Shown: positions 1-64,000 of the stretch, piece after piece
How the letters are laid out: every line of letters starts with the position of its first letter
Position numbering within the stretch: position 1 is the first letter of the stretch
Virus record (IMG/VR): IMGVR_UViG_3300008262_000052
Reading direction: 5' to 3' (one strand)
Origin: a virus
Taxonomy: Duplodnaviria > Heunggongvirae > Uroviricota > Caudoviricetes
Length of the DNA stretch: 64,000 nt
The notes under the pieces: model-generated
Told to the model about the DNA's origin: nothing
The model's database searches: none
What the model saw: the letters and a program-made list of their open reading frames with translations, nothing else
Position numbers and translations under genes: made by a program

Positions 1-93
1 ATCTAGTCCCAGAAGTAAATGAAATAGAAGGTTTCGACGACCCATATAGCAATGTTGCTCCTTATATGATGAGCCCGTATTACGACGAAGACA

Positions 94-807
94 TTGCCGA
101 AGTCACTAACTGGGGATCTGATAGTGACACTAATAGTTAATAAGTTTGAATACACAAAGATTCCTAGAACAGAAGTAGAAGGCAAACGAAGATACTTGAC
201 TCCTGACGGTAGTGCTGTTGCCAGCGTTACTACTATCCTTGGCGAAACCAAAGATCAAACACACTTGATTGAATGGCGCAAACGGGTAGGTGAGACCAAA
301 GCAAAAGAAATTACCACAGAGGCTGCGGGCGTAGGAACTCGTATGCACAAGTATCTCGAAGACTATATTGCTACAGGTGAGTGGCCATCGGCAGGAACAA
401 ATCCGTATGCACAAAAAGCACACGCAATGGCTACTCGTATACGAGTTCATGCACTGGATGATGTAACTGAAATATGGGGCAGCGAAGTGCCTCTGTACAT
501 GCCAAGTTTGTATGCAGGAACAACTGACTTGGTTGGTGTATACAAAGGCAATGCCTGTATTATGGACTTTAAACAAAGCAACAAAGTTAAGAAGAAAGAG
601 TGGATTGAAGACTACTATCTTCAAATGACGGCATATGCACTTGCTCACAACGAAATACACGGGACTAATATACGTGAAGGTCATGTGTTCATGTGTACCA
701 GAGACGAGCAGTATTTGCAATTTGACTTGTGGCCGGACGAGTTTGACGAGTGGTCAAACCGATGGTGGGATCGAGTATACTCCTATTACGAAAAGTACGC
801 TAAATAA
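94..807 (+). CDS. PD-(D/E)XK-type nuclease-like protein
   Basis: N-terminal RYLTPDGSAVASVTTIL block typical of phage RecB/Cas4-like exonucleases. D...DFK (D-x-K) core around TDLVGVYKGNACIMDFKQS. No C-terminal Cys cluster. Confidence 0.5.
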   Translation: MPKSLTGDLIVTLIVNKFEYTKIPRTEVEGKRRYLTPDGSAVASVTTILGETKDQTHLIEWRKRVGETKAKEITTEAAGVGTRMHKYLEDYIATGEWPSAGTNPYAQKAHAMATRIRVHALDDVTEIWGSEVPLYMPSLYAGTTDLVGVYKGNACIMDFKQSNKVKKKEWIEDYYLQMTAYALAHNEIHGTNIREGHVFMCTRDEQYLQFDLWPDEFDEWSNRWWDRVYSYYEKYAK

Positions 808-830
808 TAAAAAGCGTAGGAGTAACGATC

Positions 831-2414
831 GTGGCAATTGTTCAAATCAGCCGAATTCAGCACCGTAGAGGTAGAGGTAACCCACCACAACTAGCATCTG
901 GTGAAATTGCATGGAGCATTGACAACCAACGTCTATACATTGGTAATGGTGCAGTCAGTGAAGGTGCTCCATATGTGGGCAATACCGAACTATTAACTGA
1001 ACACAGCAACATATTTGAACTAGCAGATCAGTACTCATACAAATCCGATAACAACATTTGGGGTATAAATGTTCCAGTATCAAGAAGTCTACAAGACAGA
1101 CTAGACGAAACTGTTAGTGTGTTTTCTTTTGGTGCAACTGGCAATGGATCAGATCAAACAGACGAAATACAATTGGCCATTGATACTCTATTTTTAAACA
1201 GCAGTACAGAGAATAGAGTTATACTTTGGTTTCCAGCAGGTGTATATGTGGTATCCAGTACTATTGAAGTACCTCCGTATGCTGTTATCAGAGGTGCAGG
1301 CAAAGAAAAAACAATATTTAGATCCAGCACCGCAGACGTATTTAAAACTGTACACTACAATCCTGCGGACCCAACTGAAACAATTGACGAAGTTAGTGAT
1401 GAGTATCTAGCCAAGTATGTAGAAATTTCTGATTGCTCAATCGAAGTAAACAGTTTAACTAAAAAAGGTATGATTGTAGACTCGTGCCAACGCAGCATTT
1501 TTAAGAATTTGAAAATCAAAGGTTTTTGGACATTTGGTGATGTAGCAGATATACATAGAGCAATTGATATTATTTCTTACTCTGATGTAAAACTATCAGA
1601 AAATAACGTATTTGATGGAATAGAGATTGACAATTTCAACTACGGCATTTATAGTGATTACTACATTAAAAATAATACATTTAGAAATTTACGTTTAGAA
1701 TCAATGCTCAAAGGAATCGCTTTCGGAACAGATACTTCAATTGGATTGTTGGGTATGTCAGACGGCCCATCCTACAATTTGATTGAAGGTTCTTTCTTTG
1801 ATAGAATTGACGAAGAAGCTATCTTCGTCAGAGAAGGCAACTACAATCTAAGTACTAATAATAAATTCTTTAACGTAGGTAATGATCAAGCCAACACTTC
1901 AAGATCGCCTGTGATTAGATTTACCACAGACACAAACTTGAGTAGTTCAGACTTCTTTGAACGCACACAAAATAAAACCGTAGCAGGTCCTGCTGATAGT
2001 GCTGCTACAAAGTTTTATACTCCTGAAGTACTAGGTAGAATAAACTACAGCAATCTCTACGGTAACAATACTACAATTGGTTTGCTAGCAACAAGCACGT
2101 CAATACTAAAGTTTCCTGTGGTAGACAATGGAACAATCTTTGTTGACTATGTGTATACAGAAGACTCAGAAGACATTGTTAGAGAAGGTACAATTGAGTT
2201 GGTAATTAATCTATCCAATAACAGCGTAGTTTTAAACGACAATTATAATTTCATGGGCGACAGCGGTTATGCATCATCGTTGGTGTTCTCTGCCGCTTTA
2301 GAAACTGTTACAGTACCTAGTGCAGCAACTACTACTATCGTTAACTTATCGGCAGTTAATAGTATTCCGGTAAGCAACGACAATCTTTATTACACAATAA
2401 GAGTCAAGTCATAA
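831..2414 (+). CDS. tail-fibre / beta-helix-like structural protein with Mtd_N-like N-terminus
   Basis: N-terminal ISRIQHRRG...LASGEIAWSIDNQRLYIGNG resembles the conserved N-terminal motif of phage fibre / tropism-determinant proteins. The long Asn/Ser/Thr-rich body suggests a beta-helix. Immediately upstream of nrdA. Confidence 0.35.
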   Translation: MAIVQISRIQHRRGRGNPPQLASGEIAWSIDNQRLYIGNGAVSEGAPYVGNTELLTEHSNIFELADQYSYKSDNNIWGINVPVSRSLQDRLDETVSVFSFGATGNGSDQTDEIQLAIDTLFLNSSTENRVILWFPAGVYVVSSTIEVPPYAVIRGAGKEKTIFRSSTADVFKTVHYNPADPTETIDEVSDEYLAKYVEISDCSIEVNSLTKKGMIVDSCQRSIFKNLKIKGFWTFGDVADIHRAIDIISYSDVKLSENNVFDGIEIDNFNYGIYSDYYIKNNTFRNLRLESMLKGIAFGTDTSIGLLGMSDGPSYNLIEGSFFDRIDEEAIFVREGNYNLSTNNKFFNVGNDQANTSRSPVIRFTTDTNLSSSDFFERTQNKTVAGPADSAATKFYTPEVLGRINYSNLYGNNTTIGLLATSTSILKFPVVDNGTIFVDYVYTEDSEDIVREGTIELVINLSNNSVVLNDNYNFMGDSGYASSLVFSAALETVTVPSAATTTIVNLSAVNSIPVSNDNLYYTIRVKS

Positions 2415-2417
2415 CAT

Positions 2418-2843
2418 ATGTTTGATAAAAAATACGAAGACAGGTTAAGAGCCTGGGTTGATCTTAGAAGTCAACTGGAAACTTCTCACACACCGTTGCA
2501 AGATGCTATTGATTTTTATAATCGAGCACCGTTGGTGACCATATCCGTTGATCCCTACGACGAAGAATCGTGGTTGGATCCTTGGACTCTAATCTATGAA
2601 AATACCTACTGCGAGTTTGCATGTTTATTAGGTATTGCCTATAGTTTGCAGTTAACTACACGCTTTTCCCAGTGTCAGTTTGAGATACATATCTGTACCA
2701 ATAAGGAAATGTCAGAAGTGAAATACCTGCTTTATATTGACAACGACGTAATTGGCTATCTTAGAGATAGAGCGGTAGATGCTGAATCTATACCCAAAAA
2801 TTTAAAGATCGAGAAAAAATATTGCTTGCCACCCTTGCAATAA
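2418..2843 (+). CDS. hypothetical protein
   Basis: ORF tightly packed after the previous gene. No recognisable motif. Confidence 0.4.
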   Translation: MFDKKYEDRLRAWVDLRSQLETSHTPLQDAIDFYNRAPLVTISVDPYDEESWLDPWTLIYENTYCEFACLLGIAYSLQLTTRFSQCQFEIHICTNKEMSEVKYLLYIDNDVIGYLRDRAVDAESIPKNLKIEKKYCLPPLQ

Positions 2844-2889
2844 ATATCTGTCCAAACCTAAACATTTGATAAAGAGGAAACAATAAAAA

Positions 2890-5196
2890 ATGATTCAAGT
2901 TACGAAACGCAATGGGAAAAAAGAACCCCTTGACATAGAAAAGTTACACAAAGTAGTATTTCATGCCTGCGAAGGCATCACAGGGGTTAGTCCAAGCGAA
3001 GTAGAAATCAAGAGTCAAATCCAATTCTATAACGGCATCAAGACCGACGACATTCAAGAAACATTAATCAAGGCAGCAGCAGATCTTATCTCAGAAGAAA
3101 CTCCAAATTATCAATATGTAGGTGGCAGACTAATCAACTATGGTTTACGCAAAGAAGTATACGGACAATACACACCTTGCACAGTTAAAGAACTAGTAAT
3201 TCGTAACATTGAAAACGGCTTTTATGATCCTGATCTAATCAACTACTACAACGAAGACGAATGGGAGAAAATCAACAGTTTCGTCAAACACGACAGAGAC
3301 GAGGACCTAACCTACGTTGCAATGGAACAACTAAGAGGCAAGTACCTAGTACAGAATCGTGTATCCGGCGAGATATTCGAAACTCCGCAGATGTGCTATA
3401 TTTTAATTGCTGCAACACTGTTCCAGAGTTATTCAAAAGAAACAAGACTACAATGGGTCAAAGATTATTATGATGCTATTAGTCTTCACGACATTAGCCT
3501 ACCTACTCCTGTTATGGCCGGTGTTCGTACTCCGCAAAGACAGTTTAGTAGTTGTGTCCTTATTGAGTCTGATGATAGCCTCGACAGTATCAATGCTACT
3601 ACCAGTGCCATTGTTAAATATGTAAGTCAAAAAGCAGGCATTGGCATCGGCGGCGGCAAGATACGTGCTATTGGTTCGCCAGTTCGCAGAGGCGATGCAT
3701 ATCACACAGGCATTATTCCTTTCTATAAAATGTTCCAAGCAGCCGTTAAAAGTTGCAGCCAAGGTGGCGTCAGAGGTGGTGCAGCAACTATCTACTATCC
3801 ACTGTGGCATCTCGAAGTAGAAGAACTGCTGGTTCTAAAGAATAACAAGGGCACAGAAGAAACTCGTGTACGCCACATGGACTACGGTGTACAGTTTAAT
3901 AAACTGATGTACGAACGCCTAATCACCGGCGGTAATATTACTCTGTTTTCTCCAAGCGATGTTCCTGGCTTGTATGATGCGTTCTTTGCAGATCAAGCAC
4001 GGTTTAGAGAACTGTATGAAGCAGCAGAACGCAATCCAAAGATACGTAAAAAAACTGTAACAGCACTTGAAATATTTGGCTCATTCATGGAAGAGCGCAA
4101 ATCAACAGGCCGTATCTATTTACAAAACGTGGACAATGCAAACGATCACGGCAGTTTCTTGCCTGAACTTGCACCTATTCGTCAAAGCAATCTCTGTGCA
4201 GAAATTGACTTGCCAACCAAGCCATTAAGTGATCTAAACGATGCGGAAGGTGAAATCAGCCTTTGCACCCTTTCCGCCATTAATTGGGGTAACATTCGTA
4301 CACCTGCAGACTTCAAGCGTGTCTGCACACTGGCAGTTAGAGGTCTTGATGCACTGCTATCCTATCAAGACTATCCAGTTCTTGCAGCAAGATTGTCAAC
4401 TGAAAAGCGCCGTCCGCTAGGTGTTGGCATTATCAACTTTGCATACTGGATGGCCAAGCATGGACTTAGTTATCAACATATAGATGCAGAAGGACTTGCA
4501 CTGATTGACGAGTGGGCAGAAGCCTGGAGTTACTATTTGATTAAAGCCAGTGCTGATCTAGCAACGGAACAGGGTGCCCCTAGCGGCAACTTAGAAACCA
4601 AGTACGGACACGGCATCACACCTAACCAAACCTACAAGAAGGATGTTGACGATCTTGTGCCACACGTTGAACGCATGGACTGGGCAGAACTTCGCAAACA
4701 GTTGAAAGAAACTGGCATTCGCAACAGTACACTGATGGCATTGATGCCCAGCGAAACTTCAGCACAGATTGCAAATGCTACAAACGGAATTGAGCCGCCA
4801 CGTGCATATATCAGTGTTAAGCAAAGCAAGCACGGCGTACTAAAGCAGGTTGTTCCTGAATACAAGCGTCTAAAGAACAAGTACGATCTACTATGGGATC
4901 AAAAGTCACCAGAAGGTTATCTAAAGATCATGTCAGTGTTGCAAAAATACATTGACCAAGGCATTAGTGTTAATACCAGTTACAATCCAATCTACTTTGA
5001 AGATGAAAAGATTCCTATGAGTGTGATGCTACAGCACATGGTAATGTTCTACAAATACGGCGGCAAGCAGTTGTATTACTTCAACACCAACGACGGCGCT
5101 GGCGAACTAGACGTAGCCAAGATGGTCAAAGAAGACGCATTTGAGCCCGAAATACAAATCAGTGACGAAGCCGCTTGTGAAAGTTGCACAATTTAA
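2890..5196 (+). CDS. nrdA: ribonucleoside-diphosphate reductase alpha subunit (class Ia)
   Basis: ATP-cone N-terminus (VTKRNGKKEPLDIEKLHKVV). Active-site SNLCAEI. C-terminal CESC redox pair. Length 768 aa. RBS AGGAAA upstream. Confidence 0.95.
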   Translation: MIQVTKRNGKKEPLDIEKLHKVVFHACEGITGVSPSEVEIKSQIQFYNGIKTDDIQETLIKAAADLISEETPNYQYVGGRLINYGLRKEVYGQYTPCTVKELVIRNIENGFYDPDLINYYNEDEWEKINSFVKHDRDEDLTYVAMEQLRGKYLVQNRVSGEIFETPQMCYILIAATLFQSYSKETRLQWVKDYYDAISLHDISLPTPVMAGVRTPQRQFSSCVLIESDDSLDSINATTSAIVKYVSQKAGIGIGGGKIRAIGSPVRRGDAYHTGIIPFYKMFQAAVKSCSQGGVRGGAATIYYPLWHLEVEELLVLKNNKGTEETRVRHMDYGVQFNKLMYERLITGGNITLFSPSDVPGLYDAFFADQARFRELYEAAERNPKIRKKTVTALEIFGSFMEERKSTGRIYLQNVDNANDHGSFLPELAPIRQSNLCAEIDLPTKPLSDLNDAEGEISLCTLSAINWGNIRTPADFKRVCTLAVRGLDALLSYQDYPVLAARLSTEKRRPLGVGIINFAYWMAKHGLSYQHIDAEGLALIDEWAEAWSYYLIKASADLATEQGAPSGNLETKYGHGITPNQTYKKDVDDLVPHVERMDWAELRKQLKETGIRNSTLMALMPSETSAQIANATNGIEPPRAYISVKQSKHGVLKQVVPEYKRLKNKYDLLWDQKSPEGYLKIMSVLQKYIDQGISVNTSYNPIYFEDEKIPMSVMLQHMVMFYKYGGKQLYYFNTNDGAGELDVAKMVKEDAFEPEIQISDEAACESCTI

Positions 5197-5251
5197 TTGA
5201 CAGAGCCCGAGGGCTCTGTTACACTCTTATAGCATTTAACAAAGGATAAAA

Positions 5252-6382
5252 ATGAGCAGCGTATTTGATTTAGAAAACCGTGCAGATCATACACAGGTAA
5301 TGGCATTTCTCGACCCAACAGGTGGTCCTACTATCCAGCGTTATGACACGCTGAAGTACAAACAGTTTGATCAACTCACTGATAAACAACTTGGTTTCTT
5401 TTGGCGTCCTGAAGAGATCGACGTTTACAAAGACGCAACAGACTTCAAGGCTCTAACAGCACATGAACAACATATTTTTACCAGCAATCTAAAGCGTCAA
5501 ATTCTACTTGATAGTGTACAAGGTCGTGCTCCTGTAGAAGCATTTAGTCCTATTGTAAGTTTGCCAGAACTTGAAAACTGGATCCTGACTTGGACATTTT
5601 CTGAATCAATTCACAGCCGCAGTTATACACACATCATTCGCAACGTCTATGCCAATCCGAGCAAGATCTTTGACGAGATGATGGACATTGAAGAAATTAT
5701 CGATTGTGCAGAAGATATCAGCAAAAATTATGACGAACTGATTGAACTTGCAACTTGGTATAATTTGCTTGGCGCAGGCACTCACACAGTTAACGGTAAA
5801 GAAGTTGCAGTTGAGTTGTACGAACTAAAGAAGAAACTATGGCTTGCACTGATGAGTGTTAACATTCTAGAAGGTGTTCGCTTCTATGTTAGTTTTGCTT
5901 GTTCGTGGGCATTTGCTGAACTGAAGAAGATGGAAGGCAATGCTAAAATCATCAAATTTATTGCACGTGATGAGAACCTGCATCTTGCATCAACGCAGAT
6001 GCTGCTAAAACTATTGCAAAAAGACGATCCTGATTACGCCAAGATTGCAAAAGAAACAGAAGCAGATTCTATCAAGATGTTTGTTGATGCAGTTGATCAA
6101 GAAAAAACTTGGGCAGACTATCTGTTCAAAGGTGGCAGTATGATTGGTCTCAACACTCAACTGCTAACTGAATACATCGAGTGGATTGCTACCAAGCGTA
6201 TGAACATGGTTGGTCTCAAGAGCCCTTACACTGTAAAGAACAATCCATTGCCGTGGACACAAAAATGGATTTCCGGTTCGGAAGTTCAAGTTGCGCCACA
6301 AGAAACTGAGATCAGTTCATACACTGTGGGCGCTATCAAACAGGATGTAGGCACAGATACATTTAAAGGATTATCATTATGA
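5252..6382 (+). CDS. nrdB: ribonucleoside-diphosphate reductase beta subunit
   Basis: FFWRPEEIDV and a ferritin-like di-iron fold signature. 376 aa, directly downstream of nrdA. Confidence 0.93.
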   Translation: MSSVFDLENRADHTQVMAFLDPTGGPTIQRYDTLKYKQFDQLTDKQLGFFWRPEEIDVYKDATDFKALTAHEQHIFTSNLKRQILLDSVQGRAPVEAFSPIVSLPELENWILTWTFSESIHSRSYTHIIRNVYANPSKIFDEMMDIEEIIDCAEDISKNYDELIELATWYNLLGAGTHTVNGKEVAVELYELKKKLWLALMSVNILEGVRFYVSFACSWAFAELKKMEGNAKIIKFIARDENLHLASTQMLLKLLQKDDPDYAKIAKETEADSIKMFVDAVDQEKTWADYLFKGGSMIGLNTQLLTEYIEWIATKRMNMVGLKSPYTVKNNPLPWTQKWISGSEVQVAPQETEISSYTVGAIKQDVGTDTFKGLSL

Positions 6383-6630
6383 GCGAAACTATTGTATGGA
6401 GCAAGGACAACTGCCCCTATTGCGTTAAAGCAAAGCGTATGCTTGATGGTAAAGGTATACGCTACGAAGAAAGAAATATTACTGCTGGGCCTTGGACCAA
6501 GGAACAGTTGTTAGAAGCAGCACCTAATGCTAGAACTGTTCCACAAATTTTCCTACATGGAAATTACATTGGCGGATCAGACGCACTGGAAAAATACTTT
6601 GAAGATCATGACATGTGGAGAAACGATTAA
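6379..6630 (+). CDS. grx: glutaredoxin (T4 NrdC-like)
   Basis: CPYC active-site motif (DNCPYCVKAKRML). 83 aa. ATGA overlap with nrdB. Confidence 0.85.
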   Translation: MSETIVWSKDNCPYCVKAKRMLDGKGIRYEERNITAGPWTKEQLLEAAPNARTVPQIFLHGNYIGGSDALEKYFEDHDMWRND

Positions 6631-6920
6631 TGCTTATTGAAGCACCAATGAAGGACGGCGATACCGTTACTATTAAAACATTCAACGGCGATGAACTGAT
6701 TGCTAGACTTGTTGAAACCAAAACAAATACCTATGTGGTGTCCAAGCCATTGGCAATTATGGCAACACAGCAAGGACTGGGTCTAGGTCCTTACACATTT
6801 ACAGTTAATCCAGATTCCAAGATCGAGATTAACAAAAATGCAGTGATCTTTATTGCTAAGACTGACAGCGAAATGGCCAAGCAGTATATCAGCAGTACCA
6901 GCGGCATTAAGATGATATAA
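6615..6920 (+). CDS. hypothetical protein
   Basis: ORF overlapping the glutaredoxin stop. No motif recognised. Confidence 0.4.
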   Translation: MEKRLMLIEAPMKDGDTVTIKTFNGDELIARLVETKTNTYVVSKPLAIMATQQGLGLGPYTFTVNPDSKIEINKNAVIFIAKTDSEMAKQYISSTSGIKMI

Positions 6921-6929
6921 GGAGTTATT

Positions 6930-7220
6930 ATGGCAGAGTTGTGGGCAGTCGAAGGAGATCAAAATTCACACGGCGGCGGCGAGTTAAATGCCGACGGAGA
7001 TTCTAGTCCGCAAACTGTTAAAATAAACGGTAAACCTATTATAGTACACGAAAGCACAGCAGAACCAGATGGCTTCTTACATCCTGTGCCACCAACTGAC
7101 ACTGCCGAAGGATCCGGAACTGTTTTTTGTTACGGTGCACCTGTACACCGAAATGGTGATTTACGTAAATGTGGAGCAACTACAGTTGTAACAGGTCAGT
7201 CTACGGTCAAGGTTGGTTGA
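6930..7220 (+). CDS. PAAR-like small beta-rich protein (possible baseplate spike tip)
   Basis: 96 aa, Gly/His rich (NSHGGGE...CYGAPVHRNGDLRKCGATTVV), reminiscent of T4 gp5.4/PAAR proteins. RBS GGAG upstream. Confidence 0.35.
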   Translation: MAELWAVEGDQNSHGGGELNADGDSSPQTVKINGKPIIVHESTAEPDGFLHPVPPTDTAEGSGTVFCYGAPVHRNGDLRKCGATTVVTGQSTVKVG

Positions 7221-7245
7221 CAAACCTTAAAGTTACTGCTATAGT
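7217..7245 (+). promoter_or_regulatory. sigma70-like promoter TTGACA-N17-TATAGT
   Basis: TTGACA at 7217-7222, 17 nt spacer, TATAGT at 7240-7245, about 25 nt upstream of the 7269 gene. Confidence 0.6.
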
Positions 7246-7268
7246 AAGTTGTGAAACAAAGGTGAAAC

Positions 7269-7838
7269 ATGAAAAAGATTCTAACGGACTGTGACGGCGT
7301 GTTGCTGGACTGGGAAGGTCCATTCCACGAGTGGATGATTAAAAAAGGCTATACCAAGATCAAGCACGGTATCTACAACCTTGCTGAAGCATACGGTATC
7401 CCCAAAGAAGACAAGCATGACGTTGTACGTGAATTCAACGAAAGTGCTTGGATGTGTTGCTTGCCAGTGCTGCGAGATGCAGACACAGGTGTTGCTCGAT
7501 TGTTTGCAGAGGGCTACCGCTTTGACGTAATTACCAGTTTGAGCCTCGATCCATATGCCAAAGAACTGCGTTGGATCAACCTTAACCGTACTATCGGCAG
7601 TGCTGCGTTTGACGATCTCATCTGCCTTGATACTGGTGCAGACAAAGATGACGCCTTAGACAAGTACGAGCAGGGACATTGGTGGATCGAAGACAAACCA
7701 GAAAACTGCGACACTGGTTTGAAATACGGTCACCGTCCAATCCTTATTGATCATCCACACAATCAATGGTATCAAAACCCAGCGGTTGTTCGCGTAAACA
7801 ACTGGCAAGAAGTATGTGAGGTAATTCTCGGTGAGTGA
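7269..7838 (+). CDS. HAD-family 5'(3')-deoxyribonucleotidase-like protein
   Basis: N-terminal DCDGVLLDW (HAD motif I DxDxV). Size and pattern like the NT5C family. Confidence 0.55.
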   Translation: MKKILTDCDGVLLDWEGPFHEWMIKKGYTKIKHGIYNLAEAYGIPKEDKHDVVREFNESAWMCCLPVLRDADTGVARLFAEGYRFDVITSLSLDPYAKELRWINLNRTIGSAAFDDLICLDTGADKDDALDKYEQGHWWIEDKPENCDTGLKYGHRPILIDHPHNQWYQNPAVVRVNNWQEVCEVILGE

Positions 7839-8010
7839 CACGCACGAACAGTTAAAACTTGCCTTTGCTATCTATTTGCAGGAAACTGAAAAGTTCGAGC
7901 AAAAAGGTGTAAAGGCGAGTGCTGTTCGAGCAAGACAAGCACTACACGAAATGAAGGATCTAATCATTCAACGTCGCAAAGAGATACAAGAAAAGAAAAC
8001 TGACCTATAA
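7831..8010 (+). CDS. small basic protein (59 aa, GTG start)
   Basis: GTG overlapping the upstream stop (GGTGAGTGA). Lys/Arg-rich C-terminus KDLIIQRRKEIQEKK. Below the ORF-track cutoff. Confidence 0.25.
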   Translation: MSDTHEQLKLAFAIYLQETEKFEQKGVKASAVRARQALHEMKDLIIQRRKEIQEKKTDL

Positions 8011-8030
8011 TAAATACACTATAGAGGTAA

Positions 8031-8306
8031 ATGACGATGGATACACTTAACGATTTAAAAAAATATATTCAAGTTGAATACGGAGTTGAGCCCACTCAAT
8101 TTGACGGCAAAGTGTTGCGTTATCGTGCAATTTCCTTTGAACGCAACCTACCCAGTATTATGGTGCAGAATCAAAAAGTCAGCGATATGTGGACCGTGAA
8201 ACGTACTGGACACAGCATTGACTATTTCCGCACTGAAGAATTAAAATTGGCAGTAAATCCTGGCGGTAGTTTGCTATACTTTTTTATGCCCAAATCGAGG
8301 ATTTAA
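8031..8306 (+). CDS. hypothetical protein
   Basis: ORF with AGAGG RBS. No motif. Confidence 0.45.
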   Translation: MTMDTLNDLKKYIQVEYGVEPTQFDGKVLRYRAISFERNLPSIMVQNQKVSDMWTVKRTGHSIDYFRTEELKLAVNPGGSLLYFFMPKSRI

Positions 8307-8638
8307 TGGACAAAGAAAACATTGATTACCTTTACGGAATTGCACGTAAGGTAACGTTTTATTATAATGTAAGAAAAAAAGCAATTTCATACTTGCTCAA
8401 TAATAAAATCAACAGTAAGGATCTATCAGTTAACGTACTGTTAATGTCTGCAATTTGGGCTGCACATCAATTAAACGATGATTTAACAGAAGAAAACCTG
8501 CTGGTAAATTTTGGTTTAATTGCCAAGGACGATGCTGAATTTAGCAATACAATAATGCGACTGCACCCGGAACAGCATCACTTGACTCTTGAAGAAATTC
8601 TAGACATCATGGTGGAACGTTCCAGAAAAAACACTTGA
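8306..8638 (+). CDS. hypothetical protein
   Basis: ATGA-coupled to the previous ORF. Confidence 0.45.
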   Translation: MDKENIDYLYGIARKVTFYYNVRKKAISYLLNNKINSKDLSVNVLLMSAIWAAHQLNDDLTEENLLVNFGLIAKDDAEFSNTIMRLHPEQHHLTLEEILDIMVERSRKNT

Positions 8639-8685
8639 CAGATATCTATTGTATGCTATAACTCAATAGCAACACGGAGCAAGCA

Positions 8686-8925
8686 ATGAAAAAGTTTTCT
8701 AAACGCTACTACAAGCCCGAAGGTTGGGGACCGTTTAAAAACTCTTTGCTGCTTGGTTTAGAATGGACTGCCAAAGGCAGCAAAAACAACACATATTCCA
8801 TTACAGTTACTGAAAACGGATTCGAGTGCAGTTGCACTGGATTTACTTTCTATGGAAAATGCAAACACGTCACAGAAATTTTAGAAAGGTTTGACAATGA
8901 ACACAATCGGTCGTATGCACCATAA
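8686..8925 (+). CDS. SWIM zinc-finger small protein
   Basis: CSCTGFTFYGKCKH matches the SWIM CxCx(n)CxH pattern. Confidence 0.45.
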   Translation: MKKFSKRYYKPEGWGPFKNSLLLGLEWTAKGSKNNTYSITVTENGFECSCTGFTFYGKCKHVTEILERFDNEHNRSYAP

Positions 8926-9109
8926 TACTCCAAAGGAACTAATTGAGGAGTTTCTCAACCGAGGCGGCAAAGTTAAAGTTTGTTCAACAGGTGAAAGAAC
9001 AGAAGAAATTGAATATACTTCTGGATTCTACGGCAGAAAGAAAAAAAAGGTCGTTGTTGAAGATGTTGAAATTGAAGTTGAAGTTGAAGTCAGCGATGAC
9101 GAAAGTTAA
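8891..9109 (+). CDS. hypothetical acidic-tail protein
   Basis: Overlaps the upstream gene. C-terminus VEDVEIEVEVEVSDDES is encoded by a GAAGTT tandem repeat. Confidence 0.35.
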   Translation: MTMNTIGRMHHNTPKELIEEFLNRGGKVKVCSTGERTEEIEYTSGFYGRKKKKVVVEDVEIEVEVEVSDDES

Positions 9110-9305
9110 AGCACATCTAGTAGATGTGGACTGGCCAATCAAAATTAGCAATCCTTGCAGAGAAATCGCCCTTCCTGTATTGATGCGACCCATTGACATT
9201 ACATACCTACGGTTAAAAGGCATTGGTGTTTATGATTACACCGAAAGCCTAGAAATGGAAGATGAGTGGGTGGATCTTGAATCCTGCTACTCTTTTGGGA
9301 ATTAA
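9096..9305 (+). CDS. hypothetical protein
   Basis: Internal ATG of ORF 8943-9305, placed so that it overlaps the previous stop (GATGACGAAAGTTAA). Confidence 0.3.
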   Translation: MTKVKAHLVDVDWPIKISNPCREIALPVLMRPIDITYLRLKGIGVYDYTESLEMEDEWVDLESCYSFGN

Positions 9306-9319
9306 AAAATAAATACTCT

Positions 9320-9511
9320 GTGACAGCATACGAACACAAAGAAGCCAATAGATATTATTGGATTGTCAAAGGACACCTGATTCCAGATGCATGGAGTGAA
9401 AAAGACATCATGAGTGTGTACAACGGTTACTTTGAACGTATCTGGGGTAATCATGAAAACGTTGTTCACGAAGACGGGTTCGAAGAAGCATGGAGCAAAA
9501 AAACATGGTAA
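9320..9511 (+). CDS. hypothetical protein
   Basis: Last AT-rich ORF before the GC-rich island. Confidence 0.35.
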   Translation: MTAYEHKEANRYYWIVKGHLIPDAWSEKDIMSVYNGYFERIWGNHENVVHEDGFEEAWSKKTW

Positions 9512-9542
9512 GCACTCAAATAGCCCAGATGGACGCCGCCGA

Positions 9543-12422
9543 ATGAAAGACTTCATTATTCCCTCGGACCGCGATTTTGGCACGCCCTATGTGCGTTCGA
9601 CCGCTACGGTGACCCTGAACATCGACGGGTTCGATGTGACCGTGCCCAAAGACACCAGCATAATGCGAGCCGCCGCCGAGATTGGCATCACAGTGCCAAA
9701 GCTGTGCGCGACCGACAACCTTGAGGCCTTTGGCTCCTGCCGCCTGTGCCTTGTGGAAATCGAAGGCCGCAATGGCACGCCCGCCTCTTGCACCACGCCC
9801 GTTGCCCCCGGCATCCGGGTGAAAACCCAAACCGGCAATCTGAAACAACTGCGTCGCGGCGTAATGGAGTTGTATATCTCGGACCACCCGCTGGACTGCC
9901 TGACCTGCTCGGCCAATGGCGATTGCGAGTTGCAGGACATGGCTGGTGCCGTCGGCCTGCGCGATGTGCGCTATGAGGCGATCGACACCCACTTCCGCGC
10001 CAAGAACAACTCTGGCGAGGCCAATCCGCAGTGGAAAGCCAAGGACGAGAGCAACCCCTACTTCACCTATGACCCGGCGAAATGCATCGTCTGCTCGCGC
10101 TGTGTGCGGGCTTGTGAAGAGGTGCAGGGCACCTTTGCGCTGACCATCGAAGGTCGAGGCTTTGACAGCCGTGTGTCGTTCGGTGCAAAAACCGATGATG
10201 CGCTGGCCTCGGATTGCGTGTCCTGCGGTGCCTGCGTACAAGCCTGCCCGACAGCGACCTTGCAGGAAAAGTCGATCATCGAAATCGGCACACCGGAACG
10301 CTCTGTCATCACCACCTGCGCCTATTGCGGTGTGGGTTGCCAGTTTAAAGCTGAACTGCGCGGCGACGAGCTGGTGCGGATGGTCCCTTACAAGCACGGC
10401 AAGGCCAACCGTGGCCATTCCTGCGTCAAGGGCCGCTTTGCCTATGGCTATGCCTCCCACCAAGACCGCATCCTGTCGCCGATGATCCGCGACAGCATCA
10501 ACGACCCGTGGAAAGAAGTCTCGTGGGCCGAGGCGATGGAATTCGCCGCGAACCGCATGAAGGGCATAATTTCCAAATACGGGCAAAAGTCCGTGGGTGT
10601 GATCACCTCGTCGCGCTGCACCAATGAAGAAACCTATCTGGTGCAGAAACTGACTCGAGCAGTGTTCCTGAACAACAACACTGACACCTGCGCCCGCGTC
10701 TGCCATTCGCCCACCGGTTATGGCTTGGGTCAGACTCTTGGTACCAGTGCTGGAACGCAAGACTTTGATTCGGTAGAATATACAGATGTGGCCATTGTGA
10801 TTGGAGCCAATCCTGCTGTAGGTCACCCGGTCTTTGCAAGCCGTCTAAAAAAACGCCTGCGTAAAGGAGCGAAACTGATAGTCATTGACCCTCGCCGCAC
10901 TGAAATTGTAGTAAGCCCGCATATCAAAGCAGTACATCACCTTGCACTTACACCAGGCACCAACGTGGCCATGGTCACCGCACTGGCGCATGTGATCGTG
11001 ACCGAAAAGCTCTACAACGAAGAGTTCATCCGCACCCGCTGCGACTGGGATGAATTCCAAGACTATGCCGAGTTTGTCAGCCGCCCGAACCATTCGCCCG
11101 AAGCGGTGGAAATCCTAACCGGCGTCAAGGCCGAGGATGTCCGCGCCGCGGCCCGCACCTATGCCACCGGCGGCAACGGCTCGATCTACTACGGTCTGGG
11201 CGTGACGGAACATTCGCAAGGCTCGACCACCGTGATCGGCATTGCAAACTTGGCGATGATGACCGGCAACATTGGCCGTCCGGGCGTGGGTGTGAACCCG
11301 CTGCGTGGCCAAAACAACGTGCAAGGCTCGTGCGACATGGGATCCTTCCCGCACGAACTGCCGGGTTACCGCCATGTGAAGAACGACGATGTACGGGCAA
11401 TCTATGAAAACCTCTGGGGCGTGAAGATCGATAATGAGCCGGGCCTGCGTATCCCCAACATGCTGGATGCCGCCGTGGAGGGCACCTTCAAGGGGTTGTA
11501 CTGCCAAGGCGAAGACATCCTGCAATCTGACCCGGACACCAAGCACGTTGCGGCAGGTCTGGCAGCGATGGAATGCGTGATCGTGCATGACCTGTTCCTG
11601 AACGAGACCGCAAACTACGCCCATGTGTTCTTCCCTGGATCGAGTTTCTTGGAAAAGGACGGCACCTTTACCAACACTGAGCGCCGCATCAACATGGTAC
11701 GCAAGGTAATGGCTCCGAAGCCGGGTTATGCCGATTGGGAAGTCACCCAGTTGTTCGCTAACGCAATGGGTGCCAACTGGAACTACACCCACCCGGTGCA
11801 GATCATGGAAGAGATTGCCATGACCACGCCGTCCTTCGCCGGTGTCAGCTATGACAAGATCGAAGAGATGGGCTCGGTCCAGTGGCCCTGCAACGAAAAA
11901 GCGCCTGAAGGCACGCCTTTGATGCACGTCGATGCCTTCGTGCGTGGCAAAGGTCGGTTCATCAACACCGAATATATTGCCACTGATGAACGCACTGGCC
12001 CGCGTTTCCCGCTGCTACTCACCACGGGCCGTATCCTGTCGCAGTACAACGTGGGCGCCCAAACACGCCGCACAGCGAACAGTATATGGCATACTGAAGA
12101 TTTGTTGGAAATCCATCCCCACGATGCTGAAGTGCGCGGTGTCAAAGAGGGTGATTGGGTGCGTCTGGCCTCACGTGCCGGGGAAACCACCCTGCGAGCA
12201 ACACTGACCGACAAAGTCAATCCGGGCGTGGTCTACACCACCTTCCACCACCCCGACACCCAAGCCAATGTTATCACCACCGATTTCAGCGATTGGGCTA
12301 CCAACTGTCCAGAATACAAGGTTACGGCAGTTCAGGTGTCGCCCTCCAACGGCCCGTCGAAATGGCAAGAGGAATACAACGCTCAAGCCACTCTCTCACG
12401 TCGTATTGCAGCAGCGAAATGA
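9543..12422 (+). CDS. fdsA: formate dehydrogenase alpha subunit (FdsA/FdhF-type with N-terminal 2Fe-2S, 4Fe-4S and molybdopterin domains)
   Basis: N-terminus TVTLNIDGFDVTVPKDTSIMRAAAEIGITVPKLCATDNLEAFGSCRLCLVEIEGR (2Fe-2S NuoG-like). CxxCxxC ferredoxin motifs (CIVCSRCVRACEE, CVSCGACVQACP). Molybdopterin oxidoreductase body about 960 aa. About 60% GC against about 37% for the flanks. The true start is the ATG at 9543, because the upstream part of ORF 9414 is AT-rich phage DNA in frame by chance. Confidence 0.9.
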   Translation: MKDFIIPSDRDFGTPYVRSTATVTLNIDGFDVTVPKDTSIMRAAAEIGITVPKLCATDNLEAFGSCRLCLVEIEGRNGTPASCTTPVAPGIRVKTQTGNLKQLRRGVMELYISDHPLDCLTCSANGDCELQDMAGAVGLRDVRYEAIDTHFRAKNNSGEANPQWKAKDESNPYFTYDPAKCIVCSRCVRACEEVQGTFALTIEGRGFDSRVSFGAKTDDALASDCVSCGACVQACPTATLQEKSIIEIGTPERSVITTCAYCGVGCQFKAELRGDELVRMVPYKHGKANRGHSCVKGRFAYGYASHQDRILSPMIRDSINDPWKEVSWAEAMEFAANRMKGIISKYGQKSVGVITSSRCTNEETYLVQKLTRAVFLNNNTDTCARVCHSPTGYGLGQTLGTSAGTQDFDSVEYTDVAIVIGANPAVGHPVFASRLKKRLRKGAKLIVIDPRRTEIVVSPHIKAVHHLALTPGTNVAMVTALAHVIVTEKLYNEEFIRTRCDWDEFQDYAEFVSRPNHSPEAVEILTGVKAEDVRAAARTYATGGNGSIYYGLGVTEHSQGSTTVIGIANLAMMTGNIGRPGVGVNPLRGQNNVQGSCDMGSFPHELPGYRHVKNDDVRAIYENLWGVKIDNEPGLRIPNMLDAAVEGTFKGLYCQGEDILQSDPDTKHVAAGLAAMECVIVHDLFLNETANYAHVFFPGSSFLEKDGTFTNTERRINMVRKVMAPKPGYADWEVTQLFANAMGANWNYTHPVQIMEEIAMTTPSFAGVSYDKIEEMGSVQWPCNEKAPEGTPLMHVDAFVRGKGRFINTEYIATDERTGPRFPLLLTTGRILSQYNVGAQTRRTANSIWHTEDLLEIHPHDAEVRGVKEGDWVRLASRAGETTLRATLTDKVNPGVVYTTFHHPDTQANVITTDFSDWATNCPEYKVTAVQVSPSNGPSKWQEEYNAQATLSRRIAAAK

Positions 12423-12554
12423 CGAACAAGCATACACAAAAAAGTTCTTGACTGGTTGACTGTTTTAGCATATAAATAACTTGTGATGTTGAAGTTCACT
12501 GAACACGGATGAGACCCGGGGGCGGCACCCGGCAGGTCCACCATAAGAAGACTG

Positions 12555-12716
12555 ATGATGTATGTATATTACGATGAGAGTAAAGACAGAAGCGAAGATC
12601 TTGATTGGAAAAAGTACTGTGATGAACAGGTACCGACTGAGCAAGAACAGATCTTTTGGGGTAATGTAAGTATTATATTTGTTTTAGTATTAGGATTAAT
12701 CGCAGTATTTTTATGA
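12555..12716 (+). CDS. small single-TM protein (53 aa)
   Basis: ATGATG start downstream of a TATAAATA box at 12469. Hydrophobic C-terminus IIFVLVLGLIAVFL. Confidence 0.3.
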   Translation: MMYVYYDESKDRSEDLDWKKYCDEQVPTEQEQIFWGNVSIIFVLVLGLIAVFL

Positions 12717-12900
12717 TGGGCCTGACATAGGATCGATCAACGAACTAGGCAGGATGGAGTCACCGGGATCTAAGCGCCGTTACCGCGAAGAAAATGACAA
12801 CTGCAAATGAAAATTTTGCACCTTCTGAGTTTGCTCTAGCAGCATAACTACAGGGCGCCCGGGGAGAGCGTAGCAACAGAATCTCCTCATAAATACTATT

Positions 12901-13056
12901 ATGCACACAGATTACTATGTTTACGAATACCTGCGAGAAGATGGCACTCCCTACTATGTAGGCAAAGGTCGTTGTGGAAGATATAAAGAACGTCACGTCA
13001 CTCTAAAGCCAACAGTGGAACAGCCAAAGAAAAACACTCGTCGTAAAACTAAATAG
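12901..13056 (+). pseudogene. GIY-YIG homing-endonuclease N-terminal fragment (51 aa)
   Basis: YYVYEYLREDGTPYYVGKG...R..Y matches the GIY-(10)-YIG plus conserved Arg half-motif. The ORF stops before the catalytic Glu/Asn region. Confidence 0.4.
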
Positions 13057-13060
13057 TTGT

Positions 13061-13264
13061 ATGGACGACAACGATAACCCAGCACCAGAAGAAAAATTTG
13101 AAATCAGCCTAAGACTGTTGGGCAATGAAATCATTGCTATGGCACTGCTGAGTCAAAGCAAAAAGAAAAATTGGGTTTTATTTGGTTTACTTGCATTCAT
13201 ACTGATTACTGTCATACTTGAAAGACTGGTACCAGTAATTGAAAAAATGCAAGGTGTTATGTAA
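13061..13264 (+). CDS. small membrane protein
   Basis: Hydrophobic helix WVLFGLLAFILITVIL. Confidence 0.35.
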   Translation: MDDNDNPAPEEKFEISLRLLGNEIIAMALLSQSKKKNWVLFGLLAFILITVILERLVPVIEKMQGVM

Positions 13265-13413
13265 CTGTTGCACATTGAACACACATTTAAAAAGCATTTT
13301 CAAAAAACCCTAGATATCTGTTCAAACTAGTTGTATTTTACAGAATATCTGTTATAACTAATATTACGAATGAGCAAGAAATTTGCCATTATAATAACAA
13401 AGGGAAAAACTTT

Positions 13414-14205
13414 ATGAAACTATTACTTACTACTGTTGCAGCCATTGCATTTGCTGGTGCTGCATTTGCTGCTGATTTTGGCGGCACTGTTGGCGCTGAA
13501 TTCACCAAAAACGTTGCTGGCAATTTTGTTGCAACTCCAACTGTTGAATTGTCATTTGGTCACAAAGCCGAAGGCGCAACTGCATTTGGCGCTGTTGGCG
13601 TAGAAGCAGACGGCAGCGATCTTGTTGTTGACTCGTGGCATGTTGGTGTAGCATTTGGCGGCACTAGTGTTAGTTTTGGCGATCAAGGCGACTTGTTTGG
13701 CTTTGGCGGCTTAGAAGTTGTTGGCGGCGATACTCTTGCTGATCCAGCAGACGATCACGAGAGTGTGATTGTTAGCCACGGTGCAGTTGAAGTTCTTGTT
13801 GGTTTAACTGACATCAGCACCAATGTAGGCGACATTGAAAACGTTCAGATTGCTTATAGCAACGACTACGGTAAGATTGATGTAGCCGGAGCACTTGACT
13901 ACAATCTTGACACCGAGGACACTACTGTTGCAGTAGCAACTGGTGTTGATGTTAGCGAAGCACTTTATGCTAACGTAACTGTTACTTATGCTGATGAATT
14001 TGCTTATGAAGCAATGGGTACTTACGGTGCAATGGACGCACTAGACGTTTCTGCTTTCATCAACGGTGACGAAACCGACATGGCACAGAACATCGGTGCT
14101 GGCGTTGTCTACACCAAGGATAGCCTAAGTGCATTTGCTGAAGTTGGTTACAATCTAGACACTGAAGAAACTACTCCTGCAATTGGCGTATCATTTAACT
14201 TCTAA
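13414..14205 (+). CDS. secreted beta-barrel / porin-like protein
   Basis: Signal peptide MKLLLTTVAAIAFAGAAFA|ADFGG. Gly/Ala/Val-rich alternating pattern. C-terminal ...GVSFNF with terminal Phe as in OM beta-barrels. Strong RBS AAAGGG. Followed by a strong terminator. Confidence 0.5.
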   Translation: MKLLLTTVAAIAFAGAAFAADFGGTVGAEFTKNVAGNFVATPTVELSFGHKAEGATAFGAVGVEADGSDLVVDSWHVGVAFGGTSVSFGDQGDLFGFGGLEVVGGDTLADPADDHESVIVSHGAVEVLVGLTDISTNVGDIENVQIAYSNDYGKIDVAGALDYNLDTEDTTVAVATGVDVSEALYANVTVTYADEFAYEAMGTYGAMDALDVSAFINGDETDMAQNIGAGVVYTKDSLSAFAEVGYNLDTEETTPAIGVSFNF

Positions 14206-14225
14206 TCTACGCTAAAATACAAAGT

Positions 14226-14262
14226 CAAAAAGGGTCCTATAAAATAGAACCCTTTTTTTTTT
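14226..14262 (+). terminator. rho-independent terminator
   Basis: AAAGGGTC-loop-GAACCCTTTTTTTTTT hairpin with a T10 run. Confidence 0.8.
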
Positions 14263-14298
14263 GTATTCAATAAATACCTACATAATGGAGGATCGGCA

Positions 14299-14556
14299 AT
14301 GGCCAAAAAAGGCGGAAAGAGTTCGGGTTTTACATCTCAAGGACTTCACAGCAATGTTTCAGCAAGAATTACAAATCAGTTAAGAAGCGAGTATCTTGCA
14401 TCTAGCGAGCGTGTAATAAATCAATTACAGGCCTGGAAAAAGAACAAGAATGTAGTTCTTACTATCGAAAATCCAAACAAGAACGAAACTAACAAGCGAT
14501 TTATCAAAGTCAAAGCATTTGACTATTGGGGTTCTCCAAAGAAGTTTCAATCTTAA
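14299..14556 (+). CDS. hypothetical protein
   Basis: RBS GGAGGA, basic 85 aa. Confidence 0.45.
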   Translation: MAKKGGKSSGFTSQGLHSNVSARITNQLRSEYLASSERVINQLQAWKKNKNVVLTIENPNKNETNKRFIKVKAFDYWGSPKKFQS

Positions 14557-14557
14557 G

Positions 14558-14586
14558 TTGACATCGGGCTCCATATGTGTTACAGT
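14558..14586 (+). promoter_or_regulatory. sigma70-like promoter TTGACA-N17-TACAGT embedded in a palindrome
   Basis: TTGACA at 14558, TACAGT at 14581. GGGCTCCATA (14565-74) and TATGGAGCC (14599-607) form a 9/10 inverted repeat spanning the -10 box to the SD. Confidence 0.45.
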
Positions 14587-14612
14587 ATTTGTATCAACTA
14601 TGGAGCCTTTCT

Positions 14613-14990
14613 ATGAGTATGCACCTTGTGGGACCATACCTTACTACTACAAAATACAATTCAAAGAAGAAGACTTCTAACAGTAAAAAGTTAGAAGCCG
14701 CAAAAGCAGATCATGAAACGTGGCTTAAGAAAATGGGTGTAGGCAAAGCAAAATTGCCTGTGGACAAAAAAGGTCAACGTGTAGGCATTTACGATATTCC
14801 TGATTATTCAACTGGTCCTAGAATGACCAGCGATCGTGTAGCAGGTCACGGGCCTGCTAAAGAACCTATGGTTTATAGCGGAGAACGTCAACTGCTTGGT
14901 GTCGCTACAATGCATAAAAGCAATATGGTTCCTATCTTTGCAGACAAGAAACAAGATGCAACAGATATTGCACAAATGCGTAGAAATTAA
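14613..14990 (+). CDS. hypothetical protein
   Basis: Start moved to the ATG 6 nt after the GGAG SD (internal Met of ORF 14577). Confidence 0.45.
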   Translation: MSMHLVGPYLTTTKYNSKKKTSNSKKLEAAKADHETWLKKMGVGKAKLPVDKKGQRVGIYDIPDYSTGPRMTSDRVAGHGPAKEPMVYSGERQLLGVATMHKSNMVPIFADKKQDATDIAQMRRN

Positions 14991-15030
14991 TCTACTGCTA
15001 TATTGCTAAAAATGGTAGGATAAATATTAC

Positions 15031-16800
15031 ATGGGTTTAGGAATTCTTACAATGCTAACAGCATTGAGTATCAGTGCTGTTGCAATATACTATTCTGTTG
15101 CAGGTCTCGTAGCAATATTTGCTGCGGCAGCAGTGCCTATCATCATAATGGGCAGTATACTTGAAATAGCAAAATTAGTTACCGTAGTGTGGTTACACTA
15201 TTATTGGGAACATGCAGTATGGTGGTTAAAAACTTATCTAACCATATCTGTTGCTGTTCTGATGTTGATCACATCGATGGGTATTTTTGGATTTTTGTCC
15301 AAAGCACACATCGATCAAACTGCCAGTGCCAAAGACGGTCTAGCAAGATTAGAACAGATAGACAGTCAAATACTTAGACAACAAGACGTCATTGCCAAGG
15401 CAGAGCAAGAAATCGAACAACTTGAAGTAGCCGGCACAGATCGCGACACAGAAATACAAGCACAGATTGACAAAGAACAAGAACGTATCGACAGTGCATA
15501 CACTCGTATTCAACCAGCAATTGATGAACAAAACGTTATTATCACCAAAGAAGAACAACGCCTTGGCGGTGGACTATCTTTGTATGAAGACCAACTAAAC
15601 ACAATCACTGGCAATCTACAAAGCATAGAACAATACATTGCAACTGACAACATCAAAGCATTACAAGCATTGGTAGGTGTTCGTGCAGATGGTCAATTAG
15701 GTCCTGCAACTACACAAGCAATTGACTCATACAGAACTGCACAGACTGCTGAAAAACAACGTCTAGCAGAATTAATTGCACAAGAAAGCAGTAAACTATC
15801 ATCACCTGTAATTGATACTGCTCGAGCAGAGATTCAAAGACTACGCAGTTTAGCCGAAACAGAGATTGCAAACTCCAACGAATTAATCAACAGACTTAGA
15901 CAGCAACTAGGTGTAACCGACGAAGCAAAAGTTGCTGCTCAAGTAGAAAAACAAAATAAGATTATTGTCGAGGCTGAAACTGTTGTATCTGCCTTAACAG
16001 AACAGAAATATGGACTTGAGTCTGAATATAGAAAACTAGAAGCAGAAGTAGGTCCTATCAAGTATCTTGCAGAATTTGTATACGGCAAATCTGAAGATAA
16101 AGATCTTTTAGAAGAAGCAGTCCGTTGGGTAATTATTTTAATTATTTTTGTGTTTGATCCATTGGCTGTGTTACTTCTAATTGCAAGTCAGCACACATTT
16201 AATTTTCAAAGAGAACTTCGCAAGGAGTCTCTTCGGCAAAACAGTGTTGATACAAACAAGGATGTAAACAATGATGTATCTGATAGACCTGATAATGAAC
16301 AATCAGATAGTAAAACACCCGCAGCCAGTACAACAAGCGATAGTACTGCCAGCACCACCTCAGAGAACGCCAGCACCGACGATAAAGGATCTGAGACGGA
16401 TGATACCATGTCTGGAACAAGATCTCAAAACGGAGGACTAATCGATGATGGACCTATACAGAAAATTAACGCTGATGCAGATGCAGGCCTGGGAGAACTT
16501 CGTGCAGAAGACCCTGCTACCACCGCAATTGAAGATGATGCAGGATTGGAATCGAGTGAAGTACCAATTGATGCAGATAGACAAAAGCGAATAGACGAAC
16601 TAGTTGCTATTGAAAATCAAGCAGACACTAAACTTGCCAAGATACAGTGGAAACAAGATCATCCAGACTTGACCATCAAAGAGTTTAAAGAAGCATATAT
16701 AAATGGTGAGATAGATAGTCTACCTTGGGAAGGGTATTCTCAAAACTCCGAGCAAAGTGAAAACAGCATCTGGCGTAAAATAAGAAACAAAGATGAATGA
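15031..16800 (+). CDS. membrane protein with coiled-coil and peptidoglycan-binding-like domain
   Basis: Four N-terminal TM helices. LVGVRADGQLGPATTQAIDSYR matches a PG_binding_1-type motif. Long coiled coil. A second TM segment (VIILIIFVFDPLAVLLLIAS). Acidic Ser/Thr-rich tail. Confidence 0.55.
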   Translation: MGLGILTMLTALSISAVAIYYSVAGLVAIFAAAAVPIIIMGSILEIAKLVTVVWLHYYWEHAVWWLKTYLTISVAVLMLITSMGIFGFLSKAHIDQTASAKDGLARLEQIDSQILRQQDVIAKAEQEIEQLEVAGTDRDTEIQAQIDKEQERIDSAYTRIQPAIDEQNVIITKEEQRLGGGLSLYEDQLNTITGNLQSIEQYIATDNIKALQALVGVRADGQLGPATTQAIDSYRTAQTAEKQRLAELIAQESSKLSSPVIDTARAEIQRLRSLAETEIANSNELINRLRQQLGVTDEAKVAAQVEKQNKIIVEAETVVSALTEQKYGLESEYRKLEAEVGPIKYLAEFVYGKSEDKDLLEEAVRWVIILIIFVFDPLAVLLLIASQHTFNFQRELRKESLRQNSVDTNKDVNNDVSDRPDNEQSDSKTPAASTTSDSTASTTSENASTDDKGSETDDTMSGTRSQNGGLIDDGPIQKINADADAGLGELRAEDPATTAIEDDAGLESSEVPIDADRQKRIDELVAIENQADTKLAKIQWKQDHPDLTIKEFKEAYINGEIDSLPWEGYSQNSEQSENSIWRKIRNKDE

Positions 16801-17182
16801 AATTACTGTAATTACACCTCCGGATGTGTTATACAATGATGTATTATCAATATTAGTAATACATCCTAGAGATGAACTTAAATCTATACTCAACAACATT
16901 TTAATAAACGCTGTAGAACCAGTTAATTTGTTTTTATACGAATTAAAAGCCGATCACGATATTGAATGGTTATTGGCACAGGTTAAAAGATGTGATGTAG
17001 TTGTTCTAGATTTAGATAGTACAGAACCATTTACATACGAATTCGCATCTTATATTATTGCACAGCCAAATACTTTTTACTTGACAAGTGACAATATTAC
17101 ACCATATAATTTATTAAGCAAGAACAGAATTTACGATTTGTCTTGGTTAGAAACAGTTTTAAACAGAGGAAATAATGAGTAA
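16793..17182 (+). CDS. hypothetical protein
   Basis: ATGA-coupled ORF. Confidence 0.45.
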   Translation: MNEITVITPPDVLYNDVLSILVIHPRDELKSILNNILINAVEPVNLFLYELKADHDIEWLLAQVKRCDVVVLDLDSTEPFTYEFASYIIAQPNTFYLTSDNITPYNLLSKNRIYDLSWLETVLNRGNNE

Positions 17183-17402
17183 ACATCAATCTACTGACAG
17201 TGCAAAAGGATTTCGAGTTGAGGTCTATGGCAATGATATTTCAAAAGCATTGCGTAAACTTAAAAAGAAATTAGCCGATGATGGCATTTTTCAAGAACTC
17301 CGTAATCGCGAAGCCTTTGAAAGCAAAGGCACCAAGCGTCGCAAAGCAAAAGAAGCCGCAAAGCGCCGCTATAAAAAAGCACAAGCAAACCGAGAGGTTT
17401 GA
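17175..17402 (+). CDS. rpsU: ribosomal protein S21 (bS21) homologue
   Basis: 75 aa. ALRKLKKKLADDGIFQELRNREAFESKGTKRRKAKEAAKRRYKK parallels bacterial S21 (ALRRFKR...GVLAE.RRREFYEKP...RKRAK..A.KR). Confidence 0.8.
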   Translation: MSKHQSTDSAKGFRVEVYGNDISKALRKLKKKLADDGIFQELRNREAFESKGTKRRKAKEAAKRRYKKAQANREV

Positions 17403-17411
17403 TATACAAAC

Positions 17412-18536
17412 ATGCGGTTAGAAACCGACGTTAAATTAGATTATAAGGACGTTCTTATTCGTCCTAAAAGAAGCACACTAGGCAGTCGTAGTGAAGTAGA
17501 CCTAGAACGTAGATTTAGTTTTAGAAATTACGTTCCGAGATTTCCAGATAACATCGAAGATTACCACTATCGTGGCGTTCCTATTATGGCCGCTAACATG
17601 GACGGTGTTGGCACATTTGACATGGCTGACACACTAGCAAAATCCGGTACATTTACTTGCCTTGTTAAAACATACAGTGCTCAAGAACTTATAGATTTCT
17701 TTAAAGGCAACAGCATTCGTACTGAACATGTTGCTATGAGCATTGGCGTTAGCAATGCAGACTACGACAAATTTTGCAAGGTTTATCTTAATGTTAGCGA
17801 ACAACTAAAGTATCTGTGTATTGACGTTGCAAATGGTTACACAGAAACATTTGTAAATCATGTACGAAATATTCGCGAACGTTATCCACATATTGTAATC
17901 ATTGCTGGTAATGTTGTTACTGGCGAAATGACAGAGGAATTAATTCTTGCTGGAGCAGATATTGTTAAAGTCGGCATTGGTCCTGGCAGTGTTTGTACTA
18001 CTCGTATACAAACTGGGGTCGGCTATCCCCAACTATCCGCCATCATCGAGTGTGCGGATGCTGCTCATGGTCTTGGTGGTCATGTTATTGCCGATGGCGG
18101 TTGTACTTGCCCTGGCGATGTTGCTAAAGCCTTTGCTGCTGGTGCTGACTTTGTGATGCTGGGCGGGATGCTGGCCGGACATGATGAAGGCGGTGGTGAA
18201 GTCATTGCCAAATACTACCGAACAAATCAACTACAGCACGATGGTGTAAATCTTGTTGTAGAAGAAAAACGGTTTGTCAAGTTCTATGGTATGAGCAGTA
18301 AAGCAGCAAACGACAAACATTTTGGCGGCTTGAAAGATTATCGAGCGTCAGAAGGCAGGGAGGTGTTAGTGCCTTACAGAGGTCCTGTGAACAACACAGT
18401 ACAGGAACTGCTTGGCGGTATTAGATCTACCTGCACATATGCAGGCGCTAAGACATTAAAACAACTTAGCAAATGCACAACCTTTGTTCGTGTAACACAA
18501 CAATTTAACGGTGTGTATGCGAACAATGGTAAATAA
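17412..18536 (+). CDS. guaC: GMP reductase
   Basis: Near-collinear with bacterial GuaC: [82 protein letters not shown]. Confidence 0.92.
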
Positions 18537-18589
18537 AAGTGGAACGCCACTTGGGTTCCAGAAGATCTTGCTTTAAAAGGAGATAAAAA

Positions 18590-19039
18590 ATGACAAGACT
18601 TACAACTCTAGACTTACCTTCATTTCACCGTGCCACAGTTGGCTTTGATAGAATCTTTCATGATTTAGAACGTCAATTTGCTAACTCACAAAGCACAAGT
18701 AACTATCCTCCATACAACGTTGCAGAAATCAATGAGAACGAATGGATGATCTCTATTGCAGTTGCGGGATTTGGTATGGACAACCTCGACATTGTTCTTG
18801 ATAAGAACACGTTGACTGTTGAGGGTACACCACCAAAGGGTGACGAGGAAGTAAAGTATCTACACAAAGGAATTGCTGGTCGCGTATTCCGTAGAGCCTT
18901 TACACTAGCCGAGCATGTCGAAGTTGCCAATGCAACACTCGAACTTGGTATGTTAAACATTCATCTAGTGCGAAATGTTCCAGAAGCATTGCAGCCTAAG
19001 AAGATTGCTATTGAAATACCAAATCTAATTCAAGGCTAA
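18590..19039 (+). CDS. small heat-shock protein (Hsp20/IbpA family)
   Basis: Alpha-crystallin domain pattern NYPPYNV.E..ENEW.ISIAVAGF...L.I.L....L.V.G.. Confidence 0.85.
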   Translation: MTRLTTLDLPSFHRATVGFDRIFHDLERQFANSQSTSNYPPYNVAEINENEWMISIAVAGFGMDNLDIVLDKNTLTVEGTPPKGDEEVKYLHKGIAGRVFRRAFTLAEHVEVANATLELGMLNIHLVRNVPEALQPKKIAIEIPNLIQG

Positions 19040-19046
19040 AAAGTCT

Positions 19047-19068
19047 AGGGGGAGTGATGAGCTCCCCC
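19047..19068 (+). other. GC hairpin between hsp20 and clpS
   Basis: GGGGGAG-TGATGAG-CTCCCCC, a 7-bp perfect stem with no T-run. Confidence 0.4.
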
Positions 19069-19087
19069 ATCAACAAAGGAAAGAAAT

Positions 19088-19396
19088 ATGAGCACCGCAG
19101 TTGACATAAAAATTGATGAAAAAATTAAAGTAGAAGTTAAAGAACCTAGTTTATACAAAGTTATTTTTCTAAACGATGACAAAACACCAATGGAGTTTGT
19201 TGTTAGTTTATTGATCGAACTATTTAAACATTCTGAAAACACTGCACAAACACTAACAATGAAAATTCACGAAGAAGGTAGTGGAGTAGTAGGTGTTTAT
19301 AGTTACGAAATTGCAGAACAAAAATCTCTCGAAGCAACTAGCCTATGCAGAGACAACGGATTTCCTCTACGCATTAGAGTTGAAGAGGAACTATGA
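19088..19396 (+). CDS. clpS: ATP-dependent Clp protease adaptor ClpS
   Basis: SLYKVIFLNDDKTPMEFVV.LL.ELF closely matches the ClpS core ([25 protein letters not shown]). Confidence 0.85.
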   Translation: MSTAVDIKIDEKIKVEVKEPSLYKVIFLNDDKTPMEFVVSLLIELFKHSENTAQTLTMKIHEEGSGVVGVYSYEIAEQKSLEATSLCRDNGFPLRIRVEEEL

Positions 19397-19920
19397 GCAA
19401 ACTAAAAGAACTCACTTGGGAAGTACATCAACGAGCAGAGCGTACTGAGTTCGCTTGCAAACTACTTAAAGGTCTAACCCCTGAAGAGTATCACAAATAT
19501 CTCTACAATCAATATATGATTTATTCAATACTGGAAGATGCTGCTAAATCATTAGTACCCGAACTCAAGAGTATAAACAGAGCAGAACGAATCTACGCCG
19601 ATCTTAGAGAAATTGAAAAAGAATATGCTATCGGCACAACATCTGCACTACTGATGCCGGTTGTACGTGAATATGAACGTCATGTTATAACTTTAGACAG
19701 GCAAGGAATACTTGCACACATATATGTTCGTCATTTTGGCGATATGTACGGCGGGCAAATGATTAGAAAACGCAATCCTGGTTCGGGCACCATGTACGAT
19801 TTTGATAACGTAGAAGAACTCAAAGCAACTGTTAGATCTATGTTAAACGACTCAATGGCAGAGGAAGCAAATCGTTGTTTTGAATTTGCAATGCAGTTGT
19901 TTGTTGAGTTAGATGAGTAA
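19393..19920 (+). CDS. hemO: heme oxygenase
   Basis: ILAHIYVRHFGDMYGGQMIRKR matches the HO signature ([21 protein letters not shown]). N-terminal helix with conserved His (EVHQRAERTEF). 175 aa, a short phage-type HO. Confidence 0.75.
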   Translation: MSKLKELTWEVHQRAERTEFACKLLKGLTPEEYHKYLYNQYMIYSILEDAAKSLVPELKSINRAERIYADLREIEKEYAIGTTSALLMPVVREYERHVITLDRQGILAHIYVRHFGDMYGGQMIRKRNPGSGTMYDFDNVEELKATVRSMLNDSMAEEANRCFEFAMQLFVELDE

Positions 19921-21085
19921 ACTTTTTGTTCATGTTAGATTACCGTACTTTAGTGATGTAATGGATGATGCACCACAATATGAAGAATGCTTTTCTGACA
20001 TGCAAATATTTTTAAAAAACATAAAGTCTCGTGGAATAAATGAACAAATTGTATTTGTTTTAAATCATATGTGGGAAATAACATTTGTTAAAGATTTAAA
20101 CTTTTTACACAACTTTTTTAAAAACAAACTCAAAAATTACAATGTAGATTTTTTTATTTTATATAGTGTATGTGCAGATGATCAAGATGATCTTCCAAAA
20201 AATATTATAAAATACAATTTTTTCCAAAGCAAGACAGTACATGCAACAACCATCAACAATCAACAAACAGCAAAAAAATGGGATAAATCCAAGTTTAGAG
20301 GATTGTTACTTACAGGAAAAGCGCATAAGCCTCAAAGACTAATACCATTAAAATTTTTATTAGATAATAACTTGTTAAATGAAATTGACATGGAATGGAG
20401 TTTCTTTTATTATAAAGAATATGCAGTAGATATTAAGAGATTTTTAAATATCAACAATGGCGAATTGCAACACTTTGTTTCTTCTGCTTCAAGAAATCCA
20501 GACAACATCAAAGTTTCACAGTACGGAAATCTTTTTAGTTATGATGGATTTCCCTACAGTCAGAATCTATATTCGGATACTTCATGGTCACTAATTTCCG
20601 AAACAGGAGCAAACAGATCTGTCTTATGGATTACTGAAAAAACATATAGAGCCATAATAAATAGACATCCGTTTATATTGTTTGGTCAACCCGGATCAGA
20701 AGAACACTTAAGATCTCAAGGATTTAAAACATTTGAATATTGTTTTCCAATAAATTATGACAACATAACTTCCAACGAACATCGATTCGAAGCAGCATTT
20801 AAAAACATTTGTCATATAAGAGAAAACTGGAAAAATTTAGATTTTGAGAGAATAAACGACGATGTAAATCACAATTACAATGTTTTATTTAATAGTGTTG
20901 TAAATGAGCAAAAACAACTAATTAAAAAATTAAAATTCAATGACGGGGATAAAATTTGTGACATTCTACTTTATGATCTTTTTCACTTCGGCCATGTCTT
21001 CGGGGCCGATGCTGAGGTATCTACTGTAGAAGACGTTGTAAACGGAAAAAAAAGTATAATTTATTATTATTGGGATATCAGATGA
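19913..21085 (+). CDS. hypothetical protein (very AT-rich, Asn/Phe/Lys-rich)
   Basis: 390 aa ORF overlapping the hemO stop. No recognisable motif. Confidence 0.5.
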   Translation: MSKLFVHVRLPYFSDVMDDAPQYEECFSDMQIFLKNIKSRGINEQIVFVLNHMWEITFVKDLNFLHNFFKNKLKNYNVDFFILYSVCADDQDDLPKNIIKYNFFQSKTVHATTINNQQTAKKWDKSKFRGLLLTGKAHKPQRLIPLKFLLDNNLLNEIDMEWSFFYYKEYAVDIKRFLNINNGELQHFVSSASRNPDNIKVSQYGNLFSYDGFPYSQNLYSDTSWSLISETGANRSVLWITEKTYRAIINRHPFILFGQPGSEEHLRSQGFKTFEYCFPINYDNITSNEHRFEAAFKNICHIRENWKNLDFERINDDVNHNYNVLFNSVVNEQKQLIKKLKFNDGDKICDILLYDLFHFGHVFGADAEVSTVEDVVNGKKSIIYYYWDIR

Positions 21086-21765
21086 CAGTATGGAATTACT
21101 TAATTGACTGGCAAGAAGAAGTTGTTGATAACTTAGACTCAGTCGCAGAACGTGTTAATGAACCTGGGATGGACAGATTCAATCAACCCGGCTGGATCAA
21201 TCTTGTTTGGGAAAGTGGCTGGGCAAGACGCATACATCTAGATGTAGTCGATGCCAGAGAAACAAAAGGTCTCTGGATGATGCACTTTTGTATTTTTCCA
21301 CACCTGGACAATTCTGGACCAATCTACGGGCTTGATGTAATTGCAGGCAAAAACAAAGTCACTGGATTCTTTCACGATCTATCTCCTACTGTCGACAACA
21401 ACCATGCTATGATTGAACAGTTTGGTGATGTTCTAAAAGATCACTCTTGGAAGAAAGAACGCGAGTTACCTGAATGGGCGCAGGCAATTTTTAGCAAACA
21501 CATGTTGGCAGTGGGCAATGTTAACACCGAAGAAGAACTGCTTAAACTTCTACAATTGTCGTGGGCTAATCTAGAAGATTACGGTACTGAAATACAAAAG
21601 TATGCAGGCACTTGCACAGCAGAATTGGGTAAGACTGCACAAAATCGCTATGCATATTATCAAAAACAAAATCCACATACACCACGTACTATGACAGCAT
21701 TAGGGCTCAACGAAGAAGATGTAAGAGCATTCGTACAAGAATGTTTGTTTCCAGACATTGAATAA
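21070..21765 (+). CDS. pcyX: ferredoxin-dependent bilin reductase, PcyA family (phage PcyX-like)
   Basis: [37 protein letters not shown] aligns with PcyA [63 protein letters not shown] aligns with [26 protein letters not shown]. Sits directly after the heme oxygenase. Confidence 0.85.
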   Translation: [231 protein letters not shown]

Positions 21766-21789
21766 ATATACTAAATAGGAAATAAATTT

Positions 21790-23259
21790 ATGCGTTATAG
21801 TGATTTTAAATTAGTTGAAGGCCTACTGGGAAAACCCACCGACGACAAATACCTTCCAGCGGTAAACCAATTACTCAAAGATCCAAATCACAAATTTCCA
21901 GTAGGAAAGTCGGGCGAAAAGGGCTCGTTGATGCCTTTGCCAGGACAGCAAGTGTCTTCTAGACAAGATAAAATAGTTGGTTATATGGTCCAAAATACGG
22001 ATCAAAAAATAAGTGATGCGTATCTTCAATCTCTAAAGGACCTAGCTCCTGAACAGGTTCAAGCAGAACTAAAAAAACAGGTTCCTATTACACTTATGCA
22101 GATCGCAGACGCAAACATTCCTAACGCAAGTCAACCTGCACAACAGGAACTTAAAGCTAGAAAAATTTCTGTTCTAGTTAGTACACTGTTTAAATCAGAT
22201 GAAATAAAACTAGCCGCTGGAAAAAGTGTATCCGATAAAGAAAAGTATCAAATTAAACCCAGTCAAATTTTTAATGACGAGAGATTTCCTGCGTCACAGG
22301 TTTTCAATGAAGTAACACAAAATAAAACTTTGTCACAATCTGATATCGGAAAGTATATTATCGAAATGGCAAAAGAAATTCAAGCAGGAAAGTTTCCAAG
22401 TCTAAACAACGTTCCTGATGAATTTCAAACTGCAATTAGAGATTATGCAGGAGAATATCTAGGTGTGTTAGCCTTAATTAAAGGTATTGCTAACTTTCCC
22501 ACAAGAGATCAATGGTTTGAGCATTTAGGTGTAAACAACTTAGAAGGAATTTATATAAACTTTCCACAGCAAAGCAACTTTGCTCTAGGTGATAGCATAG
22601 GTAGTTTTGAAAATGCCAACACCGGAAATATGATCTTAATCAGCAGCAAGGGCGGCAGCAAGGGCGCTCCACCTAGTTTAAACAATTTAAAAATTCCTGA
22701 AAATCTAGAAAAAAGCAACGAATATAGAGTAGAAGTTGATGTAATCAAAACTTTACAATCTTCGGATGCATTAAAGCAGCCGTTCCTAGGGTTGAATAAA
22801 ATTTTTGAATATAATCCAGATGCAATTGATCCATTGTTTAGACAAGCCTTACCGATTACAACCGAAGATCTAGCACTAATAAAACAATTTACTAACAGTC
22901 GCCTTTACAACAAGAGAGATGTAAGTGAATTATCTGATAAATTTAGAAAAATTGTTGGACGATCAAACTTTGAAAGAATTAAACTCGAAGCCACTCCGGG
23001 AGGTATAATTCATTATTTGTTTACTAAAGCAATAATTGAAGCAGTAAATAAAAATAATGCATTACCAAATTTTGAACCAATGGCAAGAGAAATATTGCAA
23101 AAAAACTTTATTCAAATTTTTGCTAGACCCAAAAACGGCAAACTTACATTTGATGTATTGTGGCCAAATAAAGAAATGGCCACAGGTAAAATAGAACTTT
23201 ATAGTAAAGCAAGTTCTACAGATCCTGGCAAAGCCAAATTAAGTTTCAGCGTAACTTAA
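21790..23259 (+). CDS. hypothetical protein
   Basis: 489 aa ORF. No motif recognised. Confidence 0.5.
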   Translation: MRYSDFKLVEGLLGKPTDDKYLPAVNQLLKDPNHKFPVGKSGEKGSLMPLPGQQVSSRQDKIVGYMVQNTDQKISDAYLQSLKDLAPEQVQAELKKQVPITLMQIADANIPNASQPAQQELKARKISVLVSTLFKSDEIKLAAGKSVSDKEKYQIKPSQIFNDERFPASQVFNEVTQNKTLSQSDIGKYIIEMAKEIQAGKFPSLNNVPDEFQTAIRDYAGEYLGVLALIKGIANFPTRDQWFEHLGVNNLEGIYINFPQQSNFALGDSIGSFENANTGNMILISSKGGSKGAPPSLNNLKIPENLEKSNEYRVEVDVIKTLQSSDALKQPFLGLNKIFEYNPDAIDPLFRQALPITTEDLALIKQFTNSRLYNKRDVSELSDKFRKIVGRSNFERIKLEATPGGIIHYLFTKAIIEAVNKNNALPNFEPMAREILQKNFIQIFARPKNGKLTFDVLWPNKEMATGKIELYSKASSTDPGKAKLSFSVT

Positions 23260-23480
23260 TTATTTTACTGCCTTCTCGTCGTGTTCGCACCTGTGGCAAA
23301 CATCGTTACGACAATGTTTGCAGTCTTCGTGACAGTGACATTCGTGTCCGCAATTTTTGCATTTAGGTTTAGGTGCTTTCACAACATTCTCCTCTATACG
23401 GTATTTATTACCCGATCTATAATACGACTACAAAATTTTTTTGCCTCTTACAGTAAATATATAGTGGAGGCGCTGTCTTA

Positions 23481-23945
23481 ATGAAAAAAATCTCGATAGT
23501 CATGTTGATGCTATTACCGACATTTGCAAATGCAGAATTAGTTCATACATTTAAAAATCCAAGTTTTAGCGGTGAAGGGTATAGTAATCATGTGTTGGGT
23601 ATTGAACAACTAGGGTTCAATAGACAAAAAGATATTGACGATGCTATTGCTGCTGAACAAGAACGCATAGAGCGAGAATTAGAAAACTCAACACTCAACA
23701 AATTTTTACGCAACATAGAAAGTAGAATATATGCTACACTATCCAAGCAGATGGTGGATGCTATGTTCGAGTCTTGTGCTGATGAAACAGGAGCAACTTG
23801 TCCGACCAGTGGTACAACTGAAATAGAAGGCAGTACTATTAGTTGGAGCAAAGACACTGTTACCGGTAGTATTACTTTGGAGGTTGTAAGCGATGAAGGA
23901 ACAACCACTATTACTATACCTGGCGCAGGGGAGTTTAACTTTTGA
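23481..23945 (+). CDS. csgF: curli assembly protein CsgF homologue
   Basis: Signal peptide. Mature N-terminus HTFKNPSFSGEGYSNHVLGIEQLGFN matches CsgF [26 protein letters not shown]. Confidence 0.7.
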   Translation: MKKISIVMLMLLPTFANAELVHTFKNPSFSGEGYSNHVLGIEQLGFNRQKDIDDAIAAEQERIERELENSTLNKFLRNIESRIYATLSKQMVDAMFESCADETGATCPTSGTTEIEGSTISWSKDTVTGSITLEVVSDEGTTTITIPGAGEFNF

Positions 23946-24721
23946 TTAAAGCAGCATTAGTAGGATTGTTATTTCTAACTGGATGTGTGTCGATAGAAGA
24001 ACAAGCCAGTGAAATCATAGAAGAACCGAGAATTCAAGATAATCCCTTGCGTGTAGAACTTGCAAATGTTCCTGCACTAAATGGACCTAAGATGACTATC
24101 GGTGTTTACAGTTTCACAGACAAAACCGGGCAACGAGAGCCAGCAGATAACTTTAGCAGTTTGAGTAGTGCAGTAACACAAGGTGCAGAAGTTTGGGTAA
24201 TAGATGCACTGATGCAGGTAGGCAACGGCAGTTGGTTTGAAGTTGTAGAACGTGTAGGCATGGACAATGTAATTGCAGAACGTCAACTTATACGTCAAAC
24301 AAGAGAAAATTATTTAGACAATCCTGATCCATTGAATCCTATGCAATTTGCAGGGTTGATACTAGAAGGCGGAATAGTGGGATATGACAGTAACGTAGCA
24401 ACAGGAGGAACCGGAGCACGTTACTTTGGAATAGGCGCAGGATCGGAGTACAGAGTAGATACTGTAACAGTTGCAATGCGTTTAGTAAGTGTTAGCACAG
24501 GAAGAGTGCTAATAAGTGTGGCTACTGAGAAAACTATAGCTAGTCACAAAACTGGTGCAGATGTATTTAAGTTCTTAGACATGAGCACCAAGGCACTGGA
24601 AATCGAGAGTGGATTTAGTGTCAACGAACCTACCAACTATGCTGTGAGGGCAGCAATAGAGGCAGGAATAATAGAACTAATATACGAAGGAGCTCGTAGA
24701 GAGCTGTGGAGTTTTAAATGA
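23942..24721 (+). CDS. csgG: curli secretion channel lipoprotein CsgG homologue
   Basis: Lipobox LTGC. IGVYSFTDKTGQ. GYDSNVATGGTGARYFGIGAGSEYRVDTVTVAMRLVSVSTGRVLISVATEKTI is near-identical in pattern to E. coli CsgG GYESNVKSGGVGARYFGIGADTQYQLDQIAVNLRVVNVSTGEILSSVNTSKTI. Confidence 0.9.
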   Translation: MIKAALVGLLFLTGCVSIEEQASEIIEEPRIQDNPLRVELANVPALNGPKMTIGVYSFTDKTGQREPADNFSSLSSAVTQGAEVWVIDALMQVGNGSWFEVVERVGMDNVIAERQLIRQTRENYLDNPDPLNPMQFAGLILEGGIVGYDSNVATGGTGARYFGIGAGSEYRVDTVTVAMRLVSVSTGRVLISVATEKTIASHKTGADVFKFLDMSTKALEIESGFSVNEPTNYAVRAAIEAGIIELIYEGARRELWSFK

Positions 24722-24733
24722 GGGCAATAAAAA

Positions 24734-25426
24734 ATGAAAAAAATAATAATAGGGGCCTTGTTTGTACTAGTTAGTTCTGCGGCCTTGGCTAACGAAATCT
24801 ACATACAACAAATAGGGGACAACCTTGCATTGACTGTTAGTCAAACCGGTTCTGGCAACAAGATCGGCGACCTGTCAACAACTGCACCTGCCTTGCTTTC
24901 AGGTGATGATATGACATTTGATATTACACAAAACGGCGATTATAACGTTATAGCAGCAACTATTAAGGGCAATACATATACAGGTGACTGGATATTCAAC
25001 GGGGACAGCAACACAGTTGATTTAACCTGCGATATAACAAACGGCGCAAACTGCGAAATTGTAACAGTTGACATTACAGTTAATGGAAACAGCAACGACT
25101 TTAGCGTATATATTGGTGAAAATAAAGTTACAGATAACCTTGTAGCAGAATTTACCATCGACGGCGACGGCAACGTTATTTTAGCCAACTTGGATGCAAC
25201 CAATGCTGATGTTACATTTACCATTGACAATAGTTTAGCAGCCAGCGGCAACACTGTTACCATAGATCAAGATGATGCAGGCGGTGTAAACGGACACAGT
25301 ATTACCTATGATTTAACAGGTGGCGGAAATAATATCAACATAACACAAAGCGGATTAACGGACAAGACCGTTAATGTAACATCAACGGCCAACGACGGGA
25401 CTGTAACAATTACACAGACTGATTAA
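24734..25426 (+). CDS. secreted curlin-repeat-like protein (candidate amyloid subunit)
   Basis: Signal peptide. First repeat IYIQQIGDNLALTVSQTGSGN fits the curlin repeat S-x5-Q-x-G-x2-N-x-A-x3-Q. Further degenerate Q/N/G repeats (DITQNGDYNVIAATIKGN). Confidence 0.55.
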   Translation: MKKIIIGALFVLVSSAALANEIYIQQIGDNLALTVSQTGSGNKIGDLSTTAPALLSGDDMTFDITQNGDYNVIAATIKGNTYTGDWIFNGDSNTVDLTCDITNGANCEIVTVDITVNGNSNDFSVYIGENKVTDNLVAEFTIDGDGNVILANLDATNADVTFTIDNSLAASGNTVTIDQDDAGGVNGHSITYDLTGGGNNINITQSGLTDKTVNVTSTANDGTVTITQTD

Positions 25427-26520
25427 TGCTGAAATATATTATACCATTGCTGTTGATAGCTAATACCGCATATGCCAATGTAGGCGAAATAGCAACCATC
25501 GATGGCAGTGGTATTGTTAAGCGTGAGTCCACAGAGATACTCGGAGAACAAGGTGTAGGACTCGAAATGCAAGATACAATTGCTACTGCCAACGGTCGTA
25601 TGCAATTACAGTTTGCGGACGATACTCGTGTTGATGTTACTGAACACAGCCGCATGGTCATTGATGAGTTTGTGTATGATCCTAACAGTGGTACTGGTGA
25701 ATTGAGTATGCGAGCAACGCTAGGTGCTGTTCGTTATGCCAGTGGCGCTATTGCTAAGAACAGCAGACAAAATGTTAATATCGAAACACCAAGTGCAACT
25801 ATCGGTGTACGTGGAACAGACTTTATGATGATTGTAGACGAAATCGGCGGCAGTATGGTTACACTGTTGCCAAGTTGCAACACTGCTGGCATGTGCGTGG
25901 TTGGCGAAATAACTGTTGAAACAGACGAAGGTATAGTTATAATGAATCAAGCCTTTCAGACCACAGTGGTTGCTCATAACGGTATGGTACCTAAACCACC
26001 TGTAATATTAGAACTGCCCGAAGACATGCTTCGTAGTATGCTGATTGTTAGACGAGTTGATCCTTATGACGAAGCAGCAGAAGATGCACAGCCAGCAGTT
26101 GATTTACTAGACATAGACTTTTTGGCTTTTGATGAATTAGACAAGGATCCGCTTGTGGAGGGTATTAAAAATATATGGGTAACAGACTTGGATACAAACA
26201 CATATCTCAACGAAGTGTTTGTAGATCAACTGACAGCAGTGATGAAAGAAGTGATGCAAAAGTTATTAAGCGAACTAGACACACAAAATACTGCGTTTTT
26301 TGAAGAAAAGTTTTTAGGATTGGATCCTGAAACAGGAATATTTTATGACGAGGTTCCGCCTAATAATATTTTTAGAAGAAGCGAAAATTCTCATATGATT
26401 GATTTAATGTTAAGTCAAGGATATGGGTATACACTGGGTGTGGTTCAAAATGGATTTAGTATATACGGATATAGGATAGGTGTAGGAAATAATACAATTA
26501 ATATCAATCAACAGGAGTAA
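25426..26520 (+). CDS. secreted FecR-domain protein
   Basis: Signal peptide. GEIATIDGSGIVKRE...TIATANGRMQLQFADDTRVDVTEHSRMVIDEF...ETPSATIGVRGTDFMM matches the FecR domain pattern (...GT.F). Confidence 0.5.
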   Translation: MLKYIIPLLLIANTAYANVGEIATIDGSGIVKRESTEILGEQGVGLEMQDTIATANGRMQLQFADDTRVDVTEHSRMVIDEFVYDPNSGTGELSMRATLGAVRYASGAIAKNSRQNVNIETPSATIGVRGTDFMMIVDEIGGSMVTLLPSCNTAGMCVVGEITVETDEGIVIMNQAFQTTVVAHNGMVPKPPVILELPEDMLRSMLIVRRVDPYDEAAEDAQPAVDLLDIDFLAFDELDKDPLVEGIKNIWVTDLDTNTYLNEVFVDQLTAVMKEVMQKLLSELDTQNTAFFEEKFLGLDPETGIFYDEVPPNNIFRRSENSHMIDLMLSQGYGYTLGVVQNGFSIYGYRIGVGNNTININQQE

Positions 26521-26523
26521 CAA

Positions 26524-26874
26524 ATGGATTTAATATGGGCAATGGCATTAAGCAGTCATTTAGGAATGGAGGGAGATTACAATAGTCTACATCCGCATTT
26601 AAGATTACAAGAAAATAATTTTATCGCAGGCGCATACTACAACAGCGAAGAAAGGATTAGTCTTTACGGAGGTTATAGACTAGAACCAACTGAAAAAACA
26701 GGTATCGAGTTTACTATAGCAACAGGCTATGAAGAACTTGGTGCAATTACTCCGTATGCTAGAGGCACTTACGATATGGGAAAGGCAAGATTTTTTGTTG
26801 CGCCAGGTTTTGAAAAAAACAACGACGAAACTAATATAGGCGTGGTTTTAGGAATAGAACTACAACTTAAATAA
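26524..26874 (+). CDS. hypothetical protein
   Basis: 116 aa, beta-rich, ending ...GIELQLK. Confidence 0.4.
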   Translation: MDLIWAMALSSHLGMEGDYNSLHPHLRLQENNFIAGAYYNSEERISLYGGYRLEPTEKTGIEFTIATGYEELGAITPYARGTYDMGKARFFVAPGFEKNNDETNIGVVLGIELQLK

Positions 26875-26902
26875 CATAACAAGATCTCATGGAGGGCAAA
26901 AA

Positions 26903-28912
26903 ATGAGACGAATAATAGGGGGCACTGTGCTGGCTCTTTTACTAAGCACAACAGCATTTGCTGATACCAGTAGCATTAATGGCACATCCAGCATGGGTGT
27001 ACTTGAAAATAATTGGGTTAAGGCTGGTGTAAACAAAAACTCCGGTACATTTGGAAGCGGTGGCGGAACCAGTCCTGGCCTACTATTCGATCCAACTGGA
27101 ACAGGAACATTCAACGCTGGCTTTGATTATCTAACACCAGGAGCACCGTTTGACGGATTCTCTCTTAAGGTTGACGGCGTCAATGCTGCAAACAACAATA
27201 CCGGTTCTACATCATTTGTTGATGCAGACGGATTAACTGACGGTACTAACACGTTAACATGGAGCGGCGATAGAGCATTTGGCAGTTCAACATGGAATGT
27301 TACAAATACATTTACATTGGGTACAACTGCATCATTTGTTGATGTGACAACAACAATTGTTGCTGGTAGTGCAGCATCAAGTGTTTGGTTTGGTAAATTT
27401 ATCGATCCGGATAGCCAAGGTATGGCCGGCGATAGCTCAAGCACAGACAACGTATTAGGTTACTCAGGTATCCCATCAACTAACGTTGCATTCAGCGAAG
27501 CAACTGTTTCACGTTATGCACTAGGTTTATATTCAACAGATACAAACGTAGCAGCAGGCATCAACAGTTGGAGCTCAGAAGCAGATTCATACATAAATGC
27601 AGATGCATCTTGCGGCGCAGGCGTACTATATTGTAATGCAGATGATACAATTGGTCTTTCGTGGAATTGGTTAAGTGTTAGCGCAGGCGATATTCTCACA
27701 GCAAGTTATGCTTATATATTTGGACCAAGTGCGTTTGATGCAGCAGATTCTGCAATTGACGGTGGTGCTGGCGGCGGAACACCCGGCGTGTTACCAACTG
27801 GATGGACACTAACCGACGTGGGAAGTGCAACTGATGCAGCAAGCGGTGGCGGCACACCTACTATTACTTCTACTACAACTGCTACAATAACTTCAACAAC
27901 CGAAGCACCGAGTACAACACTTCCTGTGCTAACAGCAAGTATTACAACACACGACAGCAGTGTAGCAGATGGCGTGCAAACAATTGCTCGTGAAACCACA
28001 ACAACTACAACAACACCAGTTGATGTAACTACCACATCATTTGTGCGTACTACAGATACTTACAGTGACAGCAGTGTTGTTGTAACAGATGGAACACCAA
28101 CAGTCACAACAGTATTACGCAATGACATCACTACAGCAATTACTTTCCCTCTACCATTTATAGGACGTATGGACCAAATAAATGCAATGTTAGACCTAAA
28201 TCTAGCACATAACATTGGATTCGGTTCTGGTGTTAACGCCGGACGCATCAGCAGTGAAACAGACACCGGATACACTGCTGATACACAGTACTTCTCACTA
28301 GGTGTAAATACCACAACTGACAGTGGTTTAATAATAGGCGGCGGCCTTGTTAGCATGTCATCGGAGTTGTCAGGTAACAATTCAACTGGTGCGTCAAGAA
28401 CAACTAAAATTGGTATAACAGTTGGCAAAGAAATGGAAAAATTTACAATCACCGGTACTGCTAACACTGCGTCAACTGATCTAGCGTACAGTAGAACTAT
28501 TGGTCCTTGCTGTGTACTTTTTAGTCCATACTTTTCTGCACACGGATTAACATCGGCAACTGATAATTGGGCAAGCATTGAACTACGTCCAAATACAAAT
28601 GTTGTACATCCAATATTAGGGTATACTGTTGGCAAAAAATCAACTGATGGGTATGGCGAAATAGGAAGCATACAAGCCAAACTGGTCAACACCGGTTCTG
28701 AAGAAACCTACGGCTATGCAACTATTGGTGCTGACGTAGATGTAGGATTGGTAAATTTGAGTGCAATTTATAACACTGATGGTAGCACAAAGCTAGGGAT
28801 TGGCGTTAACAAAGACATAGGAAAAGCAAATGTAAATGTTTCAGCAACACAGTTTGGAACAGAAACATCAAGCAGCACATCAATCAGTGCTGGTCTTTCA
28901 CTAAAGTTCTAA
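26903..28912 (+). CDS. large secreted Thr-rich protein with C-terminal beta-barrel-like domain (autotransporter/adhesin-like)
   Basis: Signal peptide MRRIIGGTVLALLLSTTAFA. Poly-Thr linker (TTTTTTTPVDVTTTS...). C-terminus ...SAGLSLKF with terminal Phe. RBS GGAGGG. Confidence 0.5.
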   Translation: MRRIIGGTVLALLLSTTAFADTSSINGTSSMGVLENNWVKAGVNKNSGTFGSGGGTSPGLLFDPTGTGTFNAGFDYLTPGAPFDGFSLKVDGVNAANNNTGSTSFVDADGLTDGTNTLTWSGDRAFGSSTWNVTNTFTLGTTASFVDVTTTIVAGSAASSVWFGKFIDPDSQGMAGDSSSTDNVLGYSGIPSTNVAFSEATVSRYALGLYSTDTNVAAGINSWSSEADSYINADASCGAGVLYCNADDTIGLSWNWLSVSAGDILTASYAYIFGPSAFDAADSAIDGGAGGGTPGVLPTGWTLTDVGSATDAASGGGTPTITSTTTATITSTTEAPSTTLPVLTASITTHDSSVADGVQTIARETTTTTTTPVDVTTTSFVRTTDTYSDSSVVVTDGTPTVTTVLRNDITTAITFPLPFIGRMDQINAMLDLNLAHNIGFGSGVNAGRISSETDTGYTADTQYFSLGVNTTTDSGLIIGGGLVSMSSELSGNNSTGASRTTKIGITVGKEMEKFTITGTANTASTDLAYSRTIGPCCVLFSPYFSAHGLTSATDNWASIELRPNTNVVHPILGYTVGKKSTDGYGEIGSIQAKLVNTGSEETYGYATIGADVDVGLVNLSAIYNTDGSTKLGIGVNKDIGKANVNVSATQFGTETSSSTSISAGLSLKF

Positions 28913-28914
28913 TG

Positions 28915-28941
28915 TAAAAACAAGATAGGCTCTTCGGAGCC
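28915..28941 (+). terminator. rho-independent terminator with UUCG tetraloop
   Basis: GATAGGCTC-TTCG-GAGCCTATC followed by TTTCT. Confidence 0.75.
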
Positions 28942-28998
28942 TATCTTTCTAACTAACTATAATTTAAAATTATAGAGTTTATAAAATAAATATACTAA

Positions 28999-29250
28999 AT
29001 GAACTGGTTTAGAAATCTATTCTTGAAAGAAGCAAATGAAAACCCCGGAGCATCAGAAATCTCTGTTAGAGTTGCTGAAATTCAGGCCCGCATCGCCGCT
29101 ATTAGAAGCCGCAATGGATGGGACCAAGAACCCTATAAAAATTCTAAAGCACAATCCCAGTATGTGGTGGCGGAAGAAAAACACCCGGTAAAAAATAAAT
29201 CTCAAGAAATGGATGCACTAAAAGCAAAACTGTTAGGAAAAAAATTGTGA
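28999..29250 (+). CDS. hypothetical protein
   Basis: 83 aa ORF coupled to the cyclase gene. Confidence 0.4.
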   Translation: MNWFRNLFLKEANENPGASEISVRVAEIQARIAAIRSRNGWDQEPYKNSKAQSQYVVAEEKHPVKNKSQEMDALKAKLLGKKL

Positions 29251-31289
29251 AAAAACTGTTATTATCACCTGTTTGGAGCATTGTAATTTTAGGGTTGTTG
29301 GGCTGGTTACAGTTCAGTAACCCTGATTTTTTGGAAAGTCTACGTTTACGATATTTTGATCAGTTGATAGTAAATCAAGCACCTGTAGAAAATAACATTT
29401 ATACAGTTAATATAGATGAAGCAAGTATTACTGCTCGCGGTCAGTGGCCTTGGCCAAGAGGCGATTATGCTAAACTAATAGAGGATCTATATGCACGTGG
29501 CGCAGGACTAGTTGTGTTTAACGTGTTGATGAGCGAAACAGACAGAGCAGGACAAGACAGGATACTATCAACTACTATGGGTAATTATCCTGTTGTAGTT
29601 ACAATGTTAGGAACTGAGGAAAATAAAAATGAACCAATCAACCCTGGTGCTAGTATCATTAATAGTGACTTTATTGATCTTATCCCTGCCGTGCCTGGCA
29701 TCACAGCAAACGTGCCTGCCATTGAAAATGCAGCAGTTGGGTCAGGAATTATCAATACCTTTCCAGAAATTGATGGAGTTGTCAGACGTGCTCCGCTAGT
29801 ACTAGAAAGTGGAGGAATACTATACCCTAACGTTACTATGGAAGTGCTTAGAGTTCTAGCAGGGGATCCTAGTTTCCAAATCAAATTATCACCGTTGGGA
29901 GTTGACAAATTACGAATTCCGCAATACGGTGTACTACAAACTGATGGACTTGGTAGAGTATGGTTAGACTGGAGTCAAGGCTTTAGCAGTCACAGTGCAG
30001 CAGAACTACCTGCAGACTTTGCCGGAGGTATAGTATTTGTAGGTCCTACTGCGGCTGGCATTACACAACCAATTGCAACAGCCAAAGGCGGCGTGTGGCC
30101 ACATGAACTACAGGCTATGATGTTAGGCACAGTGTTTAATGCAAGTAACATAGAACGCCCTGCATGGTCACCAGGTGCCGAATTATTAGCATTTGTACTT
30201 GCCGGATTAGCACTAATAGTTGCTGCACGTTGGACTTATGCGGGCATTGGCATTTTTGTAATACTTGTAGGTGGGTCAATCGGTGGTAGCATCTATGCCT
30301 TTGCTACCTACAACTTCTTGATTGATGGATTTTTACCTGCGGCGTTTCTATTGCTTGTAGGTATTATACGTTATGTAATCAAATTTGTAAGTGAGTTCTT
30401 ACAAAAGCAAGCAATCAAGAAACAGTTCGAAGGATATGCATCACCTGCCGTAGTTAAGTTATTGCAAACAAACCCAGATCTTGTCAAGAAAGGCATGAAG
30501 AAAGAAGTAAGCATACTGTTTAGCGATTTACGTGGCTTTACACCATTAGGTGAAAGTTTCGGCGACGATGTTGCAGGACTTACTAAAATAATGAATGGAT
30601 ACATGGATGCTATCACACAGCCTGTGCTAGATGCAAACGGTATGATTATTAAATATATCGGTGATGCAAGTATGCATATACACAATGCACCAGTAGACGA
30701 TCCTGAACATGCAAAGACAGCAGTTGCTACTGGTTTAAAAATGTTACGAGCAGTAGAGAATTTTAATGAAACAGTCATCATACCCCAAGGAAGACCACCA
30801 GTTGGCATGGGCGCCGGAATCAACACAGGTCTCGGATACATCGGAGAAATGGGGTCAACCAAACGTCACAGTTACGACGTACTTGGAGACGCAGTCAGCA
30901 CCGCCGCAAGAATCGAATCAAAATGTAAAGAATACGGCTGCTTATTACTCGTGGGTGGCGCTACAGTAGAACAGTGCAAAGACGAATTCTTCTTCCTCAA
31001 AGTAGATGACTTAGCAGTTAAAGGTAAAACTGTAGGTGTTGCTATCTATACTGTATTAGACGATGTTAAACCAACATGGAAAACCAGTAAAAAACATCAT
31101 GATCAAATGCACAAACTATATCGTATGAAACAGTTTGATGAAGCAATAGAACAGTGTAATTTAATTCGCAGAGCATTTGACGGCAAAATGGAAAAATACT
31201 ACGATATGTGGATTGAACGTTGTGAATACATGAAAACGCAAACATTGCCAGCAGATTGGAATGGCGTGTTTATTGCCCTGACAAAGTAG
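29247..31289 (+). CDS. membrane CHASE2-sensor class III adenylate/guanylate cyclase
   Basis: N-terminal TM, periplasmic CHASE2-like region, three TM helices. Catalytic domain VSILFSDLRGFTPLGESFGDD...IKYIGDASMH...GAGINTGLGYIGEMGSTKRHSYDVLGDAVSTAARIES matches the CYCc pattern (F.D..GFT, GD, RI.S). GTG start. Confidence 0.8.
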   Translation: MKKLLLSPVWSIVILGLLGWLQFSNPDFLESLRLRYFDQLIVNQAPVENNIYTVNIDEASITARGQWPWPRGDYAKLIEDLYARGAGLVVFNVLMSETDRAGQDRILSTTMGNYPVVVTMLGTEENKNEPINPGASIINSDFIDLIPAVPGITANVPAIENAAVGSGIINTFPEIDGVVRRAPLVLESGGILYPNVTMEVLRVLAGDPSFQIKLSPLGVDKLRIPQYGVLQTDGLGRVWLDWSQGFSSHSAAELPADFAGGIVFVGPTAAGITQPIATAKGGVWPHELQAMMLGTVFNASNIERPAWSPGAELLAFVLAGLALIVAARWTYAGIGIFVILVGGSIGGSIYAFATYNFLIDGFLPAAFLLLVGIIRYVIKFVSEFLQKQAIKKQFEGYASPAVVKLLQTNPDLVKKGMKKEVSILFSDLRGFTPLGESFGDDVAGLTKIMNGYMDAITQPVLDANGMIIKYIGDASMHIHNAPVDDPEHAKTAVATGLKMLRAVENFNETVIIPQGRPPVGMGAGINTGLGYIGEMGSTKRHSYDVLGDAVSTAARIESKCKEYGCLLLVGGATVEQCKDEFFFLKVDDLAVKGKTVGVAIYTVLDDVKPTWKTSKKHHDQMHKLYRMKQFDEAIEQCNLIRRAFDGKMEKYYDMWIERCEYMKTQTLPADWNGVFIALTK

Positions 31290-31509
31290 ATTTTTTACTC
31301 TCATATGTTAACATCAGTGATGTCAATTCTTCTTGTTTAACAAGCCACCCATCCTTGTTAACTATAAAAACATCACCGGGTTGATACAACGGACGTTTCT
31401 TGTTTCCGGGATTGCCCTGTCTGTCGAGCCCCATAACTTCTCCAGGCCATTCACCTTCGACTCTAAAATTGCCGCCGGCTTGAGTTATATTATAATCTAT
31501 CCAAATCAT
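31270..31509 (-). CDS. hypothetical protein (uncertain)
   Basis: Minus-strand ORF convergent with the cyclase gene. Lies beyond the bidirectional terminator and has a weak RBS. Confidence 0.25.
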   Translation of the reverse strand: MIWIDYNITQAGGNFRVEGEWPGEVMGLDRQGNPGNKKRPLYQPGDVFIVNKDGWLVKQEELTSLMLTYESKKSTLSGQ

Positions 31510-31566
31510 GCTAGTTTTGCCTTTTTGTTCTATGTCTTATACATATATATCAGATACAAAATAAAA

Positions 31567-31603
31567 AAGCAGACAAGGAGCCCACAGGCTCCTTGTTATT
31601 ATT
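31567..31603. terminator. bidirectional rho-independent terminator
   Basis: CAAGGAGCC-CACA-GGCTCCTTG flanked by A-runs on one side and T-rich sequence on the other. Sits between the convergent + and - gene blocks. Confidence 0.7.
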
Positions 31604-31618
31604 CAAATAAAACGTTCG

Positions 31619-31954
31619 TTATGAACGACTCATATAAGCACTGGATCCGAAGAATGATGCTACTACGCCTGCTTGTGCAATGTAGAACATGCTTAGGATA
31701 TTATCCAATGCTGCCAATCTTTCAATTCCAATAAAAGGTAAAAACAATAGTACTGTAAAGACAACCATACTTAACATGGCTACCCATGCCATTCTTCTAA
31801 GTTGGTCTTCTTTTTGATCCTTGTTTTCTAAGTCAACAATACGTTCTGCTTTTGCAAGTTCGTCGTCGGAAACAACTCCGTCGCCGTCTGTGTCAAACTT
31901 GTTGAACTGACTGTCTTCTTGTAGTGTTTTTGGTGTTCTTGGTGTTCTTGCCAT
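31619..31954 (-). CDS. membrane protein with EF-hand-like Ca-binding loop
   Basis: FDTDGDGVVSDDEL is a canonical DxDxDG EF-hand loop. C-terminal TM helix. Confidence 0.5.
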   Translation of the reverse strand: MARTPRTPKTLQEDSQFNKFDTDGDGVVSDDELAKAERIVDLENKDQKEDQLRRMAWVAMLSMVVFTVLLFLPFIGIERLAALDNILSMFYIAQAGVVASFFGSSAYMSRS

Positions 31955-31971
31955 TTCTGGTTCTCCCTCTA

Positions 31972-32316
31972 TTATTTTTTTTTATCTTCTCTGCCAGTGC
32001 TGTTGAACACTTGACTTCGACTTTGATACTTGTTGATTATTTCATCAAGATCATCTTTTTTATCCTGTGGTAACATATCTAGGTGCTGGCGATATTCTAA
32101 TACCATTGTTAGTTTGCTGTTTAGACGTATCATGTCGTTGTCTAACATGCGTACACGATCAACAAGTTTAATCAATGTACCCATTGTTTCGCCAACAACT
32201 GGATCAATTTCTTCGGTTACCCATTTCCATATAAAGAAAACAAAGTAGCCCATGCCCATTGCTGCAATGATAGGAAATCCAAAGTCTTTAATTGCACCTG
32301 CTATGTCAAATTCCAT
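31972..32316 (-). CDS. small membrane protein (paralogue A)
   Basis: MEFDIAGAIKDFGFPIIAAMGMGYFVFFIWKW..., paralogous to the next gene. ATGA overlap. Confidence 0.5.
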   Translation of the reverse strand: MEFDIAGAIKDFGFPIIAAMGMGYFVFFIWKWVTEEIDPVVGETMGTLIKLVDRVRMLDNDMIRLNSKLTMVLEYRQHLDMLPQDKKDDLDEIINKYQSRSQVFNSTGREDKKK

Positions 32317-32594
32317 TAGTCACGTCTCGCATCATTTTTACCTTCGTTTGCAGCAATACGATCTATGTTAGGCTTAACACTCAATGCATAACTCAATAAT
32401 GCATCAATTTTAACTAAATCATTATTCATAGTTTGCACACGGTTATCCAGTTGTGCAATAATATTCTTTAGAGTTGTAACACTTCCAGTTACTCCTGCTA
32501 GAATAAACTTTAGTGTTAAGAAAACAAATCCCCCGGCTGCTAATGCCCCGGCTATAGGAAAGCCTACTTCGCCAACAAGTGATAAAAAATCCAT
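32316..32594 (-). CDS. small membrane protein (paralogue B)
   Basis: MDFLSLVGEVGFPIAGALAAGGFVFLTLKF... shares the M-D/E-F...GFPI.A....G.FVF N-terminus and a coiled C-terminus with the downstream paralogue. Confidence 0.5.
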   Translation of the reverse strand: MDFLSLVGEVGFPIAGALAAGGFVFLTLKFILAGVTGSVTTLKNIIAQLDNRVQTMNNDLVKIDALLSYALSVKPNIDRIAANEGKNDARRD

Positions 32595-32847
32595 AAGTGC
32601 GCCCTCACGCCTTGCGTATTGTATTTAGCGCAGTCAACGACTTTTTAAAATAGCACTTGACAAGTGCTAAGATCTATCGTAGTCTAGTAACAGCAGTAGA
32701 GTGCCGCGCTTGGTCCGTCGCGGCCTACTGCCGAAACCATAAATCTTAACTAACGAAATCTATGACTACGAATCTCAAAGTTAGTTAAGGGTCACAAGCA
32801 CTCGTCCAACAGTGTGTGGCTAACGGATCGCCAAACAAGGAAGAACA

Positions 32848-33030
32848 ATGCGCTGGGAAATAGTAACAGAAAAAAATAGATATATAGTTAGTGCTACCAG
32901 CAGCGGCAATGCTGTTGCACATGTTAAAGAAAAAAAGAAAGACAACAGTACATTGAAAAGTGTTAAATTAATGCCAAAGAACTTGGTAGATACTCTACAA
33001 GGCAAATGGAGAGAACGTTTTGGTAAATAA
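32848..33030 (+). CDS. hypothetical protein
   Basis: 60 aa ORF after the divergent intergenic region. Confidence 0.35.
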   Translation: MRWEIVTEKNRYIVSATSSGNAVAHVKEKKKDNSTLKSVKLMPKNLVDTLQGKWRERFGK

Positions 33031-33202
33031 AACGTATTCAGTTGAAGAAGTGTTTCAAGACATCAACGGCGACCCTGAGAACGTGTTAATGAATATTCCT
33101 CAGGAAATTGCTGAACAGTTGGGCTGGAAACCAGGCGACGTCTTAAAGATTGAAGTGTTAGAAGAAGGTGGCGTCGCTATATCCAAGGTAGAGAATGGCT
33201 AA
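33020..33202 (+). CDS. AbrB/MazE-like swapped-hairpin small protein
   Basis: [26 protein letters not shown] resembles the SpoVT/AbrB domain. Confidence 0.45.
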
Positions 33203-33410
33203 AGAAGATATATTAGAATTAGAAGGCAGTATCATAGAGGTACTGCCCAATCAAACATTTCGTGTTGAATTAGAAAACGGGCATAGAGTAACCTGTTATA
33301 CTGGAGGCAAAATGCGCCAGTTCAAAATTCGCCTGGTACAAGGTGATCGTGTTAAAATTGAAATGACACCATACGATCTTGACAAAGGCAGAATTATGTT
33401 TAGAATTTAA
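33195..33410 (+). CDS. infA: translation initiation factor IF-1
   Basis: [70 protein letters not shown] is collinear with bacterial InfA ([70 protein letters not shown]). Confidence 0.9.
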
Positions 33411-33411
33411 C

Positions 33412-33440
33412 TTGACAACAGACTAATCATCGTTTATATT
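33412..33440 (+). promoter_or_regulatory. sigma70-like promoter TTGACA-N17-TATATT
   Basis: Upstream of the 33498 gene. Confidence 0.6.
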
Positions 33441-33497
33441 AACTAAAGCGAAGGGCATTGTGCTCCTAGCAGTTGAATTGTTCAATGGAGAAAATAA

Positions 33498-34556
33498 ATG
33501 AACAAACGTGCGACCCGTAAACTTACGGATATAATTGCCGACGTCAAAGTCGATCTTGCTGCCAATTTTGCTATCAAAGATGAAAATCTTGCGATCTTTC
33601 GTAATCGTGTAGATGTCAACGGACATAAATTTCCCGAAGGTGGAAAACTTGTTCCAATCAACGAACTTTGGATTGACTACGAAGTTCAACGTGATGTAAT
33701 CATCAAACACATCATTACCATTCTTAAAAAATATGATCCTCGTCTTTGCACACCTGCATCTGCTTGCCGTGTGAATGGTGCAAAACAAATTCTAACCTAT
33801 GACGGGCAACACCGTACTATTGCAACTGCATTGCTTGGCTACGAACATGTTCCTTGCACTGTTGTAAACACCGACGACCCTGCATTTCCTAGTTATGCAT
33901 TTGAAGAACTCAACGAGTCTGGTGTTAAGAAACTGAGCCCCGGCGATCTGCATCGTAACGCTCTTACTCGTTACAAACTTGGCAGTACCGAAGAAAAGAA
34001 CTTCAAGGCTCGTACTATGCAGGATCAATTTGATGAGAACGGAATTGATCTTGAAGACAAAGGCACTCGTCGTAGTGTTAAATTGCGCGGATCCAACGAT
34101 TACTTCTTTTCACACTTTGCATATGCCTACAAAGGCATCGACGTTGACAAGAGCGGCAAAACCCTTGACAGTATTCTCAATGCAATTGTAACTGTGTACA
34201 AACACGACGAAGAAGTTAACCAAGACTTGTACATCGGGCTATATGAACTGAGCCGTCTTGATAGTCGTCAGGAACTGCCTGATGGTTGGATGCTAGAAGT
34301 TCTGCAAACCATTGCACAAACATTCAATCGCAGTACTTCGGTTAATGGTTCTTTGTTCAAAGAAAAAGCAAAACTGCAAGTGAGTTATGTTTCGCCGGGT
34401 CGCGGTTGGGATGCACCAAACATTATGTCTAACTTCATTCGTGAACTGTACATAATCAACGGCGGCAAACTCAACCTTCCTTACCACGGCGACGGTGCAA
34501 AACTTCAACTTGCTGAAAATCCTGCTCCTGGACTGTTTCCTAAAAAGGCTGCTTAA
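33498..34556 (+). CDS. DGQHR-domain protein (DndB/DpdB-like, ParB-type nuclease fold)
   Basis: ILTYDGQHRTIA contains the literal DGQHR signature of the DndB/DpdB DNA-modification accessory family. Confidence 0.6.
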   Translation: MNKRATRKLTDIIADVKVDLAANFAIKDENLAIFRNRVDVNGHKFPEGGKLVPINELWIDYEVQRDVIIKHIITILKKYDPRLCTPASACRVNGAKQILTYDGQHRTIATALLGYEHVPCTVVNTDDPAFPSYAFEELNESGVKKLSPGDLHRNALTRYKLGSTEEKNFKARTMQDQFDENGIDLEDKGTRRSVKLRGSNDYFFSHFAYAYKGIDVDKSGKTLDSILNAIVTVYKHDEEVNQDLYIGLYELSRLDSRQELPDGWMLEVLQTIAQTFNRSTSVNGSLFKEKAKLQVSYVSPGRGWDAPNIMSNFIRELYIINGGKLNLPYHGDGAKLQLAENPAPGLFPKKAA

Positions 34557-35102
34557 ATGCTCAAAGAAGCAATTGAACGTTTTCGCGAACCTGTATATGT
34601 TCGCACTAAACGTAACCTAGAATCGTATGCTGCTACGGCAGCATACGTTACTAACAATCTTACTCGTCTTGTTTACCTGTATCATAATACCAAAAACGAT
34701 GAACAGACTTATCGTTTGATTCGTGATGATATCGACAATGCACTGCGGCGTTATCATGGCTACTGCATCAAAGAAAACTTTGGCGCACACTACGTTGAAG
34801 TAGGGCTCGAAGGCAACGGAATTTTTGAACACATGGTTCCTAACAGCACCGTTCGAGATCTATTGTTGGCTGGTGTAATTACTCCTACACAGGCTTGCAA
34901 TATGCCCACAGCACGTATCAGCGTAGAAAAAGACACACTGCTACGTGAAAAGGGTTGGGCTAGCCGCACACCAGATATCTATAACTTTTGGTGCCGCTAT
35001 CAGTATTGCTTTGATACAGCAAATCTGTTTGTAACTCACGACGGTGTATCAGTAGACACAACTATGACCCTAGCAGATCACTTTAGGTTGTTTTTGTCTT
35101 GA
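34557..35102 (+). CDS. hypothetical protein
   Basis: Directly abuts the DGQHR gene stop. Confidence 0.45.
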   Translation: MLKEAIERFREPVYVRTKRNLESYAATAAYVTNNLTRLVYLYHNTKNDEQTYRLIRDDIDNALRRYHGYCIKENFGAHYVEVGLEGNGIFEHMVPNSTVRDLLLAGVITPTQACNMPTARISVEKDTLLREKGWASRTPDIYNFWCRYQYCFDTANLFVTHDGVSVDTTMTLADHFRLFLS

Positions 35103-35127
35103 CACCATGATAAATTGATGTTATACT
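35099..35127 (+). promoter_or_regulatory. sigma70-like promoter TTGACA-N17-TATACT
   Basis: Upstream of the 35152 gene. Confidence 0.55.
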
Positions 35128-35151
35128 TATTAAAATTTAAAGGAACATACA

Positions 35152-35712
35152 ATGCTAAACACAGAAATCCTAACAGATCTAAAGGCGTTTAATTGGCAAG
35201 GAATTGTTGAATATGGAAACTCTCTTGAAGACTTTAATGATGCACAATGGAGATTTCTCAAAGGTCTGATTGCAGAACTAACAGTAGAAACACACTCAAA
35301 CAATAATCTAAAATATGTCGGTGAAGATCACAGAGATTACGTTTGGCCAAAACACAACATCGACGTTGAATTAAAAAGTCAACTCAGCGATAATATGTAC
35401 AAAAAAGATGGTAGTCTACGTAAAAACTACGAAGTAAAACTAAGCAACACAAATGGCACCAACAAGAACAAAACCTTGCCCGAATCACATGTAGCAGATT
35501 GTGTGATTGTAGTACGCAACGACGGTGCTTTTGTTCTCGACAAAAAGACAGTGTTGAAACATGCCAAAGTTCAAGGCGACGGTGTTGTTGTTAAAGTACC
35601 CAAAGCAGCAATTACGGAAGTTTCTGGTCGTATCCTTTGTGAAAACACGTATAATAATAATCTAAAGCAACTAATTATGGATGCAATTCGCAATGACATT
35701 CCAGGTCTATAA
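35152..35712 (+). CDS. hypothetical protein, possible PD-(D/E)XK nuclease
   Basis: GEDHRDY...IDVELK could be a D...(D/E)xK core. Overlaps the methyltransferase start. Confidence 0.4.
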   Translation: MLNTEILTDLKAFNWQGIVEYGNSLEDFNDAQWRFLKGLIAELTVETHSNNNLKYVGEDHRDYVWPKHNIDVELKSQLSDNMYKKDGSLRKNYEVKLSNTNGTNKNKTLPESHVADCVIVVRNDGAFVLDKKTVLKHAKVQGDGVVVKVPKAAITEVSGRILCENTYNNNLKQLIMDAIRNDIPGL

Positions 35713-36565
35713 TCAAGACTGCATTACAGGAATCAAAGACCACGTTGCCGATGGCAACGTGGATCTTATTTTTACAGATCCGCCTTACGGTATTGACGGC
35801 GACAAACTGGACGCTCACTATCATCGTGACGAAAGTTTTGTTGTACCTGGGTATGTGGACGTTCCTTTAGAAACCTATGCACAGTTTAGCAAAGACTGGA
35901 TCGGCGAATGTGCTAGAGTACTACGTCCGGGCGGCAGTATCTATATTGTAAGTGGTTATACAAACCTTCATCATATTCTAAATGCATTGCACAGCACTGA
36001 CTTGAAAGAAGTCAATCATATCATTGCAAAATACAGTTTTGGTGTGAGTACAAAAAACAAGTGGGTCAGCAGTCACTATCACATTCTGTTTTGGCAAAAG
36101 CCCGATAAGGGCAAGCAAACAAGAACATTCAACAGTAATGTTTATTTCACAGATCAAAAAGACAGTTATCACGACCGTCTTACAGTGCAGGACATGCCTC
36201 GGGCTCATAATCCTGGACAATTGAAAAACAAGAATCAACTCAACGAATCGTTTATTGAAAAATTTGTTCTTTACAGCAGCAACAGAGGCGATGTTGTGAT
36301 GGATCCGTTCTGCGGAGGATTTACCACAGCCAGAACCGCACTACGCTATGGAAGAAAATTTGTTGGGTTTGAGATGAATAAAAATGCCTATGATGCATTT
36401 GTTCCTACACTGGACTCAGTCAAGGCTTTGCCAGATCCTACTCCAAAGAGTCCAGAAGCAGAAGAACTTGCCAAGAGAGAAAAAATGCGCGAAGGCTGGC
36501 GCAAAGACAGAAAAAAGAAAAAAGAACTAGATCCTAAATTGTTCGAAGTTAACAAAAAAAAATAA
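35681..36565 (+). CDS. DNA methyltransferase, beta-class (N6-adenine or N4-cytosine)
   Basis: Motif IV LIFTDPPYGI precedes motif I VMDPFCGGFTT (circular permutation of the beta class, PF01555-like). Lys-rich tail. Confidence 0.85.
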   Translation: MQFAMTFQVYNQDCITGIKDHVADGNVDLIFTDPPYGIDGDKLDAHYHRDESFVVPGYVDVPLETYAQFSKDWIGECARVLRPGGSIYIVSGYTNLHHILNALHSTDLKEVNHIIAKYSFGVSTKNKWVSSHYHILFWQKPDKGKQTRTFNSNVYFTDQKDSYHDRLTVQDMPRAHNPGQLKNKNQLNESFIEKFVLYSSNRGDVVMDPFCGGFTTARTALRYGRKFVGFEMNKNAYDAFVPTLDSVKALPDPTPKSPEAEELAKREKMREGWRKDRKKKKELDPKLFEVNKKK

Positions 36566-36568
36566 AGA

Positions 36569-36597
36569 TTGACAACCCGTGCGTCTTGTTGTATGTT
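36569..36597 (+). promoter_or_regulatory. sigma70-like promoter TTGACA-N17-TATGTT
   Basis: Upstream of the 36626 gene. Confidence 0.6.
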
Positions 36598-36625
36598 GAA
36601 CATGTAGGCACACAACGAGGCGGCT

Positions 36626-37330
36626 ATGGATACGTTTTCAACTGATGAAGCACTTAAACTATCATTTGCTATCTATCGTATCAACAAAAACTACTACAAA
36701 GAAACTGTATACGATAAGGATGGCAATGTTTCCTTTTGGGGCAACAAGGATGCTATCAAGTTTATGTTTGCTCTCAAGGCCATCAGCGAAGGCAGCAAGA
36801 ATCACTGGGTTCCTGAACAGTTCGAGCCTGTTGAAGTTACGAATGAAGATGTTGCTGCTCTAGAATCTGCCCGCAGTCATTTCAAGCGTTACACGTTTCT
36901 TATGATTGGCAACGATCTCAGTCAGTTTCAGCGTGATACGTTTGCTGCGTTTAGCAGCGAAGAATGTACACCTAAGAATGTAGGCTTTGTTGCTTATGTT
37001 CCTGCAATGATTCAACGAGAACTGCACGATCTTGCTTACCGTCGTCGTCTCAAAACTGATTTTGTTGATTCTGTGCATTATAACGTTGACAGTTCAATCT
37101 CAGGCGAACTGGAAATCCTTCGTTCGTTTTATCTCAAAGACTACAATCTTTACAGTTATATTGCTGGTGTTGGCGGCAATCTTGTGCATTTTAACAAAGA
37201 CAAAAAATACGAAATCGGCAGTAAATATAGTATAAGGGCAAAAGCCAAAAAGCATGAGATCGAGTATGACACTCGGTTGCCGATGACTAAATTGAATTAC
37301 GTTAAACTTTCATATATTGAGGAAAAATAA
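36626..37330 (+). CDS. hypothetical protein
   Basis: 234 aa, RBS GAGG. Confidence 0.5.
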   Translation: MDTFSTDEALKLSFAIYRINKNYYKETVYDKDGNVSFWGNKDAIKFMFALKAISEGSKNHWVPEQFEPVEVTNEDVAALESARSHFKRYTFLMIGNDLSQFQRDTFAAFSSEECTPKNVGFVAYVPAMIQRELHDLAYRRRLKTDFVDSVHYNVDSSISGELEILRSFYLKDYNLYSYIAGVGGNLVHFNKDKKYEIGSKYSIRAKAKKHEIEYDTRLPMTKLNYVKLSYIEEK

Positions 37331-37542
37331 TGGTTGTTGAATCTTTCATCTTCGGTACCGCAGTTGTGTTTACACTGTTTGGATATTCAGTGGGTCGTAC
37401 AAAAGCAAACTACGATCTGGTTGAACAGTCTGTTTCTACTACCATTGATAGCCTTGCTAAAGATGGCTATCTTAAAACAGTTGGCAGCGGTGACAATATG
37501 ATTATTCTTAAACACGATGACAAAGATGACCAAGCCACTTGA
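37330..37542 (+). CDS. small membrane protein
   Basis: TM helix IFGTAVVFTLFGY. Confidence 0.35.
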   Translation: MVVESFIFGTAVVFTLFGYSVGRTKANYDLVEQSVSTTIDSLAKDGYLKTVGSGDNMIILKHDDKDDQAT

Positions 37543-37679
37543 GTTAGAGCCGTTTTAGCGACTAAAGTCAGACGGTACAGTATCATTTACTAAACATAGG
37601 GAAACAGGCACAATGACTCCAGTGGATATGAAATAGTTTTTTCTTGTCCAATTGCGGTCTATGCCTTATAATAAAAAAT

Positions 37680-38279
37680 ATGATTAAGATCCAAGGCAAA
37701 CTCCCCCGCAAAGTATATCTTGCCTGCTCCGGCGGCATTGATAGTATGGCAATTTTAAATTTTCTACAAAACAATCATGATGTAACTGTATTACATTTTG
37801 ATCATAGAACCAGCAATTCTATGTACACTCTAGACTTTGTTGATGACTACTGTATTAAAAACGATATCAAATTTATCGGCGGTAAGATTCGTGAAGACAA
37901 GCCAAAAGATATGAGTCATGAAGAATTTTGGCGAGAAAAACGCTACGAGTTCTTGGACCTATTTACAGACGCACCTGTGATTACAGGACATCACTTGGAT
38001 GACTGCGTGGAAACTTGGATCTTTAGTTCGCTGCACGGTACTGGTAAAATTGTACCGTATCGTAGAAAGAACGTTATCCGTCCGTTTAGATTAAATATGA
38101 AACGTGATATTGCCTTGTGGTCTAATATGCACACGGTACCGTATGTTGAAGATCCTAGCAATGCGGATATCAAGTACACAAGAAACTATATTAGACATGA
38201 ACTAATGCCACACGCATTAAAAGTAAACCCAGGATTATACAAAACCATCAAAAAGAAGGTAATTGAAAATGGCTGTTAA
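37680..38279 (+). CDS. tilS: tRNA(Ile)-lysidine synthetase-like PP-loop ATPase (TilS N-terminal catalytic domain)
   Basis: PP-loop SGGIDS. HHLDDCVETWIF matches TilS hHLdDqaET. RPFRL..R.DIALW....H.VPYVEDPSN.D..YTRNYIRHELMP matches TilS RPLL..tR.el..wa......wieDeSN.d..y.RNflR..vvP. Start set at the internal ATG (ORF from 37644). Confidence 0.75.
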   Translation: MIKIQGKLPRKVYLACSGGIDSMAILNFLQNNHDVTVLHFDHRTSNSMYTLDFVDDYCIKNDIKFIGGKIREDKPKDMSHEEFWREKRYEFLDLFTDAPVITGHHLDDCVETWIFSSLHGTGKIVPYRRKNVIRPFRLNMKRDIALWSNMHTVPYVEDPSNADIKYTRNYIRHELMPHALKVNPGLYKTIKKKVIENGC

Positions 38280-38517
38280 AACAATTGAAACATATGTAGA
38301 CGTTGACGTAGATCTCGATGAGTTCGACGACAACGAAATAGTGGAAGAATTAAAAAACCGAGGTTATACTGTGTTAGCAGAATCCGCAGTTGATGTGGCG
38401 TTAAGCGACGAAGATCTTGAATATCTACTTACACTGCTTGACAAGCAAGACCGTAATTGGTATAATAATCGTGTAAGAGATAAAATTTTTGATCTACGTT
38501 ATCAGGGTAAACGATGA
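38263..38517 (+). CDS. hypothetical acidic protein
   Basis: 84 aa ORF. Confidence 0.4.
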   Translation: MKMAVKTIETYVDVDVDLDEFDDNEIVEELKNRGYTVLAESAVDVALSDEDLEYLLTLLDKQDRNWYNNRVRDKIFDLRYQGKR

Positions 38518-39008
38518 ACTTTATTGCACGACTTTTTGCTCCGCGGCACGAGCATGATTGGGAACTAGTAGCAGTCAACGACAAGTATCATACAACTTAT
38601 ACTGATACCAAAAAAACCAAGCATTGGCAGATACGGTTTTACAAATGCAACTGTGGCGAACGCAAGTTTAGTGACGACAGACCCTATATACACGTCGATC
38701 ACGAAGGCATAGAAAAGGCCCGAGCCAACTGGATTGATGCCGGCGTTGTTCCTAAGGATAGTTATCATCCTAGTCAAAGCCAACACTATGTTAAGATCGA
38801 TGACATTGAGCGTGAAAAACTAGATCCTATTCTTCAGTATCAAAAATCTCTTGACGAAATAAGCAAGAGTCTAAAAGTTGTAATCAACAGAGACTTTGAT
38901 CTAGAAACCAAATATCCTAAACTAAAATCTGCGGCAGACGAGTATCATTGTCAACTGGACAAATACCGTATGTTAGAGACTCTAAAAGGCGAGAGCAATG
39001 AGGCATGA
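38514..39008 (+). CDS. hypothetical protein
   Basis: ATGA-coupled. CNCGE Cys pair. Confidence 0.45.
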   Translation: MNFIARLFAPRHEHDWELVAVNDKYHTTYTDTKKTKHWQIRFYKCNCGERKFSDDRPYIHVDHEGIEKARANWIDAGVVPKDSYHPSQSQHYVKIDDIEREKLDPILQYQKSLDEISKSLKVVINRDFDLETKYPKLKSAADEYHCQLDKYRMLETLKGESNEA

Positions 39009-39204
39009 TTATTTAGAACTGAGCGAAACACTAGAAGACGATGACTATGGGTTGGTTGTTGGCAAAGACGGCAGTCTCAAAGGTATATGGGTTCCACGCG
39101 GCGAAGAACATTTAAAAGAAGTACCAAACACTATTGCAAGAATGTGTATTGAGTATTTTGGACTTGACCCTAACGACGAATCCAACTATAATACAATTCA
39201 TTGA
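38998..39204 (+). CDS. hypothetical protein
   Basis: 68 aa ORF. Confidence 0.35.
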   Translation: MRHDYLELSETLEDDDYGLVVGKDGSLKGIWVPRGEEHLKEVPNTIARMCIEYFGLDPNDESNYNTIH

Positions 39205-39214
39205 GGAGAAGATT

Positions 39215-39568
39215 ATGAACGCACAACAACCTGCACAGGGTATTTTAAAAACCAGCGAGTGGGGTGATAGCAAATGGTATCATATTCGTTGCAGTTGCGG
39301 CAATGATGATTGCTCACATGAACTGAATGTAGAAGCAGACGAAGTTGATGTTAGTGTTCATATCTATGCAAAGAACCATACTAAATGGTGGAAAATGAAC
39401 CGCTGGCAGCAAATTTGGCAAATTCTCATCAAAGGCTATGCCGAAATGGATACTACTATTGTGCTGGATGAGCAGACTGCAATTAACTATGCAGCCGCAC
39501 TTACCAGTGCAGTCACTGACGTAAAACAGTTCAAAGCCGACTATCGTGCTAAAAAGGAAGCAAAATGA
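39215..39568 (+). CDS. hypothetical protein (Cys/His-rich)
   Basis: Start at the ATG after the GAGGAG SD. CSCGNDDCSHE motif. Confidence 0.4.
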   Translation: MNAQQPAQGILKTSEWGDSKWYHIRCSCGNDDCSHELNVEADEVDVSVHIYAKNHTKWWKMNRWQQIWQILIKGYAEMDTTIVLDEQTAINYAAALTSAVTDVKQFKADYRAKKEAK

Positions 39569-39801
39569 AAAAGCATCTCTGGGATTTGGGATTCTACGCT
39601 ATTATATTCGGTCTAGCGTATTATAATACTGCACACGAAGTTGACTTGATTATGACTGCACTTATTGCTGTTCTGATCATTGGAGCAGTTCAAATTTTTT
39701 CAACTTTCCTTGCTATTGCGTGTCATGGATTGATCGGGTTCTGGAACGCAACTGTAAACTATAGCAAAAATCGAAAAGAGTACAAAGAAGATGAGATCTA
39801 A
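39565..39801 (+). CDS. small membrane protein
   Basis: Two hydrophobic helices. Confidence 0.4.
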   Translation: MKKHLWDLGFYAIIFGLAYYNTAHEVDLIMTALIAVLIIGAVQIFSTFLAIACHGLIGFWNATVNYSKNRKEYKEDEI

Positions 39802-40600
39802 TTACTGGAGTTGCAGCCGTTTTGCCGATTGGCTTCGCGGCACTGCTAAACCCAACTTCGAAACCAGCCCGGGTTGGAAGCAGTGGAAAAATCTTGCTCG
39901 TGCATCACATCCTATCCGTTATTGGATTGCCGAAGAAGGTCTGGATAAACTGCAAAACTTTGTTTGCTGGCCTACCGCTCGTTTATACAGTGTAAAGTAT
40001 TACATTGTAAATCGTTGGATTGATCAAACTCACGCACTTGTTGCTCATCCTAAGCACATTAAGCCTGGTGAGTATCGTGATATGGATACACGTATACTTT
40101 ACTGCCTGTTTGATGAACTTGTAGACTTTGTTGAAATCGAAAAAGCATATAGCGGCTATCGCTGGAGTGAAGAAAAATCCAAAGATATGCGTTGGTGGCA
40201 AGTAGGTCGTTGGCGCACTAGAACTTGGCGCAGTGCCGAAGCAGGACTTGCTCATCTTGCGTGGGAAATGACTCTTACTGACGAAGAATGGATTGACGAT
40301 AAAAGCCAAGCAAAACCCACTTACCAAGCAGAAACTGCACAAGAGATTGTTGCACTTTACCGTTGGTGGACTGAAGTATATCCTAATCGTCCCGAACCTA
40401 TGGATGCAAGCGGTTGGAGCAACTACTGTGACAATCAGCGTGAACGTGGCATCGACCTACTCGACGAAGATCCCGAAGCAGACAAGTGGGATACTGCAAA
40501 AATGCACGACACGATGCGTGAAATGGAAAAGGCTTACGAGGACGAAGATACCGAAATGCTGATCCGTCTTATTAAAATTAGAGCGAGTCTTTGGACATGA
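39791..40600 (+). CDS. hypothetical Trp-rich protein
   Basis: 269 aa ORF. Confidence 0.5.
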   Translation: MRSNYWSCSRFADWLRGTAKPNFETSPGWKQWKNLARASHPIRYWIAEEGLDKLQNFVCWPTARLYSVKYYIVNRWIDQTHALVAHPKHIKPGEYRDMDTRILYCLFDELVDFVEIEKAYSGYRWSEEKSKDMRWWQVGRWRTRTWRSAEAGLAHLAWEMTLTDEEWIDDKSQAKPTYQAETAQEIVALYRWWTEVYPNRPEPMDASGWSNYCDNQRERGIDLLDEDPEADKWDTAKMHDTMREMEKAYEDEDTEMLIRLIKIRASLWT

Positions 40601-41313
40601 ATATAGCACAACCCTTTAACGTGGTATTTTCCGTTGACGACTTTGAGACTGTCAAAAAAATTGAAACAGACCCTGTGGATACTCCGTACGATACTCTTGC
40701 GGCTGTTGTTCAACTTTCAAAAACCACATACGGCACTGAAATTTACACAAACATCTTGAGTGGAAATTACCCAGCAAATTTTGAAATTTCTTCAGAATCA
40801 TATGAACGTGCTGATCAAGTTCGTAAACACTTTCAAAACAATTTCATGTTACGTAGACTTAAAAATCAACACATGAGCGAGTGGATGAAAACTGTTGATC
40901 AAGCACTGTACTCGCCACGTAAGATCAAAAAAGAATGGCTGGCTCCGCTGATCACACTTCCTGGCTTTCATGACGAGAGTGTTGCTACTGTTGAGATTTT
41001 TAAAAATGTACAATCAATCAATCCGCATAGTATCCCTGGTTACTTTGCCGGCGAAATTGAGTTTGTAGGTAAAGTACACAGAACTGCAAAGCGTGAAAAC
41101 ATGTGGCGTTACTACTTTAAAGATCGTCACAATCACCTTATGGTACTAAACTTGGAGTCTTATAGTCCAGCAATTCCTGTGTGGGACTACTTGATTGCTG
41201 CTGGACGTAGTATCGAGATCGAAGCCACTGTTGCGTATAACAAGCATCCTGCTCACGACGCATTACATTATAGATTAACACCGGATTATAAAATTGTCAA
41301 AATTAACAGTTGA
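40591..41313 (+). CDS. hypothetical protein
   Basis: 240 aa ORF. Confidence 0.5.
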   Translation: MDMNIAQPFNVVFSVDDFETVKKIETDPVDTPYDTLAAVVQLSKTTYGTEIYTNILSGNYPANFEISSESYERADQVRKHFQNNFMLRRLKNQHMSEWMKTVDQALYSPRKIKKEWLAPLITLPGFHDESVATVEIFKNVQSINPHSIPGYFAGEIEFVGKVHRTAKRENMWRYYFKDRHNHLMVLNLESYSPAIPVWDYLIAAGRSIEIEATVAYNKHPAHDALHYRLTPDYKIVKINS

Positions 41314-41536
41314 ACAACTTGCAGATCTAGCACAAGAAGCAGAATTCAAAGACCCTATTGATTGGGGTATGTTGCCAATTGAAGAGTCTGCGGCTTATCG
41401 CTTGATGGCTAACAGTGTTGTAGAGCAGTTTAACGACATCAACGACAGCGACATGCTGACTGTTGCTATGGCAACTATTACAAAACTACTTGTAGAAAAC
41501 TTTGTCCTTAACTATCAATTGGAGAAACGTAAATGA
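41294..41536 (+). CDS. hypothetical protein
   Basis: 80 aa ORF. Confidence 0.4.
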   Translation: MSKLTVEQLADLAQEAEFKDPIDWGMLPIEESAAYRLMANSVVEQFNDINDSDMLTVAMATITKLLVENFVLNYQLEKRK

Positions 41537-41943
41537 AAATCGGAACCAGTCTTAGCCGTTGCGTAAAGGATATTTACGAAGACACTGTACACATTGATGA
41601 AGTATTAGTAGTCATCGCCCGTACAGATTTTGATCCAGAAGACGACAAACAATGGACTGGTATTTGGGAAGGTTATGCTGGCGGTAATGGTCTTGGAAGT
41701 ATGTACAGTCAGCCCGAATGGAGCAACATTCCTGCAGAGGATGAACAGGCTGTTCGTGATATTTGTATTAGTTTGAAAAACGAAGGGAAGATGCATCAAC
41801 CGCGACAGTATGGTGCTCATCCGCCTCGTATGAATCACTACTGGTATGATGTAATGTTAACACCTGAGAATCTAGAAACAAACCTAGCTGCTAAAAAAGC
41901 ATGGGAAAATTACAAACTCCTAGCGGAATTAACTTATAAATAA
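41533..41943 (+). CDS. hypothetical protein
   Basis: 136 aa ORF. Confidence 0.45.
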   Translation: MKIGTSLSRCVKDIYEDTVHIDEVLVVIARTDFDPEDDKQWTGIWEGYAGGNGLGSMYSQPEWSNIPAEDEQAVRDICISLKNEGKMHQPRQYGAHPPRMNHYWYDVMLTPENLETNLAAKKAWENYKLLAELTYK

Positions 41944-41959
41944 ACCGAAGGAGATTGAA

Positions 41960-42466
41960 ATGCTTAACACCGGACATATCGAACCAAATTGGAATATTGA
42001 GGACTTTAAAACTCTCAATTACAAGTTCGATACACACAAGGACGACAGATTACTCAATGAGTATGCCAGCCACGGGCATAGCAAAATGTATATGACTCTG
42101 TGGAACTATTTCCAACCAAATCCTATGCCCGAGTCTGTTGACAATTATATCATTCCTGCATTTGATCATTTGGATCATATTGCAATAGCAATTAACTTGT
42201 TCAAGCCCGGACAGTATCTTCCTATGCACGTTGATTTGTTTGGCAGATACAAGCAAGTCAACAAACTCAACAACGAAGAAGTTACTCGTATTATCATCAT
42301 GCTTGAAGACAGCCAGCCGGGACAGGTATCGCAGGCCTGCGGAAAAACATTTGGCGAGTGGTGTGCAGGTGATTGGATACAGTGGGACAGCGATGATCCA
42401 CATGCTGTTTACAATCTAAGTATGCACGATAGATACGCTATTCAACTTACTGGAACCAAGAGATAA
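41960..42466 (+). CDS. cupin / 2OG-Fe(II)-oxygenase-like protein
   Basis: PMHVDLF (HxD) with a distal His (DDPHAVYNLSMHD), compatible with the HxD...H facial triad. Confidence 0.35.
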   Translation: MLNTGHIEPNWNIEDFKTLNYKFDTHKDDRLLNEYASHGHSKMYMTLWNYFQPNPMPESVDNYIIPAFDHLDHIAIAINLFKPGQYLPMHVDLFGRYKQVNKLNNEEVTRIIIMLEDSQPGQVSQACGKTFGEWCAGDWIQWDSDDPHAVYNLSMHDRYAIQLTGTKR

Positions 42467-42472
42467 TTTCTC

Positions 42473-42503
42473 TTGACAATGCTTTAGACTTGCTGTATAA
42501 ATA
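42473..42503 (+). promoter_or_regulatory. sigma70-like promoter overlapping a T4-late-like TATAAATA box
   Basis: TTGACA at 42473, N17, then TATAAATA at 42496-42503. ATG of the downstream gene at 42523. Confidence 0.55.
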
Positions 42504-42522
42504 TATCGAAAGCGAGGCTATC

Positions 42523-43011
42523 ATGAAAACACTACTTCTTTCTGCTGCTCTTATTGCCACTGCATCTTCAGCAACTGCTGAAACAGTTAATGCTCGTGTT
42601 ACCGAAGTCATTACAAACTATACCTATATTTCGCATCCTGTCGAAGTAGAATACTGCTACGATGTGGAAGTGCCGGTATATGGTCGTGTACAAGGTGGAA
42701 GCACTGGTGACGTTCTTGCTGGTGCGCTAATTGGCGGTGCAATTGGTAATCAATTTGGCGGCGGTTCTGGTAAAGATGCTATGACTGTACTTGGCGCTAT
42801 TGTTGGTGCTGATGTAGCAGGTCGCCAAGGCAATCGTCAAGCAGTGGTAGGATATCGTACCGAAGTTCAGTGCAAGTATCATACCGAGTATCAGGATGAA
42901 CAGGTAGTAGATGGCTACATTGTTTATTATCGCTACGGCGATCATGTTGGCTCTGTAATGACAGATCGTCGTTACAAAGTTGGTCAACGTATTCAAATTA
43001 CTTTCCGCTAA
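42523..43011 (+). CDS. secreted glycine-zipper (Rick_17kDa-like) outer-membrane protein
   Basis: Signal peptide MKTLLLSAALIATASSATA. GALIGGAIGNQFGGGSGKDAMTVLGAIVGADVAG glycine zipper. Confidence 0.5.
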   Translation: MKTLLLSAALIATASSATAETVNARVTEVITNYTYISHPVEVEYCYDVEVPVYGRVQGGSTGDVLAGALIGGAIGNQFGGGSGKDAMTVLGAIVGADVAGRQGNRQAVVGYRTEVQCKYHTEYQDEQVVDGYIVYYRYGDHVGSVMTDRRYKVGQRIQITFR

Positions 43012-43026
43012 CAAGGTCTCAAAATT

Positions 43027-43221
43027 ATGAGTTACAAAGTCGATACACTGATCGCCATGATGGACGAAGTTTTAATGCGCCTCGATCGTATAGAACGTAA
43101 ACTGTCGGGAGAAGATGTAAAGTTTTTTTCCGGCGTTGAACCGATCAAGCAGGTAGAAAAACCAGCACTTTCTATTGTAAAAACCAAAGACGAAAACGTA
43201 GTAGATTTTAGGAGAGATTAG
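43027..43221 (+). CDS. hypothetical protein
   Basis: 64 aa ORF. Confidence 0.35.
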   Translation: MSYKVDTLIAMMDEVLMRLDRIERKLSGEDVKFFSGVEPIKQVEKPALSIVKTKDENVVDFRRD

Positions 43222-44348
43222 TGGACGCAATTTATCAGTACATTCGCAACAATACATTCGAACGTCCGACACTGATTCTTGACATTGATCTTGTAGAAGA
43301 AAATTATCTAAACCTAAAAGCAGGTATGCCAGATGCTCATGTGCATTATGCAGTAAAGAGCAATCCGCATCCTGCTATTCTACAACGTCTTGTCGAACTA
43401 GGTTGTAGATTTGATGCTGCTAGTATGGGTGAGATTGAAATGTGTCTTGCTGCCGGTGCAGAACCAGAACACATTAGTTTTGGTAATACTGTAAAACGTT
43501 GGCAAGATATCGAATACGCATACAGAAACGATATTACATTGTTTTCTGCAGATGCTGAAGAAGAACTGGAAAAAATTGCACGTCATGCACCCAACTCACG
43601 TGTGTTTATTCGTGTGCTGATTGGGCAAACCGAAGCAGAATGGCCACTGTCACGCAAGTTCGGTTGTGATCCTGCTATGGCATTAGGCCTTATGGGCTAT
43701 GCAAAAGAACTAGGACTTGAACCAGTTGGTATCAGTTGGCACATTGGTTCGCAAACCAAACATCCTGAGATGTGGTATGACACACTAGAGTTGATGGGTA
43801 ATCTTTGGGACGAAATCTCTCAGTGCGGTTACGAACTTACACTGGTAAACATCGGCGGAGGCTTTCCTGCCTACTACGGTGTAGAAATTACACCTCCTGA
43901 AGAATACGGCAAAAAACTAATGGATCGTGTTCGTAAGCAGTTTCCAGGAGCCAACTACATTATGGTAGAACCTGGTCGCGGCTTAGTAGGCAGCGCAGGT
44001 TGCATTGCCTCAGAAGTATTGTTGGCAAGTAAGAAGTCATCAATGGATGTGGTTCGTTGGGTATACCTAAACGTAGGTAGATTTAGTGGTCTTGCAGAAA
44101 CAGAAGGCGAAGCAATCAAGTATCAATTTACTGTGCTAGGCAAAGAAAATTCTCCAACAGGTCCTTGTATACTTGCTGGTCCAACCTGTGATAGTGCCGA
44201 TGTAATGTATGAAAGAAACAAAGTACAATTACCAATTGACATTGAGAGTGGAGATGTGTTAGTAATTAACAGTTGCGGTGCTTACACAAGCACATACAGC
44301 ACTATAGCATTTAACGGCTTTCCGCCTCTAGAAGTAAAGGTAGTATAA
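43221..44348 (+). CDS. PLP-dependent fold-III decarboxylase (carboxynorspermidine/ornithine/DAP decarboxylase family)
   Basis: HYAVKSNPH (PLP Lys in the AVKSN motif). GGGFPAYY. 375 aa fits carboxynorspermidine decarboxylase size. Confidence 0.75.
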   Translation: MDAIYQYIRNNTFERPTLILDIDLVEENYLNLKAGMPDAHVHYAVKSNPHPAILQRLVELGCRFDAASMGEIEMCLAAGAEPEHISFGNTVKRWQDIEYAYRNDITLFSADAEEELEKIARHAPNSRVFIRVLIGQTEAEWPLSRKFGCDPAMALGLMGYAKELGLEPVGISWHIGSQTKHPEMWYDTLELMGNLWDEISQCGYELTLVNIGGGFPAYYGVEITPPEEYGKKLMDRVRKQFPGANYIMVEPGRGLVGSAGCIASEVLLASKKSSMDVVRWVYLNVGRFSGLAETEGEAIKYQFTVLGKENSPTGPCILAGPTCDSADVMYERNKVQLPIDIESGDVLVINSCGAYTSTYSTIAFNGFPPLEVKVV

Positions 44349-44573
44349 ATGGAAGTTTTAATTTGGTTGTGGGCACTTACGGGTGTAGGACATTTTGTGT
44401 ATGATTGGTTCAAAGGCGAAGACAGTTTGCGAGAAGCAAAAGATGTTCTTTCAACTGGTAACTTTATTATCGAATTTGTACTAAATTTTGTTGTTTTTGT
44501 ACTCGGCGGCCCGGTGTGGTTTGCTTACTCACTTTACAAAAAGTGGAAAGACAATCAACCGTTTACACCCTAA
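44349..44573 (+). CDS. small membrane protein
   Basis: Two TM helices. Confidence 0.4.
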   Translation: MEVLIWLWALTGVGHFVYDWFKGEDSLREAKDVLSTGNFIIEFVLNFVVFVLGGPVWFAYSLYKKWKDNQPFTP

Positions 44574-44624
44574 GTTGTTGAAACAAAAAGATAAATAAAA
44601 TTGTTCAAAACTGAAAAAAAGTTG

Positions 44625-44653
44625 TTGACAAGAGATAAATAAACTAGTATAAC
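44625..44653 (+). promoter_or_regulatory. sigma70-like promoter TTGACA-N17-TATAAC
   Basis: Drives a roughly 190-nt unit that ends at the terminator at 44813. Confidence 0.5.
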
Positions 44654-44812
44654 TACAATATAAGTTAAACAAACAAGAAAGACACTGAACTATGAAACTC
44701 GTTATTAAACATATGTTTGAGATTAGAAGCATTGAAAAATGCCGCGAGTATCGCTTTGGCGTCTCGGAGGGTTTGCGAAACTAACGTGTAGTATATACAC
44801 AAGTTTCCGAAA

Positions 44813-44844
44813 CACCCTCCACCCAAAAGGTAGGAGGGTTTTTT
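44813..44844 (+). terminator. rho-independent terminator
   Basis: CCCTCC-ACCCAAAAGGTA-GGAGGG followed by TTTTTT. Confidence 0.75.
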
Positions 44845-45067
44845 AATGATCAAAGTGGAAATGCGGAACGAGACTGCGAGTAACCACTATAAACAAACTC
44901 AAATGGGCGTGCTTGAGGATGAAACGACTGGTGGTAACGGCGGAGTAAAAATCTAGCGTAGCAAATTCTATTTTCACATGCACAAGCAGAATTGGTGTAA
45001 ATCCGGCTCGGATCTCACTTACGTGGTGGGTCTCCTAACTTGGGGTTGTGGAGTTGAAAATAGAATT

Positions 45068-45151
45068 GGTCGGTGGCCCGGATGGTAAGGGGATGGACTG
45101 CAACTCCATAGCACTGCAAAGTAATGTGTTCGATTCACATACCGACCTCCA
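45068..45151 (+). tRNA. tRNA-Cys(GCA)-like, atypical
   Basis: Acceptor GGTCGGT/ACCGACC. Anticodon arm ATGGA-CTGCAAC-TCCAT. T-arm ATGTG-TTCGATT-CACAT. Encoded CCA. The 14-nt variable region is unusual for Cys. Confidence 0.35.
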
Positions 45152-45206
45152 AACAATGATGTGGTAGCACAACGGTATTCGAATCCAGCCTACATCACCA
45201 AACTAT

Positions 45207-45283
45207 GGGACATTGGACTTCTTGGCGAAGGTCGCCGCCCTTTCAAGGCGGAGAAACGGGTTCGAAACCCGTATGTCCTACCA
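45207..45283 (+). tRNA. tRNA-Glu(TTC)
   Basis: Anticodon arm CCGCC-CTTTCAA-GGCGG as in alphaproteobacterial tRNA-Glu. T-arm ACGGG-TTCGAAA-CCCGT. Encoded CCA. Confidence 0.7.
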
Positions 45284-45289
45284 AAATAA

Positions 45290-45374
45290 GGGAGAGACGC
45301 CTCAAGGTGAGGCAGTGGACTGTAACTCCATCGCGGCAACGCACGGACGGGTTCGATTCCCTCCTCTCCCACCA
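45290..45374 (+). tRNA. tRNA-Tyr(GTA)
   Basis: Anticodon loop CTGTAAC. Long variable arm (GCG-GCAA-CGC). Acceptor GGGAGAG/CTCTCCC. T-stem with 2 mismatches. CCA encoded. Confidence 0.65.
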
Positions 45375-45380
45375 AAATAT

Positions 45381-45456
<76 letters not shown>

Positions 45457-45501
45457 TAATTGTTTTTTTGTTATAAATATTCTAGTATTTAGGAGAACAT
45501 A

Positions 45502-45945
45502 ATGAAAAAAATACTTTTAACTGTAGCACTGATTGTTGCTGCATCCACTGCATTTGCTGAAGTAAAAAAGCCAACTGGTGTAGCACACGACTTAAAAATT
45601 CTACGTGTAGTAGATGGTGATACAGTTGAATTTGAAGCAAAGTTCTTGCTAGATCCACTTCCGAAGAAACTATCACTTCGTGTATGGGGCGTAGATACAC
45701 CTGAAAAAGGTGGCAGAGCAGAATGTAAAAAAGAAGGCGACATGGGTGATGCTGCAAGTAAATTTACAAAAGATTTAGTTGCAAAAGCCAAGACTACTCA
45801 AATTGTATTTTATGAGTGGGACAAGTTCGGCGGCAGAGTGCTAGGTGATGTTCTTATCGACGGTAAGAGCCTAACACAGATGCTTATTGAACAAGGTTAT
45901 GCTAGAGAATACTACGGCGACAAAAAGCAGTCGTGGTGTAACTAA
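45502..45945 (+). CDS. secreted staphylococcal-nuclease (SNase/thermonuclease) homologue
   Basis: Signal peptide. VVDGDTV. RVWGVDTPEKGG matches the SNase catalytic block (RLxGIDAPE). TATAAATA box at 45472 upstream. Confidence 0.75.
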   Translation: MKKILLTVALIVAASTAFAEVKKPTGVAHDLKILRVVDGDTVEFEAKFLLDPLPKKLSLRVWGVDTPEKGGRAECKKEGDMGDAASKFTKDLVAKAKTTQIVFYEWDKFGGRVLGDVLIDGKSLTQMLIEQGYAREYYGDKKQSWCN

Positions 45946-45964
45946 CAAACATACAACTATTAAT

Positions 45965-46042
45965 GCACCGGTAGCTCAGCCAGGTTAGAGCCGCGGACTC
46001 TTAATCCGAAGGTCGTGGGTTCAACTCCCACCCGGTACACCA
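45965..46042 (+). tRNA. tRNA-Lys(CTT)
   Basis: Anticodon loop CTCTTAA. T-arm GTGGG-TTCAACT-CCCAC. One acceptor mismatch and a 27:43 mismatch. CCA encoded. Confidence 0.7.
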
Positions 46043-46101
46043 ATTCAAGGAACAAAAATGAAACGAAAACGTAACAAAGAAGAAAGCGACAAACGAAACG
46101 T

Positions 46102-46177
46102 GGACCGGTAGCTGAGGTGGTTTTAGCACCCGACTTTTAATCGGAGTACGTGGGTTCGAATCCCACCCGGTTCACCA
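46102..46177 (+). tRNA. tRNA-Lys(TTT)
   Basis: Anticodon loop CTTTTAA. T-arm GTGGG-TTCGAAT-CCCAC. 27:43 C:A mismatch. CCA encoded. Confidence 0.75.
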
Positions 46178-46278
46178 TTGGTTTGATGATACACTGAGTG
46201 GCATTTAGGCCGCCACATAAAATAAACCTATCGGACCAGAAATGGTATTGGTCAGTGTATCTTCTAAACAATGAATAT

Positions 46279-46353
46279 TGCCTCTTAGCTCAGTGGTAGA
46301 GCAATCCCCTGATAAGGGATAGGTCACTAGTTCAAATCTAGTAGGGGCAACCA
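46279..46353 (+). tRNA. tRNA-Ile(GAT)
   Basis: Anticodon arm ATCCC-CTGATAA-GGGAT. T-arm ACTAG-TTCAAAT-CTAGT. CCA encoded. Confidence 0.75.
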
Positions 46354-46360
46354 GAATAAT

Positions 46361-46435
46361 GCCGTGCTTGGTGTAAGGGTAGCATACCGCACTGTGACTG
46401 CGTCGGAATAGGTTCAAATCCTATACACGGTACCA
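46361..46435 (+). tRNA. tRNA-His(GTG), irregular acceptor/D region
   Basis: Anticodon loop CTGTGAC. T-arm ATAGG-TTCAAAT-CCTAT. Discriminator A and no G-1, as in many alphaproteobacteria. Confidence 0.55.
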
Positions 46436-46441
46436 AACGAT

Positions 46442-46517
46442 ACTTCCGTAGCTCAACTGGAAGAGCGCCACCCTACGAAGGTGATTGTTGCAGGTTCGAG
46501 TCCTGCCGGGAGTGCCA
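46442..46517 (+). tRNA. tRNA-Arg(ACG)
   Basis: Anticodon arm CCACC-CTACGAA-GGTGA. T-arm GCAGG-TTCGAGT-CCTGC. CCA encoded. Confidence 0.8.
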
Positions 46518-46565
46518 AAGTTAAACTGTACTATTTCTATCTAGACCTATTCTATAAATATTTTT

Positions 46566-47084
46566 ATGATGAGGGCTATGTTACTAACAGTACTGTTACT
46601 ATCAGTATCTGCTTGTGCAAAAATTCAATTGTTTACTACTTCACCGACACCGCCAGAACCATTGGTTGCTGCAACAGAAAAACTAGGGTGGAGTGAAAAG
46701 AGTCATAGAGCAGAAATAAAAGATTTTATCGGTGTTGATCCAGTTGCCACTGAATGGTGTGCTGCATTTGTAAATGCAGTGCTTGCAGAAACTGGATTAC
46801 CTGGGTCTGATGAATATGCAGAACATCCTCTACTGGCAAGAAGTTTTCTTGATTGGGGCGTAGAAGTAGACGAACCAGAATCAGGTGATGTTGTTGTGTT
46901 TAAGCGTGGCAATGCCAATTGGAAAGGTCATGTTGGATTCTTTGTAACTTCAACCTATCACAATGGTCAAGAATACTATTTGGTGCTTGGTGGAAATCAA
47001 GATAACAGTGTTAACTTTAGTGCATATCCTGTTAGAAAATTGCTAGCAGTGAGAAGATACCCATTCGAAGACGAATTAGAATAG
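46566..47084 (+). CDS. lipoprotein CHAP/NlpC-P60-like peptidoglycan hydrolase (TIGR02594-like)
   Basis: Lipobox LSVSAC. Candidate catalytic Cys in EWCAAFVNAVL and His in GHVGFFV. GDVVVFKRG. Confidence 0.55.
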   Translation: MMRAMLLTVLLLSVSACAKIQLFTTSPTPPEPLVAATEKLGWSEKSHRAEIKDFIGVDPVATEWCAAFVNAVLAETGLPGSDEYAEHPLLARSFLDWGVEVDEPESGDVVVFKRGNANWKGHVGFFVTSTYHNGQEYYLVLGGNQDNSVNFSAYPVRKLLAVRRYPFEDELE

Positions 47085-47360
47085 GCTGAGTTCAGTGTTT
47101 CTCGAGATAAACTGTTCCAGCAGATCATCGGCCCGCCCCACCGCGCCGCCTCGGCAAACGTCAACATGCGTGGCAAGAAAACTAAACATATAAGCTGCTG
47201 GTGCTGTATATGCGTTGACATGCGTGAAAAGATCATGTATAGTATACACAAGAAATAAATAAGAGATAAAGAATAGGTGGCGGCAACCACCGTGGCAACT
47301 GACCTTTTGTTGCAGTAACTTCGATGTCGTTGTCGAGATATAGAAAAGTGCTGCAATGAT

Positions 47361-47430
47361 CGTGTGTATCGTCTAGAGGATAGGACGCCGGCGTGGAGTC
47401 GGAGACAAGGGTTCGAGTCCCTTTGCACTT
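47361..47430 (+). pseudogene. degenerate tRNA-like element (tRNA-Glu-type scaffold)
   Basis: ATCGTCTAGAGGATAGGAC...AAGGG-TTCGAGT-CCCTT mirrors the D and T arms of alphaproteobacterial tRNA-Glu. The anticodon and acceptor stems do not pair properly. Confidence 0.3.
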
Positions 47431-47451
47431 TGTCAGTTGTCAGAAATTTAG

Positions 47452-47527
47452 CCTTCGTAGCTCAACTGGAAGAGCAAGGGATTTCTACTCCCTAGGTTGT
47501 GGGTTCGACTCCTGCCGGGGGCACCAA
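47452..47527 (+). tRNA. tRNA-Arg(TCT)
   Basis: Anticodon arm AGGGA-TTTCTAC-TCCCT. D-arm GCTC-AACTGGAA-GAGC. CCA encoded. Confidence 0.8.
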
Positions 47528-47539
47528 ATAAATACTACG

Positions 47540-47615
47540 CTTCCGTAACTCAGCGGTCAGAGTGCCACGCTTCGAACGTGGTGGTCGAGGGTTCGAATCC
47601 TTCCGGGAGCTCCAT
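47540..47615 (+). tRNA. tRNA-Arg(TCG)
   Basis: Anticodon arm CCACG-CTTCGAA-CGTGG. T-arm GAGGG-TTCGAAT-CCTTC. CCA encoded. Confidence 0.75.
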
Positions 47616-47629
47616 ACAAGAGGAAAGAA

Positions 47630-47848
47630 ATGAAAAAGTCAGAGTATCTAAAACCTATTCCTACTCGAATTCTAGTTTCGTGGCGCGAAAAGGCCGAAAC
47701 TGGTGGTGGAGGAACATATACTGCATTTGATTATAAAACTGCAAGAGCAATGATTTTTTCATTGCCTGAACTTGATGCAGAACTAATCACACGAGACGAT
47801 TTTGTAAAAAAAGAAACAAAATCAAAAAAAATACGCAAAGCCGCATAA
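47630..47848 (+). CDS. hypothetical protein
   Basis: 72 aa ORF with GGGG stretch. Confidence 0.4.
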   Translation: MKKSEYLKPIPTRILVSWREKAETGGGGTYTAFDYKTARAMIFSLPELDAELITRDDFVKKETKSKKIRKAA

Positions 47849-47858
47849 GGGCATAAAA

Positions 47859-48509
47859 ATGACACTGACAAGACTAATTGGCGACATTCATGGACTGGTT
47901 AACGATTATAAAACCTATGCCATCGACCGGTTCGAAGGTCCTACAATCCAAATCGGCGACTTCGGTGTAGGTTTTGGTCAAAGTGACTACTGGCACGAAA
48001 GCATCAACGACTATCACACTGCTGGCAATCATCGCTTTATCCGTGGCAACCACGACAATCCTTCTAAGTGTAAGGAGATGAGCGGTTGGATCAAAGACGG
48101 TACTGTTGAAAACGATGTAATGTTCATCGGTGGTGCTTGGAGCATTGATAACCCCGATGCACCTCCTGGTTGGTACAAGCGTACTGCTGGTTATGATTGG
48201 TGGCCTGAGGAAGAACTCAGCCAAGAAGAACTAGAGCGTATGATTGACATTTACAGCACTGTTCGGCCACGTGTGATGATCACACACGATTGTCCAAACA
48301 CTGTCAGTCGAGAAATGTTCTTCAACAGTGGTTTGCTCAAAGGACCCGAATATCCTAACCGTACCAGTGCTGCATTTACACGTATGTTGGCTATTCATCA
48401 GCCTGAAGAATGGTACTTTGGACATTGGCACAAAACCATGCAGTACAAGTACGGACGTACCCATTTCCATTGTATTGGCATTCTTGACTATGTGGATGTA
48501 GAACTTTAA
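47859..48509 (+). CDS. metallophosphoesterase (calcineurin-like Ser/Thr phosphatase family)
   Basis: GDIHG ... GDFGVG ... GNHRFIRGNHD motif series. Confidence 0.7.
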   Translation: MTLTRLIGDIHGLVNDYKTYAIDRFEGPTIQIGDFGVGFGQSDYWHESINDYHTAGNHRFIRGNHDNPSKCKEMSGWIKDGTVENDVMFIGGAWSIDNPDAPPGWYKRTAGYDWWPEEELSQEELERMIDIYSTVRPRVMITHDCPNTVSREMFFNSGLLKGPEYPNRTSAAFTRMLAIHQPEEWYFGHWHKTMQYKYGRTHFHCIGILDYVDVEL

Positions 48510-48510
48510 C

Positions 48511-48539
48511 TTGACAAACACCTACACTAGCAGTATATT
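48511..48539 (+). promoter_or_regulatory. sigma70-like promoter TTGACA-N17-TATATT
   Basis: Upstream of the 48569 gene. Confidence 0.55.
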
Positions 48540-48568
48540 GTTAGTGTAGGTTTTTTATTGAGGACAAA

Positions 48569-48943
48569 ATGGAACCAAGATTTTACATCGTTATGCGTCG
48601 CGACCTGTGGGATATGAACCCAGGTAAGGCTATGGCACAGGCTGCCCATGCTCAGGCAGACTTCGACTCACAGATTCCCGACGTTTTTGAATTTCGTGAT
48701 GCTGTAATAGCATGGCGTGAAGATCGCAACTTCGGTACTACACTAGTTTTGCACGAGCCCATGGATGTCATGAGCAAGATCTCAATGAATGTTGCACACT
48801 GGGGATTTACTACAGATCCTACATATCCATACCGCAACTACTACGGTGATGTGTTTACTCGTAGTGAAGTTACCTGCATGTGGGTGTTTGTTTATAAAGA
48901 AGAAGAACTGGAATACATGCGTCAATTTGCACTGCACAAATAG
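48569..48943 (+). CDS. peptidyl-tRNA hydrolase, PTH2-family-like
   Basis: FYIVMRRDLWDMNPGKAMAQAAHA matches the PTH2 signature V.R.DL.M..GK.AAQ..HA. Confidence 0.55.
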   Translation: MEPRFYIVMRRDLWDMNPGKAMAQAAHAQADFDSQIPDVFEFRDAVIAWREDRNFGTTLVLHEPMDVMSKISMNVAHWGFTTDPTYPYRNYYGDVFTRSEVTCMWVFVYKEEELEYMRQFALHK

Positions 48944-48946
48944 AAG

Positions 48947-48974
48947 TTGACAAAATCCTAAACTGTCGTATATT
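48947..48974 (+). promoter_or_regulatory. sigma70-like promoter TTGACA-N16-TATATT
   Basis: Upstream of the 49003 gene. Confidence 0.5.
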
Positions 48975-49002
48975 AATACATAGGCAATAGAAAGGCACTA
49001 AC

Positions 49003-49317
49003 ATGAAACTGAAAACCAAACTTCACCGTGTTGCTGTTACGCTGGCACTGATTCTAATGTATTCGGGTGTTTCAGCAGAAACCATTTATTACCCAGCGAA
49101 GCCCTGCAAAGAGATTGTGTCTTGGGAATTTAGTTCGGGCAATGGTGACTCTACTATCAATCAGGTAGATTTGCTTTGCCGCGATGAATCAGGCAAGTAC
49201 ACTGGCTTTGTAGGCCAATGGGGTAGCGTTGCAGGCCTGTTTGGTATGGGTCGTTGGAGTTCTCCGGAAACTTTTGACTTTGTTCCTACCAACGAAAACA
49301 AGGTTCGTGTAGAATAA
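49003..49317 (+). CDS. secreted hypothetical protein
   Basis: Signal peptide MKLKTKLHRVAVTLALILMYSGVSA. Confidence 0.45.
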   Translation: MKLKTKLHRVAVTLALILMYSGVSAETIYYPAKPCKEIVSWEFSSGNGDSTINQVDLLCRDESGKYTGFVGQWGSVAGLFGMGRWSSPETFDFVPTNENKVRVE

Positions 49318-49417
49318 TGGCACTCGGTATTGCCATGATAGTTGCTTACATTCCACTGTTTTGGTGGATAGTTAAAGAAATAATCCACCAAAACAAAGAT
49401 AAGAATCGGCATTGAGG

Positions 49418-49446
49418 TTGACACACTGTTTACCTTATGCTATAAA
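49418..49446 (+). promoter_or_regulatory. sigma70-like promoter TTGACA-N17-TATAAA
   Basis: Upstream of the 49465 gene. Confidence 0.55.
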
Positions 49447-49464
49447 CACACATAGGGTAATAAA

Positions 49465-49926
49465 ATGAGGGATAAAATGCTAGTTGTTTTTGATATCGAC
49501 GGCACACTGGCTAACATCGAACACCGGCTGGACTACGTTCGTAGCAAGCCAAAGAACTGGAAGGCATTTGATGCTGGTATTCCAAACGATGCTGTGAATC
49601 CATATGTTGCAGAAGCATTTCACTCGCTGAAGGCTGCTGGTAACGAAATCATCTTTGCAAGCGGACGCAACGAGCGTAGTCGTGATGCTACTATGAAGTG
49701 GTTGCAGGACAACCGCTTTTGGAACTACACTGCCAAACTGTACATGCGTAAGGCAGACGACTTCCGTGGTGACGATATTGTCAAGCGTGAAATCCTTGAC
49801 GAGATCATTGCTGACTACGGCCGTAAGCCTGACATGGTGTTTGACGATCGTCCGCGAGTTGTTCGTATGTGGCGTGAAGAAGGTATCTTTGTTTTCAACG
49901 TATACCAAGGTGATGAGGACTTCTAA
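49465..49926 (+). CDS. HAD-family phosphatase (polynucleotide 3'-phosphatase-like)
   Basis: VVFDIDGTL (HAD motif I DxDGT). 153 aa. Confidence 0.6.
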   Translation: MRDKMLVVFDIDGTLANIEHRLDYVRSKPKNWKAFDAGIPNDAVNPYVAEAFHSLKAAGNEIIFASGRNERSRDATMKWLQDNRFWNYTAKLYMRKADDFRGDDIVKREILDEIIADYGRKPDMVFDDRPRVVRMWREEGIFVFNVYQGDEDF

Positions 49927-49997
49927 ACAACTTTTCTATTTACATTCGTTTAGAATCAGTGTATTCTATATCTGTAGGAAACAAAAGGAACACGACA

Positions 49998-50189
49998 ATG
50001 ACTACCTTTAATAGCCTCGAAGAAGTCAAAACTGCAATCTGCGGTATGACTAATGAAGAACTCGCTCAGCTGATTAAACTCGCAGAGTCACAGTACGACT
50101 CGAATAACATTACCAAGGCGCAGGCGATGGAGGCGATCGAATACGCTCTTGCTACGCTCCTTGGCCGCGTTCATCTCGTTCGTCACTGA
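49998..50189 (+). CDS. hypothetical protein
   Basis: Start at the ATG after the AAAGGA SD (internal Met of ORF 49959). Confidence 0.4.
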   Translation: MTTFNSLEEVKTAICGMTNEELAQLIKLAESQYDSNNITKAQAMEAIEYALATLLGRVHLVRH

Positions 50190-50215
50190 TACATAAATAG
50201 AAAAGGAATAACCTA

Positions 50216-50425
50216 ATGTCTCAATCTAACGATAGACGTCATGGTGGACCCTACGATCGCGGTGGTGCTGATAGTTACTACCGTCGTCCATGTGTTCCTC
50301 ACTACTACGTTGGTGGCACTGGAACCAGCGAATTAGTTCCTGAAGATCGCATGACATCCGATGAAATCGAAGCATATATGGCTGGTTTCAAAGATAACGA
50401 AGCGATGGGAAACTTTAAGTATTGA
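50216..50425 (+). CDS. hypothetical Gly/Arg/Tyr-rich protein
   Basis: 69 aa ORF. Confidence 0.4.
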   Translation: MSQSNDRRHGGPYDRGGADSYYRRPCVPHYYVGGTGTSELVPEDRMTSDEIEAYMAGFKDNEAMGNFKY

Positions 50426-50436
50426 TTGGAGAAAAC

Positions 50437-50940
50437 ATGCCTACTTGTACTGTGATGGTCGGTCTACCCGCTACCGGTAAGAGCACTCTCATTCAGAGAA
50501 TGATCTCTGAAGACACTTGGATCTACAGCACCGATATGTATATCGATACGGTTGCTGAAGACAACGGCATCACTTATAACGAGGCGTTTTCTTTAAACAT
50601 TAAGGCTGCGACGGAGTTCAACGAACGGAAGTTGAACTCGATAGTTACTCTTCGTAAGGATGTCATCTGGGATCAGACCAACCTTGGTGTTGGCAAGCGT
50701 CGTAAGATCATTAATCGTATGCGTAACGCTGGCTATCGTGTTGAGTGCGAGTGCATCCTCTTGCCAGCGGGTGATAGCCAGTGGGAAGATTGGCAGCACC
50801 GTATGGCTAGCCGTCCAGGCAAAACTATTCCTGATCATGTAATTGAATCAATGATGGATAGTTTTGTTCGCCCTACTGTTGACGAAGGATTCGATGCTGT
50901 TCGCTGCTACGACATGTATGGCAACAGAATCAGTGATTGA
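50437..50940 (+). CDS. P-loop kinase (polynucleotide kinase-like)
   Basis: Walker A GLPATGKST. Start at the ATG after the GGAG SD. Located between the HAD phosphatase and the RNA ligase. Confidence 0.6.
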   Translation: MPTCTVMVGLPATGKSTLIQRMISEDTWIYSTDMYIDTVAEDNGITYNEAFSLNIKAATEFNERKLNSIVTLRKDVIWDQTNLGVGKRRKIINRMRNAGYRVECECILLPAGDSQWEDWQHRMASRPGKTIPDHVIESMMDSFVRPTVDEGFDAVRCYDMYGNRISD

Positions 50941-50965
50941 CAACTGCCTATCCTTGTGCTATAAC
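50937..50965 (+). promoter_or_regulatory. sigma70-like promoter TTGACA-N17-TATAAC
   Basis: Upstream of rnlA. Confidence 0.55.
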
Positions 50966-50996
50966 ACTAGGGTAGGTGATACACAAGGATAAAATC

Positions 50997-52130
50997 ATGA
51001 ACTACCGTTTTCCTCTGATCCGTCACATCAGTGATGTGCTGCCGCACGTAGAAGGCCGTGACGAATTTGTCGTAGCCGAACGTGAAGGCTATACTGTGGT
51101 CAACTATGTGGTGGCTATGGCCGATACCTTTGACATGACTGGCCCAGACGACTTGGGCGGTGCGATTCGTCGTGAATGCCGTGGTCTTATCTTTGGTCCT
51201 GATGGTGCTCTTATGAGCCGTCCGTTCCACAAGTTCTTCAACGTGAACGAGCGTGAAGAGACTCAAACTCATACTGTGGACATGTCGCAGCCTCATGTAA
51301 TCATGGAAAAGATGGATGGTAGTATGATCCGTCCGATCTTGGTTGATGGGCACCTGCGACTGGCTACCAAAATGGGAGTGACGTCGGTTGCTATGGATGC
51401 CGAGGCGTGGCTTGCTGCTCAGGACCGCAGATTGAAGGAATGGCTTCGCACTATGGTTGATCTTGGATTAACTCCGCTGTTTGAGTGGGTAAGCCCATTT
51501 AACCAGATTGTGCTGGCTTATGAGGCAGCAGACCTTGTGTATCTTGGTACTCGTGACAACTTGACTGGCGAATATGCAATGGATATCTCTTGTCCGTTCA
51601 ACACTGTTACGCAGTATGGTAGTGTAGCAGGCAATCTTGTTGACTACATTGCTCGTCAGCGTGGTGCAGAAGGTCGTGAAGGCGACATCATCCGCTTTGC
51701 AGATGGTCACATGTGCAAAATCAAGAACGACTGGTACGTGCGTATTCACAAGACTGTGGATCGTATTGTGTTTGATCGTAACATTGTGAACTTGATCCTC
51801 AACGAAGAAGTTGATGATGTTGTTCCTATGTTGCCTAAAGTGCAGGCAGATCGTGTGCGTGACTTTGAACGCAGATTTGCAGAACGTTTGCACAACACTG
51901 TGGAAAAGTATGATCGTTACTGGAACACTGTTGTTGCGTCAGGACTTGATCGCAAGCGTTATGCACAGGAGTGGATGCCTACGATCAAGAACCGCGATCC
52001 GTTTGCGGCTGTGTATGTGTTTGGTCGTTTTGGTGATCGTGACGGTCGTGCTATGATATTGGATCACATTGAAAAGTCAATCACTACCAACGTTCGTTGG
52101 GATGAATGTGCTGCTTGGATGGGAATGTAA
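50997..52130 (+). CDS. rnlA: RNA ligase 1 (T4 RnlA family)
   Basis: ECRGLIFGPDGALMSRPFHKFFNVNE matches T4 Rnl1 [36 protein letters not shown] is the ligase KxDG motif. REGDIIRFADGHMCKIKNDWYVRIH matches [25 protein letters not shown]. Confidence 0.9.
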   Translation: MNYRFPLIRHISDVLPHVEGRDEFVVAEREGYTVVNYVVAMADTFDMTGPDDLGGAIRRECRGLIFGPDGALMSRPFHKFFNVNEREETQTHTVDMSQPHVIMEKMDGSMIRPILVDGHLRLATKMGVTSVAMDAEAWLAAQDRRLKEWLRTMVDLGLTPLFEWVSPFNQIVLAYEAADLVYLGTRDNLTGEYAMDISCPFNTVTQYGSVAGNLVDYIARQRGAEGREGDIIRFADGHMCKIKNDWYVRIHKTVDRIVFDRNIVNLILNEEVDDVVPMLPKVQADRVRDFERRFAERLHNTVEKYDRYWNTVVASGLDRKRYAQEWMPTIKNRDPFAAVYVFGRFGDRDGRAMILDHIEKSITTNVRWDECAAWMGM

Positions 52131-52131
52131 A

Positions 52132-52491
52132 ATGACCTGGACACTGTTTTTAGATGACATTCGCTTCCCCGGTGATGTGCGTTACAACTACGGACCTTAC
52201 AAAAACGTAGTGATCTGCCGCAGCATGGATGATGCTGTTTGGTGTGTGGAAAAGTATGGCTTGCCCACTATGATCAGTTTTGACCATGACTTGGCAGACG
52301 AACATTACGAAAAAGACACAGGCGAGAAAACTGGCTACACCTTTGCCAAATGGTTTTGTGACCATGTGATGGATAACAAACTACGGTTGCCTGTGGGATT
52401 TGGATATCATGTTCATAGTATGAATCCCGTAGGAGCAGAGAACATTCGCAAGTATATGGAAAACTTTTTGAAGGCTTATGACCATGATTAA
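52132..52491 (+). CDS. hypothetical protein
   Basis: Start at the ATG immediately after the rnlA stop. Confidence 0.4.
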   Translation: MTWTLFLDDIRFPGDVRYNYGPYKNVVICRSMDDAVWCVEKYGLPTMISFDHDLADEHYEKDTGEKTGYTFAKWFCDHVMDNKLRLPVGFGYHVHSMNPVGAENIRKYMENFLKAYDHD

Positions 52492-52617
52492 AAAAATTAT
52501 TGAGTTTCCTTACTTTGTTTTCTATGCTGCTGGTATGATTTTAGGTCCAGCATTTTGGTATGTGATCAGTGCTATAGGTCTTGTGTTTGCTTTTGGAATC
52601 GTATTAGGAGTAATGCT

Positions 52618-52902
52618 ATGACTGACTGGGAAACACTGTTGAAGCCTTGTGCTTGTGAACCGCAATACACCATCGAACTGCATGGCGACGGGTATGCTCT
52701 CTACTATGGTCGTTGCGTTCACCGGCACGGCTGGAACTTGGCTTACTTGAAGGAACCCTCTGCCAACTGTGATCTTGCTCACGTTGAATACTTGATCAAC
52801 CTTGGTGCAGAGCAATACAAGAAAACGTTTGATGACCGAGAATATCATGAACGATTTAAGACGGTCAAAGAGTCTAATTTAATTGGAGATAACAATGATT
52901 GA
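52618..52902 (+). CDS. hypothetical Cys/His-rich protein
   Basis: Start after the AGGAG SD. CACEP...CVHRH motifs. Confidence 0.35.
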   Translation: MTDWETLLKPCACEPQYTIELHGDGYALYYGRCVHRHGWNLAYLKEPSANCDLAHVEYLINLGAEQYKKTFDDREYHERFKTVKESNLIGDNND

Positions 52903-53291
52903 ATGTTTGATTTTAGGCGATAGTATTGCAGTTGGCATCGGCCAGATGCGGCCAGAATGTGTTGTGCAGGCTAAATCGGGTATCAATTCCTTATGCCAAC
53001 GGCTTGTATAGACATTTTGTGTTAACTGAATCCAAAAAGACCATTATTAGTCTAGGTTCCAATGATGGCTACGTAGAGTCCTATGGGCCAATGCTGGCCT
53101 TGCGTGAACTTATCTCGGGTGACGTTATTTGGATTCTCAGTGCAAACAACGAAGAATCTAGGTATGCTGCACTTGTCATTGCTAAACAGTTTGGTGACAG
53201 TGTCGTAGATACTAGGGCATATCCAATGAGCAAGGACGGTGTACATCCAACAGGAAACGGATACAAAATGATTGCCAAGGAAACAAAGTAG
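52895..53291 (+). pseudogene. frameshifted SGNH/GDSL hydrolase
   Basis: Frame 2 encodes MIECLILGDSIAVGIG (GDSL block I) and stops at 53011. Frame 0 continues with SLGSNDG (block III) and DGVHPTGNGYKMIA (block V DGxHP). The two halves together make one SGNH hydrolase split by a frameshift near 53000. Confidence 0.5.
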
Positions 53292-53302
53292 TAGGAGTTA
53301 AA

Positions 53303-53665
53303 ATGATCAAATTTAACACTTTAAAGTTTGGCGATAAAGTTTATATTGCCGACGAAAAAAACAATGCATTTACAAAAAATAAAATCAAAACTGTAATTGA
53401 TGGTGTTGAATGGTTTCGGTATGATCGAGATCATTGGGAATATAACATCATCGTTATCGAATATTGCGGCAAGGTAACACACATCGAAGAAGGCGATGTT
53501 CGTTTTGATGAAGATCGTATCACCGAATACCATTTCCGCTATCCAGATGGACAGATCTATGATGAGTGGGCGGGCGAGGACGAACATCATCTAGAACATT
53601 GGTTCTATACAAAAGATGAAGCAGAAGAATACATCAACCGTTGTAAGGCAAAAAGAAACGACTAA
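53303..53665 (+). CDS. hypothetical protein
   Basis: 120 aa ORF, RBS GGAG. Confidence 0.45.
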   Translation: MIKFNTLKFGDKVYIADEKNNAFTKNKIKTVIDGVEWFRYDRDHWEYNIIVIEYCGKVTHIEEGDVRFDEDRITEYHFRYPDGQIYDEWAGEDEHHLEHWFYTKDEAEEYINRCKAKRND

Positions 53666-54173
53666 GATTGTCCGGTCTTAGTATTAGGCACAACTAGGCA
53701 AGCAAAGGCTATATACAGCACAGTTTAGCCGTAAGGTCACCTTGAGCCCGCAGATGCGGTTGGATCTGGTGGTGTTCCTGGCGTGGTTCTCGCACGCCTT
53801 GTAAGTCCGTAATTCGTGTCTCCGTGACTGGAGAAAATGAGTAGGCTCTCCTGACGTTTGGAACCTACAGACAGCAAAACAATTGCTCATATTATTGTTT
53901 TGCGAATCCGCGTTGTAATTAAGCACAAAGTAAAAAGGTACAGCACAACCGCCTTTTCCTTACACAGTAGGTTTTTGAATATGAGTGTGATGAAAGAACT
54001 CAGATAGAGTCTTACTTGCCTTAGCCTGTAAGAAGGCTAAGTGTGAATCCAAATCTAGATAGAATCTCTCTAAAAGAATAATATGTTAAGGATTGAGCCT
54101 GCGAAAGACTTAACTGATCAACTACGTTGATCACACTATAATAATTCAAAATGGATTTAAGGCAAGTTCTGAC

Positions 54174-54202
54174 TTGACAGAACTGTGATTGAGTTGTATG
54201 TT
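54174..54202 (+). promoter_or_regulatory. sigma70-like promoter TTGACA-N17-TATGTT
   Basis: Upstream of the small ORF at 54224. Confidence 0.55.
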
Positions 54203-54223
54203 GAATCATAGAGAGGTATACTT

Positions 54224-54352
54224 ATGGGAATTAACATTCACGTTTACAGTTATTGGGGTGATAATCATGCAGTAGCCGCAGCAATGTTAGAAATTGCAGA
54301 TGTATTAGACGAATGGAGTCGAGAAGGAAAGTACAAAGATGTTGACATTTAA
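54224..54352 (+). CDS. small protein (42 aa)
   Basis: SD AGAGAGG then ATG. Overlaps the next gene start. Confidence 0.3.
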   Translation: MGINIHVYSYWGDNHAVAAAMLEIADVLDEWSREGKYKDVDI

Positions 54353-54827
54353 AGATATCGAAAGTATGCTAGAAGAAGAATACGAGAAACTAGAAGCAGA
54401 TTTTATTAGAAAGGAGTTTGCTATGTTAACCTATCAACAGCAACAGACTCATAAGAGTGATCTCAAAAGCCGTGCCAAAGGCAAACTCAAGAAGCACTAT
54501 ATCATTCGTGAGAGTGCTATTAAAAAGTTGCCTGCTGACATTCGCAAAGATTACGAGATCTCATTCAAGCCTCTTACCAAAGATTACTTTGAGCGTAGAA
54601 AAACTTTCTTTTATCTTAAGAACAAAAAGTATCTGGGTGATCAATATGCAATGCATGACTATCCTAAGGATATGTTGCAGCGTATTACCAACATTCCTCT
54701 GTGGAGCACTGACTACTTGAACTGGTTGATTCGCTACAACGAAAACAACGAAATGGTAGTTCGTGCTGGTATTCGTCAACCGGAAAGCAGACTGGTACTT
54801 GGTGTGTTCAAACTAAAAGGAGATTAA
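54339..54827 (+). CDS. hypothetical protein
   Basis: 162 aa ORF. Confidence 0.5.
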   Translation: MLTFKDIESMLEEEYEKLEADFIRKEFAMLTYQQQQTHKSDLKSRAKGKLKKHYIIRESAIKKLPADIRKDYEISFKPLTKDYFERRKTFFYLKNKKYLGDQYAMHDYPKDMLQRITNIPLWSTDYLNWLIRYNENNEMVVRAGIRQPESRLVLGVFKLKGD

Positions 54828-54828
54828 C

Positions 54829-55377
54829 ATGAGTGATATTTGGGTAATCAGTGATACACACTTCAATCACGCAAATATTCTAACGTTTACAGACAGCACC
54901 ACTGGCAAACTCGTCCGTGGTGCTAGATTCTCCTCTGTAAAGGAAATGGATGACTACATGGTTGAACAGTGGAACAGCCGTGTGAAACCCGGTGACAAAG
55001 TATATCACTTGGGTGACGTGATGTTTGGCGACCGTGAATACTTTCAAAAGTTGTGGCCTAAACTGCATGGCCAAAAGCGGCTGATTGTGGGCAATCACGA
55101 TGACATCAAGTATTTGAGCAGCGGCGGATTCTTCTCCAAAGTTCACATGTGGCGTATGTTCTCTGAATTTGGCTTGCTACTAACACACGTTCCTGTTCAT
55201 CCTAGCAACTTACGGGTTTTTGTTGCAGAAGGTGATGTAGGAACAGTTCAAAAGACATTCCTTAATGTCCACGGACATATCCATCAAAACCCTAGTCCAG
55301 AAGGACCATATCGCAATATGAGTGTAGAAGCCGTTGACTACACGCCCGTTAACATTGAAGAATTGAGGATTAAGTAA
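54829..55377 (+). CDS. metallophosphoesterase
   Basis: ISDTHFNH ... GDVMFGD ... GNHDD motif series. Second phosphoesterase in the window. Confidence 0.7.
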   Translation: MSDIWVISDTHFNHANILTFTDSTTGKLVRGARFSSVKEMDDYMVEQWNSRVKPGDKVYHLGDVMFGDREYFQKLWPKLHGQKRLIVGNHDDIKYLSSGGFFSKVHMWRMFSEFGLLLTHVPVHPSNLRVFVAEGDVGTVQKTFLNVHGHIHQNPSPEGPYRNMSVEAVDYTPVNIEELRIK

Positions 55378-55542
55378 ATGCTGGAAATCGTTCTATGGTA
55401 TGTGTTGCCTAACATTGCACTGTTTGGTGGCATCTATGTTGTTTGCCGAGTTGTTGAAAATGCTGTTCAAGATCATATCGACAACTATGACAAATATCAA
55501 CAAAAACTTCTTGACTTCAAGAAGAAACTAAAGTATACATAA
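55378..55542 (+). CDS. small membrane protein (54 aa)
   Basis: ATG fused to the upstream stop (TAAATG). TM helix IVLWYVLPNIALFGGIYVV. Confidence 0.35.
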   Translation: MLEIVLWYVLPNIALFGGIYVVCRVVENAVQDHIDNYDKYQQKLLDFKKKLKYT

Positions 55543-55578
55543 AACACTTAAACGACACCGTAACAAAAGGAGATATAC

Positions 55579-56991
55579 ATGTTCGGTATTTTTGTTGGAG
55601 TTCTGTTCTTGCTTGGTGCTTTTGCAGTTCTGTTTGTTCCAGTCGATCCTATGCTACGCAAAGTAAAAACGCTTGGATCTGTTGTAATGTTTGCTTTGGC
55701 TGGTGTGTTTAGCCTTGGCGGATCTGTTGGTTATAACGACGCTGGTTTTTGCCAGCACACTCGAACTATTTTTGGTAACGAAACTTCAACTTGCGAAACC
55801 GGTTGGTATTTTGCAGGATGGGGTACTAGCACTGCGTGGCCGCATTACATTACTGTAGCACATACTCTTGATGCAACTGGTGAAAATGCAGGCACTGTGT
55901 TCCAAGGTTCGATTGCAGAGCCCTACCGTGTTCGTCTAGCAGACAACTGGACCGGTGATGTAACTCAAACTACTCGCTTTGGTATTCCGCAAGACTCTGC
56001 ACAGTTTCTTGAAATGGCACGTACCTTCCGTACACCCGAGCGTCTGATTAACACTACTCTAAAGCCTGCTGTTACTGCAAGTCTTGACAGTGTGTCTAAC
56101 ATGTTTACCATGGAAGAATACTACAGCGGCGGTAAGCGTGACCAGTTTAAGAGCGAATTCAAAGATGCAATTGAAAAAGGTCGTGCCCAAGTTCGTCAAA
56201 TCAGTCTTAACCAAGCAGGTGGTGTGATTCGTAGTCGTGCTGCTGCTAGTGACAGTGATGTAGCACAGGATACCAGCGACGTAGGCGATACTGAAGTTCG
56301 TAAAGTGTTGATGGAAAAAATTACAGACACTGCTGGTAATGATGTTCGCACACCGCACGACTTTACTGAAATTGGTGTTACTGTAGCAAGTGCTATTCTT
56401 GAAAACATTGATCCTGATGACGAATATGAACGTCAAATTGGCGAGCGTAAGAAGGCAGCAAGTCGTCGAGTTGTAGCACGTGAACAGCGTCTTGAACAGG
56501 AAGAACAGCGTTTGCTTGCTATCCAACAAGGTGAAACTGATATTGCCAAGCGTCAAGCAGAAGCAAAAGTTGAGCAAATTGAAAAGACCACTAATGCCGA
56601 AACTACCAAGAAATTGGCACTGATTGAAGCAGAACGTGTTCGTGAAGAAGCAGAAATTGCCAAGCAAACGGCTGCAATCAATCTAGACCGAGCGCGAATC
56701 GATGCCGAAGCCGTAACTGTTGCTGCCGATGCTGAAGCCTACGCCAAAGAAGCAATTCTACTTGCTGACGGTGCTCTTGCACAAAAACTGGCTGCATGGA
56801 CAGAAGCACAAAAAGTTTGGGCAGACGCTGCCAGCAAGATCAATGTTCCTGCCACTGTGATTGGCGGCGAAGGTGGAACGGCAGGTAATGCACTGGGCAC
56901 TGTAGATACTTTTATGCAGATGTTGATGATCAAGACTGCCAAAGATCTGCAAGTGGATCCAACTGTTGCTGCTACTCCTGTAAAGCAATAA
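55579..56991 (+). CDS. membrane protein, SPFH/band-7 (flotillin-like) candidate with EA-rich coiled coil
   Basis: N-terminal TM helices. C-terminal ...EQRLEQEEQRLLAIQQGE...AEAKVEQIEK...EAERVREEAEIAKQTAAINLDRARIDAEA... resembles flotillin/YqiK EA repeats. Confidence 0.45.
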   Translation: MFGIFVGVLFLLGAFAVLFVPVDPMLRKVKTLGSVVMFALAGVFSLGGSVGYNDAGFCQHTRTIFGNETSTCETGWYFAGWGTSTAWPHYITVAHTLDATGENAGTVFQGSIAEPYRVRLADNWTGDVTQTTRFGIPQDSAQFLEMARTFRTPERLINTTLKPAVTASLDSVSNMFTMEEYYSGGKRDQFKSEFKDAIEKGRAQVRQISLNQAGGVIRSRAAASDSDVAQDTSDVGDTEVRKVLMEKITDTAGNDVRTPHDFTEIGVTVASAILENIDPDDEYERQIGERKKAASRRVVAREQRLEQEEQRLLAIQQGETDIAKRQAEAKVEQIEKTTNAETTKKLALIEAERVREEAEIAKQTAAINLDRARIDAEAVTVAADAEAYAKEAILLADGALAQKLAAWTEAQKVWADAASKINVPATVIGGEGGTAGNALGTVDTFMQMLMIKTAKDLQVDPTVAATPVKQ

Positions 56992-56998
56992 AAAGATC

Positions 56999-57021
56999 AG
57001 GGCCTTAGGGCCCTTTTCTCT
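56999..57021 (+). terminator. rho-independent terminator
   Basis: GGGCC-TTAG-GGCCC followed by TTTTCTCTT. Confidence 0.7.
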
Positions 57022-57075
57022 TGACCGGTTGTAGAACAAAATTGCAAATGTTTGTTCTTACACGTTTTAATCTAA

Positions 57076-57103
57076 TTGACAACTAACACAAATACTGTAT
57101 ATT
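57076..57103 (+). promoter_or_regulatory. sigma70-like promoter TTGACA-N16-TATATT
   Basis: Upstream of the 57122 gene. Confidence 0.5.
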
Positions 57104-57121
57104 AAACACATACAAGGAGCA

Positions 57122-57451
57122 ATGCTGATGAAACTGCTTGATACTTTGAAATGGATGTGGGATCCTCGTACTGAGGATCAGAAACGTTACGAAACTGATC
57201 CACTGCGTCGTTATACACAAAACTTCCGTATTTACATCAAAGGCGTGGACACGCCGTTTAATCGCGTTATCGAATTTGATGATGCGAGTTTTGGCAATTT
57301 TATGATGCGAGTTCATCTCGAAGATGACGTTCGAGAGTGGCTTGACAAACGTGCTACTAAAGGCATTACAATTGATAAAACTTGGTATGCACCTGATCAG
57401 ATTGTGCGTATTGAAATTGGAGAACACACTGTGGAGAATATCAATGAGTGA
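57122..57451 (+). CDS. hypothetical protein
   Basis: 109 aa ORF. RBS AAGGAG. Confidence 0.45.
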   Translation: MLMKLLDTLKWMWDPRTEDQKRYETDPLRRYTQNFRIYIKGVDTPFNRVIEFDDASFGNFMMRVHLEDDVREWLDKRATKGITIDKTWYAPDQIVRIEIGEHTVENINE

Positions 57452-57650
57452 TTTTGAAAACGTACACCGTCTTGCAGTTTGGATTATCAGCACTATTGGT
57501 AAAAATCAAGCACATTACATGAAAGATGGTGCTGTAGTATGGGACTGGGTTGCTGCTGAGATTTGGAACAACTATCACGGCATCTTTAACGAGTTTGTAA
57601 TCAACGATGCAATTGACTTTATTATGGAAGCCGCAGAGAATTCACAATGA
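57444..57650 (+). CDS. hypothetical protein
   Basis: Internal ATG of ORF 57324 that gives an ATGAGTGA overlap with the upstream stop. Confidence 0.4.
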   Translation: MSDFENVHRLAVWIISTIGKNQAHYMKDGAVVWDWVAAEIWNNYHGIFNEFVINDAIDFIMEAAENSQ

Positions 57651-57913
57651 CACACAACATTGAATGGGAAAGTGAACACCCTGAGTTCACAGAAAATCAG
57701 CGTAAAAAGATCGCTCAAGAACTTGCTCATCTAACAGAAGAATTGGATCAGCCCAGTGACCTAATCTTCCATCACATCTGGCTTACTGAAGATACAGATG
57801 GCCCTGCGATTATGGTTTACGGAAAACCTGATCACAACGATACTTTCTTTATGTCTTACTATGAAGAAACCAAATGGGTTACATTGGATGAAGATGATGC
57901 GTTGGAAAACTGA
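57647..57913 (+). CDS. hypothetical protein
   Basis: 88 aa ORF. Confidence 0.45.
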   Translation: MTHNIEWESEHPEFTENQRKKIAQELAHLTEELDQPSDLIFHHIWLTEDTDGPAIMVYGKPDHNDTFFMSYYEETKWVTLDEDDALEN

Positions 57914-58127
57914 CAAACAAAAAACAGGCGACAGACGTGTAGTAAAGTACTTTGCATTTTGTCCTACTGAACTAAACGACGGACACACTGTTTGGCTAGA
58001 ACACTACTATGCCCTAGAAACCTGGGACGATGGCACAACCGGCACAGGCTTTGGCTATTGGAAAACCAAACTAACCAGCGTACAACACTTCGACAATCCA
58101 AGCACAGGATCATCTACTGGAGGATAA
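57894..58127 (+). CDS. hypothetical protein
   Basis: Internal ATGATG of ORF 57798 overlapping the upstream stop. Confidence 0.4.
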   Translation: MMRWKTDKQKTGDRRVVKYFAFCPTELNDGHTVWLEHYYALETWDDGTTGTGFGYWKTKLTSVQHFDNPSTGSSTGG

Positions 58128-58128
58128 C

Positions 58129-58509
58129 ATGCAAGAAAAAACAGATCCAAACGTATACGTACTCTGTGATTATGGTGCTACTGGTGAAGGTCGCACTGTA
58201 ATGACAATGGTGACTCGTGCTAGCCCGCGTCAGGACGACTATGTAAACAAGAGTTATATTGACGAAAACGGGCGTTGGCAATTTGACAAAACTACTAAAA
58301 ACACACCGGAGGAACGTGCCCTTAACGAGTTCAAAGAACACTTTGGAGACTATTATGCTATGGGCGCAGAGGTACTAGATCGTGTAGAGTTTTTTGACCG
58401 TGCTGGAAAATTTGTACCAGAAGTACTTTACAAACTCACTGATCCAGAAGGCAATGATAATCCTCCAGGATTTCATTGGACTGGTTCTTTCCACTACAAC
58501 TATAGTTGA
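58129..58509 (+). CDS. hypothetical protein
   Basis: 126 aa ORF. Confidence 0.5.
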   Translation: MQEKTDPNVYVLCDYGATGEGRTVMTMVTRASPRQDDYVNKSYIDENGRWQFDKTTKNTPEERALNEFKEHFGDYYAMGAEVLDRVEFFDRAGKFVPEVLYKLTDPEGNDNPPGFHWTGSFHYNYS

Positions 58510-58564
58510 TCAAATTTATTAATATTGTTGACTTACTTGGATAAGTAGTTTAAAGGGGAACACT

Positions 58565-58948
58565 ATGCCTGCAAATATTAAACTTTACGCTTTTACATAC
58601 GACCACAACACAGTTGAGTCAGAAAATCTGCACAACGTAAGTGTTGCAATTGGTGTCTTAGGAAGAAAGAAAAAAATAACAGGATCAGCAACTGGTGATA
58701 TTGCTATAGCATATGACATCAGTAAAGACGGCATTTATGCTTCTGCACATGTCCTGTTGAACGAAGCAGATAAACACAGTTACTGGGGCGAAGATTCTGA
58801 TAAAAGTTTTCCGTACCAATATACAACACATATCTTAGCAGAACGCCAATTAGTTGATTATCAAAACAAAGATGAAATCAAAGACAACAGTGATGTGTTA
58901 CATGCTATCTATCAACAACTGGTACAAAAGTCTCTAGACAAGCGTTAA
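58565..58948 (+). CDS. hypothetical protein
   Basis: 127 aa ORF. RBS AAAGGGGAA. Confidence 0.5.
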   Translation: MPANIKLYAFTYDHNTVESENLHNVSVAIGVLGRKKKITGSATGDIAIAYDISKDGIYASAHVLLNEADKHSYWGEDSDKSFPYQYTTHILAERQLVDYQNKDEIKDNSDVLHAIYQQLVQKSLDKR

Positions 58949-59126
58949 CCAAATTTGAGTTTTTGTCTCAAAGAGATAAATATAATACAACAAAGGACAA
59001 AGAAGTTCAATGAAACTCTCGACCACAACAGTGCAGTTATGGACAGCCGGATCAAGTAATCCAGGCGTTGACCTATGCTCTGGAGGGGTACGAGACTAAG
59101 AACAAACCGAGTTCGCAAAGTTTCAA

Positions 59127-59158
59127 AACCCTCCTAGCAAAACTGGGAGGGTTTTTTC
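59127..59158 (+). terminator. rho-independent terminator (same family as 44813)
   Basis: CCCTCC-TAGCAAAACTG-GGAGGG followed by TTTTTT. Confidence 0.75.
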
Positions 59159-59179
59159 ATTAGTAGTTCAAAAAGACGG

Positions 59180-59208
59180 TTGACAAGTACAGGCACACAC
59201 TATATAAC
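59180..59208 (+). promoter_or_regulatory. sigma70-like promoter TTGACA-N17-TATAAC
   Basis: Start of the tRNA/ncRNA transcription unit. Confidence 0.5.
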
Positions 59209-59270
59209 ACATACATAGGACGCAAAGAACAACAGTTTAGATGCTCCGAAAATAAAAAAGAAAAAAACAG

Positions 59271-59299
59271 TTGACACAGTAAAAAATATACGCTATGTT
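59271..59299 (+). promoter_or_regulatory. sigma70-like promoter TTGACA-N17-TATGTT with conserved leader
   Basis: Followed at 59323 by ACGCAAGTTACACGCTCTTTGAAAATTTAG, a leader motif repeated at 62069. Confidence 0.5.
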
Positions 59300-59679
59300 A
59301 ACTAAACAAACAGTAACGCAAGTTACACGCTCTTTGAAAATTTAGATCAGTTGTTTTGTTTCGTTTAGAAACTTCAAACAACACCTACATAGACGAAAGT
59401 CGATAATTGTGGGGTAAGTAGAGAATGACTCTACTTACACATGCTAATGAATAGAAGTAAACACGGTTCGAGTCCGTGGTCCGTTGGGTTGCGGTGTGCT
59501 GTTCGAGTCAGCTTAACTACGCGGTGTAGCAAATAGGACGGCGGTCCGCTTGTAGGTGCAAATCCTACACGTTAGCAGTTGTAAGTAGAGTTTATTTACA
59601 CATACACAGATATACTCGCAGAGGGCCGTCCGGAGGTCGTTATGCTAAGTTTCTGTGTAGCTGTAAGTAGAGTTAGTGT

Positions 59680-59755
59680 TCCTCGTTAGCTCAGTTGGTA
59701 GAGTATTTGACTGTTAATCAAAGTGTCGCTGGTTCGAGCCCAGCACGAGGAGCCA
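59680..59755 (+). tRNA. tRNA-Asn(GTT)
   Basis: Acceptor TCCTCGT/ACGAGGA. Anticodon arm TTTGA-CTGTTAA-TCAAA. T-arm GCTGG-TTCGAGC-CCAGC. CCA encoded. Confidence 0.85.
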
Positions 59756-59774
59756 AATATACGGAGCGTGGGCC

Positions 59775-59851
59775 GGACGGTAAGGCACAGTTGGGAGAGC
59801 GTATGCTTTGCAAGCATAATGTCGCCGGTTCGATCCCGGCAGGGTCCACCA
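59775..59851 (+). tRNA. tRNA-Ala(TGC), irregular acceptor
   Basis: D-arm AGTTGGGAGAGC. Anticodon arm TATGC-TTTGCAA-GCATA. T-arm GCCGG-TTCGATC-CCGGC. The acceptor pairs only 5 of 7. Confidence 0.5.
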
Positions 59852-60074
59852 TTAATATAATCACTGTTTTCCGAGGGGCTAGAAAAGCCGCGTTGAACAT
59901 TGTGTAAGTTGTTTAACTTGAACAGTACTGCACAATCAGTAAACACGGTATCAAAGTTGCAGTCCGAGACCAGTTAAGAACTTGAAGATTAACGGGGAAG
60001 CCCAGAGATTAACAAGCAATTAACAAATCCCGCTTTGATGGCAAGTTTTCTAGTCACGCGGTAAACAGTGATAT

Positions 60075-60149
60075 GCGGAATTAGCTCAGTGGTAGAGCCC
60101 CTCGTTTACACCGAGGTTGTCGGGAGTTCGACCCTCTCATTCCGCACCA
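60075..60149 (+). tRNA. tRNA-Val(TAC)
   Basis: Anticodon arm CCTCG-TTTACAC-CGAGG. Acceptor GCGGAAT/ATTCCGC. CCA encoded. Confidence 0.85.
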
Positions 60150-60155
60150 ATATAT

Positions 60156-60231
60156 GCAGGTGTAGCTCAGTTGGTAGAGCGTCGGTCTCCAAAACCGAAT
60201 GTCCAGGGTTCAAGTCCTTGCTCCTGTGCCA
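60156..60231 (+). tRNA. tRNA-Trp(CCA)
   Basis: Anticodon arm TCGGT-CTCCAAA-ACCGA. T-arm CAGGG-TTCAAGT-CCTTG. CCA encoded. Confidence 0.8.
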
Positions 60232-60238
60232 AAAATAC

Positions 60239-60326
60239 GGAAGTGTGGCCGAGTGGTTGATGGCTCTAGTCTTGAAAACTAGCGTACCGCAAGGTACCGT
60301 GAGTTCGAATCTCACCGCTTCCGCCA
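60239..60326 (+). tRNA. tRNA-Ser(TGA)
   Basis: Anticodon arm CTAGT-CTTGAAA-ACTAG. Long variable arm GTACC-GCAA-GGTAC. T-arm GTGAG-TTCGAAT-CTCAC. CCA encoded. Confidence 0.85.
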
Positions 60327-60516
60327 TAATAAACACACTGTGAACCTCCTAGTAGCGTAAGCATAGCATCGTGAGTAACTGTTTGAAATAGCAGTGCGTG
60401 GCTTTAAATAGCATATCAACACTAGATGTTGGTTTGGAACGGCGTAGTATACAGTGTTGCATCACACCTTTCACATAGTGGTGGGACGGAACTTGTAAGC
60501 CGTGTGTGATGCTTTT

Positions 60517-60592
60517 GGCCTGTTGGTAAAGTGGTTAATACGTCTGCCTGTCACGCAGAAGAACACCGGTTCGATCCCGGTACAGGTCGCCA
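60517..60592 (+). tRNA. tRNA-Asp(GTC)
   Basis: Anticodon arm TCTGC-CTGTCAC-GCAGA. T-arm ACCGG-TTCGATC-CCGGT. CCA encoded. Confidence 0.75.
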
Positions 60593-60599
60593 ATATAAT

Positions 60600-60673
60600 G
60601 CGGGTATGGTGTAGCGGTAACATGCGAGCCTTCCAAGCTCTTGTCACGAGTTCGAATCTCGTTACCCGCTCCA
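60600..60673 (+). tRNA. tRNA-Gly(TCC)
   Basis: Anticodon loop CTTCCAA. Acceptor GCGGGTA/TACCCGC. Discriminator T. CCA encoded. Confidence 0.8.
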
Positions 60674-60683
60674 AAAAGTTTTT

Positions 60684-60759
60684 GCCCTTATAGCTCAGCT
60701 GGTAGAGCACCTGATTTGTAATCAGGGGGTCGCGGGTTCAAGTCCTGCTGGGGGCACCA
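60684..60759 (+). tRNA. tRNA-Thr(TGT)
   Basis: Anticodon arm CCTGA-TTTGTAA-TCAGG. T-arm GCGGG-TTCAAGT-CCTGC. CCA encoded. Confidence 0.85.
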
Positions 60760-60764
60760 TTAAT

Positions 60765-60846
60765 GCGGATATGGTGTAATGGTAGCCACGCTAGTCTTAG
60801 GAACTAGTGCGTAAGCGTGGGGGTTCGAGTCCCTCTATCCGCACCA
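60765..60846 (+). tRNA. tRNA-Leu(TAG)
   Basis: Anticodon arm CTAGT-CTTAGGA-ACTAG. Long variable arm. Acceptor GCGGATA/TATCCGC. CCA encoded. Confidence 0.8.
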
Positions 60847-60852
60847 AAATGT

Positions 60853-60928
60853 TGGGAAGTAGCTCAATTGGTAGAGTACCGGACTTTGAATCCGTTGGTT
60901 GGTGGTTCGAATCCACCCTTCCCAGCCA
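60853..60928 (+). tRNA. tRNA-Gln(TTG)
   Basis: Anticodon loop CTTTGAA. U1:A72 acceptor TGGGAAG/CTTCCCA. T-arm GGTGG-TTCGAAT-CCACC. CCA encoded. Confidence 0.8.
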
Positions 60929-60934
60929 GTATAT

Positions 60935-61011
60935 CGGAGTGTAGCTCAGTTTGGTAGAGCGCTTGGTTTGGGACCAAGATGTCGTGGGTTCAAATCCTGT
61001 CACTCCGACCA
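60935..61011 (+). tRNA. tRNA-Pro(TGG)
   Basis: C1:G72 acceptor CGGAGTG/CACTCCG. Anticodon arm CTTGG-TTTGGGA-CCAAG. CCA encoded. Confidence 0.8.
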
Positions 61012-61103
61012 TTAAACTGTTGATCAAACTTCGTCCGATACCGATTGGTTAGAAGACGATGACGATATTGATTACGAAGATCTATATGAGGGATAAATAA
61101 AAT

Positions 61104-61817
61104 ATGCACTTTGTATCAAGCGGATGCTCATTTACATACGACAATCATACTTGGCCCTTTCATTTTGCAAAAAAAATGAAATATGCCCATTACCCAATGG
61201 GATTGGGCAGTAATGGAAATGAGCATATCGCTAGACGTGCAATTTATCAAGTTAATGATTTATTCAAAAACAATGTAGAATCGAAAGATATAGTAGTTGG
61301 GGTTATGTGGAGTGCTGCCAACAGAGCATCATTTTATGTAGAAAACTCATTTGTATTAAATCAATTATCAAAGCCAAACATATCCGAAGCCAGTCACCTA
61401 GCGTGGCCAAAAAATGATCCTGCAGGCAAATGGGTATTGATTAATGCAAGTTTTCCTAGTCGATTTTCAACGAATCATTATAAGATTTATACAAACAACA
61501 CATTTGATTTAATCAGAACCTATGAAAATATTCTAAGATTGCAAAATTACTTGAAAGTAAATAATATAAAATACTTTTTTAGTAATATGAATCAAAGCAC
61601 ATTTGATGAGAGTAATGTCAATACTATGCAAACAGAATATTTAAAAGAAATGGTAGACTGGACAAGATTTGTACCAGTTAAGGGTTGCTACGAATGGTCT
61701 AGAGATAACATGCCCAACGACTTTCCTACACCGGGAGATGATCATCCTTCAGGAAAACAACACGAAGCATTTGCTGAAAATGTGGTTATTCCATTTTATA
61801 ATAATTTGCCGGTATAG
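61104..61817 (+). CDS. SGNH/GDSL-family hydrolase
   Basis: N-terminal HFVSSGCSFTYD (block I-like). C-terminal GDDHPSGKQHEAFAE (block V DxxHP). 237 aa. Confidence 0.6.
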   Translation: MHFVSSGCSFTYDNHTWPFHFAKKMKYAHYPMGLGSNGNEHIARRAIYQVNDLFKNNVESKDIVVGVMWSAANRASFYVENSFVLNQLSKPNISEASHLAWPKNDPAGKWVLINASFPSRFSTNHYKIYTNNTFDLIRTYENILRLQNYLKVNNIKYFFSNMNQSTFDESNVNTMQTEYLKEMVDWTRFVPVKGCYEWSRDNMPNDFPTPGDDHPSGKQHEAFAENVVIPFYNNLPV

Positions 61818-61883
61818 CTCATTTGGTAGAGCAGTTGATTAGTAATCATCAGGTGGGGAGTTCGAATCTCTCTACCGGCACCA
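61808..61883 (+). tRNA. tRNA with anticodon-loop TTAGTAA (apparent anticodon AGT, Thr-decoding)
   Basis: Acceptor GCCGGTA/TACCGGC. D-arm GCTC-ATTTGGTA-GAGC. T-arm GGGAG-TTCGAAT-CTCTC. CCA encoded. Starts 9 nt before the upstream CDS stop. Confidence 0.5.
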
Positions 61884-61930
61884 TTAAATTGTCTACATAG
61901 TGAATTTAATAATCACTACAAACTTAAAAT

Positions 61931-62005
61931 GCGGGTGTAGCTCAGGGGTAGAGCGGCTGCTTGCCAAGCACCAGGTCACGGGTTCGAATCCCGTTACCCG
62001 CTCCA
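61931..62005 (+). tRNA. tRNA-Gly(GCC)
   Basis: Anticodon loop TTGCCAA. Acceptor GCGGGTG/TACCCGC. T-arm ACGGG-TTCGAAT-CCCGT. Discriminator T. CCA encoded. Confidence 0.8.
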
Positions 62006-62034
62006 AAAAAAAATAAAAAAAGATAAAAAAGTGG

Positions 62035-62063
62035 TTGACCTTTGGTGCAACATGCACTATATT
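62035..62063 (+). promoter_or_regulatory. sigma70-like promoter TTGACC-N17-TATATT with conserved leader
   Basis: Followed at 62069 by GTAAGCAAGAAGTTGTTTACACGCTCTTTGATAATTTGG, the same TTACACGCTCTTTGAWAATTT leader as at 59323. Confidence 0.5.
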
Positions 62064-62734
62064 AAACAAGTAAGCAAGAAGTTGTTTACACGCTCTTTGA
62101 TAATTTGGTAAACACTGTGTTTACACAGGTATATTGGGTAGTAGCACTGTCAAGTAACTAGGGTGGTTCCTAGCGAAACAACAGGGCCACACGCTACTGA
62201 CAATAAGTTGAAATGGCAATGCTAACCACTATGTCTATCGACTGACGATAAGATAAACAATATATCGTTGTAAACACAGTAAGATGGGCGGCTTAGCGTC
62301 CACGTAAGGGTAAGTGCAGTAATGCACCCAAAGCAAGGTTTCCTATAAACTTGCGCCAGCAATGGTCCATCTAAGCAAGCCTGAACTAGAGTTGACTCGG
62401 GTACCGAAAGCAACTCCCGTCCGTAGAAAGGCGGTAGGCAGTAAGTTAGGAATAGTGTCCGAAAGGATAGTCGCAGAGCCGGTCGGTGAGCGATAAGAGG
62501 GTTGGCGCCCAAACACTGTTCAGCCAAACTAACGAATGCTGAAAGTTAACAGGTAGTTAACTAGTCTGAGCCCGCAAGCAAAGGCAAGTTAGCATCTTGA
62601 GAGTGGAAGGGTTAGGCCCCGGATACTTAAAAAGACGTTGAGTAGCCCGCAAGGCAAAAGACAGTCGGTGTGTTGTATTTTGCGTCTAACAAGACGTGAA
62701 GCAACTGGGACAGCACATCGAAGTAGGTTCGCAA

Positions 62735-62810
62735 ATAGCTCAGCGGTAGAGCAATTCCATTGAACGGAATCGGCGAAGGTTCAATCCCTTCTTTGATAAA
62801 CAAAAGCGAA
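62735..62810 (+). pseudogene. tRNA-like element with TGA anticodon and no long variable arm
   Basis: D-arm TAGCTCAGCGGTAGAGC. Anticodon arm ATTCC-ATTGAAC-GGAAT. T-arm GAAGG-TTCAATC-CCTTC. The acceptor pairs only 5 of 7 and there is no CCA. Confidence 0.3.
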
Positions 62811-63325
62811 AGACTGTCCCGGTACGTTGTGAAAGGTGGTTAATGCCACACTCGCAAGAGAATGTGGTCTACGGATGCTCGCAAGGCTGATGTAGTTGTT
62901 CGGAAAGATAGCGTAACGGTTTAGCGACTGTGAACTGCTCGCAAGGCAGACGAAAGATAGAAGGACGAGTAGCAACGTGCGACGAGAGAAACGCCACTCT
63001 CCAAAAAAGGCACCACTGGGAGATACAAGATGACCGTAAAAGGCTCTTGTGGATAACGACAGAACGTGGCTCGCAAGGCTAACGGTAATGGTCAAAGGCT
63101 CCTACAGCAAGGCATAATCTCAGCCTATGCAAAAATTAAGTTTTTTTAACTTAACTTGTTGAACAGTTTTCGAGTTCCGACCCACTTGGCTGTAGGCGAC
63201 TACTCCATTTCCGAGACTGTTCAACTAGTTAAGTCTGTTTACACATACATCCCGTAGATGAGGGTCGGCCACCCAAACTTTACTGAAACACGCAATGCGC
63301 TGGGGTGTATGTGTAAACAGAATAT

Positions 63326-63401
63326 TGCGGGGTAGAGAAGCGGCATCTCGACTGGCTCATAACCAGTAAATCGCAGGTTCGAGTCCTGCCCACCGCAACC
63401 A
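63326..63401 (+). tRNA. tRNA with CAT anticodon (elongator Met or Ile2/lysidine type)
   Basis: D-arm GAGA-AGCGGCA-TCTC. Anticodon arm ACTGG-CTCATAA-CCAGT. T-arm GCAGG-TTCGAGT-CCTGC. One extra nucleotide at the T/acceptor junction. CCA encoded. Confidence 0.6.
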
Positions 63402-63626
63402 ATTTTAGCCTGCACCTTGGGGGTGTAAGGGAAGTGAGTCGACCGCGACCCGGCGATATGCTATAGGTTATTGCTAGGCTAATTACTATATTGTTTAAAG
63501 GAGTAAGGATAAAAAACATTCTAGTCCTTACGTAGGTGTAAAAACAGACACATAGTTGTTTGAACGCAGCTGGGCCCGATAAATTTGTACTAGACAAGTG
63601 CTGATGCCACCTTTAAACAACACTTT

Positions 63627-63710
63627 GCCCTAGTGGTGTAATGGTAGCCACGGAAGATTCAAAATCTTTTGCCGCAAGGCGTGGGGGTTCAAGTCCCTCC
63701 TGGGGCACCA
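63627..63710 (+). tRNA. tRNA-Leu(CAA)
   Basis: Anticodon arm GAAGA-TTCAAAA-TCTTT. Variable arm GCC-GCAA-GGC. T-arm GGGGG-TTCAAGT-CCCTC. Acceptor GCCCTAG/CTGGGGC. CCA encoded. Confidence 0.8.
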
Positions 63711-63725
63711 AATAATAAATACTAT

Positions 63726-64000
63726 ATGAAAATATTTGAAGTAGTAGCAAAAATAACCAAAGACGTTGATCCTGAAACTGGTGACAGTACTGTCGGTGCC
63801 AATGTAACTGATTTTAAAAACGAATACAACCGAGTTGTTGTAATGCCTATGAATCAGATCCGATCTAGATTCGAAGGAGACGGTAAAGGTGATACTAAAG
63901 ATGTTGATGCTAGAGCAAATATAAACAGTATTAAAAAACAGATAAAACGAGATATCAGCAAGATACCTCCAATACTAGTAAGAAGAATTCCACGAGAAAA
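63726..64000 (+). CDS. hypothetical protein (5' partial, runs off the window)
   Basis: ATG at 63726 with an open frame to the window end. Confidence 0.4.
   Translation, partial: MKIFEVVAKITKDVDPETGDSTVGANVTDFKNEYNRVVVMPMNQIRSRFEGDGKGDTKDVDARANINSIKKQIKRDISKIPPILVRRIPRE

Follow-up and report, generated by a model that had tools for sequence, protein, structure and literature searches.

Cyanophages that carry psbA (D1) encode only the catalytic, cofactor-bearing subunit of a host enzyme and rely on the host for its partners. C1-oxidation genes have been described in other phages as well. For instance, 'deep ecotype' pelagimyophages were reported to encode formate dehydrogenase (FDH) (Zaragoza-Solas et al., 2020; PMC7029224), and T4-like Methylophilaceae phages were found to carry methanol dehydrogenase and SAM-cycle auxiliary metabolic genes, with no FDH reported (Coutinho et al., 2020; PMC7678222). 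The locus described here lies in a 64-kb stretch of phage DNA, hereafter the window, and centers on fdsA, encoding an FDH alpha subunit. It shares with the Methylophilaceae phages the presence of C1-oxidation enzymes in T4-type freshwater phages, and differs from them in having fdsA and no methanol dehydrogenase in the 64 kb. By analogy, it can also be likened to psbA-type genes, as the core subunit alone of a multi-subunit host energy enzyme is encoded; unlike psbA, its product is a Mo/Fe-S enzyme that needs dedicated maturation (FdhD/FdsC, Moco). In addition, three marine Melnitz-like contigs (L008, L009 and L129) carry fdsA at other genome positions. These resemble the freshwater case in enzyme family (TIGR01591, 885 bits), in broad phage group, in encoding the alpha subunit only and in placing it in variable regions. 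However, the marine lineage is only 66% identical to the freshwater copy and occupies a different slot, its nearest bacterial operon (fdsA-fdhD-fdsD) is only 76% identical, and its GC content equals that of its own phage (~40%), so that no island is formed. In L008 a PQQ methanol/ethanol-family dehydrogenase and a SoxYZ-like carrier are encoded along with it, and in L129 it adjoins an AdoHcy hydrolase gene.

In the window, fdsA forms a GC-rich island filled by exactly one intact open reading frame (ORF; Table 1). The gene starts at ATG 9543, although automatic ORF listing runs on to GTG 9414, and stops at TGA 12420-12422. Its GC content is 0.576 against 41% in the surrounding phage DNA, and its GC3 is 0.691 against a mean of 0.332 in 16 other phage ORFs. 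The composition step noted in the first-pass annotation is borne out at z=7.0, as 2880-bp segments elsewhere in the 64 kb average 0.411 (sd 0.024, maximum 0.468), with the island's GC at 57.6% rather than the 60% first given. The description of the product as a complete FdsA-type alpha subunit including the N-terminal Fe-S module also holds. Six Pfam domains, all above gathering scores, were found in the order Fer2_4, NADH-G_4Fe-4S_3, Fer4 dicluster, Molybdop_Fe4S4, Molybdopterin and Molydop_binding, and the TIGR01591 equivalog model scores 927 bits (cutoff 666.25).

Table 1. Features of the fdsA locus and its flanks in the window
Feature	Position	Strand	Description or basis
Conserved phage gene 'p63', left flank of cargo slot	9320..9511	+	Relatives' amino acid identity and constant position
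Relic, first 5 codons of small (~55-aa) phage gene	9505..9521	+	Alignment to L025 and L022
Bacterial 5' flank, 20 nt	9523..9542	+	DUF4287 gene 3' end and donor-operon ribosome-binding region
fdsA	9543..12422	+	959-aa molybdenum (bis-MGD) formate dehydrogenase alpha subunit; 2Fe-2S + 4x[4Fe-4S] N-terminal module
Bacterial 3' flank relic, start of donor fdsC	12423..12434	+	Sure to 12428, possible to ~12434
3' relic of small phage gene, then conserved promoter-like element	12435..12478	+	Alignment to L025 and L015
Two-piece (permuted) alpha-type phage tmRNA gene	12444..12891	+	RF01849, 95.6 bits (GA 50); RF04321, 89.2 bits (GA 47)
53-aa ORF, hydrophobic C-terminus	12555..12716	+	Within ~170-nt insertion of tmRNA intervening segment
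51-aa fusion ORF, putative decayed endonuclease relic	12901..13056	+	GIY-YIG/NUMOD3-type N-terminal motif and phage-gene C-terminus
Right-flank conserved phage genes: p67 (13061-13264) and 263-aa secreted porin-like protein (13414-14205)	13061..14205	+	Synteny

The protein is collinear over its full length with FdsA of the Rhodobacter capsulatus FdsABG(D) complex (PDB 6TG9/6TGA) and has the same domain order, with residues 1-958 matching 1-957 of 6tg9_A at 1700 bits. The active-site stretch CARVCHSPTGYGL and the Arg motif NPLRGQNNVQGSCDMG of the R. capsulatus enzyme are identical in the phage protein, covering CARVCH (Cys387-His388) and NPLRGQNNVQG. The roles of the Mo-ligand Cys, the adjacent His, the catalytic Arg and the Fe-S Cys residues are presumably those given in the R. 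capsulatus FDH literature. All 28 Cys columns match between the phage and bacterial copies, and, by domain content, the Mo site and five Fe-S clusters reside in the alpha subunit itself. Against 83 bacterial FdsA proteins, 2 of 513 near-invariant columns differ; the substitutions at invariant columns, A712T and the C-terminal E959K, also set the phage protein apart from that of R. capsulatus. Furthermore, unlike the latter, it is phage-encoded and stands without fdsG, fdsB, fdsC and fdsD. The absence of partner subunits had been remarked on from the sequence, and tblastn at E<=1 indeed recovered no FdsB, FdsG, FdsC or FdsD homologue in the 64-kb window. Neither these genes nor Moco genes were found in ~84 kb, that is, the window and ~10 kb extra per side of a phage genome of at least 148 kb, so the predicted activity would depend wholly on a compatible host complex. 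Directly upstream of fdsA, no promoter of its own is recognizable, and the Shine-Dalgarno sequence is poor.

The closest bacterial fdsA (protein P0001) lies on a freshwater Rhodobacteraceae contig (L011) of 63% GC that holds a full fds operon (fdsG-fdsB-DUF4287-fdsA-fdsC-fdsD), modABC and uvrC. The likeness amounts to 97% amino acid and 91.3% nucleotide identity over the whole gene plus 20 nt on the 5' side and ~6 nt on the 3' side. Copies 94% and 93% identical occur in the same operon (L012, L013), one of them in a Rhodobacteraceae MAG, and GTDB species representatives reach 87-88% identity at best (Tabrizicola, Rhodobacter). Judged by sequence, the source of fdsA is cellular, a Rhodobacteraceae operon, in agreement with the Rhodobacterales-like donor first suggested. 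Homology to bacterial DNA (blastn, L011) is confined to 9523-12428, giving a left breakpoint at 9523 (L011 5979) and a right breakpoint at 12428 (L011 8886), past which weak similarity with GC>AT changes continues to ~12434. The boundaries are thus nearly gene-precise, as claimed, but the flanks measure 20 nt rather than 13 on the 5' side and 6-12 nt rather than 0 on the 3' side. The 5' flank is strongly diverged and has a 2-nt deletion.

Comparison with relatives shows that fdsA occupies a hypervariable cargo slot just 5' of the phage tmRNA gene. On the left, p63 (amino acid identity 85-87% in L015, L017 and L020-24, and 49% in L025/L027) always lies immediately 5' of the variable slot. On the right, p67 is 50-58% identical in L015/16 and L025/27, and the porin-like protein 47-73% identical in L015/16, L017, L019 and L025/27. 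Between syntenic sides, the slot holds pstS in L015 and L017 and a small ORF only in L022 and L025; further cargo (AOX, phosphoesterase and glycosyltransferase genes) is found 3' of the tmRNA gene in L017 and L019. The small gene of ~55 aa that fills the slot in the 'empty-site' relatives has left traces on both sides of fdsA: ATGGTAAGCACTCAAAT (9505..9521) aligns with ATGGTAGCCAGCAAAAT of L025 and ATGGTTAGTAGAG of L022, and 12435..12478 aligns with 'GTCAAAAAAACGTGTTGACA...TATAAATA' of L025 and 'TTCTTGACTG...GCATATAAATAACTTG' of L015. In the proposed course of events, illegitimate recombination without flanking repeats would have lifted fdsA, an internal gene of the fdsG-fdsB-DUF4287-fdsA-fdsC-fdsD operon, on its own out of a freshwater Rhodobacteraceae genome. 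In the phage it would have come to lie next to the conserved small gene on its left and the tmRNA gene on its right, in place of the inner part of the ~55-aa ORF. No direct or inverted repeats bracketing 9523-12434 and no mobile-element signatures flanking the insert were found. T4-type mobile cassettes can also be shuffled through flanking repeated promoter-stem-loop elements (PeSL). A cassette of this type was considered and rejected, as bracketing repeats are missing and the only promoter-like element, on the right side, belongs to the tmRNA gene.

The tmRNA gene lies outside the island but sets its right border, and is found at the same place in L015, L017, L019 and L025. Its acceptor piece ends with CCACCA at 12538-12543, its coding piece starts from ~12718, and the tag ORF at 12803-12847 encodes ANENFAPSEFALAA*. 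The insertion of ~170 nt in the intervening segment is seen relative to both Rfam tmRNA models, and the 53-aa ORF within it has no family match. The 'late-promoter-like box' TATAAATA (12471-12478) reported just after the island does form part of a promoter-like element, TTGACT (12448-12453)-N17-TATAAATA, but this is the tmRNA's own, conserved in relatives without fdsA. The proposed GIY-YIG endonuclease fragment is weakly supported: residues 5-27 of the 51-aa ORF share 70% identity with the N-terminal end of a NUMOD3 endonuclease-like protein from Synechococcus phage S-SRM01, this 23-aa motif having E=6e-10 pairwise and 3e-3 database-wide, whereas the ORF has no Pfam or NCBIfam match. Since its residues 30-51 correspond to the C-terminal part of a 67-aa phage gene that is conserved, the ORF is interpreted as a fusion relic. 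At the same locus, L017 carries an intact SegE_GIY-YIG+NUMOD3 gene.

The phage itself is assignable, from its sequence, to the large freshwater T4-type phages of Melnitz/pelagimyophage-like kind. Phage genes on the 5' side of fdsA comprise nrdAB, PAAR and Hc1, and those on the 3' side comprise tmRNA, S21, a CsgG/FecR/cyclase module and 26 tRNAs, with synteny around the slot in 10+ IMG/VR relatives. Genes for heme oxygenase (hemO) and a ferredoxin-dependent bilin reductase lie 7-9 kb 3' of fdsA, and GMP reductase and nrdAB-grx are encoded near it. Melnitz has an alpha-type tmRNA and yet infects OM43, so this type of tmRNA does not reveal the host. Lytic T4-type phages normally take DNA from the infected cell, and the donor lineage is presumably the current host. 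It is rather unlikely that fdsA was acquired in an earlier or incidental host, or by way of another phage, and that the present host is a freshwater methylotroph or SAR11-LD12-type cell with more distant FdsA partners. This alternative draws on the closest cultured relatives, which infect OM43 and SAR11 and not Rhodobacteraceae, on the GC content of the phage (41% vs 62% in the donor) and on the host switching across classes proposed for this phage group (PMC9004378). Against it, GROS21-1-labelled assemblies yielded both the donor-type contig and a 122.8-kb scaffold with the right-end part of the window (a 237-aa protein matches exactly and the genes follow in the same order; the stretch fetched does not include fdsA). 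In addition, the 26 tRNAs, mostly for A/U-ending codons, would fit an AT-rich phage in a GC-rich host, and strong purifying selection continued after transfer.

With regard to function, fdsA is probably a selected, horizontally acquired auxiliary metabolic gene, and it would likely serve as a source of catalytic subunit for the FDH complex of the host. We infer expression, assembly with host subunits, reaction direction and benefit as follows. During infection, FdsA would be made within a long rightward transcription unit, receive its bis-MGD and Fe-S clusters from the maturation factors of the host (FdsC/FdhD, Moco pathway) and assemble with host FdsB/FdsG(/FdsD). NAD+-linked formate oxidation, and hence NADH and energy, would thereby be sustained or raised after shut-down of host expression. 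The phage would thus provide the large catalytic subunit only, in a manner analogous to cyanophages and the D1 core of photosystem II.

A gene that is genuine and selected could also act in another mode, which we regard as improbable: as a stand-alone formate:acceptor oxidoreductase, in the reverse direction from CO2 to formate, or by titrating host FdsBG or Moco. In the stand-alone variant, electrons could pass via the Fe-S chain to ferredoxin-type acceptors of phage enzymes (heme oxygenase, bilin reductase), and in the reverse variant, formate could feed formate-dependent purine synthesis. The self-contained set of redox centers in the alpha subunit and the nearby hemO, bilin reductase, GMP reductase and nrdAB-grx genes lend these variants some weight, as does the reversibility of R. 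capsulatus FDH. Likewise, in a study of Baikal phages, purine synthesis is argued to be what phage C1 genes serve (PMC7678222). However, an alternative acceptor is without evidence, titration alone could do without an intact active site, and the 97% donor identity with conservation over the whole protein fits kept native quaternary contacts.

The GC3 of the phage copy (0.69) lies between that of bacterial fdsA (0.78-0.80; 0.80 in L011) and that of phage genes (0.33). Lineage-specific substitutions number 141 on the phage branch against 45 on the donor branch; polarized changes are overwhelmingly GC>AT on the former (116 vs 9 AT>GC; 18 vs 9 on the donor branch). By codon position, the GC>AT changes on the phage branch fall 12/4/100, against a neutral expectation of 38/30/47 (p=3e-22), a third-position AT-biased pattern that makes sense only for a gene evolving inside an AT-rich phage. 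Changes on the phage branch are 116 synonymous and 25 nonsynonymous, the substitutions avoid conserved columns (mean conservation 0.61 vs 0.86 overall), and dN/dS is 0.057, compared with 0.065-0.071 between bacterial copies. The dS to the closest donor copy is 0.37; should the true donor be unsampled, some of the measured divergence may have arisen before the transfer. The substitution pattern, the dN/dS and the kept active site point to some period of residence in the phage, during which fdsA was under purifying selection. Since capture, synonymous sites have been drifting toward the AT-rich composition of the phage, while the protein has been held by purifying selection as strong as the bacterial one. 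The 'very recent' acquisition proposed at first was overstated, given the dS and a GC3 already down from ~0.80 to 0.69; the transfer reads as recent but not 'very recent'.

It is very improbable that the genuine insertion is a neutral passenger heading to decay, for example one co-converted with the nearby homing endonuclease/tmRNA locus. The hypervariable slot adjoining a putative homing-endonuclease relic, the missing partner subunits, the degraded ribosome-binding region and the clonality of all phage copies would suit such a passenger; these copies are near-identical throughout and provide no within-phage population evidence for selection. However, the 2880-nt ORF is still intact after at least 100 phage-type substitutions, alpha-only captures occurred independently in marine relatives, and the excess of synonymous changes, the codon-position skew, the low dN/dS and the avoidance of conserved columns all favor a gene retained by selection.

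The insertion is genuine and not an assembly error. The exact FdsA protein is present on at least 20 contigs, and the seven fetched (JGI 3300008107 and 3300042691; ENA ERZ27248034 and ERZ27247984; NCBI GCA_031545155.1 and GCA_031546225.1; Logan SRR7182476) agree with the window over both junctions at 99.99-100% identity (0-1 SNP); they derive from different samples and at least three assemblers. The assembly chimera (bacterial reads mis-joined into a phage contig) or engineered or cloned insert raised in the first-pass annotation has a negligible probability: the abrupt, nearly gene-precise composition switch without flanking repeats or mobile-element signatures would agree with it, but the junctions recur identically in these seven contigs, phage-ORF relics lie on both sides, and no bacterial copy is closer than 91% in DNA, the 9% divergence being AT-biased at third positions and 13:1 in favor of GC>AT, which misassembly of bacterial reads cannot yield. 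A sharply bounded GC island of a single gene in a phage contig from a metagenome thus need not mean misassembly.

Altogether, the fdsA case is a further instance of the borrowing of host metabolic genes for which such viruses are known. It provides a clean, datable example of metabolic-gene acquisition by a lytic T4-type phage, in which the sequence reveals the donor operon, the position of both breakpoints to within a few nucleotides, the 'empty' site of relatives and the direction and rate of amelioration, and it adds a large Mo/Fe-S enzyme subunit to the list of phage-borne energy genes. Phage FdsA is predicted to complement an fdsA deletion in the R. capsulatus FDH expression system. Tentatively, pelagimyophage/Melnitz-like phages may have repeatedly (at least twice independently, in marine and freshwater settings) taken the catalytic FDH subunit only and built hybrid phage-host complexes. 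If so, 'psbA-like' subunit replacement would extend to a molybdenum-cofactor C1 enzyme, the freshwater case would be one caught mid-amelioration with its donor operon still identifiable, and a T4-type phage of 41% GC would infect freshwater Rhodobacteraceae of 62% GC. The finding suggests viral modulation of formate (C1) oxidation in lakes and oceans.

The phage fdsA gene stands apart from its surroundings in composition. GC content reaches 57.6% over 9543–12422 against a window mean of 41% (z=7.0 relative to 552 other 2880-bp windows; mean 0.411, sd 0.024, max 0.468), and GC3 is 0.691 versus a mean of 0.332 across 16 other phage ORFs. A single ORF, ending at TGA 12420–12422, occupies the island; homology places its start at ATG 9543, and a mechanical ORF listing begins at GTG 9414. 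These results bear out the single-gene GC-rich island described in the first-pass annotation, with small corrections to its GC percentage (about 60%) and its boundary offsets (about 13 nt 5' and 0 nt 3'). The encoded protein scores 927 bits against the NCBIfam equivalog TIGR01591 'formate dehydrogenase subunit alpha' (cutoff 666) and aligns end to end with Rhodobacter capsulatus FdsA of solved structure (6tg9_A; 1700 bits). The CARVCHSPTGYGL stretch (Cys387-His388 in phage FdsA) and the arginine motif NPLRGQNNVQG are identical to 6tg9_A, and we take their catalytic roles to be those assigned in the literature on the R. capsulatus enzyme. A fluoride-riboswitch-like match within fdsA was discarded as noise (19 bits vs GA 34). 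No homologues of FdsB, FdsG, FdsC or FdsD were found in the window (tblastn, E<=1) or in ~10 kb of additional flank on either side. What the sequence shows is a catalytic subunit that is real, under selection and cofactor-complete, and that lacks its partners.

In the known FdsABG architecture, NAD+ reduction needs the FMN-bearing beta subunit, and the alpha subunit alone is incapable of it. We tentatively propose a model that, taken as a whole, falls a little short of probable. Because neither a promoter nor a terminator specific to fdsA was detected above chance, the gene would be co-transcribed with upstream genes. Host FdsC/FdhD and the Moco pathway would mature phage FdsA, which would join host FdsB/FdsG(/FdsD) and keep NAD+-linked formate oxidation going after host shut-off. 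NADH would thereby be supplied to respiration and to phage nucleotide-reducing enzymes; nrdAB-grx is located 3–6 kb upstream of fdsA. Alternatively, phage FdsA may have stand-alone activity, operate in reverse, or titrate host subunits.

To examine how fdsA evolved inside the phage, two bacterial outgroups were used to polarise the phage–donor differences. On the phage branch there are 116 GC>AT, 9 AT>GC and 16 composition-neutral changes, compared with 18, 9 and 18, respectively, on the donor branch. The phage-branch GC>AT changes are distributed 12/4/100 over codon positions 1/2/3, versus 38/30/47 expected from available G/C sites (p=3e-22), and overall that branch shows 116 synonymous and 25 nonsynonymous changes. 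Pairwise dN/dS between phage and donor (0.057) is as low as among bacterial copies (0.065–0.071). The 29 amino-acid differences fall in variable columns (mean conservation 0.61 vs 0.86 overall), and two of the 513 near-invariant columns are altered (A712T and the last residue, E959K). AT-biased synonymous change together with a constrained protein therefore argues that fdsA has resided in the AT-rich phage for considerable time under purifying selection. That the gene is a neutral passenger runs counter to these selection statistics and is disfavoured. GC3 is 0.69 in the phage copy and 0.78–0.80 in bacterial copies, so that amelioration has covered about one quarter of the distance to phage GC3; with dS=0.37, the "very recent" acquisition proposed earlier is overstated. 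Along the gene, identity to the closest donor varies between 0.83 and 0.97. One divergent patch (identity 0.83, neighbouring stretches 0.97; GC 0.50) contains four clustered amino-acid changes at positions 455–464; the true donor may be a mosaic relative of the sampled contig, or change may have been locally faster.

The donor type and the breakpoints can be traced closely. The closest protein, P0001 (97% identity), lies on a bacterial contig of 63% GC where a LysR gene is followed by fdsG-fdsB-DUF4287-fdsA-fdsC(FdhD)-fdsD, flanked by uvrC and a modABC-like molybdate transporter. Further bacterial copies at 94% and 93% identity occur in the same operon type, one of them in a MAG named Rhodobacteraceae, and named relatives from Tabrizicola, Cypionkella and Rhodobacter sp. 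are 86–88% identical. DNA identity to the best bacterial contig (91.3%) is restricted to window 9523–12428, and the foreign DNA comprises 20 nt (the upstream gene's end and ribosome-binding region), fdsA, and ~6 nt (possibly 12) of fdsC. Phage sequence on the left holds the first part of a ~55-aa ORF and that on the right its end; the ORF is uninterrupted in relatives L022 and L025, so the insert has taken the place of the middle part of this small gene. Neither repeats nor a target-site duplication were found on its flanks, which points to capture by illegitimate recombination, possibly with later trimming.

The exact 959-aa protein is present on at least 20 contigs, one of them 148.6 kb long. 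The seven fetched (two JGI metagenomes, two ENA MEGAHIT assemblies, two NCBI metagenome assemblies and the Logan assembly of SRR7182476) all carry fdsA in the same phage context, matching the window at 99.99–100% identity over 5–22 kb across both junctions, with 0 or 1 SNP. A chimera of bacterial and phage reads, raised in the first-pass annotation from the gene-precise boundaries, is essentially excluded: this agreement, and a pattern of 9% divergence from the closest bacterial DNA that could not arise from mis-joined bacterial reads, provide strong indirect refutation, short of read-level proof. Megablast of each flank found no near-identical phage genome in INPHARED, and tblastn matches to FdsA in that collection were rejected as bacterial contamination or unrelated molybdoenzymes.

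Features of the window phage and of related contigs (coordinates refer to the window unless another contig is named)
Feature	Coordinates	Strand	Details
p63, left flank of slot	9320..9511		
Phage side, left of insert	9505-9521		ATGGTAAGCACTCAAAT
fdsA	9543-12422	+	959 aa; Fer2_4, NADH-G_4Fe-4S_3, 2x[4Fe-4S] ferredoxin, Molybdop_Fe4S4, Molybdopterin, Molydop_binding
Divergent patch in fdsA	~10743-11043		
Phage side, right of insert	12435 onward		
Promoter-like element	directly right of insert		TTGACT-N17-TATAAATA; conserved
tmRNA gene, two-piece (permuted), alpha-type	12444-12891	+	RF01849 95.6 bits (GA 50); RF04321 89.2 bits (GA 47)
53-aa ORF	12555-12716	+	hydrophobic C-terminal helix
51-aa ORF	12901-13056		
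p67, right flank	13061-13264		
GMP reductase; ornithine/arginine/DAP decarboxylase-like protein	17412-18536; 43221-44348		
Heme oxygenase cassette	19393-21765		heme oxygenase, 390-aa ORF, ferredoxin-dependent bilin reductase (PcyA/PcyX-like)
Curli-like module	23942-31289		CsgG, FecR-domain protein, large repeat proteins, then CHASE2-adenylate/guanylate cyclase
26 tRNA genes, three clusters	45068-47614; 59680-61011; 61808-63710		
PstS-like gene	L132 533-1495		phosphate-binding protein; ~9.5 kb left of window start
Homing endonuclease gene	L017 1124-2497		SegE_GIY-YIG+NUMOD3, intact
Complete tmRNA	L017 2560-2945		after the endonuclease gene
Marine fdsA region	L008 8020-16820		IMG/VR 3300025120; dehydrogenase, alpha-only FdsA, barrel, glutamine riboswitch, SoxYZ-like carrier
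Marine fdsA region	L129 8692-12835		adenosylhomocysteinase directly upstream of FdsA

The insert occupies a variable cargo slot between p63 and the tmRNA gene. IMG/VR relatives fetched via a 589-aa marker (67–77% identity; other shared genes 54–95%) are syntenic on both sides (nrdB ... p63, slot, tmRNA, p67, porin-like, p589, S21, GMP reductase), and none of them carries fdsA. In L015 and L017 the slot holds pstS and a terminator, and in L022 and L025 a small ORF only; L017 and L019 have extra cargo downstream of the tmRNA (alternative oxidase, metallophosphoesterase, glycosyltransferase). The window phage has a PstS-like gene elsewhere, on its extra left flank, outside the slot that fdsA holds here and that pstS holds in L015 and L017.

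The box to the right of the insert, previously read as late-promoter-like, is the promoter of the adjoining tmRNA gene and lies outside the island. This gene encodes the tag ANENFAPSEFALAA, and its intervening segment has ~170 extra nt compared with the Rfam models. ARAGORN missed it and detected its homologues in L017, L019 and L025; a tmRNA gene is found at the matching position in these three and in L015. The 53-aa ORF lies wholly within the tmRNA-precursor segment expected to be excised; it has no family match and may be a real gene or an insertion relic. The neighbouring 51-aa ORF is a fusion of two origins: residues 5–27 resemble a NUMOD3 endonuclease-like protein from Synechococcus phage S-SRM01 at its N-terminal end (70% over 23 aa), and residues 30–51 correspond to the C-terminal end of a conserved phage gene of 67 aa. 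This N-terminal likeness is what may remain of the downstream GIY-YIG fragment reported earlier; direct BLASTP of the ORF against the intact L017 endonuclease was not significant. In L017, the endonuclease gene interrupts the first copy of the tmRNA acceptor region, which suggests invasion of the locus in that phage. Together, the fusion relic and the intact L017 gene make a past homing endonuclease at this locus plausible. Such an enzyme could have helped spread neighbouring cargo; a role in the original capture of fdsA is speculation.

FdsA relatives were found on three IMG/VR contigs. L008 is a marine Melnitz-like phage (CsgG, FecR, curlin, cyclase, glutamine riboswitch); its reading as a bacterial contig, based on CsgG, FecR, the PQQ dehydrogenase and SoxYZ, was rejected after comparison with the Melnitz annotation. 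Its ~10-kb insert between curlin and cyclase encodes a PQQ methanol/ethanol-family dehydrogenase (TIGR03075, 608 bits), FdsA (TIGR01591, 885 bits), an outer-membrane barrel and a quinoprotein-associated SoxYZ-like carrier, so that both ends of methanol-to-CO2 oxidation are carried by one phage. The L008 fdsA has the GC of its phage (~40%) and belongs to a marine clade with many variants (91–100% identity, contigs up to 184 kb), with which the nearest bacterial operon (fdsA-fdhD-fdsD) shares just 76% identity. L129 and L009 pair FdsA of this clade with adenosylhomocysteinase, echoing the SAM-cycle AMGs of Lake Baikal methylotroph phages. A common slot for marine and freshwater fdsA, each followed by an outer-membrane beta-barrel gene, was rejected: the barrels and small ORFs lack detectable similarity, and the curlin/cyclase position differs from the window slot. 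Since the marine copies are alpha-only, at other genome positions and of another source, phages of this group have captured fdsA alone on at least two occasions. A literature search for 'fdsA' together with 'phage' returned nothing relevant. 'A formate dehydrogenase' has been listed as one of the genes confined to a deep-ecotype group of pelagimyophages (Zaragoza-Solas et al., 2020; PMC7029224), and methanol dehydrogenase and SAM-cycle AMGs, with no FDH, were described in T4-like phages of Methylophilaceae (Coutinho et al., 2020; PMC7678222).

The window phage also encodes nrdA/nrdB/glutaredoxin, PAAR, S21, GMP reductase (NF003470, 534 bits vs cutoff 397), heme oxygenase and bilin reductase, CsgG/FecR and a CHASE2-cyclase. 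The cyclase shares 48.6% identity with its counterpart in Methylophilales phage Melnitz and 34% with the one in Pelagibacter phage HTVC008M, and the curli-like module is syntenic with Melnitz, whose annotation gives the same CsgG-curlin-FecR-cyclase order. This module is missing from the freshwater SAR11 myophages that have been reported, which places the window phage in a different freshwater lineage. Its 26 tRNAs are unusually many for this group, compared with four in Melnitz (Melnitz paper); the anticodons mostly read A/U-ending codons and include two tRNA-Pro(tgg) and two tRNA-Ser(tga). The 390-aa ORF of the heme oxygenase cassette has no Pfam, PHROG or NCBIfam match and does not encode an AlaS.

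Rhodobacteraceae are a candidate rather than an established host. In their favour are the identity of the fdsA donor and the occurrence of both a 122.8-kb scaffold, which includes the right-end part of the window, and the donor-type contig in GROS21-1-labelled assemblies; furthermore, a tRNA set for A/U-ending codons would aid an AT-rich phage in a GC-rich cell. Against them, every relative in culture has OM43 or SAR11 as its host, and host jumps are suspected in this phage group (PMC9004378). The alpha-type tmRNA was rejected as a host indicator, as Melnitz infects OM43 yet has one, and the matches listed for the relatives' pstS cargo were metagenomic (phage-like) sequences at 83–93% identity with no taxon names.

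Altogether, the sequence evidence identifies fdsA as a genuine auxiliary metabolic gene of host origin whose amelioration is partial, neither an artefact nor categorically new. It is noteworthy because the enzyme is large and cofactor-heavy, because the donor, the empty site and the breakpoints can all be recovered, and because related marine phages made an alpha-only capture independently.

Follow-up and report, generated by a model that had tools for sequence, protein, structure and literature searches.

Translation, tRNA-repair and ribosome-rescue genes in a probable jumbo phage of a putative alphaproteobacterial host

Why would a phage carry genes for translation initiation, tRNA modification, peptidyl-tRNA hydrolysis and N-degron proteolysis in one region, and do they serve one purpose? 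The question is raised by a 64,000-nt stretch of viral metagenome DNA (the window), in which a first-pass annotation had named ribosomal protein bS21, IF-1, a TilS-like lysidine synthetase, a PTH2-type hydrolase and ClpS. All five open reading frames lie at the starts given there, and every named gene is present. The reading favoured here, at a confidence of about 0.6, is that the window comes from a jumbo phage whose genome measures at least 297 kb at about 41% GC, and that these genes are a lineage-conserved package by which the host translation apparatus is kept going on the AT-rich mRNAs of the phage.

A co-linear gene block, a tmRNA and the likely host

The following features are found in the left part of the window.

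12444..12891 (+): two-piece (permuted) alphaproteobacterial-type tmRNA (Rfam RF01849, RF04321)
17081..17110 (+): predicted sigma-70 promoter, TTGACA-18-TATAAT (12/12 consensus match)
17175..17402 (+): ribosomal protein bS21 homolog, 75 aa (PF01165, 54.1 bits, cut-off 27)
18590..19039 (+): Hsp20 small heat-shock protein (PF00011, 50.3 bits)
19088..19396 (+): ClpS N-degron adaptor homolog, 102 aa (PF02617, 97.1 bits)
33195..33410 (+): translation initiation factor IF-1, 71 aa (PF01176, 81.0 bits)
37680..38279 (+): minimal TilS, PP-loop catalytic N-terminal domain only, 199 aa (PF01171, 108.9 bits)

The S21 call is above the cut-offs of both PF01165 and TIGR00030 (50.6 bits, cut-off 28.95); the protein also matches phrog_21469 and has an N-terminal extension of about 13 residues, and the candidate sigma-70 consensus lies about 65 nt upstream of its gene. 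IF-1 had been described as full length and close to bacterial InfA, and indeed residues 1-70 align with E. coli IF-1 without gaps (43/70 identical, 61%) and TIGR00008 infA scores 100.5 bits (cut-off 61.15). Its 120 nearest relatives are 76-89% identical, all on contigs of at most 323 kb, whereas the remaining IF-1 genes of GenBank phages reach only 52-63% identity and so are no nearer to it than bacterial IF-1 is. The ClpS identification also holds, its PF02617 score being above the curated cut-off and the closest solved relative being A. tumefaciens ClpS2 (4yjm, E=7e-21, full length), with the pocket segment LNDD.TP.EFV conserved. Its inclusion in a translation toolkit does not, since ClpS is a proteolysis adaptor and not a translation factor. 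Hsp20 is its proteostasis neighbour, a position kept in the relative L168.

In two diverged relatives, L168 (on a 323-kb contig) and L169, the order S21-(Hsp20)-ClpS-HemO-bilin reductase-IF-1-...-TilS is kept on one strand within 6.2-6.5 kb, S21 again adjoining ClpS, and the proteins are 48-80% identical to those of the window. In L169 an alpha-type tmRNA (111 bits) lies upstream of the block. The window's own block spans 21 kb because about 15 kb of inserted, unrelated genes split it, so that co-expression is not evident. The 'coordinated take-over' proposed in the first pass is overstated. The co-linear order of S21, ClpS, IF-1 and TilS in both relatives indicates a set inherited within the phage lineage rather than a recent capture.

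The window's tmRNA covers the full RF01849 model at 95.6 bits (GA 50) and scores 89.2 bits with RF04321; an ARAGORN run on the window did not call it. Its tag ORF (12804-12848) encodes ANENFAPSEFALAA*, the tag ending in ...ALAA. Relative to L169, G3.U70 is kept, three acceptor pairs are changed compensatorily and ALAA is retained via synonymous changes; judged from these two sequences, the tmRNA is under sequence constraint. Neither this RNA nor the GOLLD RNA and T4-type tRNA-repair block described below had been noticed in the first pass. The window and about 18 kb of flanking DNA showed no SmpB gene, and the window no aminoacyl-tRNA synthetases, IF3, S1 or release factors.

Could the window instead derive from a bacterium or a plasmid, or be phage and host DNA joined in a chimeric assembly? 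Its 64 kb hold no capsid or terminase gene, its megablast against GenBank phages gave no match, and it carries a host-like, high-GC fdhA gene as well as a tmRNA gene, a common integration target. The fdhA-like gene is un-ameliorated, its protein being 87-88% identical to those of Tabrizicola, Rhodobacter and UBA1943, whose fdhA loci have 64-66% GC against 41% for the phage. However, the bacterial homology ends at the gene ends, ssrA and fdhA are not neighbours in the donor genomes, and the same gene order, fdhA and tmRNA included, is found on at least five independent assemblies, the phage recurring across many metagenome assemblies. The window is also coded on one strand and dense in ORFans, with PHROG matches to phage exonuclease, PAAR, Rnl1 and PNK families; contigs of the group are 297-374 kb long, the exact IF-1 protein being found on that of 297 kb, and relatives of TilS and PTH2 sit on IMG/VR viral contigs. 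A non-phage origin is thus very improbable. That the five proteins are unrelated, independent and recent host captures, passenger 'morons' with no joint role, is also improbable. In its favour, the five genes are scattered in the window over 32 kb amid metabolic and envelope genes, fdhA in the same region is plainly a recent capture, and the distance of the other GenBank phage IF-1s suggests several independent captures across phages. Such a history is hard to reconcile with the compact clustering and order kept in the diverged relatives, with a GC content of the five genes that agrees with the phage, and with large families of IF-1, TilS and PTH2 that are each found on phage-sized contigs.

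The likeness of fdhA, the alpha-type tmRNA and a ClpS closest to Agrobacterium ClpS2 suggest that the host is probably an alphaproteobacterium of high GC, a freshwater member of Rhodobacteraceae being the likeliest candidate. The fdhA donor could differ from the host, and the tmRNA type of a phage need not match its current host, as in the Melnitz case (PMC9004378). Were the host of about 40% GC, the argument from codon compensation would weaken.

A short TilS and two tRNA clusters

The TilS catalytic-domain call is upheld by PF01171 and by TIGR02432 lysidine_TilS_N (114.4 bits, cut-off 93.6), and the protein is a truncated form: the full-length model NF007942 gives 52 (cut-off 606), only residues 25-227 of A. 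aeolicus TilS are matched, and CTD1 and CTD2 are absent. The start at 37680 is also the one called on sister contigs. With all viral homologs 196-216 aa long (56/56), phage TilS is a member of a large family of about 200 residues without either C-terminal tRNA-binding domain. It has the PP-loop N-terminal domain in common with cellular TilS of type I (E. coli, G. kaustophilus) and type II (A. aeolicus) and aligns with it in SGGxDS, HHxDD, RP.., D.SN... and RN.IRH, whereas the cellular enzymes have CTD1/CTD2, which touch the tRNA at its body and acceptor stem, take part in catalysis and help to exclude tRNA-Met (PMC11947777).

The tRNA-bearing regions contain the following.

45068..47614 (+): tRNA cluster A (ARAGORN and Rfam)
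45158..45200 (+): elongator-type tRNA(CAU) remnant, a 32-nt deletion having taken the anticodon arm
45290..45371 (+): tRNA-Tyr(GTA), type II (Rfam tRNA, 33.8 bits; missed by ARAGORN)
59680..63710 (+): tRNA cluster B, with GOLLD RNA embedded
59762..59850 (+): dead tRNA-Ser(gct)/tRNA-Ala(tgc) fusion left by an 81-nt deletion
62665..63126 (+): GOLLD RNA (Rfam RF02032, 191.7 bits, GA 150, full model)
63326..63401 (+): initiator-type tRNA(CAU), 79% identical to E. coli tRNA-fMet

At every viral locus with any tRNA within 1 kb of a short tilS, a CAU tRNA is present, at 16-71 nt (8/8). The slot of the window's CAU remnant is occupied at the sister loci L160 and L161 by an intact 75-nt elongator CAU tRNA gene, most plausibly the phage tRNA that TilS would modify. 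No intact phage tRNA-Ile2 candidate was found in the window strain, which has lost its most plausible phage substrate, so that its TilS may have no phage-encoded tRNA to act on, or may itself be decaying.

The first-pass figure of about 26 tRNAs equals the ARAGORN count, yet one of the 26 lies in GOLLD RNA, the Tyr went uncalled and deletions have left two tRNA genes as remnants; 15 of the 26 fall at 59.7-63.7 kb, beyond the 17175-48943 interval in which they had been placed. Cluster A holds Cys, the CAU remnant, Glu, Tyr (the slot is called as Tyr in sister loci), Phe, two Lys, Ile(GAT), His, Arg(ACG), Pro, Arg(TCT) and Arg(TCG), with SNase and CHAP genes interspersed. Cluster B holds Asn, Val, Trp, Ser, Asp, two Gly, two Thr, two Leu, Gln, Pro and the initiator-type CAU; tRNA-Ser(gct) and tRNA-Ala(tgc), fused here, are both intact in L012, L013 and L015. 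The initiator-type tRNA is identical across four sister loci and 53-57% identical to Ile2-type tRNAs. It is atypical in having U1:A72, two of the three G-C pairs and one additional A in the 3' strand of the acceptor stem, and with that stem bulged it may be non-functional.

A call of 'tRNA-Ser(tga)' at 62728-62801 was rejected as a plain tRNA, as it falls within GOLLD RNA and is a tRNA-like element embedded there. Like the GOLLD RNA of Kretsch et al. 2025 (PMC12286853), this one is full-length, lies in a phage tRNA island and has a tRNA-like element inside; by its place in the island it belongs to the same neighbourhood as the translation genes.

Codon use of phage genes was compared with that of the putative host lineage, as deduced above, and codons cognate to the phage tRNAs are over-represented among those that the phage uses often and that lineage seldom (Mann-Whitney p=0.003). 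ATA is 12-fold enriched (13.5 per 1000 in the phage vs 1.1 in the putative host lineage); of the eight most enriched codons it alone has no phage tRNA.

RNA repair, ribosome rescue and a proposed mechanism

Between the two tRNA clusters a contiguous RNA-repair block adjoins the PTH2 gene.

47859..48509 (+): metallophosphoesterase, start of the block (phrog_1649, 8e-34)
48569..48943 (+): PTH2-fold protein, 124 aa (phrog_1866; PF01981; structure model)
49465..49926 (+): HAD phosphatase, polynucleotide kinase-phosphatase type (PF25109, 104 bits; phrog_415, phrog_505)
50422..50940 (+): P-loop kinase, polynucleotide kinase-like (PF13671, 58.4 bits; phrog_505, 1e-11)
50976..52130 (+): T4 Rnl1-type RNA ligase (PF09511, 89 bits; phrog_562, 2.6e-71)
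52132..52491 (+): cREC phosphoesterase-domain protein, directly after Rnl1 (DNA 99.9% identical to L015, the call resting on PF20274 in the L015 gene)

The PTH2-like call falls 0.1 bit under the Pfam threshold (PF01981, 22.9 bits, cut-off 23.0), yet 39 of 40 aligned family members match PF01981 and the AlphaFold model (pLDDT 86, pTM 0.80) matches PTH2 structures only; a tblastn against GenBank phages gave no match. From its predicted fold and N-terminal motif, the protein is a probable peptidyl-tRNA hydrolase. With the tmRNA, and with PTH2 beside a tRNA-repair block, the theme of ribosome rescue is stronger than it had appeared in the first pass.

Under the favoured reading, some 26 phage tRNAs, mostly with U34, would read A-ending codons whose decoders are scarce in a host of 64-66% GC. 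Minimal TilS would turn a CAU tRNA into a lysidine-bearing AUA decoder, the substrate being phage-encoded in sister strains and presumably the host tRNA-Ile2 in the window strain. Phosphoesterase, HAD phosphatase, kinase, Rnl1 and cREC would rejoin tRNAs that anticodon nucleases of the host have cleaved; the PTH2-fold hydrolase would release tRNA from dropped-off or broken peptidyl-tRNA; and the tmRNA would rescue stalled ribosomes, its ...ALAA tag marking the products for Clp proteolysis, with ClpS shifting ClpAP substrate choice. S21, IF-1 and the initiator-like tRNA would act at 30S initiation, where they probably favour or sustain initiation on phage mRNAs.

The PTH2-like protein might share the fold only and be another ester hydrolase, for example, or an RNA-end-binding repair protein. 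Consistent with this, the Pfam match covers residues 5-51 alone, the NCBIfam Pth2 equivalogs stay far below cut-off (17.9 vs 126), identity with solved PTH2 structures is 16-23%, PHROGs labels the family as of unknown function, and the catalytic Asp could not be placed. Yet the ten best PDB matches of the model are all PTH2 proteins (probability 0.99-1.0, TM 0.56-0.71), the motif R-x-D-L...G-K...A-Q...H-A aligns with Ta0108, K20, H27 and D83 are invariant in the family and the genomic context is tRNA-centred, which makes a role other than peptidyl-tRNA hydrolase unlikely. It is somewhat easier to suppose, though tentatively, that tRNAs, repair enzymes and PTH2 are mainly counter-defence, replacing or resealing tRNAs destroyed by host anticodon nucleases rather than compensating for codons, while S21, IF-1 and tmRNA simply maintain late-infection translation. 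A full T4-style repair set stands between two tRNA clusters and beside PTH2; the PTH2 homolog of L159 (374-kb contig) again adjoins tRNAs and HAD_SAK_2 phosphatases; and exactly this reading is found in the literature, where jumbo-phage PTH2 and RNA ligases are taken as cleaved-tRNA repair and ribosome rescue (PMC7824862). On the other hand, the tRNA set is significantly skewed to phage-enriched codons and TilS answers a problem of codon supply. Counter-defence and codon compensation do not conflict, and both may apply.

Relation to known phages

Pseudomonas aeruginosa is a high-GC host. Its jumbo phages PA5oct and MIJ3 (31% GC), in which TilS has been published (PMC6892783), have the same short TilS (203 aa, 46-48% identical) and also ClpS, Ile2-type CAU tRNAs (two beside the short TilS of MIJ3) and an initiator-type tRNA; the window strain, unlike them, is without an intact Ile2-type tRNA. 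IF-1, PTH2 and S21 were sought in both with no match, and that paper comments neither on the truncation nor on the link with tRNA(CAU). Melnitz-like and pelagimyophage aquatic phages (Buchholz et al. 2022, PMC9004378) share with the window phage a complete two-piece tmRNA of alphaproteobacterial type, NrdAB and the curli pore genes CsgF/CsgG; their genomes are about 140 kb, S21 is unmentioned there, and a glutamine riboswitch was not detected in the window.

The jumbo phages of Iyer et al. 2021 (PMC7824862) and Klebsiella phage RaK2 (PMC3622015) have, as here, an Rnl1-type ligase, polynucleotide kinase, HAD phosphatase, cRec phosphoesterase, archaeo-eukaryotic-type PTH2 and ClpS. The window's PTH2 family is very divergent, and its kinase and phosphatase are separate genes rather than a single fused Pnkp. 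Phage IF-1 and PTH2 had been called much less commonly reported, which is only partly true, both having been published (IF1, PMC7162821; PTH2, PMC7824862, PMC3622015).

Huge phages are already known to carry such translation toolkits. Those of over 200 kb described by Al-Shayeb et al. 2020 (PMC7162821) have, as here, IF1, S21, tmRNA, many tRNAs and genes of tRNA modification and tRNA ligation, and L7/L12, which a sister strain of the window phage also carries. Peptidyl-tRNA hydrolase and lysidine synthetase, both present here, are unmentioned in that text, and in the window's lineage, in contrast to those repertoires, the genes stand in a conserved co-linear block. The role proposed for the huge-phage genes (PMC7162821) would likewise apply to this lineage, namely to redirect or sustain host translation.

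Translation genes and their order in related phages

The bS21 and IF-1 genes proposed in the first-pass annotation both score above the Pfam and NCBIfam profile cut-offs, and the region around them proved richer than first described.

12444-12891, two-piece tmRNA of alphaproteobacterial type (RF01849, 95.6 bits, gathering 50, full-length; RF04321, 89.2 bits, gathering 47)
17175-17402, ribosomal protein bS21 (PF01165, 54.1 bits, cut-off 27; TIGR00030 equivalog, 50.6, cut-off 28.95)
17412-18536, +, GMP reductase/IMPDH-family gene, GuaC, between S21 and Hsp20 (PF00478, 248 bits)
19088-19396, ClpS (PF02617, 97.1 bits, cut-off 23)
21790-32594, inserted block with CsgF, CsgG (curli pore), a FecR-domain protein and a CHASE2-adenylate/guanylate cyclase
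33195-33410, IF-1 (PF01176, 81.0 bits, cut-off 30.2; TIGR00008 infA equivalog, 100.5, cut-off 61.15)
37680-38279, TilS N-domain (PF01171, 108.9 bits, cut-off 27; TIGR02432, 114.4, cut-off 93.6)

The best PDB matches of bS21 are bS21 chains throughout (E=2e-5). Residues 3-70 of IF-1 cover positions 1-68 of the 69 in the TIGR00008 profile, and because E. coli IF-1 (9fco_I) aligns over residues 1-70 without gaps, with 43 of 70 residues identical (E=1e-25), the earlier wording of a full-length protein almost superimposable on bacterial InfA is fair. A. tumefaciens ClpS2 aligns with the window ClpS over its full length, the LNDD.TP.EFV substrate-pocket segment and the downstream His being kept; since all NCBIfam ClpS equivalogs fall under their cut-offs, it is assigned to no curated subfamily. 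The gene call is sound on PF02617, but ClpS is a proteolysis adaptor and does not belong among the translation tools where it had been listed. Perfect 12/12 matches to the sigma-70 consensus occur at 17081-17110, approximately 65 nt upstream of S21, and at 38438-38466, within the ORF after TilS.

The tmRNA, for which ARAGORN gave no call, was added by scanning the complete window with Rfam. Its acceptor stem is tRNA-Ala-like (GGGCCUG/CAGGUCC-ACCA, with G3.U70), and its tag frame, ANENFAPSEFALAA-stop, ends in a Clp degron. Compared with the tmRNA of L169, a diverged relative of the window phage, the middle of the tag differs, ALAA is kept via synonymous changes, G3.U70 is kept, and the acceptor stem shows three compensatory changes. 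Neither the window nor its flanks showed an SmpB gene, and the phage tmRNA presumably uses host SmpB. The sequence TTGACT-17-TATAAA precedes the tmRNA, at 12445. Between tmRNA and S21, all sister contigs keep an ORF (13414-14205, +) whose 263-aa product has a signal peptide, ends in ...SFNF, resembles a beta-barrel outer-membrane porin and has no Pfam match. In a sister-strain locus, no more than 10 kb downstream of the window, there are genes for a ClpP-family protease, a PTPS (QueD-like) protein and a homolog of UvdE (L012:14823-15440, 16747-17313 and 18320-18814), in a region that also carries a further tRNA-Leu(taa). ClpP, ClpS and the ...ALAA tmRNA tag may belong to a common proteolysis theme.

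On L168, a 323-kb contig of a second diverged relative, S21-Hsp20-ClpS-heme oxygenase-bilin reductase-MazE-like-IF-1-...-TilS follow one another in 6.5 kb. L169 repeats this order over 6.2 kb, and 3.4 kb upstream of its S21 gene lies an alpha-type tmRNA (111 bits); the proteins of the two relatives are 48-80% identical to those of the window. In the window this order spans 21 kb, with GuaC and a block of about 11 kb inserted. Neither L168 nor L169 has a GMP reductase/IMPDH-family gene at the S21-Hsp20 position; likewise, block 21790-32594, which also holds several secreted beta-rich proteins and three minus-strand genes, is missing at the same position in both and is therefore read as an insertion splitting S21...IF-1. 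The nearest 120 IF-1 relatives, whose contigs measure at most 323 kb, are 76-89% identical to the window IF-1, against 61% for E. coli IF-1. The block order in the relatives and the constraint on the tmRNA show a set of tmRNA, S21, ClpS, IF-1 and TilS that selection has kept together within one phage lineage. Heme oxygenase (19393-19920) and a ferredoxin-dependent bilin reductase (21082-21765) accompany S21 and ClpS in the window, L168 and L169; in the window a 390-aa ORF lies between the two.

The PTH2-like protein and its tRNA-repair neighbourhood

A contiguous RNA-repair block, identified with Pfam and PHROGs (47859-52491), surrounds the gene that had been called a PTH2-type peptidyl-tRNA hydrolase, a call marked as the least secure of the first-pass annotation.

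47859-48509, metallophosphoesterase
48569-48943, PTH2-like protein (PF01981, 22.9 bits, cut-off 23.0, residues 5-51 only)
49465-49926, HAD phosphatase, PNKP type (PF25109)
50422-50940, P-loop kinase (PF13671)
50976-52130, Rnl1 RNA ligase (PF09511)
52132-52491, cREC phosphoesterase, directly after the Rnl1 gene

The sequence profile is borderline for the PTH2-like protein, which also does not reach the NCBIfam Pth2 equivalog cut-offs. A single-sequence PDB search returned spurious hexosaminidase matches in the C-terminal half, and a profile of the family gave only a marginal match among PDB sequences, Ta0108 (E=0.28). Of 297 homologs gathered, 40 were aligned, and PF01981 matches 39 of these at E<=0.01 (best 1.2e-6). 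The confident AlphaFold model built on this alignment (pLDDT 86, pTM 0.80) returned PTH2 structures as all ten of its top Foldseek matches in the PDB, at probability 0.99-1.0 and TM 0.56-0.71. Matched structures (1rlk, 1xty, 3erj, 2zv3, 1q7s, 1wn2) include Ta0108, S. solfataricus Pth2, AF2095, MJ0051, human Bit1 and PH1539. The N-terminal R-x-D-L...G-K...A-Q..H-A motif lines up with Ta0108, and K20 of the GK motif, H27 and D83 are invariant across the aligned family. The catalytic residues of PTH2, as in S. solfataricus Pth2, are the Lys of the N-terminal GK motif and a C-terminal Asp; equivalence of D83 to the latter could not be established from sequence. The modelled structure thus places the protein in the PTH2 alpha/beta fold, and its role as a hydrolase is predicted.

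RNA ligase 1, 5'-kinase and 3'-phosphatase domains on adjoining genes (49465-52130) make up a T4-type repair set; in T4 Pnkp kinase and phosphatase are fused, whereas the window enzymes are encoded separately. The ORF at 52555-52902 was considered as the cREC gene and rejected, as it has no Pfam match and cREC is 52132-52491. Just upstream of cREC, sister strain L013 has a gene (L013:169-558) whose 129-aa product carries the C-terminal domain of ribosomal L7/L12 (PF00542, 42.8 bits); the window strain does not have this gene.

CAU tRNAs, AUA decoding and a short TilS

ARAGORN reported 26 tRNA genes, all on the + strand, and Rfam added a type-II tRNA-Tyr(GTA) at 45290-45371. One of the ARAGORN calls, 'tRNA-Ser(tga)', is a tRNA-like element within a GOLLD RNA, which lies inside the second tRNA cluster and is flanked by tRNA-Gly(gcc) and tRNA(CAU). 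That GOLLD occurs in phage tRNA islands, at times enclosing a tRNA, is established (PMC12286853).

45158-45200, remnant of an elongator-type tRNA(CAU)
59762-59850, dead remnant of tRNA-Ser(gct) and tRNA-Ala(tgc)
62665-63126, GOLLD RNA (RF02032, 191.7 bits, gathering 150, model positions 1-416, full-length)
63326-63401, initiator-type tRNA(CAU), the sole remaining CAU tRNA of the window

Comparison with sister contigs attributes the remnants to strain-specific deletions, one of 32 nt, which removed the anticodon arm of the elongator-type tRNA(CAU), and one of 81 nt, which fused tRNA-Ser(gct) with tRNA-Ala(tgc), so that three tRNA genes (CAU, Ser-gct and Ala-tgc) are inactivated. With these corrections the window therefore carries 26 intact free-standing tRNAs, one GOLLD tRNA-like element and two remnants. 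Cluster A (45000-47700; L160-L167 in sister strains) was found in 12 assemblies solely on contigs shorter than 2.6 kb, and was compared piecemeal across these. Its inserted genes vary (SNase in the window, PDDEXK_5 in L162), and at the CAU slot L162 carries a different CAU tRNA, 78% identical to an Ile2-type tRNA of jumbo phage MIJ3. Cluster A is a hypervariable region that breaks assemblies.

Codons cognate to the phage tRNAs are enriched among those that the phage uses more than its host proxy, 58 ORFs from Rhodobacteraceae loci (Mann-Whitney p=0.003). ATA, the one codon needing lysidine, occurs 13.5 times per 1000 in the phage versus 1.1 in the proxy, and it alone among the eight most enriched codons has no phage tRNA in the window strain.

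The TilS-like catalytic domain first noted at 37680 is upheld by TIGR02432, but in a truncated form, whose likely phage substrate has been deleted in this strain. Its SGGIDS lines up with SGGVDS of A. aeolicus TilS (PP-loop ATP-binding motif SGGxDS), and the 199-aa protein stops at the equivalent of residue 227 of 317 in that enzyme, the end of the catalytic domain; the full-length model NF007942 gives 52 against a cut-off of 606. It has neither CTD1, the C-terminal tRNA-binding domain of type II enzymes, nor the CTD1 and CTD2 of type I. Cellular TilS enzymes are of type I, with two C-terminal domains, of type II, with a single one, or fusions, and these domains contribute to catalysis and to rejection of tRNA-Met; a TilS without either is not described in the TilS literature cited (PMC11947777). 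On IMG/VR viral contigs, each of the 56 homologs that could be measured is 196-216 aa long, and the closest GenBank relatives, at 46-48% identity, are the 203-aa TilS of Pseudomonas jumbo phages PA5oct and MIJ3 and those of two uncultured phages of about 640 kb. Among 1.8 billion cluster representatives, at least 198 clusters (50% identity) match the short TilS at E<=1e-30, and the top 150 of these are almost all 180-230 aa long.

Wherever a viral locus has any tRNA within 1 kb of tilS (8 of 8 loci, with 7 distinct CAU sequences), an elongator-type CAU tRNA lies 16-71 nt away, against a background of 10% (binomial p ~1e-8, the loci not being fully independent). MIJ3 has two Ile2-type CAU tRNAs. 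This is good comparative evidence for a phage CAU tRNA as the predicted substrate of the short TilS. The broader reading is tentative, with a probability of roughly 0.4: that the short TilS forms a distinct, mostly virus-borne class without CTD1 or CTD2, carried as a two-gene cassette with tRNA(CAU), by which AT-rich jumbo phages would decode AUA in GC-rich hosts.

The tRNA(CAU) at 63326-63401, identical in four sister loci, was weighed as the missing tRNA-Ile2 substrate and rejected, being 79% identical to E. coli tRNA-fMet versus 53-57% to Ile2-type tRNAs (references checked against annotated E. coli genomes). It carries the initiator marks A11:U24, G2-C71/C3-G70/G4-C69 and A73. The 1:72 mismatch is lacking, as U1:A72 can pair; the anticodon stem has G30-C40 and G31-C39 only, 29:41 being U-A, two rather than three G-C pairs; and the 3' acceptor strand has an extra A (CCACCGCA versus CCCCGCA in E. 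coli). For these reasons it is termed initiator-type and not a canonical initiator. Similar 'TGCGGG...' tRNAs occur on several TilS-bearing viral contigs (L141-L143). In strains that have lost the phage tRNA, such as that of the window, the short TilS may act on host CAU tRNAs. If active, it must tell tRNA-Ile2 from tRNA-Met by the anticodon arm alone, and no cellular TilS is known to discriminate in this way.

Phage identity, probable host and precedent

Megablast of 23 kb found no match among GenBank phages. Dozens of metagenome assemblies have contigs with the exact window proteins, in an unvarying gene order, and the phage appears widespread. The longest contig with the exact IF-1 is 297 kb, and contigs with PTH2 and IF-1 relatives measure 250-374 kb. 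Coding in the window is almost wholly on one strand and ORFan-rich, with PHROG matches to phage exonuclease, PAAR, PNK and Rnl1 families. Contig sizes, recurrence, coding and PHROG matches therefore identify a jumbo phage. A PAAR-motif protein (6930-7220) and a 59-aa Hc1-like histone H1-type protein (7831-8010) are encoded near NrdAB-glutaredoxin genes.

The following gene lies next to the tmRNA.

9543-12422, +, FdhA-like molybdopterin oxidoreductase, 959 aa, with 2Fe-2S and 4Fe-4S domains

It has 57.6% GC, versus 41% elsewhere in the window, and its identity to freshwater Rhodobacteraceae (Tabrizicola, Rhodobacter sp., UBA1943) is 87-88% at the protein level and 80-81% at the DNA level. At least five independent assemblies have it at this position, and it looks like a recent, fixed phage capture of a large redox enzyme. 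The agreement of five independent assemblies led to rejection of an assembly chimera as the source of fdhA plus tmRNA. Capture of the tmRNA along with the adjoining fdhA was also rejected, as the bacterial homology ends at the gene ends and 8 donor genomes have no ssrA within 4 kb of fdhA. The Rhodobacteraceae-like fdhA, the alpha-type tmRNA and a ClpS nearest to Agrobacterium ClpS2 point to an alphaproteobacterial host, probably of about 64-66% GC; in a published case, the type of a phage tmRNA need not fit the present host (PMC9004378).

Each component has precedent. Huge phages encode IF1, IF3, S1, S4, S21, L7/L12, tmRNA/SmpB and genes for tRNA modification and tRNA ligation (2020, PMC7162821), and jumbo phages PTH2 with RNA ligases, kinases, HAD phosphatases and cRec, as well as ClpS (2021, PMC7824862). 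Pth2 was reported in Klebsiella phage RaK2 (2013, PMC3622015), TilS in MIJ3/PA5oct (2019, PMC6892783), and complete two-piece tmRNAs with CsgGF in aquatic phages (2022, PMC9004378). Among 50,697 GenBank phage records, IF-1 is found in 35, TilS in 35 and ClpS in 34, part of which look like bacterial contamination. IF-1, TilS and ClpS are thus each rare in GenBank phages and their combination is uncommon. The suggestion that phage IF-1 and PTH2 are much less commonly reported holds only in part, as both are published in huge or jumbo phages. In tblastn against GenBank phages, neither S21 nor the PTH2-like protein gave a match, a search uninformative for short or divergent proteins; a PHROG profile does match each.

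The initial observation is confirmed, with tmRNA, GOLLD and the RNA-repair block added. Its interpretation is partly supported: the genes are a real, lineage-conserved package for translation and RNA maintenance, ClpS drops out as a translation tool, TilS is truncated, and the coordinated take-over of translation is putative. The window phage is a well-resolved example of a virus equipped for almost all the steps at which host translation is vulnerable, from the supply of tRNAs, their wobble modification and their repair to the recycling of peptidyl-tRNA, the rescue of ribosomes, initiation and the turnover of tagged proteins. With its conserved tmRNA-S21-ClpS-IF-1-TilS co-linearity, the set lends itself to studies of expression and ribosome binding. 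The CTD-less TilS and the CAU tRNA beside it are the most promising lead and the most useful by-product, and would provide a natural minimal system for recognition of tRNA-Ile2 versus tRNA-Met without acceptor-stem contacts, a question raised in the TilS literature.
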